Under the pieces are notes generated by a model. It had not been told where the DNA came from and made no database searches. It saw only the letters and a list, made by a program, of their open reading frames with translations. This document shows, piece by piece, positions 1 to 64,000 of a DNA stretch of 64,000 nt. This stretch comes from Heterodontus francisci (Eukaryota): contig NW_027140532.1 in NCBI RefSeq assembly GCF_036365525.1, positions 1 to 64,000 on the forward strand, written 5' to 3'. The position numbers and the translations under genes are program-made. Positions within the stretch are counted from its first letter, which is position 1. Each line of letters begins with the position of its first letter.

Positions 1-1500
1 TCCACCACCATTCACGACTAGATGTGGCAGGACTGCAGAGCTTAGATCTGATCCGTTGGTTGTGGGATCGCTTAGCTCTATCACATGCTGCTGCTGCTGT
101 TTGGATACGCAAGTATTCCTGTGTTGTAGCTTCACCAGGCTGACACCTCAGTTTTATTTTCTTTTATTCTTTCTTGGGATGTGGGCATTGCTGGCAAGGC
201 CAGCATTTGTTCACCATCCCTAATCGCCCTTGAACGGAGTGGCTTGCTCGGCCATTTCAGAGGGAAGTTAAGAGTCAACCACATTGCTGTGGGTCTGGAG
301 TCACATGTGGGCCAGACCAGGTGAGGACGGCAGATTTCCTTCCCTGAAGGGCGCTAGTGAACCAGATGGGTTTTTACGACAATCGATAGTTTCATGGCAC
401 CCGTTAGCAAGATGAGCTTTCAATTCCAGATGTTTTTATTAATCACTTGAATTTATTAATTGAATTTAAATTCCACCCAGCTGGTATTTGAACCTGTGTC
501 CCCAGAGCTTTAGCCTGGGCCTTTGGACTAGTTGAGTGACATGACCACTACCCCACCGCCTCCCCTAAGTATACCTGGTGCTGCTCAAGGCAAGTTCCAC
601 ATTGAACCGGGGTTGCTCTCCTGGCTTGATGGTAATGGTAGATGGGTATATGCCGGGCCATGAGGTTACAGATTGTGGTTGAGTACAATTCTGCTGCTGC
701 TGATGGCCCACAGCGCCTCATGGATGCCCAGTTTTGAGCTGCTAGATCTGATCGAAATCTGCCCCGTTTAGCATGGCGGTAGTGCCACACAACATGATGG
801 TGGGTACCCTCAGTGTGAAGATGGGACTTCGCCTCCACAAGGGACTGTGCGGTGGTCACTCCTACCAATACTGTCATGGACAGATGCATCTGCGGCAGGC
901 AGATTGGTGAGGACGAGGTCAAGTGGTTTTTCTCTCTTGGTTCCCTTCCCACCTGCCGCAGACCCAGTCTAGCAGCTATGTCCTTTAGGACTCGGCCAGC
1001 TCGGTCAGTCGTGGTGCTACCGAGCCACCTTTGGTGATGGACATTGAAGTCCCCCACCCAGCATACATTCTGTGCCCTTGCTACCCTCAGTGTTTCTGCC
1101 AGTTGTTCAACATGGAGGAGTACTGATTCATCAGCTGAGGGAGGGGTGGGGGGGTGGCGGTAGGTGGTAATCATCGGGAGATTTCCTTGCCCATGTTTGA
1201 CCTGATGCCATGAGACTTCATGGCGTCAGGAGTCAATGTTGAGGATTCCCAGGGCAACTCCCTCCCAACTGTATACCACTGTGCTGCCAACTCTGGTGTA
1301 TCTATCCTGCCGGTGGGACAGGACATACCCGGCGATAGTGATGGCAGTGTCTGGGACATGGTCAGATACGATTCCGTGAGTATGACTGTCAGGCTGTTGC
1401 TTGACTAGCCTGTGGGACAGCTCTCCCAACTTTGACACAAACCCCCAGGTGTTAGTAAGGAGGACTTTACAGGGTCGACAGGGCTGAGTTTGCTGTTGTA
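1..1500 (-). mobile_element. Decayed LINE (CR1/L2-group) ORF2 5' part with AP-endonuclease domain, interrupted by a SINE at ~155-566
   Basis: ORF 548..1174(-) contains the APE motif CWVGDFNVHHQRWLGSTTTDRAGRVL; ORF 1226..1552(-) contains LTNTWGFVSKLGELSHRLVKQQPD; multiple frameshifts. Confidence 0.8.
155..566 (-). mobile_element. tRNA-derived SINE (probable Meta-domain family) with LINE-derived 3' tail
   Basis: Reverse complement of the SINE at 10445-10850 (GGAAGGAAATCTGCCGTCCT...GTGACTCCAGACCCACAGCAATGTGG core); T-rich tail at 151-175. Confidence 0.75.
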
Positions 1501-1619
1501 GCAGTTTGGTACAACTGAGTGCCTTGTTCGGCCATTTGAGGGAGGCAGTCAAGAGTCAGCCACATTGCTGTAGGCCAGACCAAGTAAGGAAGGCAGATTT
1601 CATTCCTAAAGGACAGTGA

Positions 1620-2060
1620 TTCCTGAGATGAGAGGGTCGACCTCTGGTAGATTGAGTCGAAGGTGCTGTGCTCCCTGGAGTTTAGAAGAATGAGAGGTGA
1701 CCACATTAAAACGTAAGACACTGAGAGGGCTTGACAGGGAAGATGCTGATGGGAGGTTCCCACTTGAAGGGGAATCTAGCACAGGGGCCACAGTCGCAGG
1801 ACGAGAAGTCAACTATTTAGGACTGAGATGAGAAATTTGTTCACTCAAAAGGGTTGTGAATCGTTGGAATTCTCTTCCCCAGAGGTTTGTGGATGCTCCG
1901 TCGTTGAATGCATTTAAGACTGGGATTGATAGATTTTTGGGCACAGAGGGAATCGAGGGATAAGGGAAGCGGGCGGGAAAGTGGAGTTGAGGTCGAAGGT
2001 CAACCATGATAATTAAATGGCGGAGCAGGCTCGAGGGGCCACGTGGCCTACTCCTACTAC
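1620..2060 (+). mobile_element. CR1 LINE 3' fragment
   Basis: GGAGTTTAGAAGAATGAGAGGTGA...CAGGCTCGAGGGGCC...GGCCTACTCCT tail shared with other CR1 copies in the window. Confidence 0.8.
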
Positions 2061-2155
2061 TTATCGCCCCTTTCTTCTGAGCCGATGAGGGAAGCTGTCC
2101 TGAGGCATCGCTGCCTGTCGGTCTGACCTCCCTGTGTGTTTTTTCTTCCTTTCAG

Positions 2156-2203
2156 ACACTGACCGGGAAGGAGATTGAAATCGATATCGAGCCCACTGAT
2201 AAG
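2156..2203 (+). CDS. NEDD8: NEDD8 coding exon (TLTGKEIEIDIEPTDK); the start exon (MLIKVK) was not found and probably lies upstream of the window
   Basis: Polypyrimidine tract + ttcag acceptor, gtgag donor; translation matches NEDD8 residues 7-22. Confidence 0.97.
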
Positions 2204-2355
2204 GTGAGATCCGCATCCGGCTCGTCCTTGTCTCACTCGGCACATTTCCCAACTTGTGTGCCTCTGTGCTTAGGTTGTCCGGCCCGTGCGTGCTTTCAAT
2301 TTGTTTTTGTCACGCACCAATCTGTTGGAGTGTGCTGGAACGTTGATGATGCCGG

Positions 2356-3308
2356 TGTTATGACCTCTATGAGTCCGTTGTAGTTAAGCTACAAGATACG
2401 AACCCCCAGGCCAGTTTAAAGAATTACACGACCCGATTTCACATTTTAAGGCTTTCATTATAAAAAAAACTAAACTGCAAGAAATTCCCATTAACTAAAT
2501 AGACTTTATAAGTAGCTGATGCCCCAAATTATAAAGAAAAGTATTTTCTTATTAAAATACTTGAAAACCTCACACCCCACCTGCAAGTTACATAGTCCTC
2601 TTTGATGGTGAAATCCTTCCTCCTCCTCCTCCCAGTAGCAATGGGTCGGATCTCCTAGAATTTTCCCAAAGTCAATGTTCTCCTTGCTCACTTCTCTGAG
2701 TACTTTCGAGCTGGGCGTCCGTGAATAAGGCAATTCCTGTGATCCTGCTGGTCTTTTACTTGTCCGCAAACTTCAACTTTCGAAACAGGTTCAAGTCTTT
2801 GCAACCTTGTGCTCTCAGTTCTTTTTCTCTCCCTTGAAGCTGCCGCCGCTTGTTTCCTTTTTTTTTTTACAGCCGGTCTGCCTTCGGAAAGTCTGTCAAA
2901 TTTATCTAGAATCAAAAGCCAATAGCTCCTTGTCTTTTTCTAATATTCATAGTCCAGAAGTCTGGCTTCAGCAGAGCCATCTGGGCTTTACAGTGTTTCC
3001 AGGCGTTAGCAGCTGCCGTGCACGTTTGCATCCTCAGAATCACTGACTCCTTGCTTACGATCCGCAAGTCTGGGAGCGTGAAATCCATTGTTCAGGTGTT
3101 GTACCCCAGCAGTCTCTGTTTTTTTTTGTAAAAGAAGAGTCTTTGACCTGTGTTGTCCTGGTAACCAAGATTTCTGTCTCGTCTTCAAGCAGAGTTGGTG
3201 AGGTCACCTGACTTCTCTGACTCAAGCTTTTAAAAGTTGTTTTTTTAAAAAAAAAAATCATGTTACAAATCCAGTGTTCATAAACATTGGGGCTCGCGTT
3301 TCGTAACG
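2356..3308. mobile_element. Possible solo LTR-like interspersed repeat in NEDD8 intron
   Basis: Termini TGTTATGA...TCGTAACG form a short imperfect inverted repeat typical of LTR ends; no clear TSD or coding remnant. Confidence 0.35.
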
Positions 3309-3367
3309 CGTCAGTATTAAGAGTCGCTCCTGTCCGATGTGGATCTGGTGTTGTTTCCACCCTTTAG

Positions 3368-3450
3368 GTGGAGCGAATAAAAGAGCGAGTGGAGGAAAAA
3401 GAGGGAATCCCCCCGCAGCAGCAGCGCCTCATCTACAGCGGGAAACAGAT
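3368..3450 (+). CDS. NEDD8: NEDD8 coding exon (VERIKERVEEKEGIPPQQQRLIYSGKQM)
   Basis: tttag acceptor, gtgagt donor, phase 0 in and phase 2 out; exact NEDD8 peptide. Confidence 0.97.
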
Positions 3451-4377
3451 GTGAGTATCAGGCAGCGGAGGGGTGGATAGTGAGAGCCTGTATTTACATG
3501 GTGCCTTTCTGGACGTCCCAAAGCGCTTTACAACCAATTGAGTACTCCTTTTGAAGTGTCATCACTGTTGTAATGTGTAAGACTCTTATAAATGGGGTCT
3601 CACTTCCCTCTTAAGGTCCTGCCCCCGTACTGAGAATCGATCGCACGAAACAGACTTTGGGTACTATTTCCACTTTATGTGGAACACCTTTATTAACTCA
3701 CCAAGCAATAGTATATACTTACAACACCAGTCGCTCAGTAGGCACGCGTACAGGAGCTCATTCCCAGGTGGTCAGATCCACTGAGCAACTTCTCCCGCGT
3801 GACTTCCTGTGACTGGTCAAGTCATGCTTCCTGGCTGCAGCGTCAATGTTCCTTGTGAGCTGTGGCTTCATACCCCTTTCTGACCCTGGTCCCTCGACAT
3901 ACAAGGTAAGGTTTTGAATTGGGTCATCCGATTGGGTTTCAGTGCCTTATCAATCCCACCCTGGCTATGCAGGACCACCTGCATGTGGTCATACCCTGCT
4001 CCCAGCAGGGTGGGGTCTTGGGTGCATACCAGCAATGGATGTGATTTCTGCATCTTGATAAGGCAAGAAGGAAACCCCACACATTTCAAAAGGCCAATGT
4101 CCATGAGTGTGGTTATAGACAAGCTGTTCGATGTTGTAACAACCCAGGCTACCACATCAGTGGCATGTCCTGATTTGTCTGTCTGTGTATGCGGGGGTCC
4201 CTGTTCAGTTTACATTCCCGGGCATGTCAGCCCTGCATTGTAGGGGCTCGAGCCTCTGGAGTGTTGGGGGTTTTGTGTGTGGGGGGTGGGGGGGGACTCA
4301 AACCTGTGACCTTCTGAGATCCAGGGTTGGCTGGGGGGGGGGCAGTGGTGTGGGGGGGAAGGTGCGGTGGTTGGTAA

Positions 4378-4521
<144 letters not shown>

Positions 4522-4934
4522 TTGAACACAGACCTCAAGTCGGGAAAAGAGAGGGGTGTTGGGGTGGGGGGGGGAGGAGGGGAGGGGTGGGTCTTACCCC
4601 TCAAATGCATGGAACTTTACAGACCCCGACACCCATCCGTGTGCCCCCTTCTCTTTCCTCCCCCATCCCCCCAAAGTAGATACCAACCCCTCTCGGTTCT
4701 GCCTCTCCCTCACCCCTACCGATAATTAGCGCCCACCGGAATGAGCAGTTCGCTATTTGCATTACATTCGGTTTTGTTTTTTTAATTAAGGTGTATCAAT
4801 GCTTAATTCCTTTCATGTTTGTTCCCCGCCGCCTCTCGCTGAGAGACTGGGTGCACCTCTGGTCCTCCAGTTCGGTTGTTTCTGACCTTGTTGAGTGAAA
4901 GGCTCAGAGCTCACGGACCAGATGGAGACAGAGA

Positions 4935-4948
4935 AATAAACAATTAAA
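4935..4948 (+). terminator. NEDD8 polyadenylation signals (AATAAA 4935-4940, ATTAAA 4943-4948)
   Basis: Hexamers ~415 nt after the stop, followed by GT/T-rich sequence. Confidence 0.7.
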
Positions 4949-5069
4949 CTGACTGAATTTCGCTTCCTTGACATCTGTCTCGTGTGTGGAGCTTTGTTTT
5001 TCTCTTCCACCTCTCCCTTTTATTTTTGGGAGGGGGAAGGTGGGCAGACATGACTAACTTAGCGGCGAG

Positions 5070-5575
5070 GGGAGGCCGTTCAGCCCCATGAGCCTGTACC
5101 GTCATTCAATCGGATCGTGGCTGATCTGTTCCTGAACTCCCATCTACCCACCCTGATGCCGTAACCTTTAACCCCCTTGCCTACCGAAAGAACTTTCGAT
5201 CTCAGTTTTTTTTGAGGCGAGATTTCCACTAGCCTTTGTGTGAAGAAGTGTTTCCTGACATCACCCCTGAACAGCCCAGCTCTCAATTTAAGGTTCCGCG
5301 CCCTTGTTCTAGATTTTCCCCCATCAGAGGAAATAGTTTTCACTTTCTCTCTTTCTACATATACCCTATTGAATCCTCTAACCCTCTTTAACATCTCGAT
5401 TAGATCACCCCCTTAATCCTCCATAATCGAGGGCGTACGGGCCCAGTCGGGGAGACCTCCTCGTAAAGCAACCCTTTTCGGCCTGGCATAATTCTCGTGA
5501 ATCTGCACTACACCCGCCTCCTGAGGTGTGGTGCCCGGAACTAGACGCCATTCTCCATTTGCGGTCTCAGCAGAG
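5070..5575 (-). mobile_element. CR1 LINE 3' fragment
   Basis: ORF 5080..5394(-) contains RTRARNLKLRAGLFRGDVRKHFFTQR, the CR1 ORF2 C-terminus. Confidence 0.75.
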
Positions 5576-6194
5576 TTTAAAGATCAGCACATTAGTCATG
5601 GAAGTTCTTACTATTCAGGCTCCCTAATAAGCCCAGGTGAGCCCAGTCTGTTGACACGGGAGTAAACCTGGGAGACATGAATCCGATAAGTTAGGTCGAT
5701 ATGACTTTTACTGTTGGCAGCTTTTTCTTCCCAGCTTTTCTTGGACGACACCACCTGCAAGTTCCCCTCCAAGCCACACACCATCCTGACTTGGAACTAT
5801 ATCGCCGTTCCTTCACTGTCGCTGGGTCAAAATCCTGGCACTCCCTAACGGCACGGTGGGTGTACCTGCTCCACATGGACTGCAGCGGTTCAAGGAGGCA
5901 GCGCACCACCACCTCAAGGGCAATGAGAGACGGGCAATAAATGCTGGCTCAGCCAACGACGCCCACATCCCATGAGAGAATTAAAAAAAACATTGGGCGA
6001 AACTTTTTTTATTTAAACCGAGGCCCAACTTGTTGAGTTCTGGGTGGTGGGGGAAGGATTTGGAGGTGGATTGGAGAGCCAGTCATTGGCCGTTTTGTTA
6101 CCTATTGCGTGACACCAGTTTGCACTCCCAGACTTTCCCTAGATTCTCCTTAGCGTTTGCTTAATGCAAAATCCTTGTCTTTCGCACCCCATGC

Positions 6195-7085
6195 AACAGA
6201 AGTGGGGCTGTATGTTGATTGCACAATGTTCACCATTCGCGCTTCCTCAGATACTGAAGCAGTCCATGTCCAGATGTCGCAAGACCTGGACAAGATCCAG
6301 GCTTGGACTGATAAGTGGCAAGTAACATTTGCGCCACACAAGTGCCAGGCAATGACCATCTCCAACAAGAGAGAATCTAACCATCTCCCCTTGACGTTCA
6401 GTGGCATTACCATCACTGGATCCCCCACTATCAACATCCTGGGGGGGGGTTACCATTGACCAGAAACTGAACTGGAGCAGCCACATAAATACTGTGGCTA
6501 CAAGAGCAGGTCAGAGGCTGGGAATTCTGCGGCGAGTAACTCACCTCCTGTCTCCCCAAAGCCCGTCCACCATCGACAAGGCACAAGTCAGGAGTGTGAT
6601 GGAATACTGTCCGCTTGCCTGGATGGGTGCAGCTCCAACAACACTCAAGAAGCTCGACACCATCCAGGACAAAGCGGCCTGCTTGATTGGCACACCATCC
6701 ACAAACATTCACTCCCTCCATCACCGACGCACAGTGACAGCAGTATGTACTATCTACAAGATGCACTGCAGCAACGCACCAAGGCTCCTTCGACAGCACC
6801 TTCCAAACCTGCGACCTCTAACACCTAGAAGGACAAGGGCAGCAGATGCATGGGAACACCACCACCTGCAAGTTCCCCTCCAAGTCACACCATCCTGACT
6901 TGGATCTGTATCGCCGTTCCTTCACTGTGGCTGGGTCAAAATCCTGGAATTCCCTTCCTAACAGCACTGTGGATGTACCTACACCCCAAGGACTGCAGTG
7001 GTTCACGAAGGCAGCTCACCACCACCTTCTCAAGGGCAATTAGGGCCTAGTCAGCGATGCCCACAACCCCAAAAGAATGTTTTAA
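6195..7085 (+). mobile_element. LINE (CR1/L2-group) RT C-terminus and 3' end; further 3'-end copies at ~5746-5990, 15945-16575 and 25175-25415
   Basis: DLDKIQAWTDKWQVTFAPHKCQ...QKLNWSSHINTVATRAGQRLG; shared tail CACCACCTTCTCAAGGGCAATTAGG. Confidence 0.8.
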
Positions 7086-8760
7086 AAATTGAGGCATTTG
7101 AACATGATAAACTTTCGGATGGAGTTGTTTCTGGACTGAGAGTGAGGGCAGGGGTGATGGGTGAACAGGACATGTAGTGAGTTCGGATACGGGCATTTTG
7201 GATCAACTCCAGTTAATGTCGGACAGAAAGGCTGGTCAGGAACGTATTGGAATAGTCGAGTTGAGGTAACAAGCGTGGATGAGGGCTCGAACAGCCGATG
7301 GACTGAGGCTGGGAAAGGAGGTGAGGCGTGATCTGGGGGGAGGTTGGCGGCCTTCGTGATGGAGAGGATGCTGGGTGGGGGGTGGGGGGGGTAGGTGGTT
7401 GGAAGCTCAGCTCGGGGCCAAATAGGACGCGGAGGTTGTGAACAATCTGGTTCAACCTCAAGACAGCAGCCAGGGGATAACAGTTTTGATCTTCCCAATG
7501 TTGAATTGGAGTTTCATGCATAACTGGTCTACCAGACTAAGTCCTGGAATGGGCGGGTTGTCTTATGAGGAAAGGTTGGACAGGCTGGGCTTGTATCCGC
7601 TGGAGTTTAGAAGAGTAAGAGTCGACTTGATTGCAACATACAAGATCCTGAGGGGTCTTGACAGGGTGGATGTGGAAAGGATGTTTCCCCTTGTGGGAGA
7701 ATCTAGAACTAGGGGTCACTGTTTAAAAATAAGGGGTCGTCCATTTAAGACAAGAGATGAGGAGAAATTTTTTCTCTGAGGGTCGTGAGTCTTTGGAACT
7801 CTTCCTCAAAAGGCGGTGGAAGCAAATAAGGCAGAGGTCGATAGATTCTTGATAAGCAAGGGGGTGAAAGGTTATCGGGGGTAGGTGGGAATGTGGAGTT
7901 GAGGTTACAATCAGATCAGCCATGATCTTATTGAATGGCGGAGCAGGCTCGAGTGGCCTATTCCTGCTCCTGATTTGTATGTTGGACCAGCAGTCTGTCA
8001 ATACGGGGCAATGAAAAGAGGCAGAGCTGAATGTCGTCAGTGGAAGCTGCCTCCGTTTTTTTTGTTTTGAAAACGTCTGCAAGAGGCAACAAGGAAGATG
8101 GCGGGCGGGGTTGCAAGGAAGAAGCTGTGGGGAAGCTCCAGAGATAACGGGGCAGGGATCGGAAGAGAAGCCACTGCTGGAGATGCTCTGGCTATGATAG
8201 GTTAAGAACAAAACCAAATGAGGGTAATCCCACTCAAGTGGACAAGAGGCATTGGAGGTGTAGGGTGTGGTCGGCCGTAACAAAGGCTGCAGATAGGACG
8301 AGCAGGGATAGCGTGCCATGGCCTCTGTAATAGATCTGTTAAGCCCATTTCAGTGCTATTGGGGTGGGGTGAGGGGGGGGTGGGGTTCAAACGTGGAATT
8401 GCAGGAAAGATGGGCATAGATTTCGGAGGTGACGTCATGTTCAAGGACTGGGGAGGTTAGAGATGGGATGGTAGGTTGCAAGGGCAAGAGTCAAGGGTGA
8501 GTTTTTTTTCGAAGGATGAAGGCGGCATATTTGAAAAGGAAAGGGGAGGGTACCTGAGGAGAGGGAACCATTGACAACATCAGTTAACATGGGGGCCAGG
8601 AAGGAAGTTTTTTTGGGGGGGGGGGGTCAGCAATTTAGCGGCAATGCGGTTGGGAGAGCCGCTCCTGGATCTCTCAGACAATGAGCTGGGAGGGGGCACG
8701 AGGGAAAATGGGAGAGAGATTGGAATAAGGCACTGGTTCAGGGCTAAGGTGGGGGGGGGG
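7085..8760 (-). mobile_element. Old L2-like LINE fragments, interrupted by a younger CR1 3' fragment (7527-7985, +)
   Basis: Purine-rich degenerate L2 signature; nested CR1 encodes GMGGLSYEERLDRLGLYPLEFRRVR. Confidence 0.6.
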
Positions 8761-9034
8761 ATCTTTGGGAGTGTTTTGTTGGCTCAGCCGTGATCTAATA
8801 GGATAGTGGTAAGGGCTCAAGGGGCCGAATGGCCTCTTTCTGTTCCTATGAATGGGAAGAAGCAGCACAGGTGGCTAAAGGGATGCCCCCAGTGTGCAGT
8901 GAAGGCCGGGATGCTCCTGGCATTTGTTGCTGGAGGGGAGGGGTGGGGGGTGCATTCCGGGAGTAAGTTGGTAGCGGAGCAGAGAAGCCGACGGTTACCT
9001 GTGTTTTTTCAGGATGCACCTCGAGCACTGGGCG

Positions 9035-9340
9035 GACTTGCATTTATATAGCGCCCTTTCACGACCTCAGCACCTCCCAAGCCATTGAAGTATTTTCGAA
9101 GTGTAGTCTCTGTTGTGTAGGAAATGCGGCAGTCAGTACACGCACAGCAAGCTCCCACAAACAGCAATGTGATAATGACCAGGTAATCTGTTCTTGTGAT
9201 GTTGACTGAGCGACCAAATATTGGCCAGGAACTGGGGCAATAACTCCCCAGCTCTTCGAAACAGTGTCATGGTATCTTCTGTGTTCACCTTAACCAAAGA
9301 TGGCACCTCTGACAGTGCAGCACTGCCCTGGTGTGTCAGC
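9035..9340 (-). mobile_element. Deu-type (SacSINE1-like) SINE
   Basis: Reverse complement of CATTGCTGTTTGTGGGAGCTTGCTGTG...GGCGCTATATAAATGCAAG. Confidence 0.7.
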
Positions 9341-9354
9341 TTAGGTTTCTTGGT

Positions 9355-10335
9355 CCTTGGGGGCCCAAGCTGTTCACAATGTATATCAATGATTTGGATG
9401 TGGGGACCAAATGTAGTATTTCCAAGTTTGCGGATGACACAAAACTAGGTGGGAATGTGTGTTGTGAGGAAGTTGCAAAGCGGCTTCAAGGGGATTTGGA
9501 CAGACTTAGTGAGTGGACAAGAACGTGGCAGATGGAATATAATGTGGAAAAATGTGAGGTTATCCACTTTGGTAGGAGGAATAGATGTGCAGAGTATTTC
9601 ATAAATGGTAAGAAATTAGAACGTGTCGATGTACAAAGGGATCTGGGTGTCCTTGTCAGTAAGTCACTGAAAGCTAACATGCAGGTGCAGCTAAGGCTAA
9701 TTAAGAAGACTAATGGTATGTTAGCCTTTATCGCAATAGGATTTGAGTACAGGAATAGTGAAGTCTTGTTTTAATTGTATAGAACCTTGGTATGCTGTGT
9801 GCAGTTTTGGTCCCTTTATCTTAGGAAGGATATTATTGCCATAGAGGGAGTGCAATGAAAATTCACCAGACTTGTTCCTGGCATGGCAGGACTGTCCTTT
9901 GAAGAGAGATTGGGGAAACTGGGTCTGTATTCTTTAGATTGAAGAATGAGAGGTGATCTCATTGAAACCTACAAAATACTTAAAGGGGATAGACAGGGTA
10001 GATGCAGCTAAGATGTTTTCCCTGGTTGGGGAGTCTAGAACCAGGGGACACAATTTCAAAATAAGGGGGAAGCCACTTAGGACTGAGATGAGGAGAAATT
10101 TCTTTACTCAGAGGGTTGTAAATCTTTGGAATTCTCTACCCCAGAGGGCTGTGGAAGTTCAGTCATTGAGTATGTTTAAAGCAGAGATTGACAGATTTCT
10201 AAATACCAATGACATAAGGGGAGATGGGGATAGTGTGGGAGAAAGAAATTGAAGTGGATGATCGGCCATGATTGTATTGAATGGCGGGGCAGGCACGATG
10301 GGCTGAATGGCCTACTCCTGCTCCTATCTTCTTTG
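9355..10335 (+). mobile_element. CR1 LINE RT and 3' end, decayed
   Basis: LFTMYINDLD...ISKFADDTKLGG (RT YADD-type motif) to RRNFFTQRVVNLWNSLP; in-frame stops. Confidence 0.9.
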
Positions 10336-10444
10336 TGCTCAAGTCTCTGGAGGGTCTCTAACCACAACGTGCTGACTCCAAGGCAAGAGTACTACCAACT
10401 GCACAAGGCCCAATAGTGCTCGATGGACGTGAGAAGCAAAACCG

Positions 10445-10850
10445 GGCAGATGGTGATGTAGTGGTAATGTCACTGAACTAGTAATCCAGAGGCCCAGGCT
10501 AATGTTCTGGGGTCACGGGTTCAAATCTCACCACGGCAGCTGGTGGAATTTAAATTTGATTAATGTAAAAAAAAATCTGGAATTGAAAGCGAGTCTCAGC
10601 AATGGTGCCATGAAACGATCATCGATTGTCGTGAAAAATCCATCTGGTTCACTGATGCCCTTTAGGGAAGGAAATCTGCCATCCTCACCCGGTCTGGCCT
10701 ACATGTGACTCCAGACCCACAGCAATGTGGTATTAACTGTCCTCTGAAACGACCGAGCAAGCCACTCAGTTGTCAAGAGCAATGAGGGATGTTCAATGAA
10801 TGGTGGCCGAGCCAGTGTGGCCCACATCCCATGAAACAGTAAAGAAAAAC
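10445..10850 (+). mobile_element. Near full-length tRNA-derived SINE (probable Meta domain)
   Basis: A-box/B-box-like head (GTAGTGG...GGGTTCAAATCTC), central GGAAGGAAATCTGCC core, LINE-like tail CCCACATCCCATGAA. Confidence 0.75.
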
Positions 10851-12965
10851 CATATAGAATGGTAGTCAACATAAAAGGAAACCCAAAGATCTTATACTGG
10901 CATGTAAATAGTAAGCAAGTAGTAAAATGAGAAGTGGGGCCTATTGGGGACAGAGAGGGTAATATATGATTAAAGGCTCAGGGCAAGGCTAATATACTTA
11001 ATGAGTACTTTGTATCAGTGTTCGCTAAGGAAATGGACACTGCCTAAATATCAGTAGAAGTAGAGGCAGTGGATAGGATACAAATTTAGATGGGGGTGGG
11101 GGAGGGTGTGGAAGTACTAAAAAGGCTGGCTATGCTTAGGGTAGATAAGTCACCTGATCCAAATGGCTTGCATCCCAGGTTGCTATAGGAAGTGAGGATG
11201 GAGATAGTGGAAGGACTTGTGATGATCTTCCAGTCTTCCCTGGGTATGGGGGAGGTGCCAGAGGATTGGAGAGTGGAAAATGTGACACCCTTATTCAAGA
11301 AAGGGTGCAAAGACAACTACTGGTCAGTTAGTTTGACATCGTTGGTGGGTAAGGTTTTAGAAACAATAATCAGGGAAAATATGAATGGGCACTTAGAGAG
11401 GTTTGGGTTAATTAAGGATAGCCAGCATGGATTTGTAAAAGGCAGATCATGCTTGACTAATAGAATTTTTTGACAAAGTAACAGAGAAGGTTGAAAGGAA
11501 TGCAGTGGATTTTAAGAAAGCATTTGATACAAGTACCACATAAATGGCTGGTCAAGAAAATTGAGTCTCAGGAAATCGGAAGGTCAGTGTCCAATTGGAT
11601 ATAAAATTGTCTTAAGGACTGAAAACAGAGTCGCAGTAAACGATTGCTTTTCAGACGAGAGGATGGTAGACAGTGGTGTTCCCCAAGGGGCAGTGCTGGG
11701 ACTACTGCTTTTTGTTTTGCTATATATAAATGACTTGTAACTTGGAATACAGAGTAGAATCTCAAAATTTGCTGATGACACCAAACTTGGAGGTGTGGCA
11801 AACAGTGAGGATGTTATGGACCGTCTGCAACAGGACACAGATAGGCTAGCAGAATGGACAGAGGTGGCAGATGGAATTTAATACTCAGAAGTGTGAGGTG
11901 ATGCATTTTGGCAGAAGGAATAGGGAAAGGCAATATATACTCAATGGCACAGTTCTAAAGAGTGTGCAGGAACAGAGGGACCTGGGGGTGCATCGATCTT
12001 TGACGGTGGCTGGACATATTGAGAGAATGCTTAGTAAAGCATATGGGATCTTGGGCTTCATAAATAGAGGCATTGAGAACAAAAGCAGGGAAGTTATCCT
12101 GAACCTTTATAAAGCTCTGGTTCGGCCCCAACTAGAGTATTGCATCCAGTTCTGGTCACCACGCTTCAGGAAGGACGTGAGGCTCCTTGAGACGGTGCAG
12201 AGCTGATTTACCAGAATGGTTCCAGAGATGGAGGATTTTAGTTACAAAGTTAGGTTGGAAAAGCTGAGTTTGTTTTCCTCAGATCAAAGGAGATTTAATA
12301 GAAGTTTACAAGATTATGATGGGTTTAGATAAGTTACAGGGAAGAACTGTTCCCATTAACAAATGGTACAAGGAGACCCGGGTTCAATTCCGGGTACTGC
12401 CTGTGTGGAGTTTGCAAGTTCTCCCTGTGTCTGCGTGGGTTTCCTCCGGGTGCTCCGGTTTCCTCCCACAAGCCAAAGACTTGCAGGTTGATAGGTAAAT
12501 TGGCCATTAGAAATTGCCCCTAGTATAGGTAGGTGGTAGGGAAAATATAGGGACAGGTGGGGATGTGGTAGGAATATGGGATTAGTGTAGGATTAGTATA
12601 AGTGGGTGGTTGATGGTCGGCACAGACTCGGTGGGCCGAAGGGCCTGTTTCAGTGCTGTATCTCTAAACTAAACTAAACTAAGGAGTACAGAACACAGAC
12701 TGAAAGTTTTTGGCAAAAGATGCAGGGGGGAATATGAGAAAGCACTTTTTACACAGCGGGTAGTGATGACCTGGAACTCGCTGCCCACAAGGGTGGTGGA
12801 AGTGAAGATGATCAATGACTTCAAGAGGAAGTTGGTTGGCCACCTGAAAGAAATAGATGTGCAGGGCTACGGGGATCGAGGCAGGGAGTGGGGGGGACTG
12901 GCTGCATAATTTCCGTGGAGAGCCGGCATGGGCTCGATGGGTCGAATGGCCTCCCTCTGGGCTGT
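10850..12965 (+). mobile_element. CR1 LINE ORF2 (RT) remnant
   Basis: GEVPEDWRVENVTPLFKKG, SQHGFVKGRSCLTN, LYKALVRPQLEYCIQFWSP. Confidence 0.9.
12376..12680 (+). mobile_element. 5'-truncated V-SINE (HE1-like) inserted in CR1; a second copy lies at ~47278-47595 (-)
   Basis: V-domain TGTGTGGAGTTTGCA...GGGTTTCCTCCGGGTGCTCCGGTTTCCTCCCACA; (CTAAA)n tail; TSD AAGGAG at 12370-12375 and 12681-12686. Confidence 0.85.
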
Positions 12966-12984
12966 AAATGGCTGAGTCATCTCC

Positions 12985-13230
12985 TTCACCAAGATGGTGG
13001 TGGGCTTCCCTCACATTCCATCCCTTTACCAAGATGGCGACACAAAACTGCGGTGTCACCCGTCCATTCCTTTACCACGATGGCGACACAAAGCTGTAGT
13101 CCCACCCGTCCATTCCTTTACTAAGATGGCGACACAAAAAGCTGTAGTCCCACCCGTCCGTTCCTTTACTAAGATGGCGACATAAAAGCTGTGGTCCGAC
13201 CCGTCCATCCCTTTGCCAAGATGGTCGCGA
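12985..13230. repeat. ~46-48 bp minisatellite (6 units), each with a YY1-like AAGATGGCG motif or variant
   Basis: Motif starts at 12991, 13031, 13077, 13123, 13171 and 13218. Confidence 0.85.
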
Positions 13231-13496
13231 CGCAGCGCACCAGGCTGATCACGTGCTCCAGCAGCCGCGGCGCCGGGGCGAATAAGCGGACGGACCGACT
13301 TCCAGCGGACGATTGGGTGGTCGGACCATATCCGGTATCCTCTTTCTCGCTGCCGGCACCAACGTGACCACCGTCACCAAAGTTCGTTTTCGCGGAGAAT
13401 GTAAATGAAAATAAGAGAATTGGATTAAAACTGCAGTCAAAGGGAAGCGGCGGTGGGGCAGCTGGCAGTTTACAGTTGGAGGTTTTTTTGAGCTCC
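13225..13496 (+). promoter_or_regulatory. CpG-rich NOP9 promoter/5'UTR with inverted CCAAT box (ATTGG 13312-13316)
   Basis: High CpG density directly upstream of the NOP9 ATG. Confidence 0.55.
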
Positions 13497-13650
13497 ATGG
13501 GGCTGAAGAAGGAGGGGGATCGGACTGGGCCCAACTCTGGGGCCGGGCCTGGGGATAAGCGGCCCCAACGGGTGGCCGGCTCCACCGTGGGCTATTTCCG
13601 GAGGGTAGGCGATGCCCTGGAGCAAGGGTTCGAGGAGAAGGAAGAAAAAG
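13497..13650 (+). CDS. NOP9: NOP9 (Pumilio-repeat nucleolar protein) exon 1
   Basis: ATG (ccATGG); STVGYFRRVGDALEQGFEEKEEK resembles human ALGYFRRALSALKEAPETGEER; gtgagt donor. Confidence 0.88.
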
Positions 13651-14028
13651 GTGAGTGTGTGAGGAGGGGCTACACTTGGCCTCCACTTGGCCTCAGTGCC
13701 CCTGGGTGGGGTGGGGTGGGAGGAGAGTTCAGAGTGGGTGTGATCAGGCAGGGTTGCTGCTCCAGTGACTCCTGCTTTGGAAGTCCTGCAAAGGACGTGG
13801 ACAAGATCCAGGCTGGACTGTGATGCCTACCATGGCCAAATATCCCCCCTTCCCCCCCAACACTGCACCAGTGAAGAACCTGGGTGGTCGGCATGCTTGT
13901 GATCCGTTTCCCCACGAGGAGGTCGGTAGTAAATTAAGAAACAGATTCTACGAAGGGGGTGGGAATGTAAGGTCTGTCAGTGGATGGATTAAGAGGGGCT
14001 GAATGGCCTTCCTCTGGCATAATTACCT

Positions 14029-15154
14029 TGTGATTGACTTATGTATTTCTAACTATCTGTATTTATCTATCTATATTGTTTTGGCCAAATGAGGAGGAGG
14101 GGGGTCACAGTCGCCCCTCTTGCCCTTCCTCTTATTTGACCACAACAAGGTTTATTCCTTTTCTTTTTAAAACAGTAGTTGTGCTTACCCCCTCCGTGAG
14201 TGTTTTACCTGTAGTTTGATCGTGAAAGAACCATTCGGACAGGTTTTCTTGAATTTAAACAAGAAAGAGGTAAGTTTATTACGCTCAACAAGCTAAACCC
14301 GATCTAAAATGATAAAAAATACGGGACACATTCGCACACATGTTAACATGAGAATCTCACACACACGTAAATAGGTTATAATGTGGAAAGTAGGTTTTTT
14401 GGTTGGATTTAAAGTCCAGAATAAATAAAAGTTAAATCCACAGTCGTGAGGTTGGATGATCCGGTGGTCTTCCGGCTGGAGTTGTATTCTTGAAGTCTTT
14501 GGCTGGTCAGTGTGCACTTTGTGGTTGGCCTGCTTTGCTCAGGGCTTTCTTGAGGGCAGATTTGTAGGTGACTCTTTTCCCCTGGTCTCTGGCTGTAGCA
14601 GTCTGTAGACTTGGAGGGTCCATGGTTGCAGAAGGTTTTCAAACTTGATGTTTTCTGGAGAGAAAGAAAGGGAGGTACACCGCCTTCTCTGCTGCTGCAG
14701 TTTCAGTTACTGTTTGTCTCTTGTCTGTGTAACAAAACTCCCAGTTTTTTCAGAGATGGACAGTCCCATGACTGCCCCCAGGTATTCTCTGGAACCTTCT
14801 AATGAGATACAGGGTTCAGAATTAGCTCCACAGGCCCCAGGATACCACTTGGAGGGGTTTGCTCTTTCAAAGTTGATGTGTCAGGATTGCCTTGACTGTC
14901 GTGCTAATGAAGCAATCCTAGGTAATTCAGTTACTTAGAGCAAGCCATTGTTCTGGTTCCAGGGTCTCGGACTCCTGTCTCCGGTTGGTTGGGCTTTGGA
15001 ATGTGCAAAGGTGTTTCAGATGCAAATTGCAGTGGCCATCTTGGCTGCCAGTTTCTTCAAAGTTAATTTTAGGGTTTTCCCCAATTAAAAATCTAATGTA
15101 AGTTTCCAACCCAAGAATTAATATTTCTCATTTGACGTATGGGATTTTCTTGAC
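14029..15154. repeat. Possible LTR-like interspersed repeat in NOP9 intron 1
   Basis: TG...CA-bounded non-coding block with a reverse-strand AATAAA; no TSD confirmed. Confidence 0.25.
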
Positions 15155-15310
15155 AATATGCAGATACAAATAAGCAGATAACCCAGCCCTCGACTGCCAG
15201 AGCTCCTGAGAGGTGGGAGCCCCTTCCCCTTTGACTCCTCAGCAAACCCCTGCCTGACCTCGGCTCGCTTCTAACCTCTGACCCCACCTTTTTTTTTTTT
15301 GCCTTCCCAG

Positions 15311-15748
15311 ATCTCTTCATCGCCAACGTCTTGGAAGAAGTGTGGGGTCAGGAACTGAACCTGTGCACCCACGCCTCGGTCAGCATAGTCCTGGAACGGC
15401 TCCTAGGGCACTGTGGCGGCCCGCATCTGCGCCGCTTCCTGGGTGCCCTCCGGCCCCACTATGCCCAGCTCAGCTGCCACCGCTGCGGGGCCCACGTCGT
15501 GCAGACGGCGCTGCTGCAGGCAGCCAGGCTCGGGGGCCAGCTGCAGGCCGTGGAAGAGGAGACGTCCGACGGTGGGAGTCTGGAGGCGCTGATCCGGGAG
15601 CTGAGCGCCAGCATCCGGGAGAGGCTTCTGGACTGCGCGCGGGACGCCCAAGGGAGCTTCGTACTTCGGACGCTGCTGCAGGTCCTTGGGGGAACGGTCC
15701 TGAGCACGGAGGACAGGAAGAGAAACCCTCGCCAAAAGGCTGCTCGCG
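15311..15748 (+). CDS. NOP9: NOP9 exon 2
   Basis: DLFIANVLEEV...LSCHRCGAHVVQTALLQ...GSFVLRTLLQVLGG; ccag/gtgagt; phase 1-1. Confidence 0.95.
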
Positions 15749-15784
15749 GTGAGTCCCACAGCCTCTGCCCTCTTTAAAACATGA

Positions 15785-17272
15785 AAGCAAAATACTGTGG
15801 ATGCTCGAAATGTGAAATAAAAACAGAAGCGTGCTGGAAATACTCAGCGGGTCTGGCAGCACCTGCGGAGAGGGAAGCAAGCGTTAACGTTTCAGATCGA
15901 TGATCCTTCATTCAGCTGCAAATTCTAGAGATGCAAAATCCTGAGGGTTACTGTGGGCCAGAAACTGAACTGGAGTAGCCATATAAATACTGTGGCTACA
16001 AGAGCAGGTCAGAGGCTAGGAATGCTGCGTCGAGTAACTCACCTCCTGACTCCCCAAAGCCTGTCCACCATCTACAACGCACAAGTCAGGAGTGTGATGG
16101 AATTCTCTCCACTTGCCTGGATGGGTGCAGCTCCAACAACACTCAAGAAGCTCGACACCGTTCAGGACAAAGCAGCCAGCTTGATTGGCACCTCATCTAC
16201 AAACATTCACTCCCTCCACCACCAATGCACAGTGGCAGCAGTGTGTACCATCTACAAGATGCCCTGCAGCAACTCACCAAGGATCCTTAGACAGCACCTT
16301 CCAAACCCACGACCTCTGCACTTAGAAGGACAAGGGCAGCAAACACATGGGAACACCACCACCTGCAAGTTCCCCTCCCAAGTCTCACACCATCCTGACT
16401 GTCGCTCGGTCAAAATTGTGGAACTCCCTTCCTAACAGCACTGTGGGTGTAGCTACACCCCAGGGTTCAAGAAGGCAGCTCACCACCACCTTCTCAAGGG
16501 CAGTTAGGGACGGGCAGCAAATGCTGGCCTGGCCAGTGATGCCCGCATCCTATGAATGAATAATTTGAAAAAAAGGTTTTAAGCAAGCACAGAGATAAGG
16601 AAAGTGAGGGAGGAGAATAAAAGGGAAGGTCTCTGAGCGGGCAGCAACGCACGAGAGATTAAATAACGAAAGGGAGGATGGTACAAGGCAGAAGGGGATG
16701 GTAACGGTGTAAGTAAAGGAACAAATGATGGGTCTGCAGGAGGTGTAAATGGCAGCAGCAGAATCATTACCAACAGCAGAGGCTCTGTTCTGAAATTGTT
16801 GAGCTGGATGTTGAGTCTGGAAGGCTTTGCAACGTTACATGGAACGATGAGGGGCTGTTCCTCGAGCTTATGTTGAGCTTCAGTGGAACAGTGTAGGAGT
16901 CTGGGTGCAATGCAGTCAGAGTGGGAGCGGAGCGGTGAATTAAAATGACAGGCATCTGGGAGCTCAGGGTCACACTTACGGACTGAGCGGAGGGGGTTCC
17001 ACAAAAACAGTCGCCCAGCCTGTGTTTGGGCTTCCAGTGTAGAGGAGACTGCATCGTGAACAGCAAACACAGTGTACTGAATTGAAAGGGGTCTCCTGTA
17101 ATTCGCTGTTTCACTTGGGAGGAGTGTTTGAGGGTCTTGGTAGGTGGGAAAGGAGGAGGTAAAAGGGCAGGTATTGTGAAGGATCATCAACCTGAAACGT
17201 TAACTCTTGTTTCTCTCTCCACAGATGCCGCCAGACCTGCTGAGTATTTTCAGCATCTACTGTTTTTATGTC
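15785..17272 (-). mobile_element. Penelope-like element relic (GIY-YIG C-terminus) with inverted terminal repeats (15785-15915 vs 17178-17272), interrupted by a LINE at 15945-16575
   Basis: ORF 16579..17190(-) contains ACHFNSPLRSHSD...LLHCSTEAQHKLEEQPLI; CAGATGCTGCCAGACCTGCTGAGT-type termini in opposite orientations. Confidence 0.7.
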
Positions 17273-17404
17273 AGTTCTTTAACATGTTGTTTTCTCTTCA
17301 ATCAGTCGTGAGACAGTTGCCACTTAATTCCAATAACAGCATTTATGTATGTAGTGTCCCAAGCTGCTTCACAGAAGCATTAGAAACCAAATAGGACACA
17401 GGCT

Positions 17405-18710
17405 GAATCTAATCGAGGTGTTCGGGTGGTTTATATATAGAATAACAGATACCCGGGAGTGAGTTACAGACTGGAATCTAATCGAGGGGTTCGGGTGGTT
17501 TATATATAGAATAACAGATACCTGGGAGTGAGTTACAGACTGGAATCTAATCGAGGGGTTCGGGTGGTTTATATATAGAATAACAGATACCTGGGAGTGA
17601 GTTACAGACTGGAATCTAATCGAGGGGTTCGGGTAGTTTATATATAGAATAACAGATACCCGGGAGTGAGTTACAGACTGGAATCTAATCGAGGGGTTCG
17701 GGTGGTTTATATATAGAATAACAGATACCCGGGAGTGAGTTACAGACTGGAATCTAATCGAGGGGTTCGGGTGGTTTATATATAGAATAACAGATACCCG
17801 GGAGTGAGTTACAGACTGGAATCTAATCGAGGGGTTCGGGTGGTTTATATATAGAATAACAGATACCCGGGAGTGAGTTACAGACTGGAATCTAATCGAG
17901 GGGTTCGGGTAGTTTATATATAGAATAACAGATACCCGGGAGTGAGTTACAAACTGGAATCTAATCGAGGGGTTTGGGTGGTTTATATATAGAATAACAG
18001 ATACCCGGGAGTGAGTTACAGACTGGAATCTAATCGAGGGGTTCGGGTAGTTTATATATAGAATAACAGATACCCGGGAGTGAGTTACAGACTGGAATCT
18101 AATCGAGGGGTTCGGGTAGTTTATATATAGAATAACAGATACCCGGGAGTGGGTTACAGACTGGAATCTAATTGAGGGGTTCGGGTAGTTTATATATAGA
18201 ATAACAGATACCCGGGAGTGAGTTACAGACTGGAATCTAATCGAGGGGTTCGGGTAGTTTATATATAGAATAACAGATACCCGGGAGTGAGTTACAGACT
18301 GGAATCTAATCGAGGGGTTCGGGTAGTTTATATATAGAATAACAGATACCCGGGAGTGAGTTACAGACTGGAATCTAATCGAGGGGTTCAGGTGGTTTAT
18401 ATATAGAATAACTGATACCTGGGAGTGAGGTACAGACTGGAATCTAATCGAGGGGTTCGGGTGGTTTATATATAGAATAACAGATACCTGGGAGTGAGGT
18501 ACAGACTGGAATCTAATCGAGGGGTTCGGGTGGTTTATATATAGAATAATAGATACCCAGGAGTGAGTTACAGACTGGAATGTAATCGAGGGGTTCGGGT
18601 GGTTTATATATAGAATAATAGATACCCGGGAGTGAGTTACAGACTGGAATCTAATCGAGGGGTTCAGGTGGTTTATATATAGAATAATAGATACCCGGGA
18701 GTGAATTACT
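17405..18710. repeat. 69-bp tandem repeat, ~19 copies, in NOP9 intron 2
   Basis: Unit GAATCTAATCGAGGGGTTCGGGTGGTTTATATATAGAATAACAGATACCCGGGAGTGAGTTACAGACTG; starts at 17405, 17474, 17543 ... 18647. Confidence 0.97.
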
Positions 18711-19293
18711 GGATGGAACCAAAAGAGATATTAGGTCAGAATACCAGAAGCTTGATGAAAGGTGTGTCATAAAGGGACAGTGAGGTTGAAGGAGGGTATT
18801 CCACAACTTTAGGTCCTAGGCTCCTGAAGGCCCTACCACCATGGTGGAGGGATTAAAATCAGGGATGCTCAGGCCAGAATTAGAGGAGTGCAGAGATCTG
18901 GAAGGGTTGTGAGGCTGGAGGATGTTACAGAGATAGAGATGGGGCGAGGCCACAGAGGGATTTGAAAACAAGGATGAGAATTTTTAAATTCTCACCAGGA
19001 GCCAGTGTAGGGGTCTCTTGCTGTTGCTTAGGAACAGGCTTGTACCTCGTGCACACACGTCCCAGAGAATATTAAAACTGCCCTCTGTCTTAAAGGCACA
19101 CAGACCCCCCCCACCCCCCACCTTTAGTTTTTAAAGAGCGAAGAAAAAACACTTCCATGACGATATATAAACCACCTGAACCCCTCGATTAGATTCCAGC
19201 CTGTAACTCACTCTGTATCATCTCGTATTGTCTACATAAACCACCCGAAACCCTCCCGTGTGTCTCATAGCGACAGGTGTTGATTCCTTTCAG

Positions 19294-19401
19294 GGGCCAA
19301 GCGTGATATCCAAGTTGGAAATGCGACAGAGTTTGACGTTCCGGAAGGATTCTTGGAGGAGCTGCACGATTTGGCAAAGCTGCTGGAGGCGAACGTGAAA
19401 G
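19294..19401 (+). CDS. NOP9: NOP9 exon 3
   Basis: EFDVPEGFLEELHDL resembles human DFEVPETFLNRLQDL; ttcag/gttagg; 108 nt, phase 1-1. Confidence 0.92.
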
Positions 19402-19770
19402 GTTAGGCCCCACGATTATCACCAGACCCAGGAATACGGTTTCAAGCCGTGGTGATTGTGCACTGGCCCTCAGAGTCTTTGAGAGACACTGAAATAAGGA
19501 ATCAGATCTGGTGGAGGCCATTTGGCCCTTTGACTGTGTTCTGCCATTCAGTAAGATCATGGCTGATCATCTACCTCAATTCCTGCGCTATCCCCGTATC
19601 CCTGAATTCCTCTAGCACCCTGAGGGATGCTGAGGCCGCAGGTCAAAAAGCTGCAATCTTACAGTAACACCACCCCCCAGCCCCCCAACCATTTCCCGGG
19701 TGTCTTGCTTTTTCTGAGCTTCCGCGTGTATGCATGAAAAGGAATACTTCTCCCCGTTTTCTCTCGGCAG

Positions 19771-19912
19771 TGTTTGTGACCCATCCCATCGCCAGTCCGG
19801 TGTTGCAAGTTGCTCTCCGGGTCCTGAGCCGGAAGCTGCCGGCCGTCTCCGGCGAGCTGTGCGGTGCCGTCATCAAGTATCTGGGGTCGCTGGGGCAGGC
19901 GGAGGGATGCAG
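19771..19912 (+). CDS. NOP9: NOP9 exon 4
   Basis: VFVTHPIASPVLQVALRVLSRKLP...LCGAVIKYL; gcag/gtaac. Confidence 0.95.
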
Positions 19913-20049
19913 GTAACTTTTTCTGTAACTGTTTCTTACACACACACTCCACCACCCTGCCCCCTCCCCCCCACTCCACCTCACCACCACCCACCTCACC
20001 TCCCACACACGCAGACACACACACACACTCCTGCTGCTAAAATACCCAG

Positions 20050-20950
20050 CGGGGTCACAGAATTGTTTCAGCGCAGAAGGAGGCCATTCAGCCCGTCACG
20101 TCCACACTGGCTCTCCTAATGAGCGTTTCACTTCTAGCTTCTCCTCATAACCCTGCACATTCTTCCTTTTCATATTAACGTCTAATTCCCTTTTGAATGC
20201 TCCAGTTGAACCTGCCTCCACCACGTTCTCAGGCAGCGCATTCCAGACCTTAAACCACTCGCTGCGTGAAAAAGTTTTTCCTCATGTCGCTTTTGCTTCT
20301 CCTACCTTTAAATCTGTGCCCTCTCATTCTCGATCCTTTCACGAGTGGGAACAGTTTCTCCCTATCTACTCTGTCCAGACCCCTCATGATTTTGAATACC
20401 TCGATCAAATCACCTCTCAGTCTTCTCTCCTCCAAGGAAAACAGTCCTAACTTCTCCAATCTATCTTCATAACTGAAATTCCTCATCCCTGGAACCATTC
20501 TTGTAAATCTTTTCTGTACTCTCTCCAATGCCTTTACATCCTTCCTAAAGTGCGGTGCCCAGAATTGGACGCAATACTCCAACTGAGGACGAACTAGTGT
20601 CTTATACAAGTTCAACATAACCTCCTTGCTCTTGTACTCTGTGCCCCTATTAATAAAGCCCAGGATACTGTATGCTTTATTAACCACTCTCTCAACCTGT
20701 CCTGCCATCTGAAATGACTTATGCACATATACATCACCCAGGTCCCTCTGCTCCTGCGCCCCCTTTAGAATTGTACCCTTTATTCGATATTGTCTCACCA
20801 TGTGCTTCCTACCAAAATGTATTATTTCACTTTTCTCCGCATTCATCTGCCACCTGTCTGCCCATTCCACCAACTTGTCTATGTCCTTTTGAAGTTCTAC
20901 ACTATCCTCCTCACACTTCACAATACTTCCAAGTTTCGAATCATCTGCAT
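20050..20950 (-). mobile_element. CR1 LINE RT 3' half
   Basis: ORF 20250..21029(-) contains ADDSKLG...LYKTLVRPQLEYCVQFWAPHFRKD. Confidence 0.9.
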
Positions 20951-21170
20951 AAAAGCAAAATACTGCGGATGCTGGAAATCTGAAATAAGAGCAAGAAATG
21001 CTGGAACCACTCAGCAGGTCTGGCAGCATCTGTGGAGAGAGAAGCAGAGTTAACGTTTCAGGGTCAGTGACTGCAGAAGGGTCACTGACCCCGAAACGTT
21101 AACTCTGCTTCTCTTTCCACAGATGCTGCCAGACCTGCTGAGTGGTTCCAGCATTTCTTGCTCTTATTTC
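20951..21170. mobile_element. Penelope-derived palindromic mini-element (90-bp arms) with target-site duplication
   Basis: Arms 20982-21071 and 21081-21170 are complementary at 88/90; flanking GAATCAT(C/T)TGCA at 20938-20949 and 21171-21182. Confidence 0.75.
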
Positions 21171-22305
21171 GAATCATTTGCAGTTGCTTCCTGTTTCCTA
21201 CCGTCTGCACCCTGCTTCGGGTTGTAGGAGGTTGAAGAGGGTGTCTGATTCATTATTTCCACGGCCCGAAGCACAGTCACTGCCATTCTGTAGATATGTT
21301 GTCCAGTGCAAAGCAAGATCCTGCAACTCCCAGTGACAGATTTCAGTGGAGGGGAGGAGTGTTGGGTTCCAGGACACTGGGGAGAGCTTCCAGCTGTGAC
21401 CACCGGGAACGGTTTAATGTTGCTTTAACGCTCCCGTCTGAAGGATGGCGGTTCAGTGAATAACTAAGCCCCACAGGAAGAACCCCAAGTCCCATCCCCT
21501 CCCCCAGTCCGTGCTGAGTGAGCTGACCCTAGCCGGGGGAAGGGCTGTAATTGGTACTGAGCCCCACACACAGCAGGAAGAGCCCAGGACAGTGCCGAGT
21601 CAGTCACTCCTGCTCACTATCCAGGGGATTCCTGCTGGAAGGTATGAGATATTAGAGCAAGTGATCAAGAGCTTGATCAACGAGGTGGGTTTTAAGGAGC
21701 ATCTTAAAGGAGGAGAGAGAGAGGCGGACAGGTTTAGGGAGGGAATTCCAGAGCTCAGGGCCCAGGCAGCTGAAGGCACGGCCGCCAATGGTGGAGCGAT
21801 TAAAATCGGGGGGATGCACGAGGCGGGAATTAGAGGAGCTCAGAGATCTCGGAGGGTCGTGAGGCTGGCGGAGGTTACAGAGATAGGGAGGGAAGAGGTC
21901 ACGGAGGGATTTGAAAACAAAGGATGAGAATTTTAAAATCAGGACGTTGACCGGGAGCCAATGTAGGTCAGTGAGCAGAGGGGGTGTTAGGGGAACGGGA
22001 CTAGGTACGAGTTAGGACACGGGGCAGCAGAGGTTTGGATGACCTCCAGTTTACGGAGGGTAGAATGTGGGAGAGCGGCCAGGAGTGCGTTCCAGCAGAG
22101 GGAGGGGACAGATTTGGACGACGTTGGGGAGGTAGACGGTCTTGGTGATGCCGAGGATTTGCGACCGGGAGCTTATCTCCGGGTCCGATAGAGCCGTAAC
22201 AGACGGCCCCTTGAGGAGAGGTACCAGAGGCAGAGGGAATCGGGGAATTACAAATCCGCCTCCCAACAAAAACGCTATCCGTCTTTTTTCCTTGTGTTCT
22301 CCAAG

Positions 22306-22498
22306 TCCCCTCCTGGTGTTCCTGAAGGACAAGGTGAGCAGTCGCCTCCTGGAGAACATCATCCAGGCGTCGGATAAGAAGCTCTTCCGGAAGCTCTACA
22401 AGTCGCACTTCAGAGGGCAGTTGGTGTCCCTGGCCCTCCACCCCATCGCAAACTACACTGTTCAGCGGCTGCTTGCAGCCAGCCCATCACAGAAGCTG
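22306..22498 (+). CDS. NOP9: NOP9 exon 5
   Basis: SPLLVFLKDKVSSRLLE...GQLVSLALHPIANYTVQRLL; aag acceptor, gtgagt donor. Confidence 0.95.
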
Positions 22499-22569
22499 GT
22501 GAGTGAGGCCGAGAGGAGAGCCTGTCCGACATCTTGCATTACAAATCTTAACCTCAACGCAGGCGGGCC

Positions 22570-23040
22570 TCTGCTAAGGGTTAGTCGCGACTCAGCGGGT
22601 GGCACTGTCGCCTCTGAGTCAATAGGTTGTGGGTTTCAGACCCCACTCCAGCAGCAGAAATGCAGGTTGACACTCCGGTGCAGTATTGAGGTAGTGCTGG
22701 ATTTGCTGGAGGCGCCGTCTTTCCGATGAGACCATACGACCGAGGGCCCCGTCCGCCCCCTCAGGCGGCCGTAAAAGATCCCACGACCGCCATTTTGAAT
22801 AAGAGCTGGGCTGGGGGGGGGGGAGGGGGACTTCCTCCTGGTGTCGTGGGGCCAATATTTATCCCTCAATCAACATCGCTAAAACACATTGGTCATTATC
22901 ACATTGCTGTTTGTGGGAGCTTGCTGTGTACGAATTGACTGCCATGTTTCCTACATTACCACAGTCTTCAAAAGTACTTCATTGGCTGGAAAGCACTTTG
23001 GCACATCCTGAGGTCATAAATGGCGCTATATAAATGCAAG
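22570..23040 (+). mobile_element. Near full-length Deu-type SINE; related copies at ~37330-37690(-), 38270-38630, 39490-39760, 49380-49810, 50760-50990, 59440-59870
   Basis: tRNA-like head, GCAGTATTGAGG...GCCGTCTTTCCGATGAGAC, GTTTGTGGGAGCTTGCTGTG core, GGCGCTATATAAATGCAAG tail. Confidence 0.75.
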
Positions 23041-23041
23041 T

Positions 23042-25040
23042 AAGAACATGAGAAATAGGAGCAGGAGTAAACCATTCGGCCCATCGAGCCTGTTCCACCA
23101 ATTCTATACCATCACGGCTGATCTCTGGCTTCAATTCCGCTTTCCCGCCCACTCCCCATATCCCTTGATTCCCAACAGACCAAAAATCTATCTATCCCAG
23201 CCTTAAATGTATTCAATGATGGAGCATCCACAAACCCTGTGGGGTAGAGATTTCCAGATTCACAACCCTTTGAGTGAAGTAATTTCTCCTCATCTCAGTC
23301 CTGAATGATTGACCCCTTTATCCTGAGACTGTGTCCCCGTGTTCTAGATTCCCCGACCAGTGGGAACAATCTCTCAGCTTCTACCTTATCAAGCCCTTTC
23401 AGAATCTTGTATGTCTCAATTAGATCACCTCTCATTATTCTAAACTGGAATACAGACCCAATTTACTCAGCCTCTCATCATAGGACCCCCCCGCCCCCCC
23501 CCGTGCAAGTATATCCTTTCTAAAATGTGGAGACCAAAATTGCGCACAGTATTCCAGGTGCAGTCTCACCAAAACTCTGTACAATTTTAGTAAGGCTTCT
23601 TTATTCCTGTACACCAATCCCCTTGCAATAAAGGCCAACATGCCGTTTGCCTTCCTAATTGCTTGCTGTACCTACGTGCTAACTTTCTGTGTTCCTTGTG
23701 CGAGCACACCCAAGTCTCTCTCAACATCAGCCCTTAGAAGTTTCGCACCTTTTTAAAAAAAAATCTACTTTTCTGTTCTCACGACCAAAGTGAATAACTT
23801 CGTACTTCCCCACATTACACTCCATCTGCCATCTCGTTGCCCACTCACTTAACCTGTCTGTATCTCTTTGCAGCCTCTCTGTGTCCTCCCCACAGCTTAG
23901 CTTTCCACCTACCTTTTTATCATCAGAAAACTTAGATACATTACTCTCTGTCTCTTCATCTAAGTCATTAATATAGATTGTAAATAGCTGAGGCCCCAGC
24001 ACTGATCCTTGCACACGTCACTATTCACTACCTGCCAACTCTGAAATGCTCACTCTTTGCTTCCTGTCTGTTAACCAATCCTCTATCCACGCTAATGTAT
24101 CACCCCCAAACTCCATGAGCCCTTATCTTGCCAATTAACCCTTTATGTGGCACTTTATGGAATGCCGTTTGGAAATCCAGGTATGCGACAATTATACTCT
24201 CCCGCCATTGGTGGCACTGCAGCCCCTGTATCACGTCTCCCAGCTCACTGCAGTCCTGTCCTGTCAACACGACTGCTCCACTCCCCCCCCCCACCCCAAG
24301 TTGCTGTAGGTTCTGCTACGAGTCTCAAATCAAATTATAACTAGATGTCTTTAGATTGGGGACTGAGTTCCCTCCACAGACTCTGTGTAGATAGACGCAT
24401 GAGGAAGAAAGGAATAGAAGGACATGTTGAAAAGGCGCGATGGAGTGACATGGGAGGAGGCTCATTGTCAAAGTCACTTATGATGCAGAAGGAGGCCATT
24501 CGGTCCATCGAGTGCATGCCGGCTCTCTGCAGAGCAATCCAGTCAGTCCCACTCTCCTGCATGAACCCCGTAGCCCCCGCAAGTTTATTTCCTTCAAGTA
24601 CCAATCCAACTTCCTCTTGAAGTCCTTGATTGTCTTCGCTTCCACCCCCCTCCTGGGCAGCGAGTTCCAGCTCATTACCGCCCACTGTGTAAAAAAAAGT
24701 GCTTCCTCACAGTCCCTCTGTCTCTTTCCCAAAGCCTTCAATCTGTGTCCCCTAGTCCTTCTACCATCAGTTAATGGGAACAGTTGCTTAACTTACCGAA
24801 GCCTGTCATAATCTTGTCCACCTCTATTAAATCTTCCCTCCATCTCCTTTGTTTTAAGGAGAACAACTGCAACTTTTCGAACCTCACCTTGTAACTAAAA
24901 TCCTCCATCCCCGGAACCATTCTGGTAAATCTCTGCACCCTCTCAAGGACCCTCACATCCTTCCCAAAGCATGGTGACCAGAAGTGGACACAATACTCCA
25001 GTTGGAGCCTAACCAGAGCTTTGTAAAGGTTCAGCATAAT
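23042..25040 (-). mobile_element. Two CR1 LINE fragments (~23042-24190 and ~24480-25040)
   Basis: QGSVLGPQLFTIYINDLDEE...SKFSDDKK; LYKALVRLQLEYCVHFWSP. Confidence 0.85.
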
Positions 25041-25513
25041 TTATTTCATTTGTTCATGGGATGTGGGCGTCGCTGGCTAGGCCAGCATTTATTGCCCGTC
25101 CCTAATTGACCTAGAGAATTTGATGGTGAGTTGCCTTCTTGAACTGATGCAGTCCTTGGGGTGTAGGTATAGGTACACCTACATCACTGACGCACAGTGG
25201 CAGCAGTGTGTACCGTCTACAAGATGCACTGCAGCAGCTCACCAAGGCTCCTTCAACACCACCTTGCAAACCCGTGACCTCTACCACCGAGCAGGCCAAG
25301 GGCAGCAGATGCCGGGGAACACCACCGCCTGCAAGTTCCCCTCCAAGTAGGGGTGGGCAATAAATGCTGGTCCTAGCCAGCGACGCCCATATCCCGCGAA
25401 AGAATCAAATAAAAAGTGCCATTGGGATCCAGGCTGAGCTCCACGAACCTGTCTTGTGGGATGAGCTGGGCCTCGTCCAATCTACTGACCTCTTTCTCTC
25501 TGAATTTTCTTAG

Positions 25514-25654
25514 TTTTCAAAGCTATTCGATGAGCTTTGCCCTGCCCTGGAGGACATTTTGGCACAGGGACACATGGGGATCATTACTGAGCTGGTCGCA
25601 GCCTGCGTGAAGCACAAAGAGAAGCAGCAGGCTATGCTGATGAGACTGTACCAG
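25514..25654 (+). CDS. NOP9: NOP9 exon 6
   Basis: LFDELCPALEDILAQGHMGIITELVAAC; ttag/gtaagg; 141 nt. Confidence 0.95.
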
Positions 25655-26488
25655 GTAAGGGCACAACCTGCTGTCCCCTGGGTGGGGGTGGAGACCTTGC
25701 TGGACTTATTAGGCACCAGCTCCCTTCCCGTCCCACCCCAGGTAGTCAGATTTAAATTTTACAACCCCAGCTGTTGCCAGGATATTCGACTGCATGGGGC
25801 CTCGTGAATGAACCCTGATCCCGTCCTTCCCTGGCACAGGTGTGCGCTGGAGTCACGAGGGGCAGATTTTCCTCTCTTTTCTGCCCCCCCCCCCCCCTCC
25901 AAGGGTGTGTTGTGGGGGGGGGGGCACTGAAAGCAATTGCAACTCAAGACCCATGCCCCCCCACCCCTTTGTAACCCACCCCGATCAGCTCAGATCTGGA
26001 ACCTGGGCTCTTCCACTGGCAGCCTAGTGGGCAAGCATTGCCAACTGGTGCGATGTGCAGCTGCCCAGGCCATCTTGCCAGCCTGAAACCCACTCATTTG
26101 TTAACCTCTTCCTCTGGAATGGGGTGTGGGCATCGCTGGCAAGGCCAGTATTTGCTGCCCGTCCCTAATTTCCCTGGGTGTCTTGCTCGGCCATTTCAGA
26201 GGGCAGTTAAGAGTCAAGCGCATTGCTGTGGGTCTGGAGTTACATGTAGGCCAGACCGGGTGAAGACAGCAGATTTCCTTCCCTAAAGGACGTTAGTGAG
26301 CCAGATGGGGTTTTACGACAGTCGCTGATAGTTTTGTGGCACAGATTATCAATTATTTGAATTTAAATTCCACCAGCTGCCGTGATGGGATTTGAACCGG
26401 GCTCCCCTGGGCTTTAGGCTGGGTGGCTAGTTCAGTGACATTACCGCTGCACCACCTCCTCCACTTGGCTCTGCTTTCTGCTCTTCAG

Positions 26489-26608
26489 GCTTTCCACTGC
26501 TACGAGCCTGCCTCACGGAGGCTGGCCTGCGTGCCTCTCGTCGTCTCTCTCCTGACCTACGAGGTTTTCTACAACCTGGACGGGGAGGACTCGACTACAG
26601 AGTACCAG
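26489..26608 (+). CDS. NOP9: NOP9 exon 7
   Basis: AFHCYEPASRRLACVPLVVSLLTYEVFY; ttcag/gtaaat; 120 nt. Confidence 0.96.
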
Positions 26609-27396
26609 GTAAATCGGGGACGGAGAGAGCGTCCTGGCACGCTGACCTGCAGGAACTGCGCCGCCCCCGCCCGAGGCTCGTGCACGCCACGTTCGGCAAC
26701 CAATCACGCATCCCGTTGAAGAAACTTCTCACCAGCTTGTTAATCTGGTTCTCTCTGCCTCCCCTCCTCCTTTTTATCCTCCTCGCACTGCCACCAGTAT
26801 CGGCAGAAAAACCTGCCCGCGTTGACCTTCAAAGGGGCAACCTTTTTGCTTCTTGTTTGAGGGCTCCAGAGGGTGAAAGGTCAGAGTTTGACCCATGACC
26901 TTGTTCTATTGCAGCAAGACCAGCGATGAAGGATAGCACTGGAGCCTACTGTTTGCACACTTTATACGCTTTTATTTACAGAGGTGCACATTGCAAGCAT
27001 GCATCTCCTTACCCGACAACCATATTTTGTCTGTTCCTATGTATGGGGCACAAGTGCATCCCCAGTTAATGCTCACGGCCTGCTGACAATTAATATACAA
27101 TTAACAGACCTCACCCAGACTCCTCCCTACAAAACATCAGGGCACGAAGTGACTGTCAGACCCTCTGCCTAGGTCTGGATTTGACCCCAGGTCCCAGAAG
27201 GTGAAAAGTCAGAGTTTGACCCGCGACCTCACCCAGTCCCCAATCAGAGAGAGAGAGGTGACCTTCCGACCCTCTGGGCCTTCCTCTGACCCCAGGTCCC
27301 GGAGGGTGAAAGGTCAGAGTTTGTCCCACTCAGTGCCCCTTGCGCTGTCCTGTCCGAGTCTCCCGCTAACCCGCTTTGTCTCTCCCGACTGCCCAG

Positions 27397-27627
27397 CCCT
27401 CCGAGGAGAAGCGCCTGGAGGCTGTCAGTTACCACGGCTCGCTGCTGATGCAGCACCTCCTCCACTTCGACGAGCCCGCCGCGGTGGTACGCAGCATGGC
27501 GGCCGTGTCGCAGGGTGACCACATCAGGCTGGCCTGTGACCAGGCGGGGAGTCACGTCTACGACGCCTTGTTAACCAGCAGCACCGTGTCAGGCAAGCAA
27601 AGGAGGAAGATCATCAGGAAGCTCACG
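27397..27627 (+). CDS. NOP9: NOP9 exon 8
   Basis: HGSLLMQHLLHF...AGSHVYDALLTS; ccag/gtgagg; 231 nt. Confidence 0.95.
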
Positions 27628-27662
27628 GTGAGGAGGAACCCCCAGGAGGAGTGGGCTATGAT

Positions 27663-27910
27663 AATAAATGGGTCAGAGGGGGTTAAGGAGGGTCCCGATC
27701 GAGGGTATAAAATATTAAATGGGACAGAGAGGGTTAAGGAGGGTCCCGATCGAGGGTGTAAAATATTAAATGGGACAGAGAGGGTTAAGGAGGGTCCCGA
27801 TCGAGGGTGTGAAATATTAAATGGGACAGAGGGGGTTAAGGAGGGACCCGATCGAGCGTGTAAAATATTAAATGGGACAGAGGGGGTTAAGGAGGGACCC
27901 AATCGAGGGA
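27663..27910. repeat. 51-bp minisatellite, ~5 copies, in NOP9 intron 8
   Basis: Unit AAATATTAAATGGGACAGAGAGGGTTAAGGAGGGTCCCGATCGAGGGTGTA. Confidence 0.92.
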
Positions 27911-28029
27911 TAGGAGGCAGCGGTTGAGTGAAGGTGAGCTCGCTGCAGTGGTTGGGTGACTGTGGAAGGTTCGGTCCCTGGCGTTCAATGCCCTAACCTC
28001 AGATGTGTGCCTCTGTTTTTTTTCCGCAG

Positions 28030-28135
28030 GGCCAGTTTGCCCAGTTGGCCTGTGACAAATATGGCAGCCGAGTCCTGGACCAGATCTGGAAATCTGTGCC
28101 GATCGGAATGAAACGGAGCATTGCCGAGGAGCTCG
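28030..28135 (+). CDS. NOP9: NOP9 exon 9
   Basis: GQFAQLACDKYGSRVLDQIW...IAEEL; gcag/gtgag. Confidence 0.95.
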
Positions 28136-28745
28136 GTGAGCAAATTTCCACCTTCTGAGCTTAGTTTTCGCTCTTGAGAGCGGTGCTTTTTTTTTTCCCC
28201 TCTCCCCGCTTTGTGGTGTCCCTCAGACTGTGGCAGTGACTCGAGGCTTGGAAAGGTTGGGCAGTGACCCCTCCCTGGGCCTCTAAATGAAGTGTGATCA
28301 CGGGGAGGGGAGATGTAGAGGGACCAGCTGGGCGGTGGGGGACAGACAGGAGGGGGGACCTGCTTCGAGGATCGGCAGTGGGGGAGAGAGAGGAAGAGGA
28401 ACCTGCTGGGAGGGCGGGGAAAGAGGAGGGACCTGCTGGGAGAGACCCTGGAATGGAGGTGAGGAAGGACCTGGGCTGAATGGTGGGAGGGCGTGAGAGG
28501 ACAGACCTGGTGAGGTGCGGGGTGGGCAGCGGGATACGGAGAGCTGGTTTGACGATCCCAGCTTGGGGTCGGGGCAGGGGGCTGTGGGGTGCCCACAGAG
28601 GGAAGAATGGCTTTGGAGCCCCCAAACTAGGGAATGGATCCTGTCTCCTTTATCCCGGTCCAGTGCCCCCACCCTCTCCTCCACCAAGAGCTGTCTGAAT
28701 CTCTCAGCTGGCCCCACCTCACCTCGCCTTTGTGTTGCTTTCCAG

Positions 28746-28903
28746 CTGGCAGAGAGCGCGAGCTGCAGAGTGACCCGATTGGCTGTTGGATCGCGCGGAA
28801 CTTTGCCCTGGCGCACTTTCAGAAGCGCCGGCGGCTGTGGGACGAGTATCAGGTGGCGGAGAGCAAGCGGAGGAAGATGTTCGCAGAGCTGCTGGAGGAC
28901 TGA
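28746..28903 (+). CDS. NOP9: NOP9 exon 10 (stop); total CDS 1791 nt, 596 aa
   Basis: ELQSDPIGCWIARNFALAHFQKRRRLW...KRRKMFAELLED* resembles the human C-terminus (...LNSILED). Confidence 0.96.
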
Positions 28904-28907
28904 TGGA

Positions 28908-29752
28908 GGGGTGGTGGAAAGGCCGAGGGAGGGAGCTCAGCGAGCATTGCCCTCCTGAGTCGGCCCGCTGGAGCCCGTGCCGCCATCTTTGCGCCCTCGA
29001 TAGACCCGACCTGTCGCCACCGGATTTAAACGCGTCGTTCAGAAGAGGCGGAATTTTAATCCCGCCTTCACTCCGCGCGTGGGGGCTCCTTCACGTCACG
29101 TTTCCCAGTGTCAAAGGCAGCAGCAACTGATGAGAGAGAGAGAGAGACAGTCATTTCCTGCCGGTGTCTTCAGACCAATAGAAACCCGGCCTCTCCCCGA
29201 GGGCAGGATCCCGAGGATTTACCAGCAGCCGCCAACCTACGCCGACGTGGCCTGGCGATTAATCTCTAGCTGACCTTGTTCAGACCGCGTCCCCGCTCAC
29301 AGGGCCTGGCCAGTGGACTCAAAGGGGCAGGCCTGGCTAAACGCAGCTCCACCTTCACAGCTAAACATGACCGTGGTGCAGACTTCTCCCGAGCAATGCC
29401 ACTGGAGGTCAGTCTCTAATGCAGCCCCTCCCCAGGATCTGCACTGGAATTAAAGGGGCGGTGCCCTCTCCACATTGACAGTTGAACACGGCACGTGCTG
29501 AAATATCGCAGGATTTGTTCCAGGGTTTTGGTTATAAAATATCACCCAGCTGAGGCCGCGTTCCATCGGGAATGTTTTATTATCTGATCAGAGTGGGTAA
29601 ATTGTACAATAAAGGTTTTCATTGATATACACAGGGAGACAGACCATGATTGGCTAAGCCAAGGTAATGTTGTTTTGATATAAACACCTTGTCACATTTC
29701 TCAGGAACATCCCAACAAACCGCACAGCCAATACAAATACCTTGAAACACAG
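28908..29752 (+). repeat. Left copy of ~0.83 kb inverted duplication (NOP9 3'UTR + truncated SINE end)
   Basis: Reverse complement aligns to 49731-50550. Confidence 0.95.
29608..29613 (+). terminator. NOP9 polyadenylation signal AATAAA (antisense AATAAA at 29576-29581)
   Basis: TGTACAATAAAGG, ~700 nt after the stop, with a UGUA element immediately upstream. Confidence 0.75.
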
Positions 29753-30076
29753 GACTAAATTTTACCAGCCCCTCGATGCTGGGGGTCGCGGCGCTGGGCC
29801 CAATAAAATTGTGTGGGGAGAGGCCTGACTCGACCTGCAACGTCGAGAAGAGCCCACTGCATATTAGCAACGATGGGGGGGGGGGGGATCTGCAGTGCGG
29901 CCGGCCCTACATTTACATATGCAAATTGCACTAAATGAGATGCAAATAAACTTACCTGCAGATGGCAAAGGAGTTCCGAGGTGGGAACCTGGTGGTGGGG
30001 GGGGGGGAGAAGAATAAAATTTTCAGGGCAGGAGGGGTGGGGGAGAGGGGAAAACAATTTATATTGGATGTGGGAA

Positions 30077-30576
30077 TGATGGTGCCCGGTATCCAAAAAC
30101 GCTTCAAGAGTCAGATGTCTTGTACAAACGAGCGATCTTTATTTATGAGCATGCGAGAAGTCCTACTCTCACGAATGATCGTAGGGGTTCTGCCAGTACA
30201 TTGTTCCAGTCGTCTTTTTATACAGCTTTACAGGAGGTTTACGTGATCAACTGTTTCTCAATTACATCATCTCCCGTCTATTGCCTTCCCTGATCTCATC
30301 CCGCCGGCTTAGGCGGAGCAGGCCCGAAAGAGGAGTTGAGGCCTGGGACGGATCAGCCATGATCTTATTAAATGGCGGGGCTGAATGGCCTACTCCTGCT
30401 CCTATTTCCTATGCCTTGGTGATAATATTCACCTCGTCAACCTCTTAATTACCCTATTCATAGGATTCGGGTGTCTCCCTCCTGAGCTCCTTACCTTTTG
30501 ATTAGGTGTTCATATAATTTGTGTATCTAGCAGGCAAGCTTTCTCAAGTTACTGGGACCTAAGTTACGCCACTTCA
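30077..30576 (-). mobile_element. 3' LTR of an endogenous LTR retroelement (small CR1 tail nested at ~30330-30412)
   Basis: On the minus strand: PPT AGGGGCAAAAGGGGGGAC (30577-30594), then TG start, TATAAAA (30216-30222), AATAAA (30138-30143), CA end ~30077. Confidence 0.7.
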
Positions 30577-30689
30577 GTCCCCCCTTTTGCCCCTAGGCTA
30601 CTAGCAAGATGGCCAACTAACGCAAAGTGCTCCTTGCTCCATCGCTGTTGGCCAGACTGGTGGTTAGATTTGCGTAGTTACATTTTCTA

Positions 30690-31460
30690 AATTATGTCTA
30701 ACACCTCAATTTAGGTGCCAGGATACAACATTCAACCATAAGTCCGATAGCAATTAGCAACGGCACCGACACCAGTACATAGGAATCAATTCTAATCCAG
30801 GGGTGAACATCCACCCTAATACCCCAGTCCCAAACCACCTCCCATCATGATACGTCCTCCAGTTCAGCTACCACATCATCTCCCAGTTGCCTGACCTCCT
30901 GTTGGATGCGGTGATACTGCTTCATTGGTTTCTGGGCCACTTCCCTCACCTTCAGTAGATCTTCCACCGGTTTAGAGATTCACATCCCCTCGGGAAGCAG
31001 GTATCTCAACAAGTCCTCCAGGAGATCATCGGTTCTGCTCATCCACTCCCTACGGGGAGGCCGGATGTGAGTTATCGCCAAATGTCCGATTGTCGATGGG
31101 GCCCGGCGGGTGGAAGCAGAAACTCGAGTTGATCACTGGGCGGCGGTGGATGTTACCGTACTGGTACTGAGGCACGCTGGTGGTCACGCAGTATTCCCTT
31201 TCTCCACGATGCGCCACCTGCGTCGGTTCATGGCGGGCATTGGAAATTTCAAGGGTACAGTTTAGGGTGGTATTAAAACCATGCGCGGCTCTCTTCCCTA
31301 TCCCTTTGGGATGTGGACAGACAACAATATTCCCTACACCCAGCCAGCAAGATCCCGATAGGAGGGAATCTCTCTGGGTCCCGTATTGGGTGCAAGGCAG
31401 TACATTGGCCAATTGCTGTCTCCCATGATCCCTGTATTCTGTACCCCGAGAAGGGTTTGG
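30690..31460 (-). pseudogene. Decayed viral envelope/fusion glycoprotein C-terminal half
   Basis: Cys-rich ectodomain (ORF 31050..31412); after a frameshift: heptad YHRIQQEVRQLGDDVVAELEDV, Trp-rich S*WEVVWDWG, TM YVLVSVPLLIAIGLMVECCIL; lies just upstream of PPT/LTR. Confidence 0.7.
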
Positions 31461-34089
31461 ATGCCCCTGCTTCTTTAATGTTTTGCTCGCATGTTGTTTA
31501 AATTCAAATCGAACTTAAAATTCCATTGAAACATTGCTTTGCTCAGTCTGATTTAGAAGTCATCAAGCTCATTGTAGCTGACAGCTGTAATTCATTAATA
31601 AATACCGACTGGCTCGACACAATTATTCTAGCAATTAATTTTTTTAAAAATTAAGAGTTACAATTGAATCAGTGAATCTGGCTGTGCAGTTCAGCCACGA
31701 AGCTAGCCAATGTGTTCATGTACGCTTAATGGAGTCTAACAACCCCTCTCGTTCAGGATAAAGCCTGGCTCGGGTATAAAATTAAAACCCTACCCGGGCC
31801 CGAGTCCTTTCATTTCTTTTCATGCCCGACCCGACCCGAAAATATCGAGCATATTATTGAAACAGAAAAAAAAAAAATTGTGGATTAAGAAGAAAACAAT
31901 ACCACCAGCGAATGGGAATGGGAATTAGTAGTGGAATTGGGAAATGGACATCAGTGGTACTGCTTCAGAGCGTTCCCAAACTCTGCTAGGGTGTCTAAGG
32001 TAGACAAGTCAACAACAAGTGTGAGGATGAGCCACCCACATTACTCTTGCATTAACAGACAGTTCAGGAACCCAGACATGGTGCTGTCGGACAGCACAAC
32101 CAACTTGTCTGTTTTAGATCCTCTGCTACTTTGTCTACAATATTGAGGAAGGAATTATTTGTAGCATTTGTTGCATTCGGGTGTCTTTACAATTTGAGTA
32201 GACACAGAGGGAAATTTCTAGTTTACAAACTTGTGGAAATGACGCAGGAAGACTAGCTGGCCCCATCAAGACTGCCCCACAGCAAGCTAACTGGTCCGTC
32301 ATGGCTAAACACTTCTTCCCTCTCCCTAACTCGCATCTAAATCTACCAGGAGTGACAGAAAACAAAAACCCTGGGCCAATGTGCAGAAAAAAACTCAGTA
32401 ACTGTCCTCGGCATCGCCCTGCTGCCCTGGGAGTTGAAAACCTGTCCAGGAGATTACACGGACCACGCATCACCTATAAAGAGAACTTGCCTTCGATATG
32501 ACGCAATCTTTCTCAGTCAGGAACTGATCGAGCTCCCTCTTGAAGCCGCTGAGAAAGTCAGCACCCACCACACCAGCTAACAATGTATTCCAGAGGCTCT
32601 GCATTCTCTGGGAAAAGAACCACCTAACATCCTGTCTATTCCTACGCGTACGTGGCTTAATATTTTTTTTTAAAGTTAAGCTCAGATTGTTTTCTCTCTC
32701 TAATGTTACTTGTCTGCTGCTGTGAAACAATCTGTTGGAAAGTAATGGGGAAAAGTCTTGCTTTTGAAAATCAACATTACTTCTACAGACATTATAACTT
32801 GTTTGAAATTACTTACATTTGATGGGAAAATATTGCATTAATAATGCTACACTGTTTAATGTCTTCAAAATGGTTTTGACATGAACCGAAGTTTCTCGAG
32901 ATAACCAACTCTCTATTCACTCCCATGGAATAGAACACCAGCCCTTTGGGATCAGAGGAATACTTCATTCAAGGAACACAAGCTATTAGGTTGACTAATA
33001 TAGACTGTAACAGTAAATTACTATGCCAAGGTGTTTTAATTCATTACTGTGGAAGATTTAGAATTTATACATGGATGGCCAGTAGTGATTATTCAAACCC
33101 TCCCCCATATATATGAAAAAAACAGTATACACAATGTCAATTAACGTCTAGAATACATACACTAAATATTGTTTCCACATATTTACATTTTTTAATATTT
33201 GCATTTGAAACACTGCATTATCAAAACTTAGTTAACTTGAGTATAAGTTAGTCTCTCACCCCCTCAGGAATGAGAATTAAGTAAGTTAGATCCTGTGTTT
33301 TAGTTTATCTCATAATTCCTGGTGGACTTTGTCCACAAGACCCATTGATGTGGTCATTGACACTCACTCTCAATCATAATTTGGCAGCTTTCCAGATGTA
33401 CTTCACACAACAGTTTACAACGTGACTTCCTACATAAACAATCCCATCATGGAATTCCCTGGTAGACTAATTTTTTTTTTGTCCTCTTTCAAGATCTAAT
33501 TCTTGAAATTTCTTTTTTAAAGCCAAGACAAATCATCAAGATGCTTACAACCAGGGCGATCCGGGCAGGACACCGCAGTTATTTTTCCCAGTCTGTACTT
33601 GCAATGTTAAAACAAACAAGTTCATAAATTATATTTTAAGCATGTGTTATGTATAAAATGAGACATTAGTGTTCCTTTAGAGGCTAATTTTAACTCGCAT
33701 GACTGTGACACATATCTAGTAAATTTCATATCATTTTGGCAGCCACTATAACTGAAATATAAATCTATCCCTGGATTTCCTTTGGGCAGAGAAGGCAGCC
33801 TCTAATTTGTGTTATTGAATTTCATATTCTAAAGTCATTTTAAATACCATTGCCTTAGAAATGTAATTCACAAAAATTTCCAGACTTAAAACCAGTCTGG
33901 AAAAATAAGACCTGTGTTCACATTTTAAAATGTTTTCTTAAAAATCATAAACAGTGAAAAGCTTGCTTTAAAAATGTCACACTTAAGTTTTAATACGTAA
34001 GATGTATTTATATTGGGGTTTTCACATAAGCGGACAGGACAAGTGGCACCAAGACTGCCAAAGCTAAACAGTACAGTCCAGCCCGACCC

Positions 34090-34980
34090 GAGCTCATCTA
34101 AATACTTCTTAAATGTTGTGATGGTTCCTGCCTCTACCACCCCTTCAGGCAGTGTGTTCCAGATTCCAGACACCCTCTGGGTGAAATTTTTTTTCCTCAA
34201 ATCCCCTCTAAACCTCCTGCCCCTTACCTTAAATCTATGCCCCCTGGTTATTGACCCCTCTGCTAAGGGAAAAAGTTTCTTCCTATCTCACCTATCAATG
34301 CCCCTCATAATTTTGTACACCTCAATCAGGTCCCCCCTCAGCCTTCTCCGCTCTAAGGAAAACAACCCGAGCCTTTTCAGTCTCTCTTCATAGCTGAAAG
34401 CTCCAGCCCAGGCAACATCCTGGTGAATCTCCTCTGCACCCTCTCCAGTGCAATCACATCCTTCCTATAGTGTGGTGACCAGAACTGTACACAGTACTCC
34501 AGCTGTGGCCTAACTAGCGTTTTATACAGCTCCATCATAACCTCCCTGCTCTTATATTCTATGCCTCGACTAATAAAGGCAAGTATCCCATATGCCTTCC
34601 TAACCCCCTTATCTACCTGTGCTGCTGCTTTCAGTGATCTATGGACAAGTACACCAAGGTCCCTCTGACCCTCTGTACTTCCGAGGGTCCTACCATCCAT
34701 TGTATATTCCCTTGCCTTGTTAGTCCTCCCAAAATGTATCACCTCACACTTCTCAGGATTAAATTCCATTTGCCACTGCTCCGTCCATCTTACCAGCCCA
34801 TCTATATCGTCCTGTAATCCAAGGCTTTCCTCCTCACTATTTACGACACCACCAATTTTCGTGTCGTCTGCGAACTTACTGATTCATACCTCCTATATTC
34901 ACGTCTAAATCATTAATGTACATTACAACAGCAAGGGTCCCAGCACCAGATTCCTTGCGGTACACCACTGGTCACAGGCC
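34090..34980 (-). mobile_element. CR1 LINE RT 3' half
   Basis: MEFNPEKCEVIHFGR...[24 protein letters not shown]. Confidence 0.9.
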
Positions 34981-35059
34981 TCACGAATGATTGTAGGGGC
35001 TTTGCCAGTACATTGTTCCAGTCGTCATTTTATACAGTTTTACAGGAGGTTTACTTGAT
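34981..35059 (-). mobile_element. Remnant of a second LTR copy (direct repeat of ~30168-30247)
   Basis: TCACGAATGA(T/C)...GCCAGTACATTGTTCCAGTCGTC...TATACAG...ACAGGAGGTTTAC shared in the same orientation. Confidence 0.7.
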
Positions 35060-36209
35060 AAACAAAGAGCAATCAGCCGAATGACCCAGTTTATCAATTT
35101 TTTTTTTCCCAGTCATGTTAGTTGAGGGATAACTATTGGCCACAGGACACCGGGAGAACTCACCCGATGGGTTTCATGTCCGTCTATCTTTACCGGTGGC
35201 AGGACGTATTGAGAGAGTGGTTAGTAAAGCGTATGGGTTGATGTATTTTTTTTTGTCACCGTCCGCAGAGCAGGGGCTGTACAAATCTGTGGGGGAGAAA
35301 CTGGCTGCTCAGTCTGATCCGTTCCTTCCATGGCAACACGCACCTCCCTGTGCAGTTTGATGGCTCCACGTCCGATCGATTCAGGGTGAAACAGGGTTGT
35401 GTCCTAGCCCCCCCCCCCAACTCGGCTTCTTCTCCATACTCCTGACCTTCGCCTTCCCTGCAGATATAGAGAGAGTCTACATGCACACGAGGTCAGACAG
35501 CAAACTCGATACAATCCCTCAAGGCTGAAAACGAAGACAAAAAAAAAATCACATCCTTTCCCTTAAATACGTCTGTACTATATGTTTATCCAGCTTCCCC
35601 TTTGAATGCCATTCACCCCCAACCATCCTCTATGGTCGCGAGTTCCACATTCTCGCCACACTCTGGGTAAATACGTTTCTCCTGAATCCCCTGTTGGATT
35701 TATCAATGTCTCTCTCATATTTATGGCACATCGTTTCGGACTCGCTGGCGAGTGAAAAGACACCTTCTCTCCGTCTACCCTGTCGAAACCTTTCGTTCTT
35801 TTAAAGAGCTCCATTCTGTCACCCTCCCCATCCTCCCATTTCCAGAAATGCTCAGGGTGAAACTGGGAGACAAAATGAAATGCGCGCAGGAGCCCGTGAA
35901 GTTGCCGCCCGCCTGCCCGCCCACTGATGTTACTCTTCGTGCGTAGAAGGACGGTTAAATGTTTTTAAAAACAAAGTCAAATCAACGGTCCTGGAAGACA
36001 ATTCCACCCCCGCCCCACCCCACTCTCCGGCTGGCGCTACTGAAATGTGATTTAAAGAGTGCATTGTTTACAAATGCACGGGTTTAGAAGAGTGGGACGA
36101 GGGTGTAACCGGGGTAGGTGAGGTCTCAGTGCCACCTGCAGACTGTGCGGGGCAGCGCACTGATTTAAAGCGACACAGGAGACTGCTGACCAGCATCCAG
36201 GGGGATTGG

Positions 36210-37165
36210 ACATACAAATTAGGAGGAGGAGGAGGCCACTCGGCCCCTCGAGCCTGCTATCCCATTCAACAAGATCATGGCTGATCTGATTGTAACCTCA
36301 ACTCCACATTCCCACCTACCCCCGATAACCTTTCACCCACCCCCCTTGCTTATCAAGAATCTATCTACTTCTGCCGTAAAAATATTCAAAGACTCTGCTT
36401 CCGCCGCCTTTTGAGGAAGAGAATTCCAAAGACTCACGACCCTCTGAGAGAAAAAATTTCTCCTCATCTCTGTCTGAAATGGGCGACCCCTTATTTTTAA
36501 ACAGTGACCCCTAGTTCGAGATTCTCCCACAAGGGGGAAACATCCTTTCCACATCCACCCTGTCAAGACCCCTCAAGATCTTATATGTTTCAATCAAGTC
36601 GCCTCTTACTCTTCGAAACTCCAGCGGATACAAGCCTAGCCTGTCCAATCTTTCCTCATAAGACAACCCACCCATTCCAGGTATTAATCTAGTAAACCTT
36701 CTCTGCACTGCCTCCAACACATTTACATCCTTCCTTAAATAAGGAGACCAGTACTGTACACAGTACTCCAGATGTGGTCTCACCAATGCCCTGTATAACT
36801 GAAGCATAACCTCCCTACTTTTTTATTCAATTCCCCTCGCAATAAATGATAACATTCTATTAGCTTTCCTAATTACTTGCTGTACCTGCATACTAACCTT
36901 TTGTGATTCATGCACTAGGACACCCAGATCCCTCTACATCTCAGAGCTCTGCAATCTCTCACCATTTAGATAATATGCTTTTTTATTCTTCCTGTCAAAA
37001 TGGACGTTTTCCCACATTATGCTCCATTTGCCAGGTCTTTGTCCACTCACTTAACCTATCTCTATCCCTTTGTAACCCCCTTATGTCCTCTTCACAACCT
37101 ACTTTCCTACCTATCTTTGTGTCATCAGCAGATTTAGCAACCATACCTTCGGTCCCTTCATCCCG
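36210..37165 (-). mobile_element. CR1 LINE 3' portion (same subfamily as 7527-7985 and 55880-56780)
   Basis: [27 protein letters not shown]...GMGGLSYEERLDRLGLYPLEFRRVRGD. Confidence 0.9.
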
Positions 37166-37930
37166 GTCAGGGTGGGGAGGAGTGATTTGTGGATCTGCGT
37201 TTTAACCAGATTTATTTTTGTTTCAAACGGTCTGACCTTTGGAGCACTCCCTCTGTTTGGGTGAAATGATCGGGGGATGAGGGGGGTTCCTTTGCACAAG
37301 CAACGCTGGGAATTGCAGTCGCACTCTTCCTGCTCTGTTGTAGGCCCCACGCCTGCATTTATATAGCACCTGTCCCGGCCACCAGCCATCCCAAAGCGTT
37401 TTACAGCCAGTGGCATACTTTGTTTTTTTGAAGTGCTGTAATGTCGGAAACGGGGCTGCCAACTTGTGCACAGCAAGCTCCCACAAACAGCACCGCGATA
37501 ATGAGCTAGGGAACCTGTTTCTGTCATGATGGTTGAAGGATATATATCAGCCGTGGGACAAACCAGGGAGCACTCCCCCCCCACTTCTCTTTGTCATCGC
37601 ACCTTGGGATCTCTTGCGTCCACCCGCGAGGGCAGACGGGGGCCCCTTGGTTTAACGTCTTGTCCGAAAGATGGCGCCTGCGACAGCGGGCAGCGGTTCC
37701 TCGGTACCGGGATCGTCAGTCCTGGTTCCTCGGTACCAGGATCGTCAGTCCTGGTTTGTTGCCCTCAAGTCCTGGAATGAGATTTGAATGCAGAACCCCG
37801 TGACTCAGAGATACGAGACACAGCCTCATCTAATCAGCTAATCGGCGTGTGGAGGGAGGGGGAAGGGGACACTGGTCTGATGACGTTTATCCCCTGTAAT
37901 CTCGGCCCAGACTACTCAGAGGATTTTACT

Positions 37931-38076
37931 TGGACTTTGCACCCCCTTGTGACAGGCTCAGAGTTCAGAAACTCTCTCTCTCTCGTTCTGCCTGCCTTCA
38001 CTCTAACTTGTCCGCCGTGATTTAATCAACAAATTCCTACCTCATCCAGAGACGACACCGCCGGGGTCAAAGTCTG
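37931..38076. promoter_or_regulatory. Candidate HNF4/DR1 sites upstream of the CIDEB ATG
   Basis: TGGACTTTGCACC (37931-37943; rc GGTGCAAAGTCCA) and GGGTCAAAGTCTG (38064-38076). Confidence 0.45.
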
Positions 38077-38209
38077 GGGACGGGGCAGCGGTCGGGGGTT
38101 GTTGCGGGGGGGGGCACACACAACATCCGAAAGCACCGTCGAGGATCTCTAAAGGCACCAGGGCACGTCCCGTCAGCAGAATCGAGTGGATCAGCGGAGA
38201 CGAGTCCAC

Positions 38210-38265
38210 ATGGAGTATTCGAAAGCCCGGGGCTATGTGTCCTCTTCAGCCTCCTCACTGATCAG
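38210..38265 (+). CDS. CIDEB: CIDEB coding exon 1 (MEYSKARGYVSSSASSLIR)
   Basis: acATGG start; MEY...LIR resembles human MEYLSALNPSDLLR; phase-2 donor matches the next exon. Confidence 0.85.
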
Positions 38266-39167
38266 GTCAGACTGTCGTCTTTTAACTGCCTTCGAGGGAT
38301 CAGTCTTTCGGATGAGACGTCAGACCCCGGGGATCCAGTCCGGCCTCCCAGGCCGATGTGAACGATCCCTCGGGGGGAGAGTCCGTCCCGGCGTCCCGGG
38401 GGGGGGGGGGGGCGGGGGCACGATATTTTGTCCCTGAACCCGCCGTCACTTTTAACAAAAGAAACACGGTCGGGCCGTTATCCCACCGCTGGTTTGTGGG
38501 ATCTTGCTGCGCGCTGCGTTTCCTGCCTTGCGACGGCGACGACGACTCAAAGACCGTGAAAGTGCCTCGTCGGCTGCCAGGCGCTTTGGCGTGACCTGAG
38601 GTGGTGAAAGGCGCCATGTCAATGCAGCTCTTTTCAGATTTACTGCCTCGAATCCTCTCCCCAGCACAGAAGGAGGCCATTCGGCCCATCGTGTCCGTGC
38701 TGGCTCTCCGCAAGAGCAACCCAGCTAGTCCCACTCCCCCCTCCTCCCCCCCTCCGCCCTTTCCCCGTAGCCCTGCAAATCTTTTTCTCTTCAATGCAGA
38801 TTCAATCGTAACTTTCAGAAGGGAATTGGATGACAAGTTGAAATGAGTAAAAGGGGGGGGGGGGGGGGGAAGCGGGGCAGTGCTGGACGGCTCTTCCAAA
38901 GGGCTGGCACAGGCACGGAGCGGGCCGAATGGCCTCCTCCCGTGTGGGCAGATTGCACGACTCTCAGGTGTGCCCTGTTCTGGGCTGACCTCGGCCAAGC
39001 TGGCAGGCGATGGGTAAGCGTGCCACGGGAGGGAGCAGGAAATGGCGGCCCATACCCCCACACGGTGGCCTCGCTGTCTCAAGGGGGTGGTCTGAGGGGA
39101 CGGGGATGGCGGGAAAAGCAGCTCATGGTCTTATTGTACCGTTCCCCCCCCCCCGTCTCTACCTCAG

Positions 39168-39309
39168 ATCAGTTTCTACAGTGAGCTTGGAGCTCACTCG
39201 GAGACTCTGGACCTCCACACCGCCCCAGAGACCCTTCCGAATCTGCAAGCACGATCGCTCCTCCCGGAAGGGGGTGACGGCCGGGACCCTGGTGGAGCTG
39301 ATCAACAAG
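39168..39309 (+). CDS. CIDEB: CIDEB exon 2 (CIDE-N start)
   Basis: SVSTVSLELTRRLWTSTPPQRPFRICKHDRSSRKGVTAGTLVELINK. Confidence 0.95.
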
Positions 39310-40223
39310 GTAGGTCCGCGGCAGGGGGTGTTAAAGAGTGGTGGGGGGGGGGGGGGGTGCCCAGGGATGGGCATGGGGAGTGGCATACACGGACACATAC
39401 GCACACGTACGTTCCAACCTAGACACGCACACATATAAAGACACACACTGACACCCACATACAGTATCAGGCACTTGCTTGCAGTGTTTGCTGTCACTCA
39501 GTGAGTGACACTCTTGACTGAGCTTCCACAGCCCTCTGGGTTTAGGATAGGTGTCCCGGACAATATTTATTCCTCAATCAACCTCACCAAAAAAAAACTG
39601 CTGTGGTCATTATCACGTTGCTGTTGGTGGGATCTTGCTGTGCGCAAATTGACTGCCGCGCTTCCTCCAACGGTGACTGCACTTCAGAAGTACTTCAGTG
39701 GCGGTAAAGCTCTTTGAGACGTCTGCTGGTCTTGGAAGGCGCTATATCAATGCAGTTCTTTCTTTAAAGACAGCCCCTCCGACATCCAGTACTGGACGGG
39801 CAGAAATCGCCTCCAATCAAATATTGGGACGACGGAAGCCATTGTTTTCGGCCCCTGCTCATAACTCCCTTCCCCTAGTTACAGACTCCATCCCTCTCCC
39901 TGGCAACAATCCCGGATTAAGCCAGTCTGTTCGCGACCTCGGGGTCACATTTGACCCCGGGTTGAGCTTCCGACCTCATATCCGCACCCCCCCCGCCCTC
40001 CCCCACCCCAGTCTCAGCTCATCTGCTGCTGAAACCCTCATTCACTCATTAGTACAGTTACACACACACTATCACCCAAACGTGTCAACACGTACCTGCA
40101 ATAACACACATGTACATTGACACACGCGCAACACCGCACACGCCTGTCAGAGCTGGGTGCGATCTGATTGCTGTTTTTTTTTTCCTTCTTCTCTCTCTCC
40201 CACTCCGATGCCCCTCCCGACAG

Positions 40224-40373
40224 GCTCTCGACGCTCTCCTCGTCACCGGAGCCATCGGACTCGTCCTGGAGGAGGATGGGACTGCCGTGGACAGCGAAGA
40301 GTTCTTTGAACACCTGGATGACGACACCACGTTCATGGTTCTGCAGAAAGGCCAGCGGTGGTACCCGCCCAAG
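40224..40373 (+). CDS. CIDEB: CIDEB exon 3
   Basis: LVLEEDGTAVDSEEFFEHLDDDTTFMVLQKGQRW (CIDE-N signature). Confidence 0.96.
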
Positions 40374-41203
40374 GTCCGTCAGTTTGGAACCGCTTCTTCC
40401 CTTATTTATTGACCTTTTTTTTTTGTCCTCGCGGGATGTGGGCGTCACTGTTGCCCTTGACAACTGAGCGGCTTGCCGGGTCAGAGGGCAGTTAAGAGTC
40501 AGCCGCATTGCAGTGGGTCTGCAGTCGCACGTAGGCCAGACCGGGTAAAGAACGGCAGATTTCCTTCCCGAAAGGACATTGGTGAACCGGACGGGTTTTT
40601 ACGACAATCAATGATAGTTTCACAGCATGCACTCTCAATGTCAGGCGTTTAATCAATTGAAGTGAAACTCCATGGGGTTTGAACCCGTATCACCACAGCT
40701 TCTGGATTGATAGTCCAGGGGTGTTACCACTCCCTGGTCTACCAGTGAGCCGAAGATTGACAGCATAGGCAGGGAGTCTGAGACCCCCAAACCAGAGGCC
40801 CAAACAAACTGTCTTCATCAGAGCAGAAAAATCCCTCAGTCCAGCTCTTCGGTTGCTCATTCACCGTCCATTTCAGTGACAAACAGCCTCAGCTAACCTC
40901 AGTTCCCAGGTTCAGGGTCACGGTCAAGGGTGAAGCAGGATGTCGGCCCACCGAGACTTCCCTTTGGTTCGAGCAGTGACGGGCGCGGAAATGGAAGAGG
41001 TTTTGTTTTTTTTCCCATCCGTCTCCGTCCCTGCCAATCGGGAAAGCAGGTCAGGGGCAAGGGGGGAGGTGCAAAAAAAGGTACTGGACAAGTGCCCCCG
41101 CAAAGCTCAAAATCAGCCTGTATCATGCAATTACAGCAAATGAGCAGAGGGGCTGCAGCCCTGGGAACAGTGCAGAGGGAGCTTTACTCTGGATCTAACC
41201 CCG

Positions 41204-44200
41204 TTTTTTTTTCTTTTTTCTTTTTTCTGTTTTTTTTTTTGTTTGTTTTTTCACAAGGTGGCCTTTATTCCTCAGGCCCCCTTTATGTACATATTTACAG
41301 TTTTAAAATAACTTTATTAAAACCAGATAAATAAACAAAAAAAACTCAAATTAAAATGCCATTCTCGGCGTCGACGATGCACTCCAGTCCCTGCGCTGCC
41401 CACCGGTCGCGGAAGGCCTCAAGCGTTCCGGCGGACACCGCATGCTCCTTCTCCAGGGACACCCGGGCGCGAACGTAACCGCGGAAGAGGGGCAGGCAAT
41501 CGGGGAGGACGGAACCCCCGACGGCCCGCAACCTGGACCTGTGAATTGCCACCTTGGCCAGGCCCAGGAGCAGACCGACGAGGAGATCCTCCTCCCGGCC
41601 CAAGCCCCTCCGCACCAGGTGCCCAAAGATCAGGAGCATGGGACTGAAGTGCAGCCAGAATTTGAGGAGCAGCCCCTTCAGATACTCAAAGAGGGGCTGC
41701 AACCTCGCACACTCCGTATAAACGTGGAACACGGACTCGTCCAGGCCGCAGAAAGTACAGGCGGCCTGGGAGTCCGTGAACCTACTTAAAAGTCTATTGC
41801 ACGGGACTGCTCTGTGCAGCACCCTCCACCCCAGGTCCCCGATGTAAAGGGGGAAGACTCCCGCGTAAAGAGACCTCCATCGGGGTTTCCTCTCGCCGCC
41901 AGATGGCAACGCGGACCGCCAGGGCATGTCCGGCCGGCTGACGAAGGCGAGGAAGTGGAGAGTGTGCAGGAGCAGCCCGTACAGGAAACCCCTCCGCGCC
42001 GATTGGAATGGATCGCCCCGCACTCCCGAGCCCCCTCGCCACCCGCAGTGAGGGGCGTCCCGGGGGTTTCGGCTACTCCTCCGCCCGCCGGACCGTCCCC
42101 GGAGTCGGCCGCCCGGACAGCCGAGGCGCTCTCCTCCGCCGGCGGGGGAGCGCCCTGACTGGAGGCGACCATGTTCCAGACTCGGAATAGATCCCGGTAA
42201 AAGACAGGCAACTCCCTCAGAGAGGCGCGGCTAACGGACTCCACCGGGAGCTGCGTGTCGTCTTGAAGGCAATGACACTGGCAGAAAAAATACGTCGCCA
42301 GCGCACACCATCTGGGAGGACGCTCGACGTACAAGTATCTCTGCAGGGTCCGAAGGCGGAGAGTCGCAGCCTGGGTGCGGAAGCACACCAGCGACTGACC
42401 GCCCTCCTCGATCGGGAGACTCAGGACTGCGGCAGAGACCCAGTGTTTCCTCTTGCCCCAGAGGAAATCGACGAGTTTCTTCTGGATCTTGGTGGCAAAT
42501 ACAGGGGGCGGGGCCAAAGTGACCAACCGGTACCACAACATGGAGGCCACCAGTTGGTTTATGACCAACGCTCGGCCCCTGTAGGAAAGCACTCGGAGCA
42601 GTCCTGTCCAGCGCCCCAGCCGAGCGGTGACTTTCACCTCCAACTCCTGCCAGTTTGCCGGCCAGGCTTCCTCAGCGGGGCTAAGGTGGACTCCCAGATA
42701 GAGGAGGTGCGTGGTGCTCCACGCAAAAGGTGTCATCTCCTCCGGCAGGGAGTCCACCCGCCACTGACCAACCAGGAGTCCAGAACATTTCTCCCAATTG
42801 ATCCTCGCGGAGGACGCGGCAGAAAAGGTCTGCTGGCAGTCGCACATCCTCCGCAAGTCAACGGGATCTGTGATTGCGAGGAGCACGTCGTCGGCGTAAG
42901 CCGAGAGGACGACCCGCATGGCCGGCTCGCGCAGAGCCAATCCCGTCAACCTCCTGCGAAGCAGGCACAGGAAGGGCTCCACACAGATGGTATACAATTG
43001 GCCGGACATGGGGCACCCCTGACGCACTCCTCTCCCAAATCGAAGGGGCGCCGTCAAGGACCCGTTAACTTTGACTAGACACTCTGCGGCGGCGTATAAA
43101 AGTCGGACCCGGGCCACAAAATGCGGCCCGAGTCCGAAAGCGCGCAGAGTCCCGAAAAGGTAATCGTGATCCACCCTGTCGAACGCCTTCTCCTGATCGA
43201 GGGAGAGAAAGGTGACCGACTGACCAGTCCTCTGGGAAAGATGGATCAGGTCCCGGACCAGGTGGATGTTGTCCTGGATGGACCGGCCCGGGACCGTGTA
43301 GGATTGGTCGGGGTGGATCATGTGGGCCAGCACGGAGCCCAGGCGGGGAGACATAGCCCGGGCAAAGATCTTATAATCTGTGCTGAGGAGGGAGACCGGA
43401 CCAGTTTTTAAGCAGGCGGAGATCGCCCCTCTTCGGCAGCAGGACGACGACCGCCCTGCGCCACGAGAGGGGCATCTCCCCGGTCGCCAGGCTTTCCCCC
43501 AGGACCCGCGCGTTATCGTCTCCCAGGACGTCCCATAATGCCCTGAGGAACTCCACGGTCAACCCATCCAGCCCTGGGGATTTGTCCCTTGAGAGCTGGT
43601 GGAGGGCGCCGGTCAGCTCCGCCAACGTGAGCGGAGCCTCCAATCCTTCGGCGCCCTCCGGGGAGACCTGCGTCAGGTCCTCCCACAAAACTCTGCGCGC
43701 ATCCTCGCTGGACGGATCCGGAGAGAACAACGCACTGTAATAAGTACGGACCAGGAGGCCCATTCCCTCCGGATCCGTGATGGAGGATCCGTCGTCGGCC
43801 AGCAGCTCAACGAGCTGCTTACGGACCCCCCGCCATTTTTCCAGCGAGTAGAAGAAGGGTGAGGCGCGGTCCAAATCTTCCAGGATCTGGATCCGCGACC
43901 TCACGTGCGCGCCTCGGGACCCTATGAGCTGCAGGTCCCTCAGCGCGCCCTTCTTCTCTTTGTACGCCTGCCACAGGGCCGGGTCAGCGACGGCATGACC
44001 GAGGCGGGACTCCAAGTCGAGCACCTCTCTCTCAAGGCGCCCGATCTCGGCTTCCCACCTCTTGGTCGACCCCTTCGCGTACTCCTGACAGAAGACGCGG
44101 ATGTGAGTCTTGCCCACATCCCACCATAGCCTCAAGGAGGGGAAGCCCCCCCGCTTCCTTCTCCAGTCGGCCCAGAATCGACAGAACGAGTCCCGAAATC

Positions 44201-45722
44201 GCTCGTCCTCAGCAGCCGGTTGTTAAAGTGCCAGTACGCGGACCCCGCCCGCGTGCGGAGCGGAGTGAACTTCGCCCACACCAGGCGGTGGTCCGAGCAC
44301 AGCACCAGCCGCATGGAGGCCGCCGAGACGCGGGAGACTTACACCTGCGAAATGTAGAGGCGGTCGATTCGCGACCCCCCTCCTCCAGACCTCCACGTGA
44401 AGGCACTGGAGTCGGGATGGAGATTCCGCCAGACGTCCACCAAGTTAAGGGAGCTGATCAGTCCCCTCAACTTCTCCACTGACGCTTGGCCGTGCTGGGG
44501 ACCAGAGCGATCCCCCACCTCGAGGGTGCAGTTAAAATCCCCCCCGAGGATGATGCACTCGCCGCTATCGATGGAGCTCAAGAGAGCGGACACTTCTTCA
44601 AAGAAGCGCGCTTGCAACGCGCCGGGCCTGGGCGCGTACACGTTCACAAAGTGGAGCGGCACGCTACCCAGGCGAACGGCGAGGTGGAGCAAGCGGCCCG
44701 GCACTAGCTCCTTGACCCCCAAGATCTCCGGCTGAAAAGTCGGGGCCAACAAGATAGCCACCCCACTAGAAATAGGGGTGAGGTGACTCATGTAGACCCC
44801 ACCCTGCCACTCCAGGAGCCAGGTGGCTTTGTCTCCCGGAACGGTGTGGGTTTCCTGCAGAAAGCTCACTGCGTATCTCCCTTCCCTAAGGACTGAGAGA
44901 TTGTGAAATCTGCGGTGAGACAACCTCGGCCATTGCCTTTACACAGGCCTCTATAGACATATTGGGGTGGGGATAGCTCTTTACCCCATGGCTTGAAGTA
45001 ATTAATTTAAAAAGTGACGGGGTCTCACGGGTGGCCACAGAGGCTACAGCCGCATAGGTATGAGAAGGCCCCGCCACTGGTGATGATGGGCTTGCCATGG
45101 CTCAAGAGCCAAACCCACCCCCAATTTGCAGGTAAGCAAACAAACAAACAAAGAAACCAACTAGTAGGTTTGGGGAGAGGCTGAGGGTATACAAGAAATG
45201 GGAAAGACAGGCTGCTAGCGATGACTTTGCTTTTTTTCCTCTTAAAGGGTGGTACTCAGAGCACTGTAACACTTCTGGTCTTCCGGTCTTCTGGTTGTGG
45301 GAGGGGTCTTCACCTGGGTCAGCCGAAAGCTGCCCAGGCTCTAGTTCGATCCTTATGTCTCTATTAGCCAGGCAGCTTCAGCTGACTCAGGCTGGGCAAT
45401 TGGGGTGGGGAGGGAGCTTCCCTGCAACTTTAGTGCAACTGCACAGCTCCCTACAGAATTGTACAGCCCCCACCCCTTGTTCTTCTGGCCTCTTTCACCT
45501 CCCACAACAGTCCAAATGAAATGAAAGTTTGGTGCTCGACACCCACCTCGAAATACAGCCTTTTTCAAAGTCTTTCCTCCTCTGCAGCAAAAGTTGTTGA
45601 AAGGTTTTTTGCAGTTCCCTCCTCAGCTCTCCCTCTCCAGCAGCACCTCCAGCAACCGACTGCAGCACTGTCAGCTGCACCTCTTTGAGGCACTCAGTAT
45701 TCCCAATCAGAGAGGAGCCAAT
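41204..45722 (-). mobile_element. Tx1-clade non-LTR retrotransposon, internally deleted and frameshifted, in CIDEB intron 3
   Basis: ORF1 N-terminus (44886..45098) fused to APE (FLQETH, GGDFNC, SRIDRLY, SDH); RT (LDQEKAFDRVDH, GVRQGCPMSG, SAYADD); C-terminal CTFC...H...C zinc finger; AATAAA (41264-41269) and poly(A) tail (41204-41251). Confidence 0.9.
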
Positions 45723-45953
45723 CCCCGTGCTATACCTGTCCTGGGAGTGTTTGATGTGGACAGTGTAGAGGGAGCTTTACTCTGTATCTAACCCCCCGTC
45801 TTTTTTTTGTTTTTTTTTCTGTACCTGTCCTGGGAGTGTTTGATGGAGACAGTGTAGAGGGAGCTTTATTCTGCATCTAACTCCATTCTGTACCTGTCCT
45901 GGGAGTGTTTGATGGGGACAGTGTAGAGGGAGCTTTACTCTGTATCTAACCCA
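45723..45953 (+). repeat. 69-bp repeat (CTAACCCCGTGCTGTACCTGTCCTGGGAGTGTTTGATGGGGACAGTGTAGAGGGAGCTTTACTCTGTAT), ~3 units; more units at 41160-41203, 48478-48550 and 55738-55864(-)
   Basis: Direct reading of the repeated units. Confidence 0.9.
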
Positions 45954-45980
45954 TAATCGGGTGCTGACTTTGTATTACAG

Positions 45981-46168
45981 AGGGGAATGGTTTCGTACTC
46001 ACTGACCCAGAAACCTAAGAACACAAAAGACATCGCCCGAATCACCTTCGACATCTACAAGCTCAACCCAAAGGACCTTTTTGGCTCCCTCAACATCCGG
46101 GCCACCTTCTACGGCCTGTACTCCATGACCTTTGACATCAAGTGTCTTGGTCCAAAGAAGGTCATCAG
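45981..46168 (+). CDS. CIDEB: CIDEB exon 4 (CIDE-C)
   Basis: KDIARITFDIYKLNPKDLFGSLNIRATFYGLYSMTFDIKCLGPKKVIR; the LFGSLN/GPKKV motifs favour CIDEB over CIDEA/CIDEC. Confidence 0.96.
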
Positions 46169-46299
46169 GTAAAATGGCGGGATGGAAGCCAAGTCACTCT
46201 CTGTGTGGGCGGGAGAAGGGAGGGCGGAGGCCTGCAGAGAATGACCCATCCATCAGTGTCCCAAAGCCCTACATGTGCAGCCAGGTTCGTTCAGTCACA

Positions 46300-46985
46300 T
46301 AGGGTCATACGAAATAGGAGCGGGAGTAGGCCATTCGGCCCCTCGAGCCTGTTCCCTCATTCAATAAGATCATGGCTGATATGATTGTGGCCTCAACTGT
46401 ACTTTCCTTCCTGCCCCCCATAACCCTTTACTCCCCTATAGATCAAAAATCTGTCTAGCTCAGCCTTGAATCTATTCAATGACCCAGCCTCCACTGATCG
46501 CTGGGGAAGAGAATTCCAATGGTTAATGACCCTCTGAGAGAAGAAATTCCTCCTCATCTCCGTCTGAAATGGGTGACCCCTTATTCTGAAACTGTGACCC
46601 CTAGTTCGAGATTCCCTCACGAGGGGAAACGTCCTCTCAGCATCTACCCAGTCAAGCCCCCTCAGAATCTTATACATTTCGATAAGATCAACCCCTCATT
46701 CTTCTAAACTCCAATGAATACAGGCTCAATTTGCTCAACCCTTCCTCATAAGACAACCCTTTCATCCCAGGAATCGGCCTAGTCAACCTTCTCTGAACTG
46801 CTTCCAATGCAAGTACGTCCCTCCTTAAATAAGGAGAGCAAATTTGTACGCAGTCCTCTCGGTGTGGTCTCACCAACACCCTGTACAGTTGTAGCAAGAC
46901 TTCCCTACTTTTATACTTCAACCCCCTTACAATAAAGGCCAGCTTCCATTTGTCTTCCTAATTACTTGCTGTACCTGTATGCCTG
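46300..46985 (-). mobile_element. CR1 LINE 3' fragment
   Basis: YKILRGLDWVDAERTFPLVRESRTRGHSFRIRG. Confidence 0.88.
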
Positions 46986-48585
46986 ATTGTATTATGATTT
47001 TCTGAATGTCCTGCCACTACCTGTTCAATAATGTATTCTAATATTTTCCCAACAACAGATGTTAGGCTAACTGGCCTATGGTTTCCTGTGTTCTGTTTCC
47101 TTTCTTGAGTAGAGGTGTTACATTTAAAGTTTTCTAATCTTCTGGGACCTTTCCAGAATCTAGGGAATCTTGGAACATTAAAACCAATGCATCCACTTCT
47201 TTTAAGACCTGAGGATGTAGGCCATCTGGTCCAGGGGACTTGTCAGTATTTAGTCCCATTAGTTTTTTTTCCTCTTTAGCACTGAAACAGGCCCTTCAGC
47301 CCATCGAGTCCGTGCCAACCAACAATCACCCATTTATACTAATCCTACATTTAATCCCATATTCCCTACCACATCCCCACCATTCTCCTACCACCTACCT
47401 ACACTAGGGGCAATTTACAATGGCCAATTTACCTATCAACCTGCAAGTCTTTGGCTGCGGGAGGAAACCGGAGCACCCGGCAGAAACCCACACGGTCACA
47501 GGGAGAACTTGCAAACTCCGTACAGGCAGTACCCAGAACTGAACCCGGGTCGCTGGAGCTGTGAGGCTGCAGTGCTAACCACTACGCCGCCCACTGTTTT
47601 GCTTGTACTGTTTCTCCAGTGATAATGATTGTTTTAAGTTCCTTCCTCCCTTTGGTCTCTTGGTTTCCTACTAGTCTTGGGATGCTTTGTGTGTCTTCTG
47701 CTGTGAAGATGGATACAAAATACGTGTCACCATCACTCTGTAAGCACGCCGATGTACACAGCAAGATCCCACAAGCGACAGTGAGGTGAAATGGCAACTC
47801 AATCTGATTTTTGGTAATGTTGGTTTGCGGGATAAATATTGGGCGCAGGACACCAGGGAGAACTCCCTTGCCCTTCTTTAGATAGTGGCGGTGGGATCTT
47901 TTACGTCCAACCTTGGCTTGAACGTCTCATTTCAAAGACGGCACCTCCGGCAGCCCAGCCCTCCCTGCACGTTATTTGTAAGCACAGCGACTAATGAAGG
48001 GACTTTACTCACGGGCAGCAGCAGCAGAGGAAAGTGGCTGAGGCCTTTGGTCAGAAAAGGAGCAACGGACACCAACAGGCCTGAGGCCTACAATCATGGG
48101 CGGCAACAAAACCGAGCAGGCCCCGAGGACCAAACAAGCAGTGCTCATCGGAACAGCAAAATCCCTCAATCCGGCTGTTCCATCGCTCATTTAGGAATCA
48201 CTGCTTGTTTCAGTGTCAAACAACCTCAGCCAACTTCAATTCCCAAGTTTAGGCCACAGTCAACCCAGCCCACAGGCTCGCCGAGGCCTCTGTTTGGGTT
48301 CAGCAGCGACCAACGCAGAAACAGAAGCTGTTTTCCTTCCATCCTCGTCCCTCCCAGTTGGCGAGATCTGGCAAAGGGCAACAAGAGTTGCAAAAGAAAA
48401 GATACCTGACAGAGCCCCACGCAGCTCAAAATCAGCCTGTATCGTGTAGTTACGGTAGATGAGCAGAAAGGCCATTGCCCTGGGAGTGTTTGATGGGGAC
48501 AGTGTGGAGGGAGCTTTACTCTGTATTTAACCCCGTGCTGCACCTGTCCTTGGATCTAACTCGACCTGTGTTTTTATTGTTGTAG

Positions 48586-48706
48586 GGAGTTGCTCCGTGT
48601 GACCTCTTCACTGTTGTATGGGATTGGCCAGATCCTCGTCACTGCTGCATCCTTTACACGTCGTCTAGTGGAAGGGAACGACAATATCGCAGAGTGTTAC
48701 GACTGA
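48586..48706 (+). CDS. CIDEB: CIDEB exon 5 (stop); total CDS 657 nt, 218 aa
   Basis: ELLRVTSSLLYGIGQILVTAASFTRRLVEGNDNIAECYD*; tgtag acceptor in phase. Confidence 0.94.
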
Positions 48707-48719
48707 CCCATCTGTTTTT

Positions 48720-48720
48720 A

Positions 48721-48774
<54 letters not shown>

Positions 48775-48945
48775 AGGTGCAGAGACACACAGACAGACAC
48801 AGGCACACAGACGCAGGAACACAGTGACACACACACACACCCATACACGTGCACACACACATATGTACACACATTGAGACACACACATAGACTCGCCTCA
48901 CGAGTATGCGCACACACAAACACAGTCAGACACACACAAACAGTG
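48720..48945. repeat. (CA)n-rich microsatellite in CIDEB 3'UTR
   Basis: Direct reading. Confidence 0.9.
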
Positions 48946-49069
48946 GATCACTGTCATTGATCAGACATTTGCCACTATTAAATCCGACCCTCATCTTGAA
49001 CCTTCCTGTGTGACTCTCCCTTTTTATCCTGGGATTTTAAACAGATCAGCCACCCTTGTCACCAGCTCC

Positions 49070-49075
49070 AATAAA
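49070..49075 (+). terminator. Candidate CIDEB poly(A) signal (others at 49271-49276 and 49902-49907)
   Basis: AATAAA hexamers downstream of the CIDEB stop. Confidence 0.45.
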
Positions 49076-49730
49076 CCAGCATCAGGGGAGGTGCAGAGGG
49101 CGGAGAATTATTTCTCATTGATTGCTAACTGCAGCAGACAGCGTGCCTGTCCACTCATTCCCCCCTCCCACTCCCGGGAGGCCCTCGCTTGGCCTCATTG
49201 GGAACGCTCGCGGATCAGGGCCCTGGGTGCCCTCACTTCCATTCCCATCCAACTGGAGATCTTCCCTCTGAATAAATTACAAGCTCTTGCTTTCCCATTC
49301 CCTTCGAGGTTACGAGCTCGGAATTCCCAGCCAGGGAGTGTCCCGATATACGTGCCCTAAACACCGTGGGGGTCTGCCAGTCTCACCTTCGAGTCAGTGA
49401 CTCGGGCTCCCCATAATGCCGGGAGGAGACTCCCAGTGCCACCGCCGACTGAGTGCCGCACTGTCGGAGGTGCCGTCTTTCGGGTGGGACGTTGAAACCA
49501 AGCCCCCCCCACCGCCCCACACCATCTGCCCTCTCGGGTGGGTGCGAATGATCCCAAAGTCGCTATTTGGATACAAAAGCAGGGGTGAAGTCCTCTCCTG
49601 GTACCTGGGGGCCCAACATCTATCCCTCAACTCAACATCACTAAAACAAAAAAAAAACGGATTAACAGCTCATTGTGGGATCTTGCTGTGCGGAACATGG
49701 CTGCCACATTGGCCTACGGAGCGACAGTGG

Positions 49731-50550
49731 CTGTGCTTCAAGGTATTTGTATTGGATGTGCAGTTTGTTGGGATGTCCCTGAGAAATGTGACAAGGTGTT
49801 TATATCAATACAAGATTACCTTGGCTTAGCCAATCATGGCCTGTCTCCCTGTGTATATCAATGAAAACCTTTATTGTACAATTTACCCACTCTGATCAGA
49901 TAATAAAACATTCCCGATGGAACGCGGCCTCAGCTGGGTGATATTTTATAACCAAAACCCTGGAACAAATCCTGCGATATTTCAGCACGTGCCGTGTTAA
50001 ACTGTCAATGTGGAGAGGGTACCGCCCCTTTAATTCCAGTGCAGATCCTGGGGAGGGGCTGCATTGGAGACTGACCTCCAGTGGCATTGCTCGGGAGTAG
50101 TCTGCACCACAGTCATGTTTAGCTGTGAAGATGGAGCTGCGTTTAGCCAGGCCTGCGCCTTTGAGTCCACTGGCCAGGCCCTGTGAGCGGGGACGCGGTC
50201 TGAACAAGGTCAGCTAGAGATTAATCACCAGGCCACGTCGGCGTATGTTGGCGGCTGCTGGTAAATCCTCGGCATCCTGCCCTCGGGGAGAGGCCGGGTT
50301 TCTATTGGTCAGAAGAAACCGGCAGGAAATGACTGGCTCTCTCTCTCTCATCAGTTGCTGTTGCCTTTGACACGAACGACACTCGATGTGCAGAGTTAAG
50401 GCAGGATTTAAATTCCATCTCTTCCTAACGACGTGTTTCAAATCCGACGGCGACAGGTAGAGGGTGCGAAGATGGCGACGCAGGCTCCTGCGGGCCGACT
50501 CAGGAGGACGATGCTCGCTGAGCTCCCTCTCCCGACCTTTCCACCACCCC
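49731..50550 (-). repeat. Right (inverted) copy of NOP9 3'UTR, lacking NOP9 coding sequence
   Basis: Reverse complement of 28908-29752; homology ends ~5 nt short of the NOP9 stop codon. Confidence 0.95.
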
Positions 50551-50553
50551 GTC

Positions 50554-50762
50554 TTACTCCTTAAGTTACATTTCAACTTGGGTTATGTTATCCCCTGAAT
50601 TACATATCAATCTGGATTTAAGTTGCTCCTTACAATACGTTTAACTTTGGTTGCAATTAATCCTTAAGTTATGTTTCAACTTTGGTTGAAGTTACTCCTT
50701 ATGTTACGTTTCGACTTGGGTTTGTGGCACTTTTAGATATTTCAGTTTGGGATTAAGTTACG
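50554..50762. repeat. Degenerate AT-rich ~34-bp tandem repeat (~6 units)
   Basis: TTACTCCTTAAGTTACATTTCAACTTGGGTT-like units. Confidence 0.65.
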
Positions 50763-51689
50763 CAAGAGCAGGGAGTTCTTGGCCTCCCGAGGCCAATATT
50801 TATACTGCAATCAGCATCACTAAAATAGATGATCTGGCCATTTATCACATCGTGTGGGATCTTGCTGTGTGCAAATTGGTTTACATGTTTCGTACATTGT
50901 GACAGCACGTACACTTCAATGGTACTTCACTGGCTCTGAGAGTCTTTGGAATGTCGTCAAGTGGTGTAAGATGCAGTGTAAATGGAAGACTGACTTTTCT
51001 TTCTTCTCTGCGCCATGTGTAAGGTGAACCCTGTCCTCATACAGAGAGTGTTACGAAAGTGCCTTCATGTTTTGTTAAATGTATTTTTTGAGGAAAACAA
51101 GCCTTTCCAGGAAACCACCTGACTTCCAGCTCAATAAACAACAGAGAGCTTTGGACACCTGGAGAAGTTGTTTACAAAGAAGTGGCAGGTCAAGATTGAT
51201 GGAGGGCAAAAGGTTGGCCTCCTGTTGTCGGTTTCACTTTGGAATTGTTTTGAGTTGGGGTTGAACGGTCTAAAAAGGGAGAGAGCTTCCAAGGAGAGAA
51301 GAGAACATCCAAGGAATTCCCAGCTCAGCTTTCCAGCACCTCTCTAAAAGACCCTGAGAAGTCCACTGTGTCAACTCACCTCATCTCATGTCTTTGAAGA
51401 AAATTCTGCTAAATTAATTCTCAACGCCGCCTGAAAGGAACCGTTCTAAAAGATCCCAGTGATCCGTCTACGTGTACTCGGAGGCCAGTTTTGGAACTAG
51501 AATAAACAGTGCACTCCTCCTGCCTCAGTTGTAACAACAGCATGTCACGTTTACCCAAATCTCAGTGAGTTCAGGCATGGCCGTAGCTTATGGGCCCCCC
51601 ACGTATGGAGGGGAACTGCTGGAGTTTCTTCAGCACCGAGCCTAAGCAAGCAGGGCACCACAGACCCTCGAAGATCATGAGACCAACTG

Positions 51690-52335
51690 TGGCAATACCT
51701 ATTTCCACTTCCGCAACATCTCCTGTCTCCGCCCCTGTCTCAGCTCATCCACGCCTTCATTACCTCTAGACTTGATGATTCCAACGCACTCCTGTCCGGC
51801 TTCCCACATTCAACCCTCTGTAGACTTGAGCTCATCCGAAACTCCACTGCCCCCTGTCCTAACTCGCAACAAATCACACATCGCCCCCCCGTGCTCGCTG
51901 ACCGACACTGGCTCCCGGTCAAGCAATGCCTCGATTTTAAAATTCTCGCCCTCATGTTCAAATCCCTCCGTGGCCTCACCCTCTCCCTATCTCTGTAACC
52001 TCCTCCGGCCCCCGCAACCCTCCGAGATCTCCGCTCCCCTCTAATTCCGGCCTCTCGAGCATCCCCCGATTTTAATCGCTCCACCATTGGCGGCCGTGCC
52101 TTCAGCTGCCTGGGCCCCGAGCTCTCGAATTGCCTCCCTGAACCTCTCCGCCTCTCTCTCCTCCTTTAAGATGCTCCTTAAAACCTCCCTCATTGACCGA
52201 GTTTTTGGCTGCCTGTCTTAAAAGCTTTTTATGTGGCTCGGGGTCAAATTTGATCAATAGCGCTCCTGTTCATCACCTTGGGATGCTTTGCTGCATTAAA
52301 GGCACAATATAAATGCAATTTGTTGTTGTTGTCAT
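51690..52335 (+). mobile_element. L2-like LINE 3' fragment (related pieces at ~18720-19010 and 21645-22200, -)
   Basis: CCTCGATTTTAAAATTCTC...CCATTGGCGGCCGTGCCTTCAGCTGCCTGGGCCC; tail ATATAAATGCAATT(TGT)n. Confidence 0.7.
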
Positions 52336-52646
52336 AGTTGAGATCGATTGTTGGAGGACGGGGGAGAGGGAAAGTGATGGGGGGTGGGGGGGAGGGCAAT
52401 TACGGGTTCCCCCAGAGACTTAGAGGCCTGGGTATTCCACCCCTTGGCACCTGTCAGCACAAACCTGGTGCTCACTCTCTGCAGCTGCCCGCCCCAGAAC
52501 TTCATTCAACAGGCCTTAACTCCTCCAATTTGGTGTCAGCCGTGGCTCACTGGGTCCCACACTCGTCACTGAGTCCGAAGGTCAAGAGTTTGAGTCCCCC
52601 ACTCCAGAACCTTGAGCCCCATAATCCAGGACCACGAACCCCGGTG

Positions 52647-54822
52647 CCAGTACTGAGGGAGTGCCGCATTGTCGGAGGGTTAGTACTGAGGGAGTGCTGC
52701 ACTGTCGGAGGGTCAGTACTGAGGGAGTGCCACACTGTCAGAGGGTCAGTACTGAGAGAGTGCCACACTGTCGGAGGGTCAGTACTGAGGGAGTGCTGTA
52801 CTGTTGGAGGGTCAGTACTGAGGGAGTGCCACACTGTCAGAGGGTCAGTCCTGAGGGAGTGCCACACTGTCGGAGGGTCACTACTGAGGGAGTGCCACAC
52901 TGTCGGAGGGTCAGTACTGAGAGAGTGCCACACTGTCGGAGGGTCAGTACTGAGGGAGTGCTGCACTGTCGGAGGGACAGTACTGAGGGAGTGCCGCACT
53001 GTCGGAGGGTCAGTACTGAGAGAGTGCCACACTGTCGGAGGGTCAGTACTGAAGGAGTGCCGCATTGTCGGAGGGTCAGTACTGAGGGAGTGCTGCACTG
53101 TTGGAGGGTCAGTACTGAGGGAGTGCTGCACTGTTGGAGGGTCCGTACTAAGGGAGTGCTGCACTGTCGGAGGGTCAGTACTGAGGGAGTGCTGCACTGT
53201 TGGAGGGTCCGTACTGAGGGAGTGCCGCACTGTCGGAGGGTCAGTACTGAGGGAGTGCTGCACTGTCGGAGGTTCAGTACTGAGGAAGTGCTGCACCGTC
53301 GGAGGGTCAGTACTGAAGGAGTGCCACATTGTCGGAGGGTCAATACTGAGGGAGTGCTGCACTGTTGGAGGGTCAGTACTGAGGGAGTGCTGCACTGTTG
53401 GAGGGTCCGTACTGAGGGAGTGCTGCACTGTTGGAGGGTCCGTACTGAGGGAGTGCCGCACTGTTGGAGGGTCAGTACTGAGGGAGTGCTGCACTGTCGG
53501 AGGTTCAGTACTGAGGAAGTGCTGCACTGTCGGAGGGTCAGTACTGAAGGAGCGCTGCACTGTCGGAGTGTCAGTACTGAGGGAGTGCTGCACTGTTGGA
53601 GGGTCAGTACTGAGGGAGCGCTGCACTGTCGGTGGGTCAGTACTGAGGGAGTGCTGCACTGTCAGAGGATCAGTACTGAGGGAGTGCTGCACTGTCAGAG
53701 GGTCGGTACAGAGGGAGTGCTGCACTGTCGGAGGGTCAGTACTGAGGGAGTGCTGCACTGTTGGAGGGTCCGTACTGAGGGAGTGCTGCACTGTCGGAGG
53801 GTCAGCACTGAAGGAGTGCCGCATTGTTGGAGGGTCAGTACTGAGGGAGTGCTGCACTGTGGGAGGGTCAGTACTGAGGGAGTGCTGCACTGTCGGAGGG
53901 TCAGTACTGAGGGAGTGCTGCACTGTCGGAGGGTCAGTACTGAGGGAGTGCTGCACTTTCGGAGGGTCCGTACTGAGGGAGTGCTGCACTGTCGGAGGGT
54001 CAGTACTGAGGGAGTGCCACACTGTGGAAGGGTCAGTACTGAGAGAGTGCCACACTGTCGGAGGGTCAGTACTGAGAGAGTGCCGCATTGTCGGAGGGTC
54101 AGTACTGAGGGAGTGCTGCATTGTCGGAGGGTCAGTACTGAGGGAGTGCTGCACTGTTGGAGGGTCCGTACTGAGGGAGTGCCGCACTGTTGGAGGGTCA
54201 GTACTGAGGGAGTGCTGCACTGTCGGAGGGTCAGTACTGAAGGAGCGCTGCACTGTCAGAGGATCAGTACTGAGGGAGTGCTGCACTATCAGAGGGTCGG
54301 TACAGAGGGATTGCTGCACTGTCAGAGGGTCAGTACTGAGGGAGTGCTGCACTGTCAGAGGGTCGGTACAGAGGGAGTGCTGCACTGTCGGAGGGTCAGT
54401 ACTGAGGGAGCCCTGCACTGTGGGAGGGTCAGTACTGAGGGAGTGCTGCACTGTCGGAGGGTCAGTACTGAGGGAGTGCTGCACTGTCGGAAGGTCAGTA
54501 CTGAGGGAGTGCTGCACTGTCGGAAGGTCAGTACTGAGGGAGTGCCGCACTGTGGGAGGGTCAGTACTGAGGGAGTGCTGCACTGTTGGAGGGTCAGTAC
54601 TGAGGGAGTGCTGCACTGTCGGAGGGTCAGTACTGAGGGAGCCCTGCACTGTGGGAGGGTCAGTACTGAGGGAGTGCTGCACTGTCGGAGGGTCAGTACT
54701 GAGGGAGTGCTGCACTGTCGGAGGGTCCGTACTGAGGGAGCGCTGCACTATCGAAGGGCCTGTACTGAGGGAGCGCTGCACTGTCGGAGGGTCAGTACTG
54801 AGGGAGTGCCGCACTGTCAGTG
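52647..54822. repeat. 33-bp minisatellite, ~66 copies, embedded in a Deu-type SINE (~52530-55100)
   Basis: Unit GTACTGAGGGAGTGCTGCACTGTCGGAGGGTCA; SINE head upstream and SINE body downstream. Confidence 0.97.
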
Positions 54823-55529
54823 GTGCTGTCTTTAGATGACAATTTAAACTGTGGGCCCGCTCTGCTCTCTCAGGTGGACTTAAACAATGCCACGGCTGTT
54901 ACTGTAAGAAGGTGCGGGGGGGGGGGGGGAAGAAGTGGGGGAGTCTAACCCCGGGGTCCTGGGGCCGATATGTATCCTGCAATCAACATCAATTTTAAAA
55001 AAAATGGACCGGCTCATTCCTCACATTGCTGTTCATGGGATCTTGCTGTGCGCGAATTGCCTGCCGTGTTTCCTGCATTCAGACACTGACCACACTTCAT
55101 TGGGTCCTTGGCGCCACCAAAATGCAAGGGCTTCTTGTGAAGGTCAAACCCGCACATCACAGATCCCTCGGCTTTTGTCGAGCGTGACGTATTCAGGAAT
55201 TTCTTGAAGGGATCGGGTAAGTTTAAAGGCTGAGAGTTGGTCTTCCTTTCCCACCCCCCCCCCCCCCCCCCCCCAACACCCTCCACCCTCAGCTTGCCCC
55301 ACCTCCTCACCTCTTAGACTGACAAACAGCTCCTGAACTGGGAGGGTTGACACAGGTGAAAGGGCCCCAGCAGCTCAGGGCGAATTTTCTGCCTGCACCT
55401 TCCCTTTCATCTGGTGCCCTGGGGCACTTCACCGTGCAGGCAGGCAGACAGCTGCACTTACAGGAAAGCACAGAACTCGACAAACTCAAAGACTGACGTC
55501 GCTTTTGTAGAAACAGGAAGAGCGAGGAA

Positions 55530-55566
<37 letters not shown>

Positions 55567-55879
55567 ACGGGAGAAAGAGAAGGGTAAAGTTTGACTTTCA
55601 GATGAAATTTTTCACTGCCGATTATTTACTTGCAAGGTCGCAGAATGTCGTGAGGTCGTGTGTGTTGCCAAACACATCAAAGAGTCGGGCTTTTCTGCTG
55701 GGGAAATGAACTGTGAGCTCCATGGCCCGTCAAAAATTCCCAGGACAGGTACAGCAAGGCAAAAAAAAAAACGGGCGTTAGATACAGAGTAAAGCTCCCT
55801 CTACGCTGTCCCATCAAACACTCCCAGGACAGGTACAGTACGGGGTTAGATATAGAGTAAAGCTGAAGCTATATCAGAA

Positions 55880-57150
55880 CGATGTAAGTTGTGAAGAGGA
55901 CATAAGGAGGCTACAAAGGGATATAGATAGGTTAGGTGAGTGGGCAAAGAGCTGGCAAATGGAGTATAATGCGGGAAAATGTGAAATTGTCCATTTTGGC
56001 AGGAAGAATAAAAAAGATTGATATTATCTAAATGATGAGAGATTGCGGAGCTCTGAGATGCAGAGGGATCTGGGTGTCCTAGTGCATGAATCACAAAAGG
56101 TTAGTATGCAGGTACAGCACATAATTAGGAAAGTTAATAGAATGTTCTAGTTTATCGTGAGGGGCATTGAATACAAAAGTAGGGAGGTTATGCTTCAGCT
56201 ATACAGGGTATTGGTGAGACCACATCTGGAGTACTGTGTACAGTACTGGTCTCCTTAGTTAAGCAAGGATGTAAATGCATTGGAAGCAGTTCAGAGAAGG
56301 TTTACTAGATTAATACCTGGAATGGGTGGGCTGTCTTATGAGGAAAGGGTGGACAGGCTAGGCTTGTATCCGCTGGAGTTTAGAAGAGTAAGAGGTGACT
56401 TGATTGAAACATATAAGATCCTGAGGGGTCTTGACAGGGTGGATGTGGAAAGGATGTTTCCCCTTGTGGGAGAATCTAGAACTAGGGGTCACTGTTTAAA
56501 AATAAGGGGTCGTCCATTTAAGACAGAGATGAGGAGAATTTTTTTCTCTGAGGGTCGTGAGTCTTTGGAACTCTCTTCCTCAAAAGGCGGTGGAAGCAGA
56601 GTCTTTGAATATTTTGAAGGCAGAGGTAGATAGATTCCTGATAAGCAAGGGGGTGAAAGGTTATCGGGGGTCGGTGGGAATGTGGAGTTGAGGTTACAAT
56701 CAGATCAGCCATGATCTTGTTGAATGGGAGAGCAGGCTCGAGGGGCCGAGTGGCCTCCTCCTGCTCCTAATTCGTATGTTTGTTTGTAGGATGAGAGGTG
56801 ATATAATTGATATGTATAAAATTCTTCGAGGGCTCGAAAGTTCAGAGGTTGTTTCCCCCCCGGCTGTAGAATCTACAGTCATAATCGCAGGATAATGGGG
56901 GGTCGGCCATGTTGGACCGAGATGAGGAGAAATCTCTTCACTCAGGGTTGTGAATCTTTGGGAATTCTCTACCTCAGGGAGCTGTGGATGGTCAGTCATT
57001 GAGTATATTCATGACAGAGATCGATAGGTTTTTAGGAAATCAAGGGAAATAGGGAGCGGGCGGGAAAGTGGAGTTGAGGTCGAAGATTAGACTCTATTAT
57101 ATTGAATGGTGGAACAGGCTCGAGGCCTACTCCTGCTCCTATTTCTACTG
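55880..57150 (+). mobile_element. Tandem CR1 LINE 3' fragments
   Basis: AVQRRFTRLIPGMGGLSYEERVDRLGLYPLEFRRVRGD; two CCTGCTCCTA tails. Confidence 0.88.
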
Positions 57151-57281
57151 ATCATCAGGGGATGAAAGAGTTAAAACGGAATGAGGTTTGGCTGATTATT
57201 TTCCTCCGTGACTCGTGACTGGTTCTTTCTTTCCCGTTGATGCAGGCCTCTGAGGATAAAGGAGTGAGGCAGGGGGCAGCC

Positions 57282-57758
57282 ATGAGCAGAGCGACCCAGG
57301 CCAGTAGGCCTCAGGCCTCGCCTCCACCTGTCCAGCACCGGCCCAGGCCCCCGCCGCCGGCGCTGCCGGCACCGCCGGCCGCCCCCCAGCCCGAGGAGGG
57401 GGGCCGGGACCCGGTCCACGGGCGGTGCCGGCAGGAGCTGCTGGAGGCCAAGGCCCTGGCGGCCAACCTGGAGAAGACGGTGCGCTGGTGGTCCGACTGC
57501 AGCGCTCGCTGGAAGGAGAAGTGGGGCAAGGCCAACCTGGAGAAGGTGAGGTGCCGGCGGGAGTGCCAGCTGCTCAGGCAGAAGGTCAAGTCCCTGCACC
57601 GCGAGGTCAGCCAGCTCAAGGCCGAGCTGGGAGAGGCGGGCGAGGAAGAGGCCGTGCCGGCGGCCAGAGGCGGCCAGGAACGGGGATGGCAACCGGCGAG
57701 CGGCCGCGGCGGTGAAGGGCCGGGCGCGGGGGCCCGACGAGTGCGGCACCCCGAAAAG
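57282..57758 (+). CDS. CCDC102-family coiled-coil protein, first coding exon
   Basis: RQELLEAKALAANLEKTVRWWSDCSARWKEKWGK resembles CCDC102A/B [33 protein letters not shown]; acceptor at 57245, gccATGa, phase-0 donor AAG|gtgggc. Confidence 0.85.
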
Positions 57759-58178
57759 GTGGGCTTGCTGGCGCGCGGGATATTCCCGGCACACGGATTT
57801 GACGCCCCCCCCCACCCCCCCCCCCATCACCCCGCCCCGGCCAGGTCACCAGAGGTTGAAAGGTCAACGTCCAACCCCCCGCTGTCCCCCCTACCCTCAG
57901 TAGCCCCAACCCCCTCCGCCCATCTGAGAGCGTGAAAGGCCATTCTTTGACCTACTGACCCCCCCCCCCCCCACCCCCTCACCCACCCAGCACTCCCATC
58001 CGGGGCTGTATTTGACCCCAAGTCTCCAGAGGGTGACCCCACTGCCCAAACCCCGCCAGCTAGCCATTCCCAATCGCTCATGAGATGGGCTTTAATCAAT
58101 GTTTTGGTGGTTATGGGATGGGAATGATGGCAGTGATGGGAGCGATGAATCGGCTAACAAAATATTTGTTCCCCGAAG

Positions 58179-58378
58179 GGGGCAGATTTATTGGACGAGG
58201 ACCAGGAGCAGCCGGCGACCGAGGAGGAGGACCCCGAGGGCGTCCTTGCTGCCTGCCTGAGCTGCAAGTGCAGCGTGAGGAGTGAGAGGGGTCCGGGGGA
58301 CGAGGCAACGGTCGGGCACGGGACTGGGCGGCTGGACCGGCAGCGGGAATGGCCAAGAGGGACACGGCAACACCGAGG
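58179..58378 (+). CDS. CCDC102-like gene, putative exon 2
   Basis: CTAAC branch point at 58154, aag acceptor, open in phase 0 (GADLLDEDQEQPATEEED...), gtgagt donor. Confidence 0.55.
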
Positions 58379-58909
58379 GTGAGTGAGACAAACCGATGAG
58401 GGAGTAAAAGCAAAATACTGCAGATGCTGGAAATCCGAAACAAAAACAAGAAACGCTGGGAAATGCTCAGCAGGTCTGGCAGCATCTGTGGAGAGAGAAG
58501 CAGAGTTAACGTTTCAGGGTCAGTGACCCTGAACTGGCAAATATTGGAAATGTAATAGGTTTTAAGCAAGTAAAGCGGGGCAAGAGGTAACGAAAGAGGT
58601 GTTGATAGGACAGAGGGTCACAGAGAATAACTGACCAGAAGGTCAAGGAACAAAGGCAAACGGTATGTTAATGGTGTGCTGAAAGACAAAGCGTTAGTGC
58701 AGAGAGGGTGTTAATTGACATAAAAATGATTAGAAAGCCCGTCCCAAGTCAGGAACGTTCCTGGCTGTGTACTGTGCTTGTGCATATACAGGAGCTGACA
58801 CTGAGACACATACACACATGGGCCGTACGGTACCAGACGGGAGTGAATCGTTCCCTGTTCCCCAATGGTCCTTGCTGTTACTAACACAATCTGCCTCTTG
58901 TTTTCTCAG

Positions 58910-59015
58910 AGATCAGCTCCTTATTCCCGGACAGCACGAGATCCCAACACGTGTCACAAAACAGCAAAGAGTTGTGTCTTTGGGAAAGGGAGACTACAAG
59001 GCAGGAATTAGGCAG
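58910..59015 (+). CDS. CCDC102-like gene, putative exon 3
   Basis: CTAAC at 58881, pyrimidine tract, tcag acceptor, CAG|gtagg donor; phase-consistent, no homology recognised. Confidence 0.45.
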
Positions 59016-59906
59016 GTAGGCGATTGTGGAGATCGGTTTAGATTTCACGGCTACACCATCCCTCAGAGAGAGAGGGGGAGACCTTCATGGACCCTATGAC
59101 TGGGCTGGGGCCGGACTTGACCCCTGTGGGTGAAAGGTCAAAGGTCAAGAGCCCCGCCGCCTTCCCCCCTTCCTCCCCCAGCCCCCAAACGCCCCCTCCA
59201 GCCGACAGAGGCGAACGTTAAAGGCTTCATGGCCACTATTGGATGAATGTCATCGTTACTCCGTCCACCGCCACAGCCGAATGCGGTCACCACCACCCAC
59301 CCCCACATGCTGTTTGTGGGATCCTTCTGTGCGCCAAAATGGCCGCCGCACGGCCCGCGTCATAACGGTGACTGCGCTACCCCGTTATCTGTGAGGAGCT
59401 CCGAGGCGTTCGCATGTGACACGGAGGGCTCCGTCTTACTAGGCCTCTGGCTTGGCGGCTCTCCCTCCCGCCTCAAATGTCAGAGTCTCCGCTCCAGAGG
59501 CTTGAGCCCCGGGTCATGGATCGGCACTCCTGGCGCTCGTACTGAGAGAGCGCTGCAGTGCCGGAGGCGCCGTCTCTTGGGCGAGACGTTAAACCGAGGG
59601 CCCCGTCTGCCCGCTCAGGCGCACTCAAAAGATCCTACGGCTGCTATTGGAAGGATGGTGGGGAGTGGGGGGCTTGGGGGGTTGTGGTGGGGGAGGGATC
59701 TCCCAGCTGTCAAAGTTAATCCCTCAACTAACAAGCATTGGTGTTTGTTGGATCTTGCTGTGCGCAAATTGGCTGCAAATCGTTTCCTGCATTGCAACAG
59801 GGACTACCAAAAAAAGAGTGCTTTGGGTCTTGCTGAGGTCGAGGGAGGCACAGTCATGAAACGTGTATCTGTCCTTTATTGAGGACGATCTCTCCTTGTC
59901 TCTCAG

Positions 59907-59942
59907 CAGGTGGCGATATTGGACCATCAGACGCAGCCTTGA
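59907..59942 (+). CDS. CCDC102-like gene, putative last coding exon (QVAILDHQTQP*)
   Basis: Pyrimidine tract + NAGNAG acceptor; TGA at 59940-59942; AATAAA at 62104-62109. Confidence 0.35.
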   Translation, partial: QVAILDHQTQP

Positions 59943-60216
59943 AGCCGAGACCCAGGTGGATCGAAGTCAGGAGGAGCTCGGATTCCCGGGGTTGGTGGGG
60001 GTCCCGTGGACCATCCAATCTCAGAGCACGTGCGCAGGAAGCCGCCCGATTGCAATAGACCTGTTAGGTGGGGGGGGGGGGTGGGGGCCTGTCGGTCATG
60101 TGCAGCAGAGTGAGACGTTCATTTTGTTACCTTCCCGCATTTGTCGCTGCCTTGACACCACGGTCAGCAGACAACAGTAAAATGCCCTGGGAACGTGAGC
60201 GAGGCAGTGGCAATTC

Positions 60217-61820
60217 ACACTGTATTCCCCAGGCGTTCGAACTGTATTCTCCTGGCTGTCTGACTGTATTCTCCTGATATCTGACTGTATTCTCCTGGCT
60301 GTCTGACTGTATTCTCCTGATCTCTGACTGTATTCTCCAGGCTCTCTGACTGTATTCCTGCTCTCTGACTGTATTCTCCTGGCTCTCTGACTGTATTCCC
60401 TGCTCTCTGACTGTATTCTCCTGATCTCTGACTGTATTCTCCTGGCTCTCTGACTGTATTCTCCTGGCTGTCTGACTGTATTCTCCTGATATCTGACTGT
60501 ATTCTCCTGGCTGTCTGACTGTATTCTCCTGATCTCTGACTGTATTCTCCAGGCTCTCTGACTGTATTCCTGCTCTCTGACTGTATTCTCCTGGCTCTCT
60601 GACTGTATTCCCTGCTCTCTGACTGTATTCTCCTGATCTCTGACTGTATTCTCCTGGCTCTCTGACTGTATTCCCTGCTCTCTGACTGTATTCTCCTGAT
60701 CTCTGACTGTATTCTCCTGATCTCTGACTGTAGTCTCCTGGCTCTCTGACTGTATTCCCTGCTCTCTGACTGTATTCTCCTGATCTCTGACTGTATTCTC
60801 CAGGCTCTCTGACTGTATTCCCCAGGCGTTCGAACTGTATTCTCCTGGCTGTCTGACTGTATTCTCCTGATCTCTGACTGTATTCTCCTGGCTGTCTGAC
60901 TGTATTCTCCTGATCTCTGACTGTATTCTCCAGGCTCTCTGACTGTATTCCCTGCTCTCTGACTGTATTCTCCTGGCTCTCTGACTGTATTCCCTGCTCT
61001 CTGACTGTATTCTCCTGATCTCTGACTGTATTCTCCTGGCTCTCTGACTGTATTCCCTGCTCTCTGACTGTATTCTCCTGATCTCTGACTGTATTCTCCA
61101 GGCTCTCTGACTGTATTCCCTGCTCTCTGACTGTATTCTCCAGGCTCTCTGACTGTATTCTCCTGGCTCTCTGACTGTATTCCCTGGCTCTCTGACTGTA
61201 TTCTCCTGGCTGTCTGACTGTATTCTCCTGATCTCTGACTGTATTCTCCTGGCTGTCTGACTGTATTCTCCTGATCTCTGACTGTATTCTCCAGGCTCTC
61301 TGACTGTATTCCCTGCTCTCTGACTGTATTCTCCTGGCTCTCTGACTGTATTCCCTGCTCTCTGACTGTATTCTCCTGATCTCTGACTGTATTCTCCTGG
61401 CTCTCTGACTGTATTCCCTGCTCTCTGACTGTATTCTCCTGATCTCTGACTGTATTCTCCAGGCTCTCTGACTGTATTCCCTGCTCTCTGACTGTATTCT
61501 CCAGGCTCTCTGACTGTATTCTCCTGGCTCTCTGACTGTATTCCCTGGCTCTCTGACTATATTCCCCTGGCTCTCTGACTATATTCCCCTGACTGTATTC
61601 TCCTGGCTCTCTGACTGTATTCCCCTGGTCTCTGACTGCATTCCCCTGGTCTCTGACTGTATTCTCCTGGCTCTCTGACTGTATTCTCCTGGCTCTCTGA
61701 CTGTATTCTCCTGGCTCTCTGACTGTATTCCCCTGGCTCTCTGACTGTATTCCCTGGCTCTCTGACTGTATTCCCCTGGGCTCTGACTGTATTCTTCAAG
61801 CTCTCTGACTATATGCTTCA
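60217..61820. repeat. ~21-23 bp minisatellite (CTCTCTGACTGTATTCTCCTGG) with higher-order structure
   Basis: Direct reading; variant unit CAGGCGTTCGAACTG at ~60230 and ~60823. Confidence 0.95.
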
Positions 61821-62269
61821 GGCTTTCTGCTTGAATTCCCCAGGTTGGCCGACTATATTATCCAATCCACAGGTTCTGAATTCCTGGGATTGGCGTGAAC
61901 TGACCTGACTTCCCTCAGCTTCTCCCCTTCTCTCCGCTGGTGTCCGGGGACATCGCAGCTGCAGGCCTTCACCGAGGCTGCTCAACAGCCCGCCACCCCT
62001 CCCCCCATGTCAGATCGTTCGAAATCAAAACATGGTGCCGTGCATTCTGGGACCTCCTTAATGTGGTCGCCGTGTTTATTTAATGTCTGCTCAGTCAAGT
62101 GTCAATAAAGTTATTACAATTATTGATGTGTTGAGCGTGCTCCTGGTGAAATGAGGACGGCGAGTACAAGCCTGCGGCGCAAGATCTCTTGGCACATTGT
62201 CGCACTCTAACGCAGACCCGTTTGCGCTGTTCTCATTCAGACCCTATCCCCTTTCACGGGCAACGTTAG

Positions 62270-62845
62270 AGAACCATAGAATGATACAACAAAGCAGGAG
62301 GCCATTCAGCCCATCGTGACGATGCTGGCCCTTTCAAAGAGCTCTCCAGTTTGTCCCACCGCCCTGCTATTTCCCAAGAACCCTCCAAATTTCCCCCTTT
62401 CAAGTATTTATCCAATTTACCTTTTGAAAGTTACGACTGAATCTGCTTCCACCGCCCTTTCAGGCAGCGCATTCCAGATCACAACGACTCGCTGTGTTAA
62501 ACAAATGTTTCCCCAAGTCGCCTCTGGTTCTTTCCCCTGAAACATCTGTCCCCTCCGCTCACCGACCTCACCCCCCTTGCCACAGGAAACGGTTTCTCGT
62601 TATTTACTCGATCAAAACCCTTCATGATATTAAATCTCCTCTTAATCTTCTCTGCTCTAAGGAGAACAACCCCAGCTTCACGAGTCTACGTAACTGAAGT
62701 CCCTCATCCCTGGTACCATTCTAGTAAACCTCCTTTGCCCAGAATTGAACACAATACTGAGACGGAATCAGTGTTTGATGAAAATTTAGCGTAACATCCT
62801 TGTTTTCGCACTCTATGCCTCTATGCAAAAAGCCCAGGATCGCTT
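62270..62845 (-). mobile_element. CR1 LINE 3' fragment
   Basis: CCTTTCAGGCAGCGCATTCCAGATC...CTCTAAGGAGAACAACCCCAG. Confidence 0.75.
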
Positions 62846-63224
62846 TGAAGGCCTACCATGGCTTGTGCCTCAATATAGAATGGAATGGAATGGCAGGGCT
62901 TCTGCTCCGCCGGCTGGACTTGGGGAGGACTGGGGTGTGTCTGTCCTCATCCCGATGGGAGTGCACTTGAAGCGGCAAACAGGAGATAAAGGAAGGAATT
63001 ATTCTGCAATTAGGAAGGGGTGAACTGGGATTCTAATAACAGTGATTAACAGGCTGGAGATGAGGGATTCATCTTCAAAGAGAGTTTATTTCACTGCATG
63101 GCACAGAGGCACATACTGCGCCGGAATTCAGCGAACTCTAATCTGATGAGATCCAATATCTTCTGGCTGTTTATCAGTGAGGAATGAGGGGCTCCTGTCT
63201 CCAGACACACACCACAGGGACCGA

Positions 63225-64000
63225 GAAATACATAGATACAGAGACAGAGAGAAGATAGATAGAGAGAGAGAGAAAGACATAGAGTGACAGAGATAGTGAG
63301 TCAGAGAGAGAGATGGAGATATTCAGAGACAGAGAGTGACAGAGATAGTGAGTCAGAGAGAGAGAGAGATATACAGAGACAGAGAGTGACAGAGATAGTG
63401 AGTCAGAGAGAGAGAGAGAGAGAGATATACAGAGACAGAGAGTGACAGAGATAGTGAGTCAGAGAGAGAGAGAGAGATATACAGAGACAGAGTGTGACAG
63501 AGATAGTGAGTCAGAGAGAGAGAGAGAGAGATATACAGAGACAGAGAGGGACAGAGATAGTGAGTCAGAGAGAGAGAGAGAGAGATATACAGAGACAGAG
63601 AGGGACAGAGATAGTGAGTCAGAGAGATGGAGATATTCAGAGACAGAGAGTGACAGAGATAGTGAGTCAGAGAGATGGAGATATACAGAGACAGAGAGTG
63701 ACAGAGATAGTGAGTCAGAGAGATGGAGATATACAGAGACAGAGAGGGAAAGAGATAGTGAGTCAGAGAGATGGAGATATTCAGAGACAGAGAGTGACAG
63801 AGATAGTGAGTCAGAGAGATGGAGATATACAGAGACAGAGAGGGACAGAGATAGTGAGCCAGAGAGATGGAGATATACAGAAACAGAGAGGGACAGAGAT
63901 AGTGAGTCAGAGAGATGGAGATATTCAGAGACAGAGAGTGACAGAGATAGTGAGTCAGAGAGATGGAGATATACAGAGACAGAGAGTGACAGAGATAGTG
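63225..64000. repeat. GA-rich ~48-bp tandem repeat running off the window end
   Basis: Unit ACAGAGACAGAGAGTGACAGAGATAGTGAGTCAGAGAGATGGAGATAT with variable (GA)n. Confidence 0.93.

Follow-up and report, generated by a model that had tools for sequence, protein, structure and literature searches.

An inverted duplication brackets CIDEB beside NOP9 in the shark Heterodontus francisci and points to a probable inversion through a shared 3' end

The window analysed here, a 64,000-nucleotide stretch of Heterodontus francisci DNA, contains NOP9 and CIDEB in the same orientation, both on the forward strand, as an earlier note on this sequence had described. NOP9 (13497-28903; PF22493) has 10 coding exons, which match the H. 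francisci entries P0127 (the scaffold form) and P0128, and ends in a TGA stop codon at 28901-28903. CIDEB (38210-48706; PF02017) is built from five exons (38210-38265, 39168-39309, 40224-40373, 45981-46168 and 48586-48706) separated by GT-AG introns, and its spliced product is identical to the H. francisci CIDEB-like entry P0001. The same assembly holds a second NOP9/CIDEB set on a 59.5-Mb contig, the set in the window lying apparently on a 736-kb scaffold.

According to the passages available from two published accounts, NOP9 and CIDEB overlap on opposite strands in mouse (10.1101/2025.04.01.646492) and in horse (PMC6678446). The two genes carry adjacent locus tags, on a contig of equal length, in the lizard Phrynocephalus and are found on contigs that differ in length in two amphibians, so their linkage is not universal. 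In Mustelus, a 5'-partial CIDEB occupies a 29,633-bp contig, a CCDC102A-like gene is found on a separate 38,887-bp contig, and no Mustelus NOP9 is among the 11 matches to NOP9. Literature searches returned nothing on sharks by title among the papers listed for NOP9 with CIDEB, nothing on CIDEB/CIDEA evolution in cartilaginous fish, and a single unrelated match for overlap, inversion and concerted evolution; the passages found for CIDEB with shark synteny do not treat the NOP9/CIDEB locus, and the figure legend seen from a zebrafish BLT paper gives no gene orientation. For the H. francisci genome assembly together with inversion, only work on sex chromosomes was found; a VGP assembly is named in the literature on that subject.

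CIDEB is flanked by two inverted copies of one segment, 28908-29752 and 50550-49731, which self-BLAST of the window aligns over 846 columns at 90.8% identity (E=0) and local alignment recovers with the same ends; the inverted copies reported earlier are thus real. The left copy (28908-29752, forward strand) begins 4 bp past the NOP9 stop and comprises the predicted NOP9 3' UTR, the region downstream of it and the tail of a SINE. The right copy (49731-50550, reverse strand) comprises the predicted 3' end of CIDEB with the region downstream of it and does stop short of the NOP9 stop codon, as had been claimed; it contains no NOP9 coding sequence. The right outer junction is occupied by a degenerate, unstranded 35-bp array (50554-50761; ~5-6 units, ~69% matches) that abuts a truncated SINE at 50762-51009. 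Between the two copies, broken open reading frames at 30450-31514 were considered as possibly envelope-like, a label we find unsupported, with no Pfam match and no Atlas match above 0.81.

It is very unlikely that two insertions of an unrecognised interspersed repeat account for the segment. A sensitive search with 28908-29655 as query found no third copy in the 64-kb window, the segment lacks a tail, a target-site duplication and terminal inverted repeats (best score 14), and the hallmarks of a MITE, a solo LTR or a retrocopy are absent from both copies. Moreover, one end of the segment sits within an older SINE, and Rfam gave no match at the gathering threshold anywhere in the window, the best within 28850-29850 being at chance level (E 0.37).

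Self-BLAST also identified a second inverted pair in the window, formed by LINEs at 36210-37102 and 56779-55884 (904 bp, 92% identity). This pair shows that repeats alone can make an inverted arrangement whose length and identity are close to those of the duplicated segment, and it too brackets CIDEB. One could imagine a direct duplication of the segment followed by a LINE-mediated inversion of ~37.1-55.9 kb that turned CIDEB together with the second copy, a scenario that we consider highly improbable: the flanks and 5' truncation points of the two LINEs differ and show no swapped halves, their divergence is uniform, a third LINE copy is 87-90% identical, and more steps would be needed.

The inner edge of the right copy, at 49731, is crossed by a decayed, near-full-length shark SINE at 49393-49826, which lies on the reverse strand in the reading direction of its profile. 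With a profile derived from 11 further copies within the window, nhmmer returned one colinear match running from 49826 to 49393 (model positions 11-469 of 523, E 4e-50) and 29.7% diverged from the profile consensus. The earlier note had described an intact Deu-type SINE entered from the right copy; the element indeed continues uninterrupted through 49731, but at ~30% divergence it is not intact. The Deu-type name (SacSINE1/Deu) is a putative label for this family, which is repetitive within the window. SacSINE1 has been described in sharks (PMC5499810).

In the left copy, only the tail of the SINE is present (29657-29752, forward strand); it is cut off at 29752, where truncation had been proposed, and is followed by unrelated sequence. 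The tail alone escapes detection by nhmmer, and its similarity to seven SINE ends exceeds that of all 500 shuffles. A profile search of the window found no remainder of the SINE at the left junction, and a fragment at 35064-35165 was rejected as its continuation, scoring 70 against the right-hand SINE versus 44-74 against other copies. Where the two tails differ, the right copy retains the family state at five of six positions, a 5:1 polarity that is not significant (p=0.22) and that is expected if the tail lies inside the CIDEB UTR but beyond the end of NOP9.

The two junctions are complementary, the NOP9 stop being joined to the left copy and the SINE continuation to the right copy. Each copy thereby retains one ancestral flank, an inverted duplicate stands at each end of the CIDEB block, and a flip yields one continuous locus, the pattern of inversions of the type analysed by Ranz et al. 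Indeed, reversing 29753-49730 restores a tail-to-tail NOP9/CIDEB arrangement, as the earlier note had said it would. From the two junctions and the mammalian gene orientation we infer an unstranded inverted block of ~20 kb (29753-49730), consisting of a repeat-rich 8.5 kb followed by CIDEB and the remaining part of the SINE. At the second ancestral junction, which would have joined the 29753 end to the flank at 50551, we found no common or interrupted element: 29753-38200 and 50551-57200 share repeat-family similarity only, and no second breakpoint duplication was found in the window. The proposal of an inversion that duplicated its breakpoint is therefore supported in part, by the asymmetry of the junctions and by the overlap of the two genes on opposite strands in mouse and horse, but not by matching sequence at the second junction. 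Only one breakpoint is duplicated here, and duplication at a single breakpoint has been described in the portion of Ranz et al. consulted (PMC1885836).

The duplicated segment carries candidate 3'-end signals for both genes. The predicted NOP9 poly(A) hexamer (29608-29613, forward strand) is the first AATAAA past the NOP9 stop and the best-scoring of four scored, with a UGUA motif upstream and a GU/U-rich element downstream, features from which its use by NOP9 is predicted. On the opposite strand, the left copy has a hexamer at 29576-29581 that would have served CIDEB while the two genes still lay tail to tail. The right copy provides a predicted distal CIDEB hexamer (49902-49907, forward strand), putatively used and the only one of four scored CIDEB-side hexamers with upstream UGUA motifs; two earlier AATAAA sequences, at 49070 and 49271, mean that CIDEB may end ahead of the duplicated copy. 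The facing AATAAA pair lies within a 158-bp tract that is identical in both copies (29485-29642, forward-strand coordinates). By shuffling, such a pair is a 1-in-1000 occurrence, a figure that overstates its rarity because four further facing pairs are found in the window.

With a plausible CIDEB-sense poly(A) signal that faces that of NOP9, and a core far better conserved than the outer part, the right copy is probably not the "orphan" that it had been called. In another reading, the two genes were co-oriented in sharks from the outset, the right copy being the native CIDEB 3' region and a reversed copy of it having been pasted behind the NOP9 stop in place of the original UTR. The uninterrupted SINE and the more ancestral SINE states of the right copy speak for this sequence of events, but it would require a NOP9-sense poly(A) site to be present by chance and the insertion to land 4 bp past the stop, no vestige of an earlier NOP9 UTR is seen, and the scenario is at odds with the convergent, overlapping genes of mouse and horse. 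We regard it as distinctly unlikely.

Overall, the copies differ at 51 sites and by 4 indel events, and these differences are layered. In the outer layer (28908-29110, forward strand), 30 of 179 aligned sites are mismatched (16.8%), there are 3 indel events, and 9 of 24 CpGs survive in both copies; the core (29111-29642, forward strand) has 14 mismatches in 530 sites (2.6%) and 20 of 23 CpGs kept in both. The difference is significant for all sites (p=7e-10) and for non-CpG sites (p=4e-5), and the change point was equalled in 0 of 400 permutations, as against 8-148 of 150 for five control repeat pairs from the window. A long stretch without differences (110 bp, 31 of 3000) also occurs in one control pair. 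The CpG decay quoted previously from the right copy is real as an example, but the overall polarity is not significant (12 left-only to 7 right-only, p=0.36; 11:4 for strict transitions only, p=0.12), and we rejected it as evidence for an orphan copy. The layering suggests an old event followed by gene conversion or selection, and the inversion looks old rather than recent. The layered identity is statistically significant and could reflect exchange between the repeats, but selection can yield an equal pattern.

Divergence of this kind also bears on assembly error. The window's set, on an apparent 736-kb unplaced scaffold, duplicates the NOP9 and CIDEB of the 59.5-Mb contig, as an uncollapsed haplotig would. 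Misjoins do not create layered differences at 51 sites with 4 indel events, and long reads far exceed the repeats in length. In line with the earlier argument from divergence against a simple artefact, we assign an artefact minimal probability.

Taken together, it is probable that the CIDEB block was inverted away from NOP9 and that their shared 3' end was duplicated in the process, each gene keeping one. In the ancestor, NOP9 and CIDEB would have stood tail to tail over a common 845-bp stretch that contained the NOP9 3' UTR, a pair of poly(A) signals facing each other and the SINE tail. A single ~20-kb inversion (29753-49730) would then have followed from offset breaks flanking this stretch, one just past the NOP9 stop and the other within the SINE, whose ends were filled in and rejoined to leave an inverted copy at each end, with the NOP9 3' end preserved in the left copy and that of CIDEB in the right. 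Such an allele would have been tolerable because each gene kept its own 3' end. Thereafter the middle would have been held near-identical while the edges drifted, through conversion of one repeat by the other, selection acting on the 3'-end signals, or both. In this model we infer the ancestral shark orientation, the single-step staggered break, the use of the hexamers and the conversion.

The same end product could have been reached by duplication first, if a reversed copy was inserted near the 5' side of CIDEB and the block was subsequently turned around by homologous recombination between this copy and the original. The near-identical core is the remnant expected of such recombination, and human inversions by NAHR are driven by repeats in the same range (from 654 bp, >90% identity). 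Staggered breaks and duplication followed by recombination give indistinguishable patterns, a point made in the part of PMC2817401 consulted. We consider this route rather unlikely: two events are needed, and the copy is not a retrocopy, as it runs ~120 bp beyond the poly(A) site without an A-tail or target-site duplication.

The preferred inversion would leave a block that is plausibly re-invertible, judging by repeat size and identity; at 845 bp and 90.8% identical, the copies fall just inside the bounds for NAHR repeats (>90% identical, at least ~650 bp). A bolder possibility, which we think unlikely, is that the CIDEB block is a long-lived switch that still flips, either orientation being viable because both repeats carry the 3'-end signals of both genes. 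Conversion or selection would then have maintained an 80-nt sense-antisense complementarity between NOP9 and CIDEB tens of millions of years after their separation, and the two sets in the assembly could be the two orientations. If true, the locus would be a natural test of what makes the tail-to-tail overlap of mammals and sharks important, pairing between the RNAs or no more than signals that the two genes share in the DNA.

If confirmed, the inversion would be a compact vertebrate case of rearrangement through a tail-to-tail overlap in which neither gene was harmed and the shared end was duplicated, and the mammalian NOP9/CIDEB overlap would be as old as the ancestor of jawed vertebrates. 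For phylogenetic work, the breakpoint could mark Heterodontus or a broader clade. The locus would go beyond a mere example only if the two orientations were found to segregate, or the antisense complementarity to be maintained.

The probable shark inversion would not be a new phenomenon but a tidy further example of a kind of rearrangement known from fruit flies. In the parts of Ranz et al. (2007; PMC1885836) available, five Drosophila inversions that split antisense pairs are all accompanied by inverted duplications. In pairs such as CG9578-CG9579, CG31142-CG5289 and CG31286-CG1315, non-repetitive breakpoint sequence was duplicated in inverted orientation, and a 3'-overlapping pair was separated with each gene keeping 3' UTR sequence, as we propose for the shark, where the segment has two copies in the window. 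Unlike these, the shark case concerns a vertebrate, a small 20-kb block and layered homogenisation between copies, and it is read from one window, whereas the Drosophila cases rest on outgroups and breakpoint resequencing. Among vertebrates, the sections seen of PMC2817401 present the chimpanzee pericentric inversion near SLCO1B3 and the inversions of human Y strata 4/5 as events thought to have created their own flanking duplications, as we propose here; those events are far larger, with duplications of tens of kb, and are not described there as preserving a shared 3' end. The recurrent NAHR inversion of FLNA/EMD at Xq28, in the excerpts seen of PMC2817401 and PMC8327919, resembles the shark locus in that inverted repeats enclose a spacer of tens of kb with genes inside, although the shark block is seen in one orientation only. 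In size and identity the shark repeats fall inside the range reported for the InvFEST NAHR set (>90%, from 654 bp; PMC6748972), at its small end, with 845 bp and a 530-bp core at 97% identity compared with a median of 5.9 kb.

NOP9 and CIDEB are co-oriented in this stretch of the horn shark (Heterodontus francisci) genome, as an earlier note had proposed. A Pfam scan of 289 stop-to-stop ORFs (≥70 aa, tandem arrays excluded) placed the exons of both NOP9 (PF22493) and CIDE-N (PF02017) on the + strand. By domain match and protein comparison, the ten coding exons of NOP9 (+) start at 13497 and close with the TGA stop codon (28901-28903). CIDEB occupies 38210-48706 (+) as five GT-AG exons whose splice product is exactly P0001, a predicted H. 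francisci CIDEB-like protein, with exon 4 100% identical to it. Upstream of NOP9 lie three ubiquitin-family exons (PF00240; 2157-4521, +), which we take to be NEDD8, an identity that would be consistent with the human 14q12 region, where human NOP9 and CIDEB are presumably adjacent and convergent. Downstream of CIDEB, a CCDC102A-like gene (57282-60177) is identical to the predicted H. francisci protein P0121; its relative P0122, from Scyliorhinus canicula, is predicted to be fused to an FH2 formin domain, suggesting that the region carries a shark FHOD/CCDC102 paralogue. In mouse, the Cideb 3′ UTR is described as overlapped in antisense by Nop9 (10.1101/2025.04.01.646492), and a horse table classes CIDEB/NOP9 as a pair that overlaps on different strands (PMC6678446). 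The lizard Phrynocephalus has NOP9 and CIDEB under consecutive locus tags on a contig of the same size. In two amphibians, Gastrophryne and Microcaecilia, the genes are found on contigs of different size, so some amphibians may have lost the linkage.

Comparison of the window with itself, with ends reproduced by local alignment, confirms the inverted duplicates reported previously (28908-29752, +, after NOP9, and 50550-49731, −, after CIDEB; 90.8% identity over 846 columns), and the inverted duplication is real, largely as first described. Taken alone, inverted copies of such length are unremarkable here, because the self-comparison also returned two inverted LINE fragments (36210-37102 and 56779-55884; 904 bp, 92%), and the weight of evidence rests on the kind of segment and its junctions. 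These young LINE 3′ fragments also bracket CIDEB and are a further possible recombination substrate, but their flanks differ and their divergence is uniform, and a direct duplication followed by LINE-mediated inversion is rated very improbable.

The left copy starts 4 bp past the NOP9 stop codon. Its final 96 bp, adjoined by unrelated sequence, resemble SINE ends (156 versus 115 ± 9, above all 500 dinucleotide shuffles), and nhmmer with a SINE profile from the window did not report this tail piece alone. The same profile, derived from 11 further SINE copies of the window (523 model positions), gave a single colinear match at 49826-49393 (model 11-469, E 4e-50) that spans the inner edge of the right copy, the segment-internal part contributing 16 bits (162.7 versus 146.3). 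The SINE described earlier as intact, which we assume from resemblance to be Deu-type, is therefore uninterrupted across that edge but decayed, since it lies ~30% from the profile consensus. SacSINE1 is recorded in sharks (PMC5499810). On its outer flank the right copy is followed by a degenerate 35-bp array (50554-50761) abutting a truncated SINE. Terminal inverted repeat, target-site duplication and A-tail are all absent from the duplicated segment, and a word-7 search of the 64-kb window found no third copy of its non-SINE part (28908-29655), only microsatellite matches; we give very little credence to the segment being an unrecognised repeat.

Given the NOP9 stop on the left, the SINE continuation on the right and this lack of transposon hallmarks, each copy appears to have kept one old flank. 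Flipping 29753-49730 yields NOP9, UTR, whole SINE and CIDEB, with the genes tail to tail; at the second ancestral junction, the left end of the block and the right flank have only repeat-family matches in common. We favour, with some confidence, a single inversion in which offset breaks at the flanks of the segment, followed by fill-in and end joining, would have left an inverted copy at each end and kept each gene's 3′ end. Duplication first and recombination between the copies second would yield an identical product and is considered unlikely; less likely again is that no inversion took place and a reversed copy was inserted behind NOP9. The sequence at 29753-30110, single copy in the window and beginning exactly at the left inner junction, looks to us like the terminal part of a GC-rich repeat of sharks; if a DNA transposon ended here, the left break could be the work of its transposase.

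The segment carries two facing AATAAA hexamers (+ strand, 29608; − strand, 29581) separated by 32 bp, an arrangement that only 1 of 1000 shuffled versions of the segment reproduced but that recurs in four other places in the window; the predicted NOP9 and CIDEB transcripts would have overlapped by ~80 nt. In the right copy the latter of these two sits at 49902 in the CIDEB sense; of the four CIDEB-side hexamers scored, it alone has an upstream UGUA (background 16/59 hexamers in the window; scoring did not extend to ATTAAA variants or to the hexamer at 51501). Two earlier hexamers in the CIDEB 3′ region, at 49070 and 49271, and the recurrence of facing pairs elsewhere in the window count against a CIDEB end in the right copy. 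Nevertheless, the right copy, which the earlier note called an orphan, probably is not one and carries a predicted CIDEB-sense poly(A) signal. The inversion would have survived because both genes retained a 3′ end, which explains better than an orphan remnant why the duplication has persisted.

Divergence between the copies is layered, with differences at 30/179 sites in the outer 200 bp (28908-29110), 14/530 in the core (29111-29642) and 7/110 in the SINE-side 110 bp. Outer and core differ at all sites (p=7e-10), at non-CpG sites (p=4e-5) and in CpG retention (9/24 versus 20/23, p=8e-4), and an assembly artefact is rated very improbable. The change point was matched by 0/400 permutations; five control repeat pairs from the window gave counts of 8 to 148 of 150. 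A 158-bp identical tract (29485-29642) containing both hexamers was equalled in 5/20000 permutations of the whole alignment and 873/20000 of the inner part alone, and one control pair had a 110-bp identical run (31/3000). In the right copy most of the core lies past the cleavage site predicted for CIDEB, so selection on poly(A) signals alone is insufficient to account for it. The simplest addition would be gene conversion between the two copies, with selection on some further element as the alternative. The one-sided CpG decay noted earlier is weak (12 left-only versus 7 right-only, p=0.36). Derived states in the SINE tail fall 5/6 in the left copy (p=0.22), and two of them raise the GU richness of NOP9's predicted downstream element. 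At a rough rate of 1.0-1.1 × 10^-3 per site per million years (PMC5499810), the ages across the set of layers come out at roughly 56-95, 30-33 and 12-13 million years; they would be older at the much lower pedigree rate quoted in PMC10587355 (7 × 10^-10 per generation). The divergence thus points to an old event, not a fresh mutation.

The assembly contains two NOP9-like proteins, P0127 on a 736,360-bp contig, identical to that of the window, and P0128 on a 59,489,666-bp contig, with five amino-acid differences; an identical CIDEB protein is likewise counted on two contigs, the latter among them. From these paired occurrences, the window is probably an unplaced scaffold that duplicates part of a chromosome, as would result from an uncollapsed haplotype or from a recent segmental duplication.

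Within the block, an 84-bp direct repeat (30168-30251/34980-35063, 92%) lies around broken minus-strand ORFs; to our eye this region (30118-31514 and 34980-35063) resembles an LTR element carrying an envelope-like gene, a reading for which Pfam and Atlas gave no support. An AT-rich island (31500-34100; 37% GC in 32001-34000 versus 51% overall) is flanked by short CCCGA-type motifs and gave no Pfam match among the ORFs tested. CIDEB intron 3 holds a GC-rich LINE (41346-44938, −) with endonuclease, reverse transcriptase and zinc-binding domains in several frames. Large tandem arrays occupy 17398-18718, 52644-54823, 60219-61863 and 63214-64000; the 33-bp array at 52.6-54.8 kb has SINE halves on either side (matches 52531-52678 and 54792-55136) and appears to be an expansion of a unit within that SINE.

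A literature search, with most subscription journals outside its coverage, found no earlier report of the shark locus. Vertebrate inversions that create their own duplications, and recurrent FLNA/EMD flipping, are described in PMC2817401 and PMC8327919. Human NAHR inversions, as described in 10.1101/501981, PMC6748972 and PMC3961182, involve repeats of 654 bp or more with >90% identity, and most of these inversions recur; the shark repeat is at the lower limit of that range, so re-inversion of the block is possible. The locus would gain weight if both orientations segregate or if the antisense match proves maintained. In Drosophila, according to Ranz et al. 2007 (PMC1885836), inverted duplications accompany 17 of 29 inversions and all five that split antisense-overlapping pairs, two of the five preserving both 3′ UTRs. 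The shark NOP9/CIDEB locus appears to have the same configuration and would work like these inversions; a candidate member, it is best read as a vertebrate addition to a kind of inversion already described.

Follow-up and report, generated by a model that had tools for sequence, protein, structure and literature searches.

A Tx1-clade LINE of Heterodontus francisci specific for one position of a 69-bp repeat appears to have carried its target to unrelated sites

The 64,000-nt stretch of DNA analysed here (the window; positions 1 to 64,000 of contig NW_027140532.1 of Heterodontus francisci, forward strand) contains a retrotransposon that splits one unit of a dispersed 69-bp repeat, and two other repeat units in the window carry isolated poly(T) tracts. 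The locus raises the question of whether the family is specific for the repeat, and of how the tracts came to lie within it. An earlier note on this DNA had proposed a Tx1 retrotransposon that targets the repeat, with an apparent CCCCG duplication, and had taken the isolated tracts for tail-only insertions. The analysis points, with a high degree of probability, to a young LINE of the Tx1 clade that has CTAACCCCG/TGCTG (the slash marks the cut) as its insertion site and that has carried copies of the repeat to unrelated sites, likely by way of read-through RNA reverse-transcribed by its own enzyme.

When the window was re-read, the junctions, T tracts and empty unit were all present at the coordinates first given for them: CTAACCCCG occupies 41195-41203 and the T-rich tail begins at 41204; GAGCCAAT-CCCCG occupies 45715-45727 with TGCTATACC next to it; CTAACCCCCCG leads directly into a T tract at 45799-45818; and an A11 tract lies at 55761-55771 within a minus-strand unit. 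The features of the locus are as follows.

41160-41203, plus strand: left half of a unit of the 69-bp minisatellite, ending at the cut site CTAACCCCG
41204-41251, minus strand: degenerate poly(A) tail of the element
41252-41345, minus strand: 3' UTR; a GC hairpin predicted in a full copy has AATAAA in its loop, and in many copies a second hairpin, with TATAAA, comes after it
41346-44921, minus strand: ORF2 (APE endonuclease, reverse transcriptase, zinc finger), interrupted by frameshifts; 113 bp are deleted near 42010, and the first ~14 codons are gone
44919-44921, no strand assigned: 3-bp microhomology at which ORF2 of one subfamily is joined to ORF1 of another, with ~1.9 kb missing relative to the full copy
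44920-45098, minus strand: first ~60 codons of ORF1 (second subfamily)
45099-45722, minus strand: 5' UTR, second subfamily; identity reaches 99% with other 5' ends and is 76-85% with the C34 paralog
45723-45727, plus strand: element-borne pentamer that remakes a target at the 5' junction; no target-site duplication
45728-45953, plus strand: three minisatellite units with the T tract 45799-45818, a tract absent on the C34 paralog
48479-48550, plus strand: empty unit, set in a locally duplicated copy of the flank of the insertion site
55738-55864, minus strand: two minisatellite units with T11 at the cut position (55761-55771), common to the C34 paralog

Relative to a full copy, the window copy is without most of ORF1 and the start of ORF2, and it is chimeric, its 5' 0.8 kb and its 3' 3.7 kb belonging to different subfamilies. 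At the paralogous locus C34 the flanks are ~99% identical to those in the window and the 3' 3.7 kb of the element 98% identical, whereas identity over the 5' 0.8 kb falls to only 76-85%; the paralog retains the 1.9 kb, and the closest matches to the 5' end of the window copy are 5' ends of another subfamily. This sequence is most simply read as the product of tandem insertion and a later deletion at the microhomology 44919-44921, a junction known from the assembly and possibly an assembly error. An unrelated insert at 44930-45720 was also considered and was rejected, since this stretch consists of 5' UTR and the start of ORF1. The upstream flank of the empty unit is a local duplicate, 69% identical to the flank 41100-41200, which indicates that this unit represents the pre-insertion state of a paralogous site.

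Full copies of the family measure ~6.5 kb and comprise a 5' UTR, an ORF1 of ~630 aa and an ORF2 of ~1250 aa. ORF2 contains an N-terminal APE endonuclease domain (PF03372, E 3.5e-17) and a reverse transcriptase (RT) domain (PF00078, E 2.4e-34), and the pieces of ORF2 in the window also show APE and RT domain matches; a zf-CCHC motif in ORF1 (E 0.035) and a zf-RVT motif at the C-terminus of ORF2 (E 0.0002) both scored below the Pfam cut-off. ORF2 is 54% identical to Tx1L of Xenopus laevis (YTX2_XENLA, P0006) over 95% of the query, and forms a clade with it (SH-aLRT 100) in a quick, midpoint-rooted tree of 21 of 121 proteins built with no L1 outgroup. The closest labelled relative is a protein of Heterodontus francisci (P0037; 92% over 35% of the query); matches to proteins of rays are at 72-73%. 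The family also displays the Tx1-type hallmarks of a poly(A) tail, 5' truncation and target-site duplication, and the assignment to the Tx1 clade made in the earlier note is borne out by these data. Median RT identity is 98% among 82 RT hits, and an RT frame of at least 1200 aa is unbroken in 18 of 116 long loci; judged by such identity, the family is young. The hairpin predicted around AATAAA in the 3' UTR has a z of -4.2 on one copy (L008), and hairpin loops that hold AATAAA or TATAAA may favour read-through. Sequencing runs of four other organisms contain the element end and the repeat (contigs only), and in one of them contigs join the 3' UTR to an A tract ahead of the target; these contigs weakly support the pairing of element and repeat.

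Target specificity was surveyed in 40 of 990 candidate copies, which were scored and, after removal of the window copy and the C34 paralog, classed by eye as 38 other copies; here and below, the loci fetched were the best-scoring or first-listed matches and not a random sample. Twenty-eight of the 38 lay in the repeat at the cut site and three where the 5' end of an older copy meets its flank, such that 31 were at CTAACCCCG/TGCTG or at its 5'-end look-alike. The motif was present as a flank in 34 of the 38, well above the level of more than 20% of flanks with one sequence type that Kojima (2015) applied. Specificity is nevertheless loose: six copies occupied unrelated sites (three with repeat and three without) and one was off position, while some off-target sites, such as CACCG/TGCTG and CCCTG/TGTGG, resemble the motif.

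Genome-wide counts led to the same position. Exact junctions of target plus T8 numbered 947 in the 6.0-Gb genome and the reversed control pattern gave 0 matches; T8 starting at 23 other positions of the unit was found at five places, one of them really at CCCCG (a count made with a different anchor from that of the 947), and T8 at the target is therefore far beyond chance. Empty junctions of one variant numbered 2400 (exact count, genome-wide), and a 27-mer core of the repeat occurred in 21,452 copies, which implies at least 21,452 repeat units. In the loci that were fetched, T tracts adjoining the repeat shared one orientation in 194 of 195 cases, and, with loci retrieved by the filled pattern dropped, the tract started at the exact base in 116 of 143 and within 2 nt of it in 136 of 143; loci picked by the empty pattern placed the tract at the exact base in 11 of 14. 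Older subfamilies with diverged 5' ends occupy the same site, and, among the large contigs listed, junction matches concentrate near contig ends. An Rfam search of two repeat loci gave no match, which indicates that the target, a 69-bp tandem unit, is not the U2 snRNA gene, unlike that of Keno. A classical SINE was likewise rejected as an identity for the minisatellite, because neither of the two loci has an Rfam-matching head and the ends vary. Taken together, these data leave little doubt that the family is specific for one position of the 69-bp repeat, in one orientation, as had been proposed from the window.

Duplications of 11-15 bp were found in nine of 15 truncated copies (seven by script, two by eye), one other had a duplication of 7 bp, and in five none could be found; copies on target duplicate the end of the repeat unit. 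No long duplication was present at the junctions of full-length copies. Among 113 exact 5' ends of one subfamily, a pentamer was followed by TGCTGT-like sequence in 59 and by a T tract in 43 (102 with pentamer plus TG or T tract), and the six that were fetched from the other 11 were all variants of the same two patterns. Both ends were available for 60 full-length copies, of which 20 carried CCCAG at the 5' junction and 0 of these 20 carried it at the 3' junction; the pentamer thus belongs to the element, and the CCCCG of the window copy, first taken for a target-site duplication, travels with the element, the real duplications being those of 11-15 bp. By its sequence, the element-borne pentamer remakes a target, one that is cut again in the 43 ends with a T tract. 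A fixed one-unit 5' extension on full-length copies was also considered and is not supported, as the arrays beyond the 5' junction stop at differing positions; no full-length copy with a duplication at an unrelated site was found to decide this matter.

The association could be ascribed to hitch-hiking instead of enzyme specificity, if a few source elements beside the repeat had transduced it everywhere. Transduction is indeed frequent, and full-length copies offer no long duplication to prove local cleavage. However, five truncated copies (L109, L115, L121, L127 and L131) duplicate the local repeat itself and continue into TGCTG, 5' junctions are re-cut at the same motif, off-target sites resemble that motif, and at that base the window has a T tract which the C34 paralog lacks, all of which makes hitch-hiking very improbable. 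The earlier note would have been refuted had the 69-bp sequence proved to belong to the element; the repeat is no part of the element, although, unexpectedly, it often travels along with it.

The point at which the repeat resumes after a T tract was classed for 105 tracts: 57 resume 10-30 nt past AGTAAA in the RNA sense (a range chosen after the data were seen), 20 at 1-9 nt past it, 6 within AGTAAA, 14 at a duplication-sized offset and 8 elsewhere, counts that are non-independent, because some blocks of T tract plus partial unit were later amplified in tandem (L133, L257, L286). In all, 77 of the 105 resume 22-51 nt upstream of the cut, a distance that exceeds any measured duplication. We take AGUAAA in the repeat unit to be a variant poly(A) signal; resume points peak at 11, 16 and 23 nt past AGTAAA, and the 23-nt peak coincides with a genomic AAA and could be due to internal priming. 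At seven loci (L039, L041, L047, L049, L129, L222 and L227), T tracts at element 5' junctions precede repeat that the local site could not supply. In the window, the tract at 45799 has no counterpart on C34, and the unit that comes next departs from the C34 sequence at five bases, which hints at a foreign unit.

At eleven loci (L100, L101, L117, L147, L148, L183, L185, L278, L291, L301 and L303), a T tract plus repeat lies at an unrelated site and is bracketed by a duplication of 10-15 bp, and it follows that the family disperses its own target. The 3' end of the element lies behind the repeat in ten of the eleven, and L185 consists of about four repeat units and no element sequence; L148, L183 and L185 hold new empty junctions, and L101 carries only 9 nt of repeat. 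One resume point was found at 120 places, the first 30 loci of which formed 28 clusters; the left flank was unrelated in six clusters and a duplication was present in all six, an independent sample in which two of the six were already known. In the candidate transductions L180, L208, L158 and L202 no duplication could be found, and L208 was dropped as an off-target case, since its paralog L248 has a repeat unit there. In an automated boundary test, which had imprecise boundaries and badly split clusters, a duplication was seen in two of nine T-led arrays (control mean 0.8) and in 0 of 59 arrays that did not start with a T tract; most arrays thus show no sign of a retrotransposed origin.

That last result, together with the 14 tracts at a duplication-sized offset and the two tracts in the window, after which the repeat picks up at the cut site or close to it and which allow no classification on their own, would agree with the idea that isolated poly(T) tracts are aborted, tail-only insertions of a site-specific Tx1 element, with the repeat as a passive target that DNA-level processes have spread. 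The idea conflicts with the 77 tracts that resume too far upstream, with the repeat that the local site could not supply at the seven 5' junctions, and with the eleven unrelated-site loci; we consider it improbable, and L185 and L117 refute it as a complete account. The tail-only reading put forward in the earlier note thus probably holds for a minority of tracts. Most isolated tracts do not have the look of tail-only insertions, since they run on into partial units, for the most part 11-23 nt past AGTAAA, as polyadenylated read-through RNA would give.

The orphan tracts with repeat could also derive from independent, polyadenylated minisatellite transcripts moved in trans, in which case the repeat would be a non-autonomous retroposon. 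L185, which has no element sequence, fits this, as does a run from another organism, guessed to be RNA (it may be DNA), in which the word depth of the repeat is very high. Against it stand the other ten bracketed loci, where the repeat has the 3' end of the element behind it, and the lack of an Rfam head in the two repeat loci, and we regard it as unlikely. Such transcripts are nonetheless compatible, as an added source, with read-through RNA of the element, the explanation preferred here.

Under the preferred explanation, the APE domain would nick after CCCCG and prime on the poly(A) of the RNA, and a second nick 11-15 nt off would yield the duplication found at truncated copies. Transcripts would often read past the element's own poly(A) signals and be cleaved in the downstream repeat, mostly 11-23 nt after AGUAAA, and the resulting cDNA would have the order T(n), repeat, T(n), element; were cDNA synthesis to stop early, T(n) and repeat alone would remain. 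Such an insertion would lengthen arrays on target and found new ones off target. Because full-length copies end in a target-like pentamer, the 5' junction would itself be a target and clusters would grow head to tail, and the window copy may be one such cluster collapsed by deletion. A bolder extension, in which minisatellite and LINE form a self-feeding pair, the LINE having founded most dispersed arrays by transduction, with transcripts that start in upstream repeat and end at AGUAAA and with landing sites added in each round, and in which the 21,000+ units are a niche built by the element, is tentative and somewhat doubtful.

The usual view is that what limits a target-specific LINE is how many safe sites the host offers. 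The present vertebrate family, with intact copies that are 98% identical, would make sites in two ways, by transduction of its target and by a 5' end that mimics it. This offers a testable route by which a minisatellite becomes dispersed, and an APE-type endonuclease close to that of Tx1L, with a short, definable target, would be of use in studies of specificity.

Neither this target nor a LINE that seeds its own target was found described in the open literature; Repbase, subscription papers and the supplements of Kojima 2015 lay outside the search, and a prior description is therefore possible. Target-specific Tx1 families are well known, including, in the passages available, some with unnamed satellite targets (PMC4494074, PMC3747384, PMC4640811); the targets given there include U2, (TC)n, (TTC)n, Mariner, Harbinger, LTR elements, U5, 5S and unnamed satellites (PMC4494074). 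Keno, Kibi, Koshi, Tx1-Mar and the satellite-targeting Tx1 families share with the present family the clade and a preference for multicopy targets, whereas no shark appears in the main text of that source and the seeding of new targets is absent from its available passages (PMC4494074). Tandem insertion at regenerated sites, as here, is described there for SINEU-3 (PMC4494074). Tx1L of Xenopus laevis is likewise a target-specific, APE-type LINE of the same clade; however, according to the same passages its target, the DNA transposon Tx1D, spreads itself (PMC4494074), whereas here a tandem minisatellite is moved by the LINE. R2, as described there, is co-transcribed with 28S rRNA (PMC4494074) and resembles the present family in having target-like sequence at its 5' end and full-length junctions without long duplication, but its endonuclease is of a different class. 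L1, R7Ag and R1Bm are known to perform 3' transduction, in which a read-through RNA receives its poly(A) downstream of the element and is inserted together with it (PMC7265360); for R7Ag and R1Bm it is reported there in assays on rDNA targets, and the cargo of L1 is an arbitrary flank, whereas the present family carries its own target, which is seen fixed at new places in the genome.

The terminus of the element's 3' UTR (window 41252-41300) is present as two predicted hairpin copies of ~45 bp each, and these copies give two alternative 3' ends. A sequence similar to the GTAGAGGGAGCTTTA stretch of the 69-bp repeat is also found, on the same strand, at this end of the 3' UTR.

Behind some T tracts at the target (L115, L125, L126, L197 and L219) lies a short stretch of sequence that is either unrelated or internal to the element, which suggests that other RNAs were inserted in trans or transduced. 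Blocks of T tract and partial unit have also been built into new tandem arrays with a 45-53 bp period at loci L133, L257 and L286 and at C47:2215969-2217588.

Directly after the minisatellite array is a probable coding exon (window 45960-46170) with a GT donor at its end, so the element insertion may be intronic. The window also contains the following repeats:

17398-18709, tandem array, 69-bp unit x19, unrelated to the target minisatellite
27661-27909, tandem array, 51-bp unit
29134-29752 and 49731-50349, inverted pair, 619 bp, 97% complementary, 20 kb apart
52648-54818, tandem array, 33-bp unit x66
60219-61865, tandem array, 22/43-bp unit
63413-64000, tandem array, 48-bp unit

Window 30569-64000 was compared with 16.40-16.44 Mb of C34, a contig of the same assembly, and identity was 95-99% over the stretch compared. 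This counterpart would be either the other haplotype or a recent duplication, and the pair serves to compare filled with empty sites.
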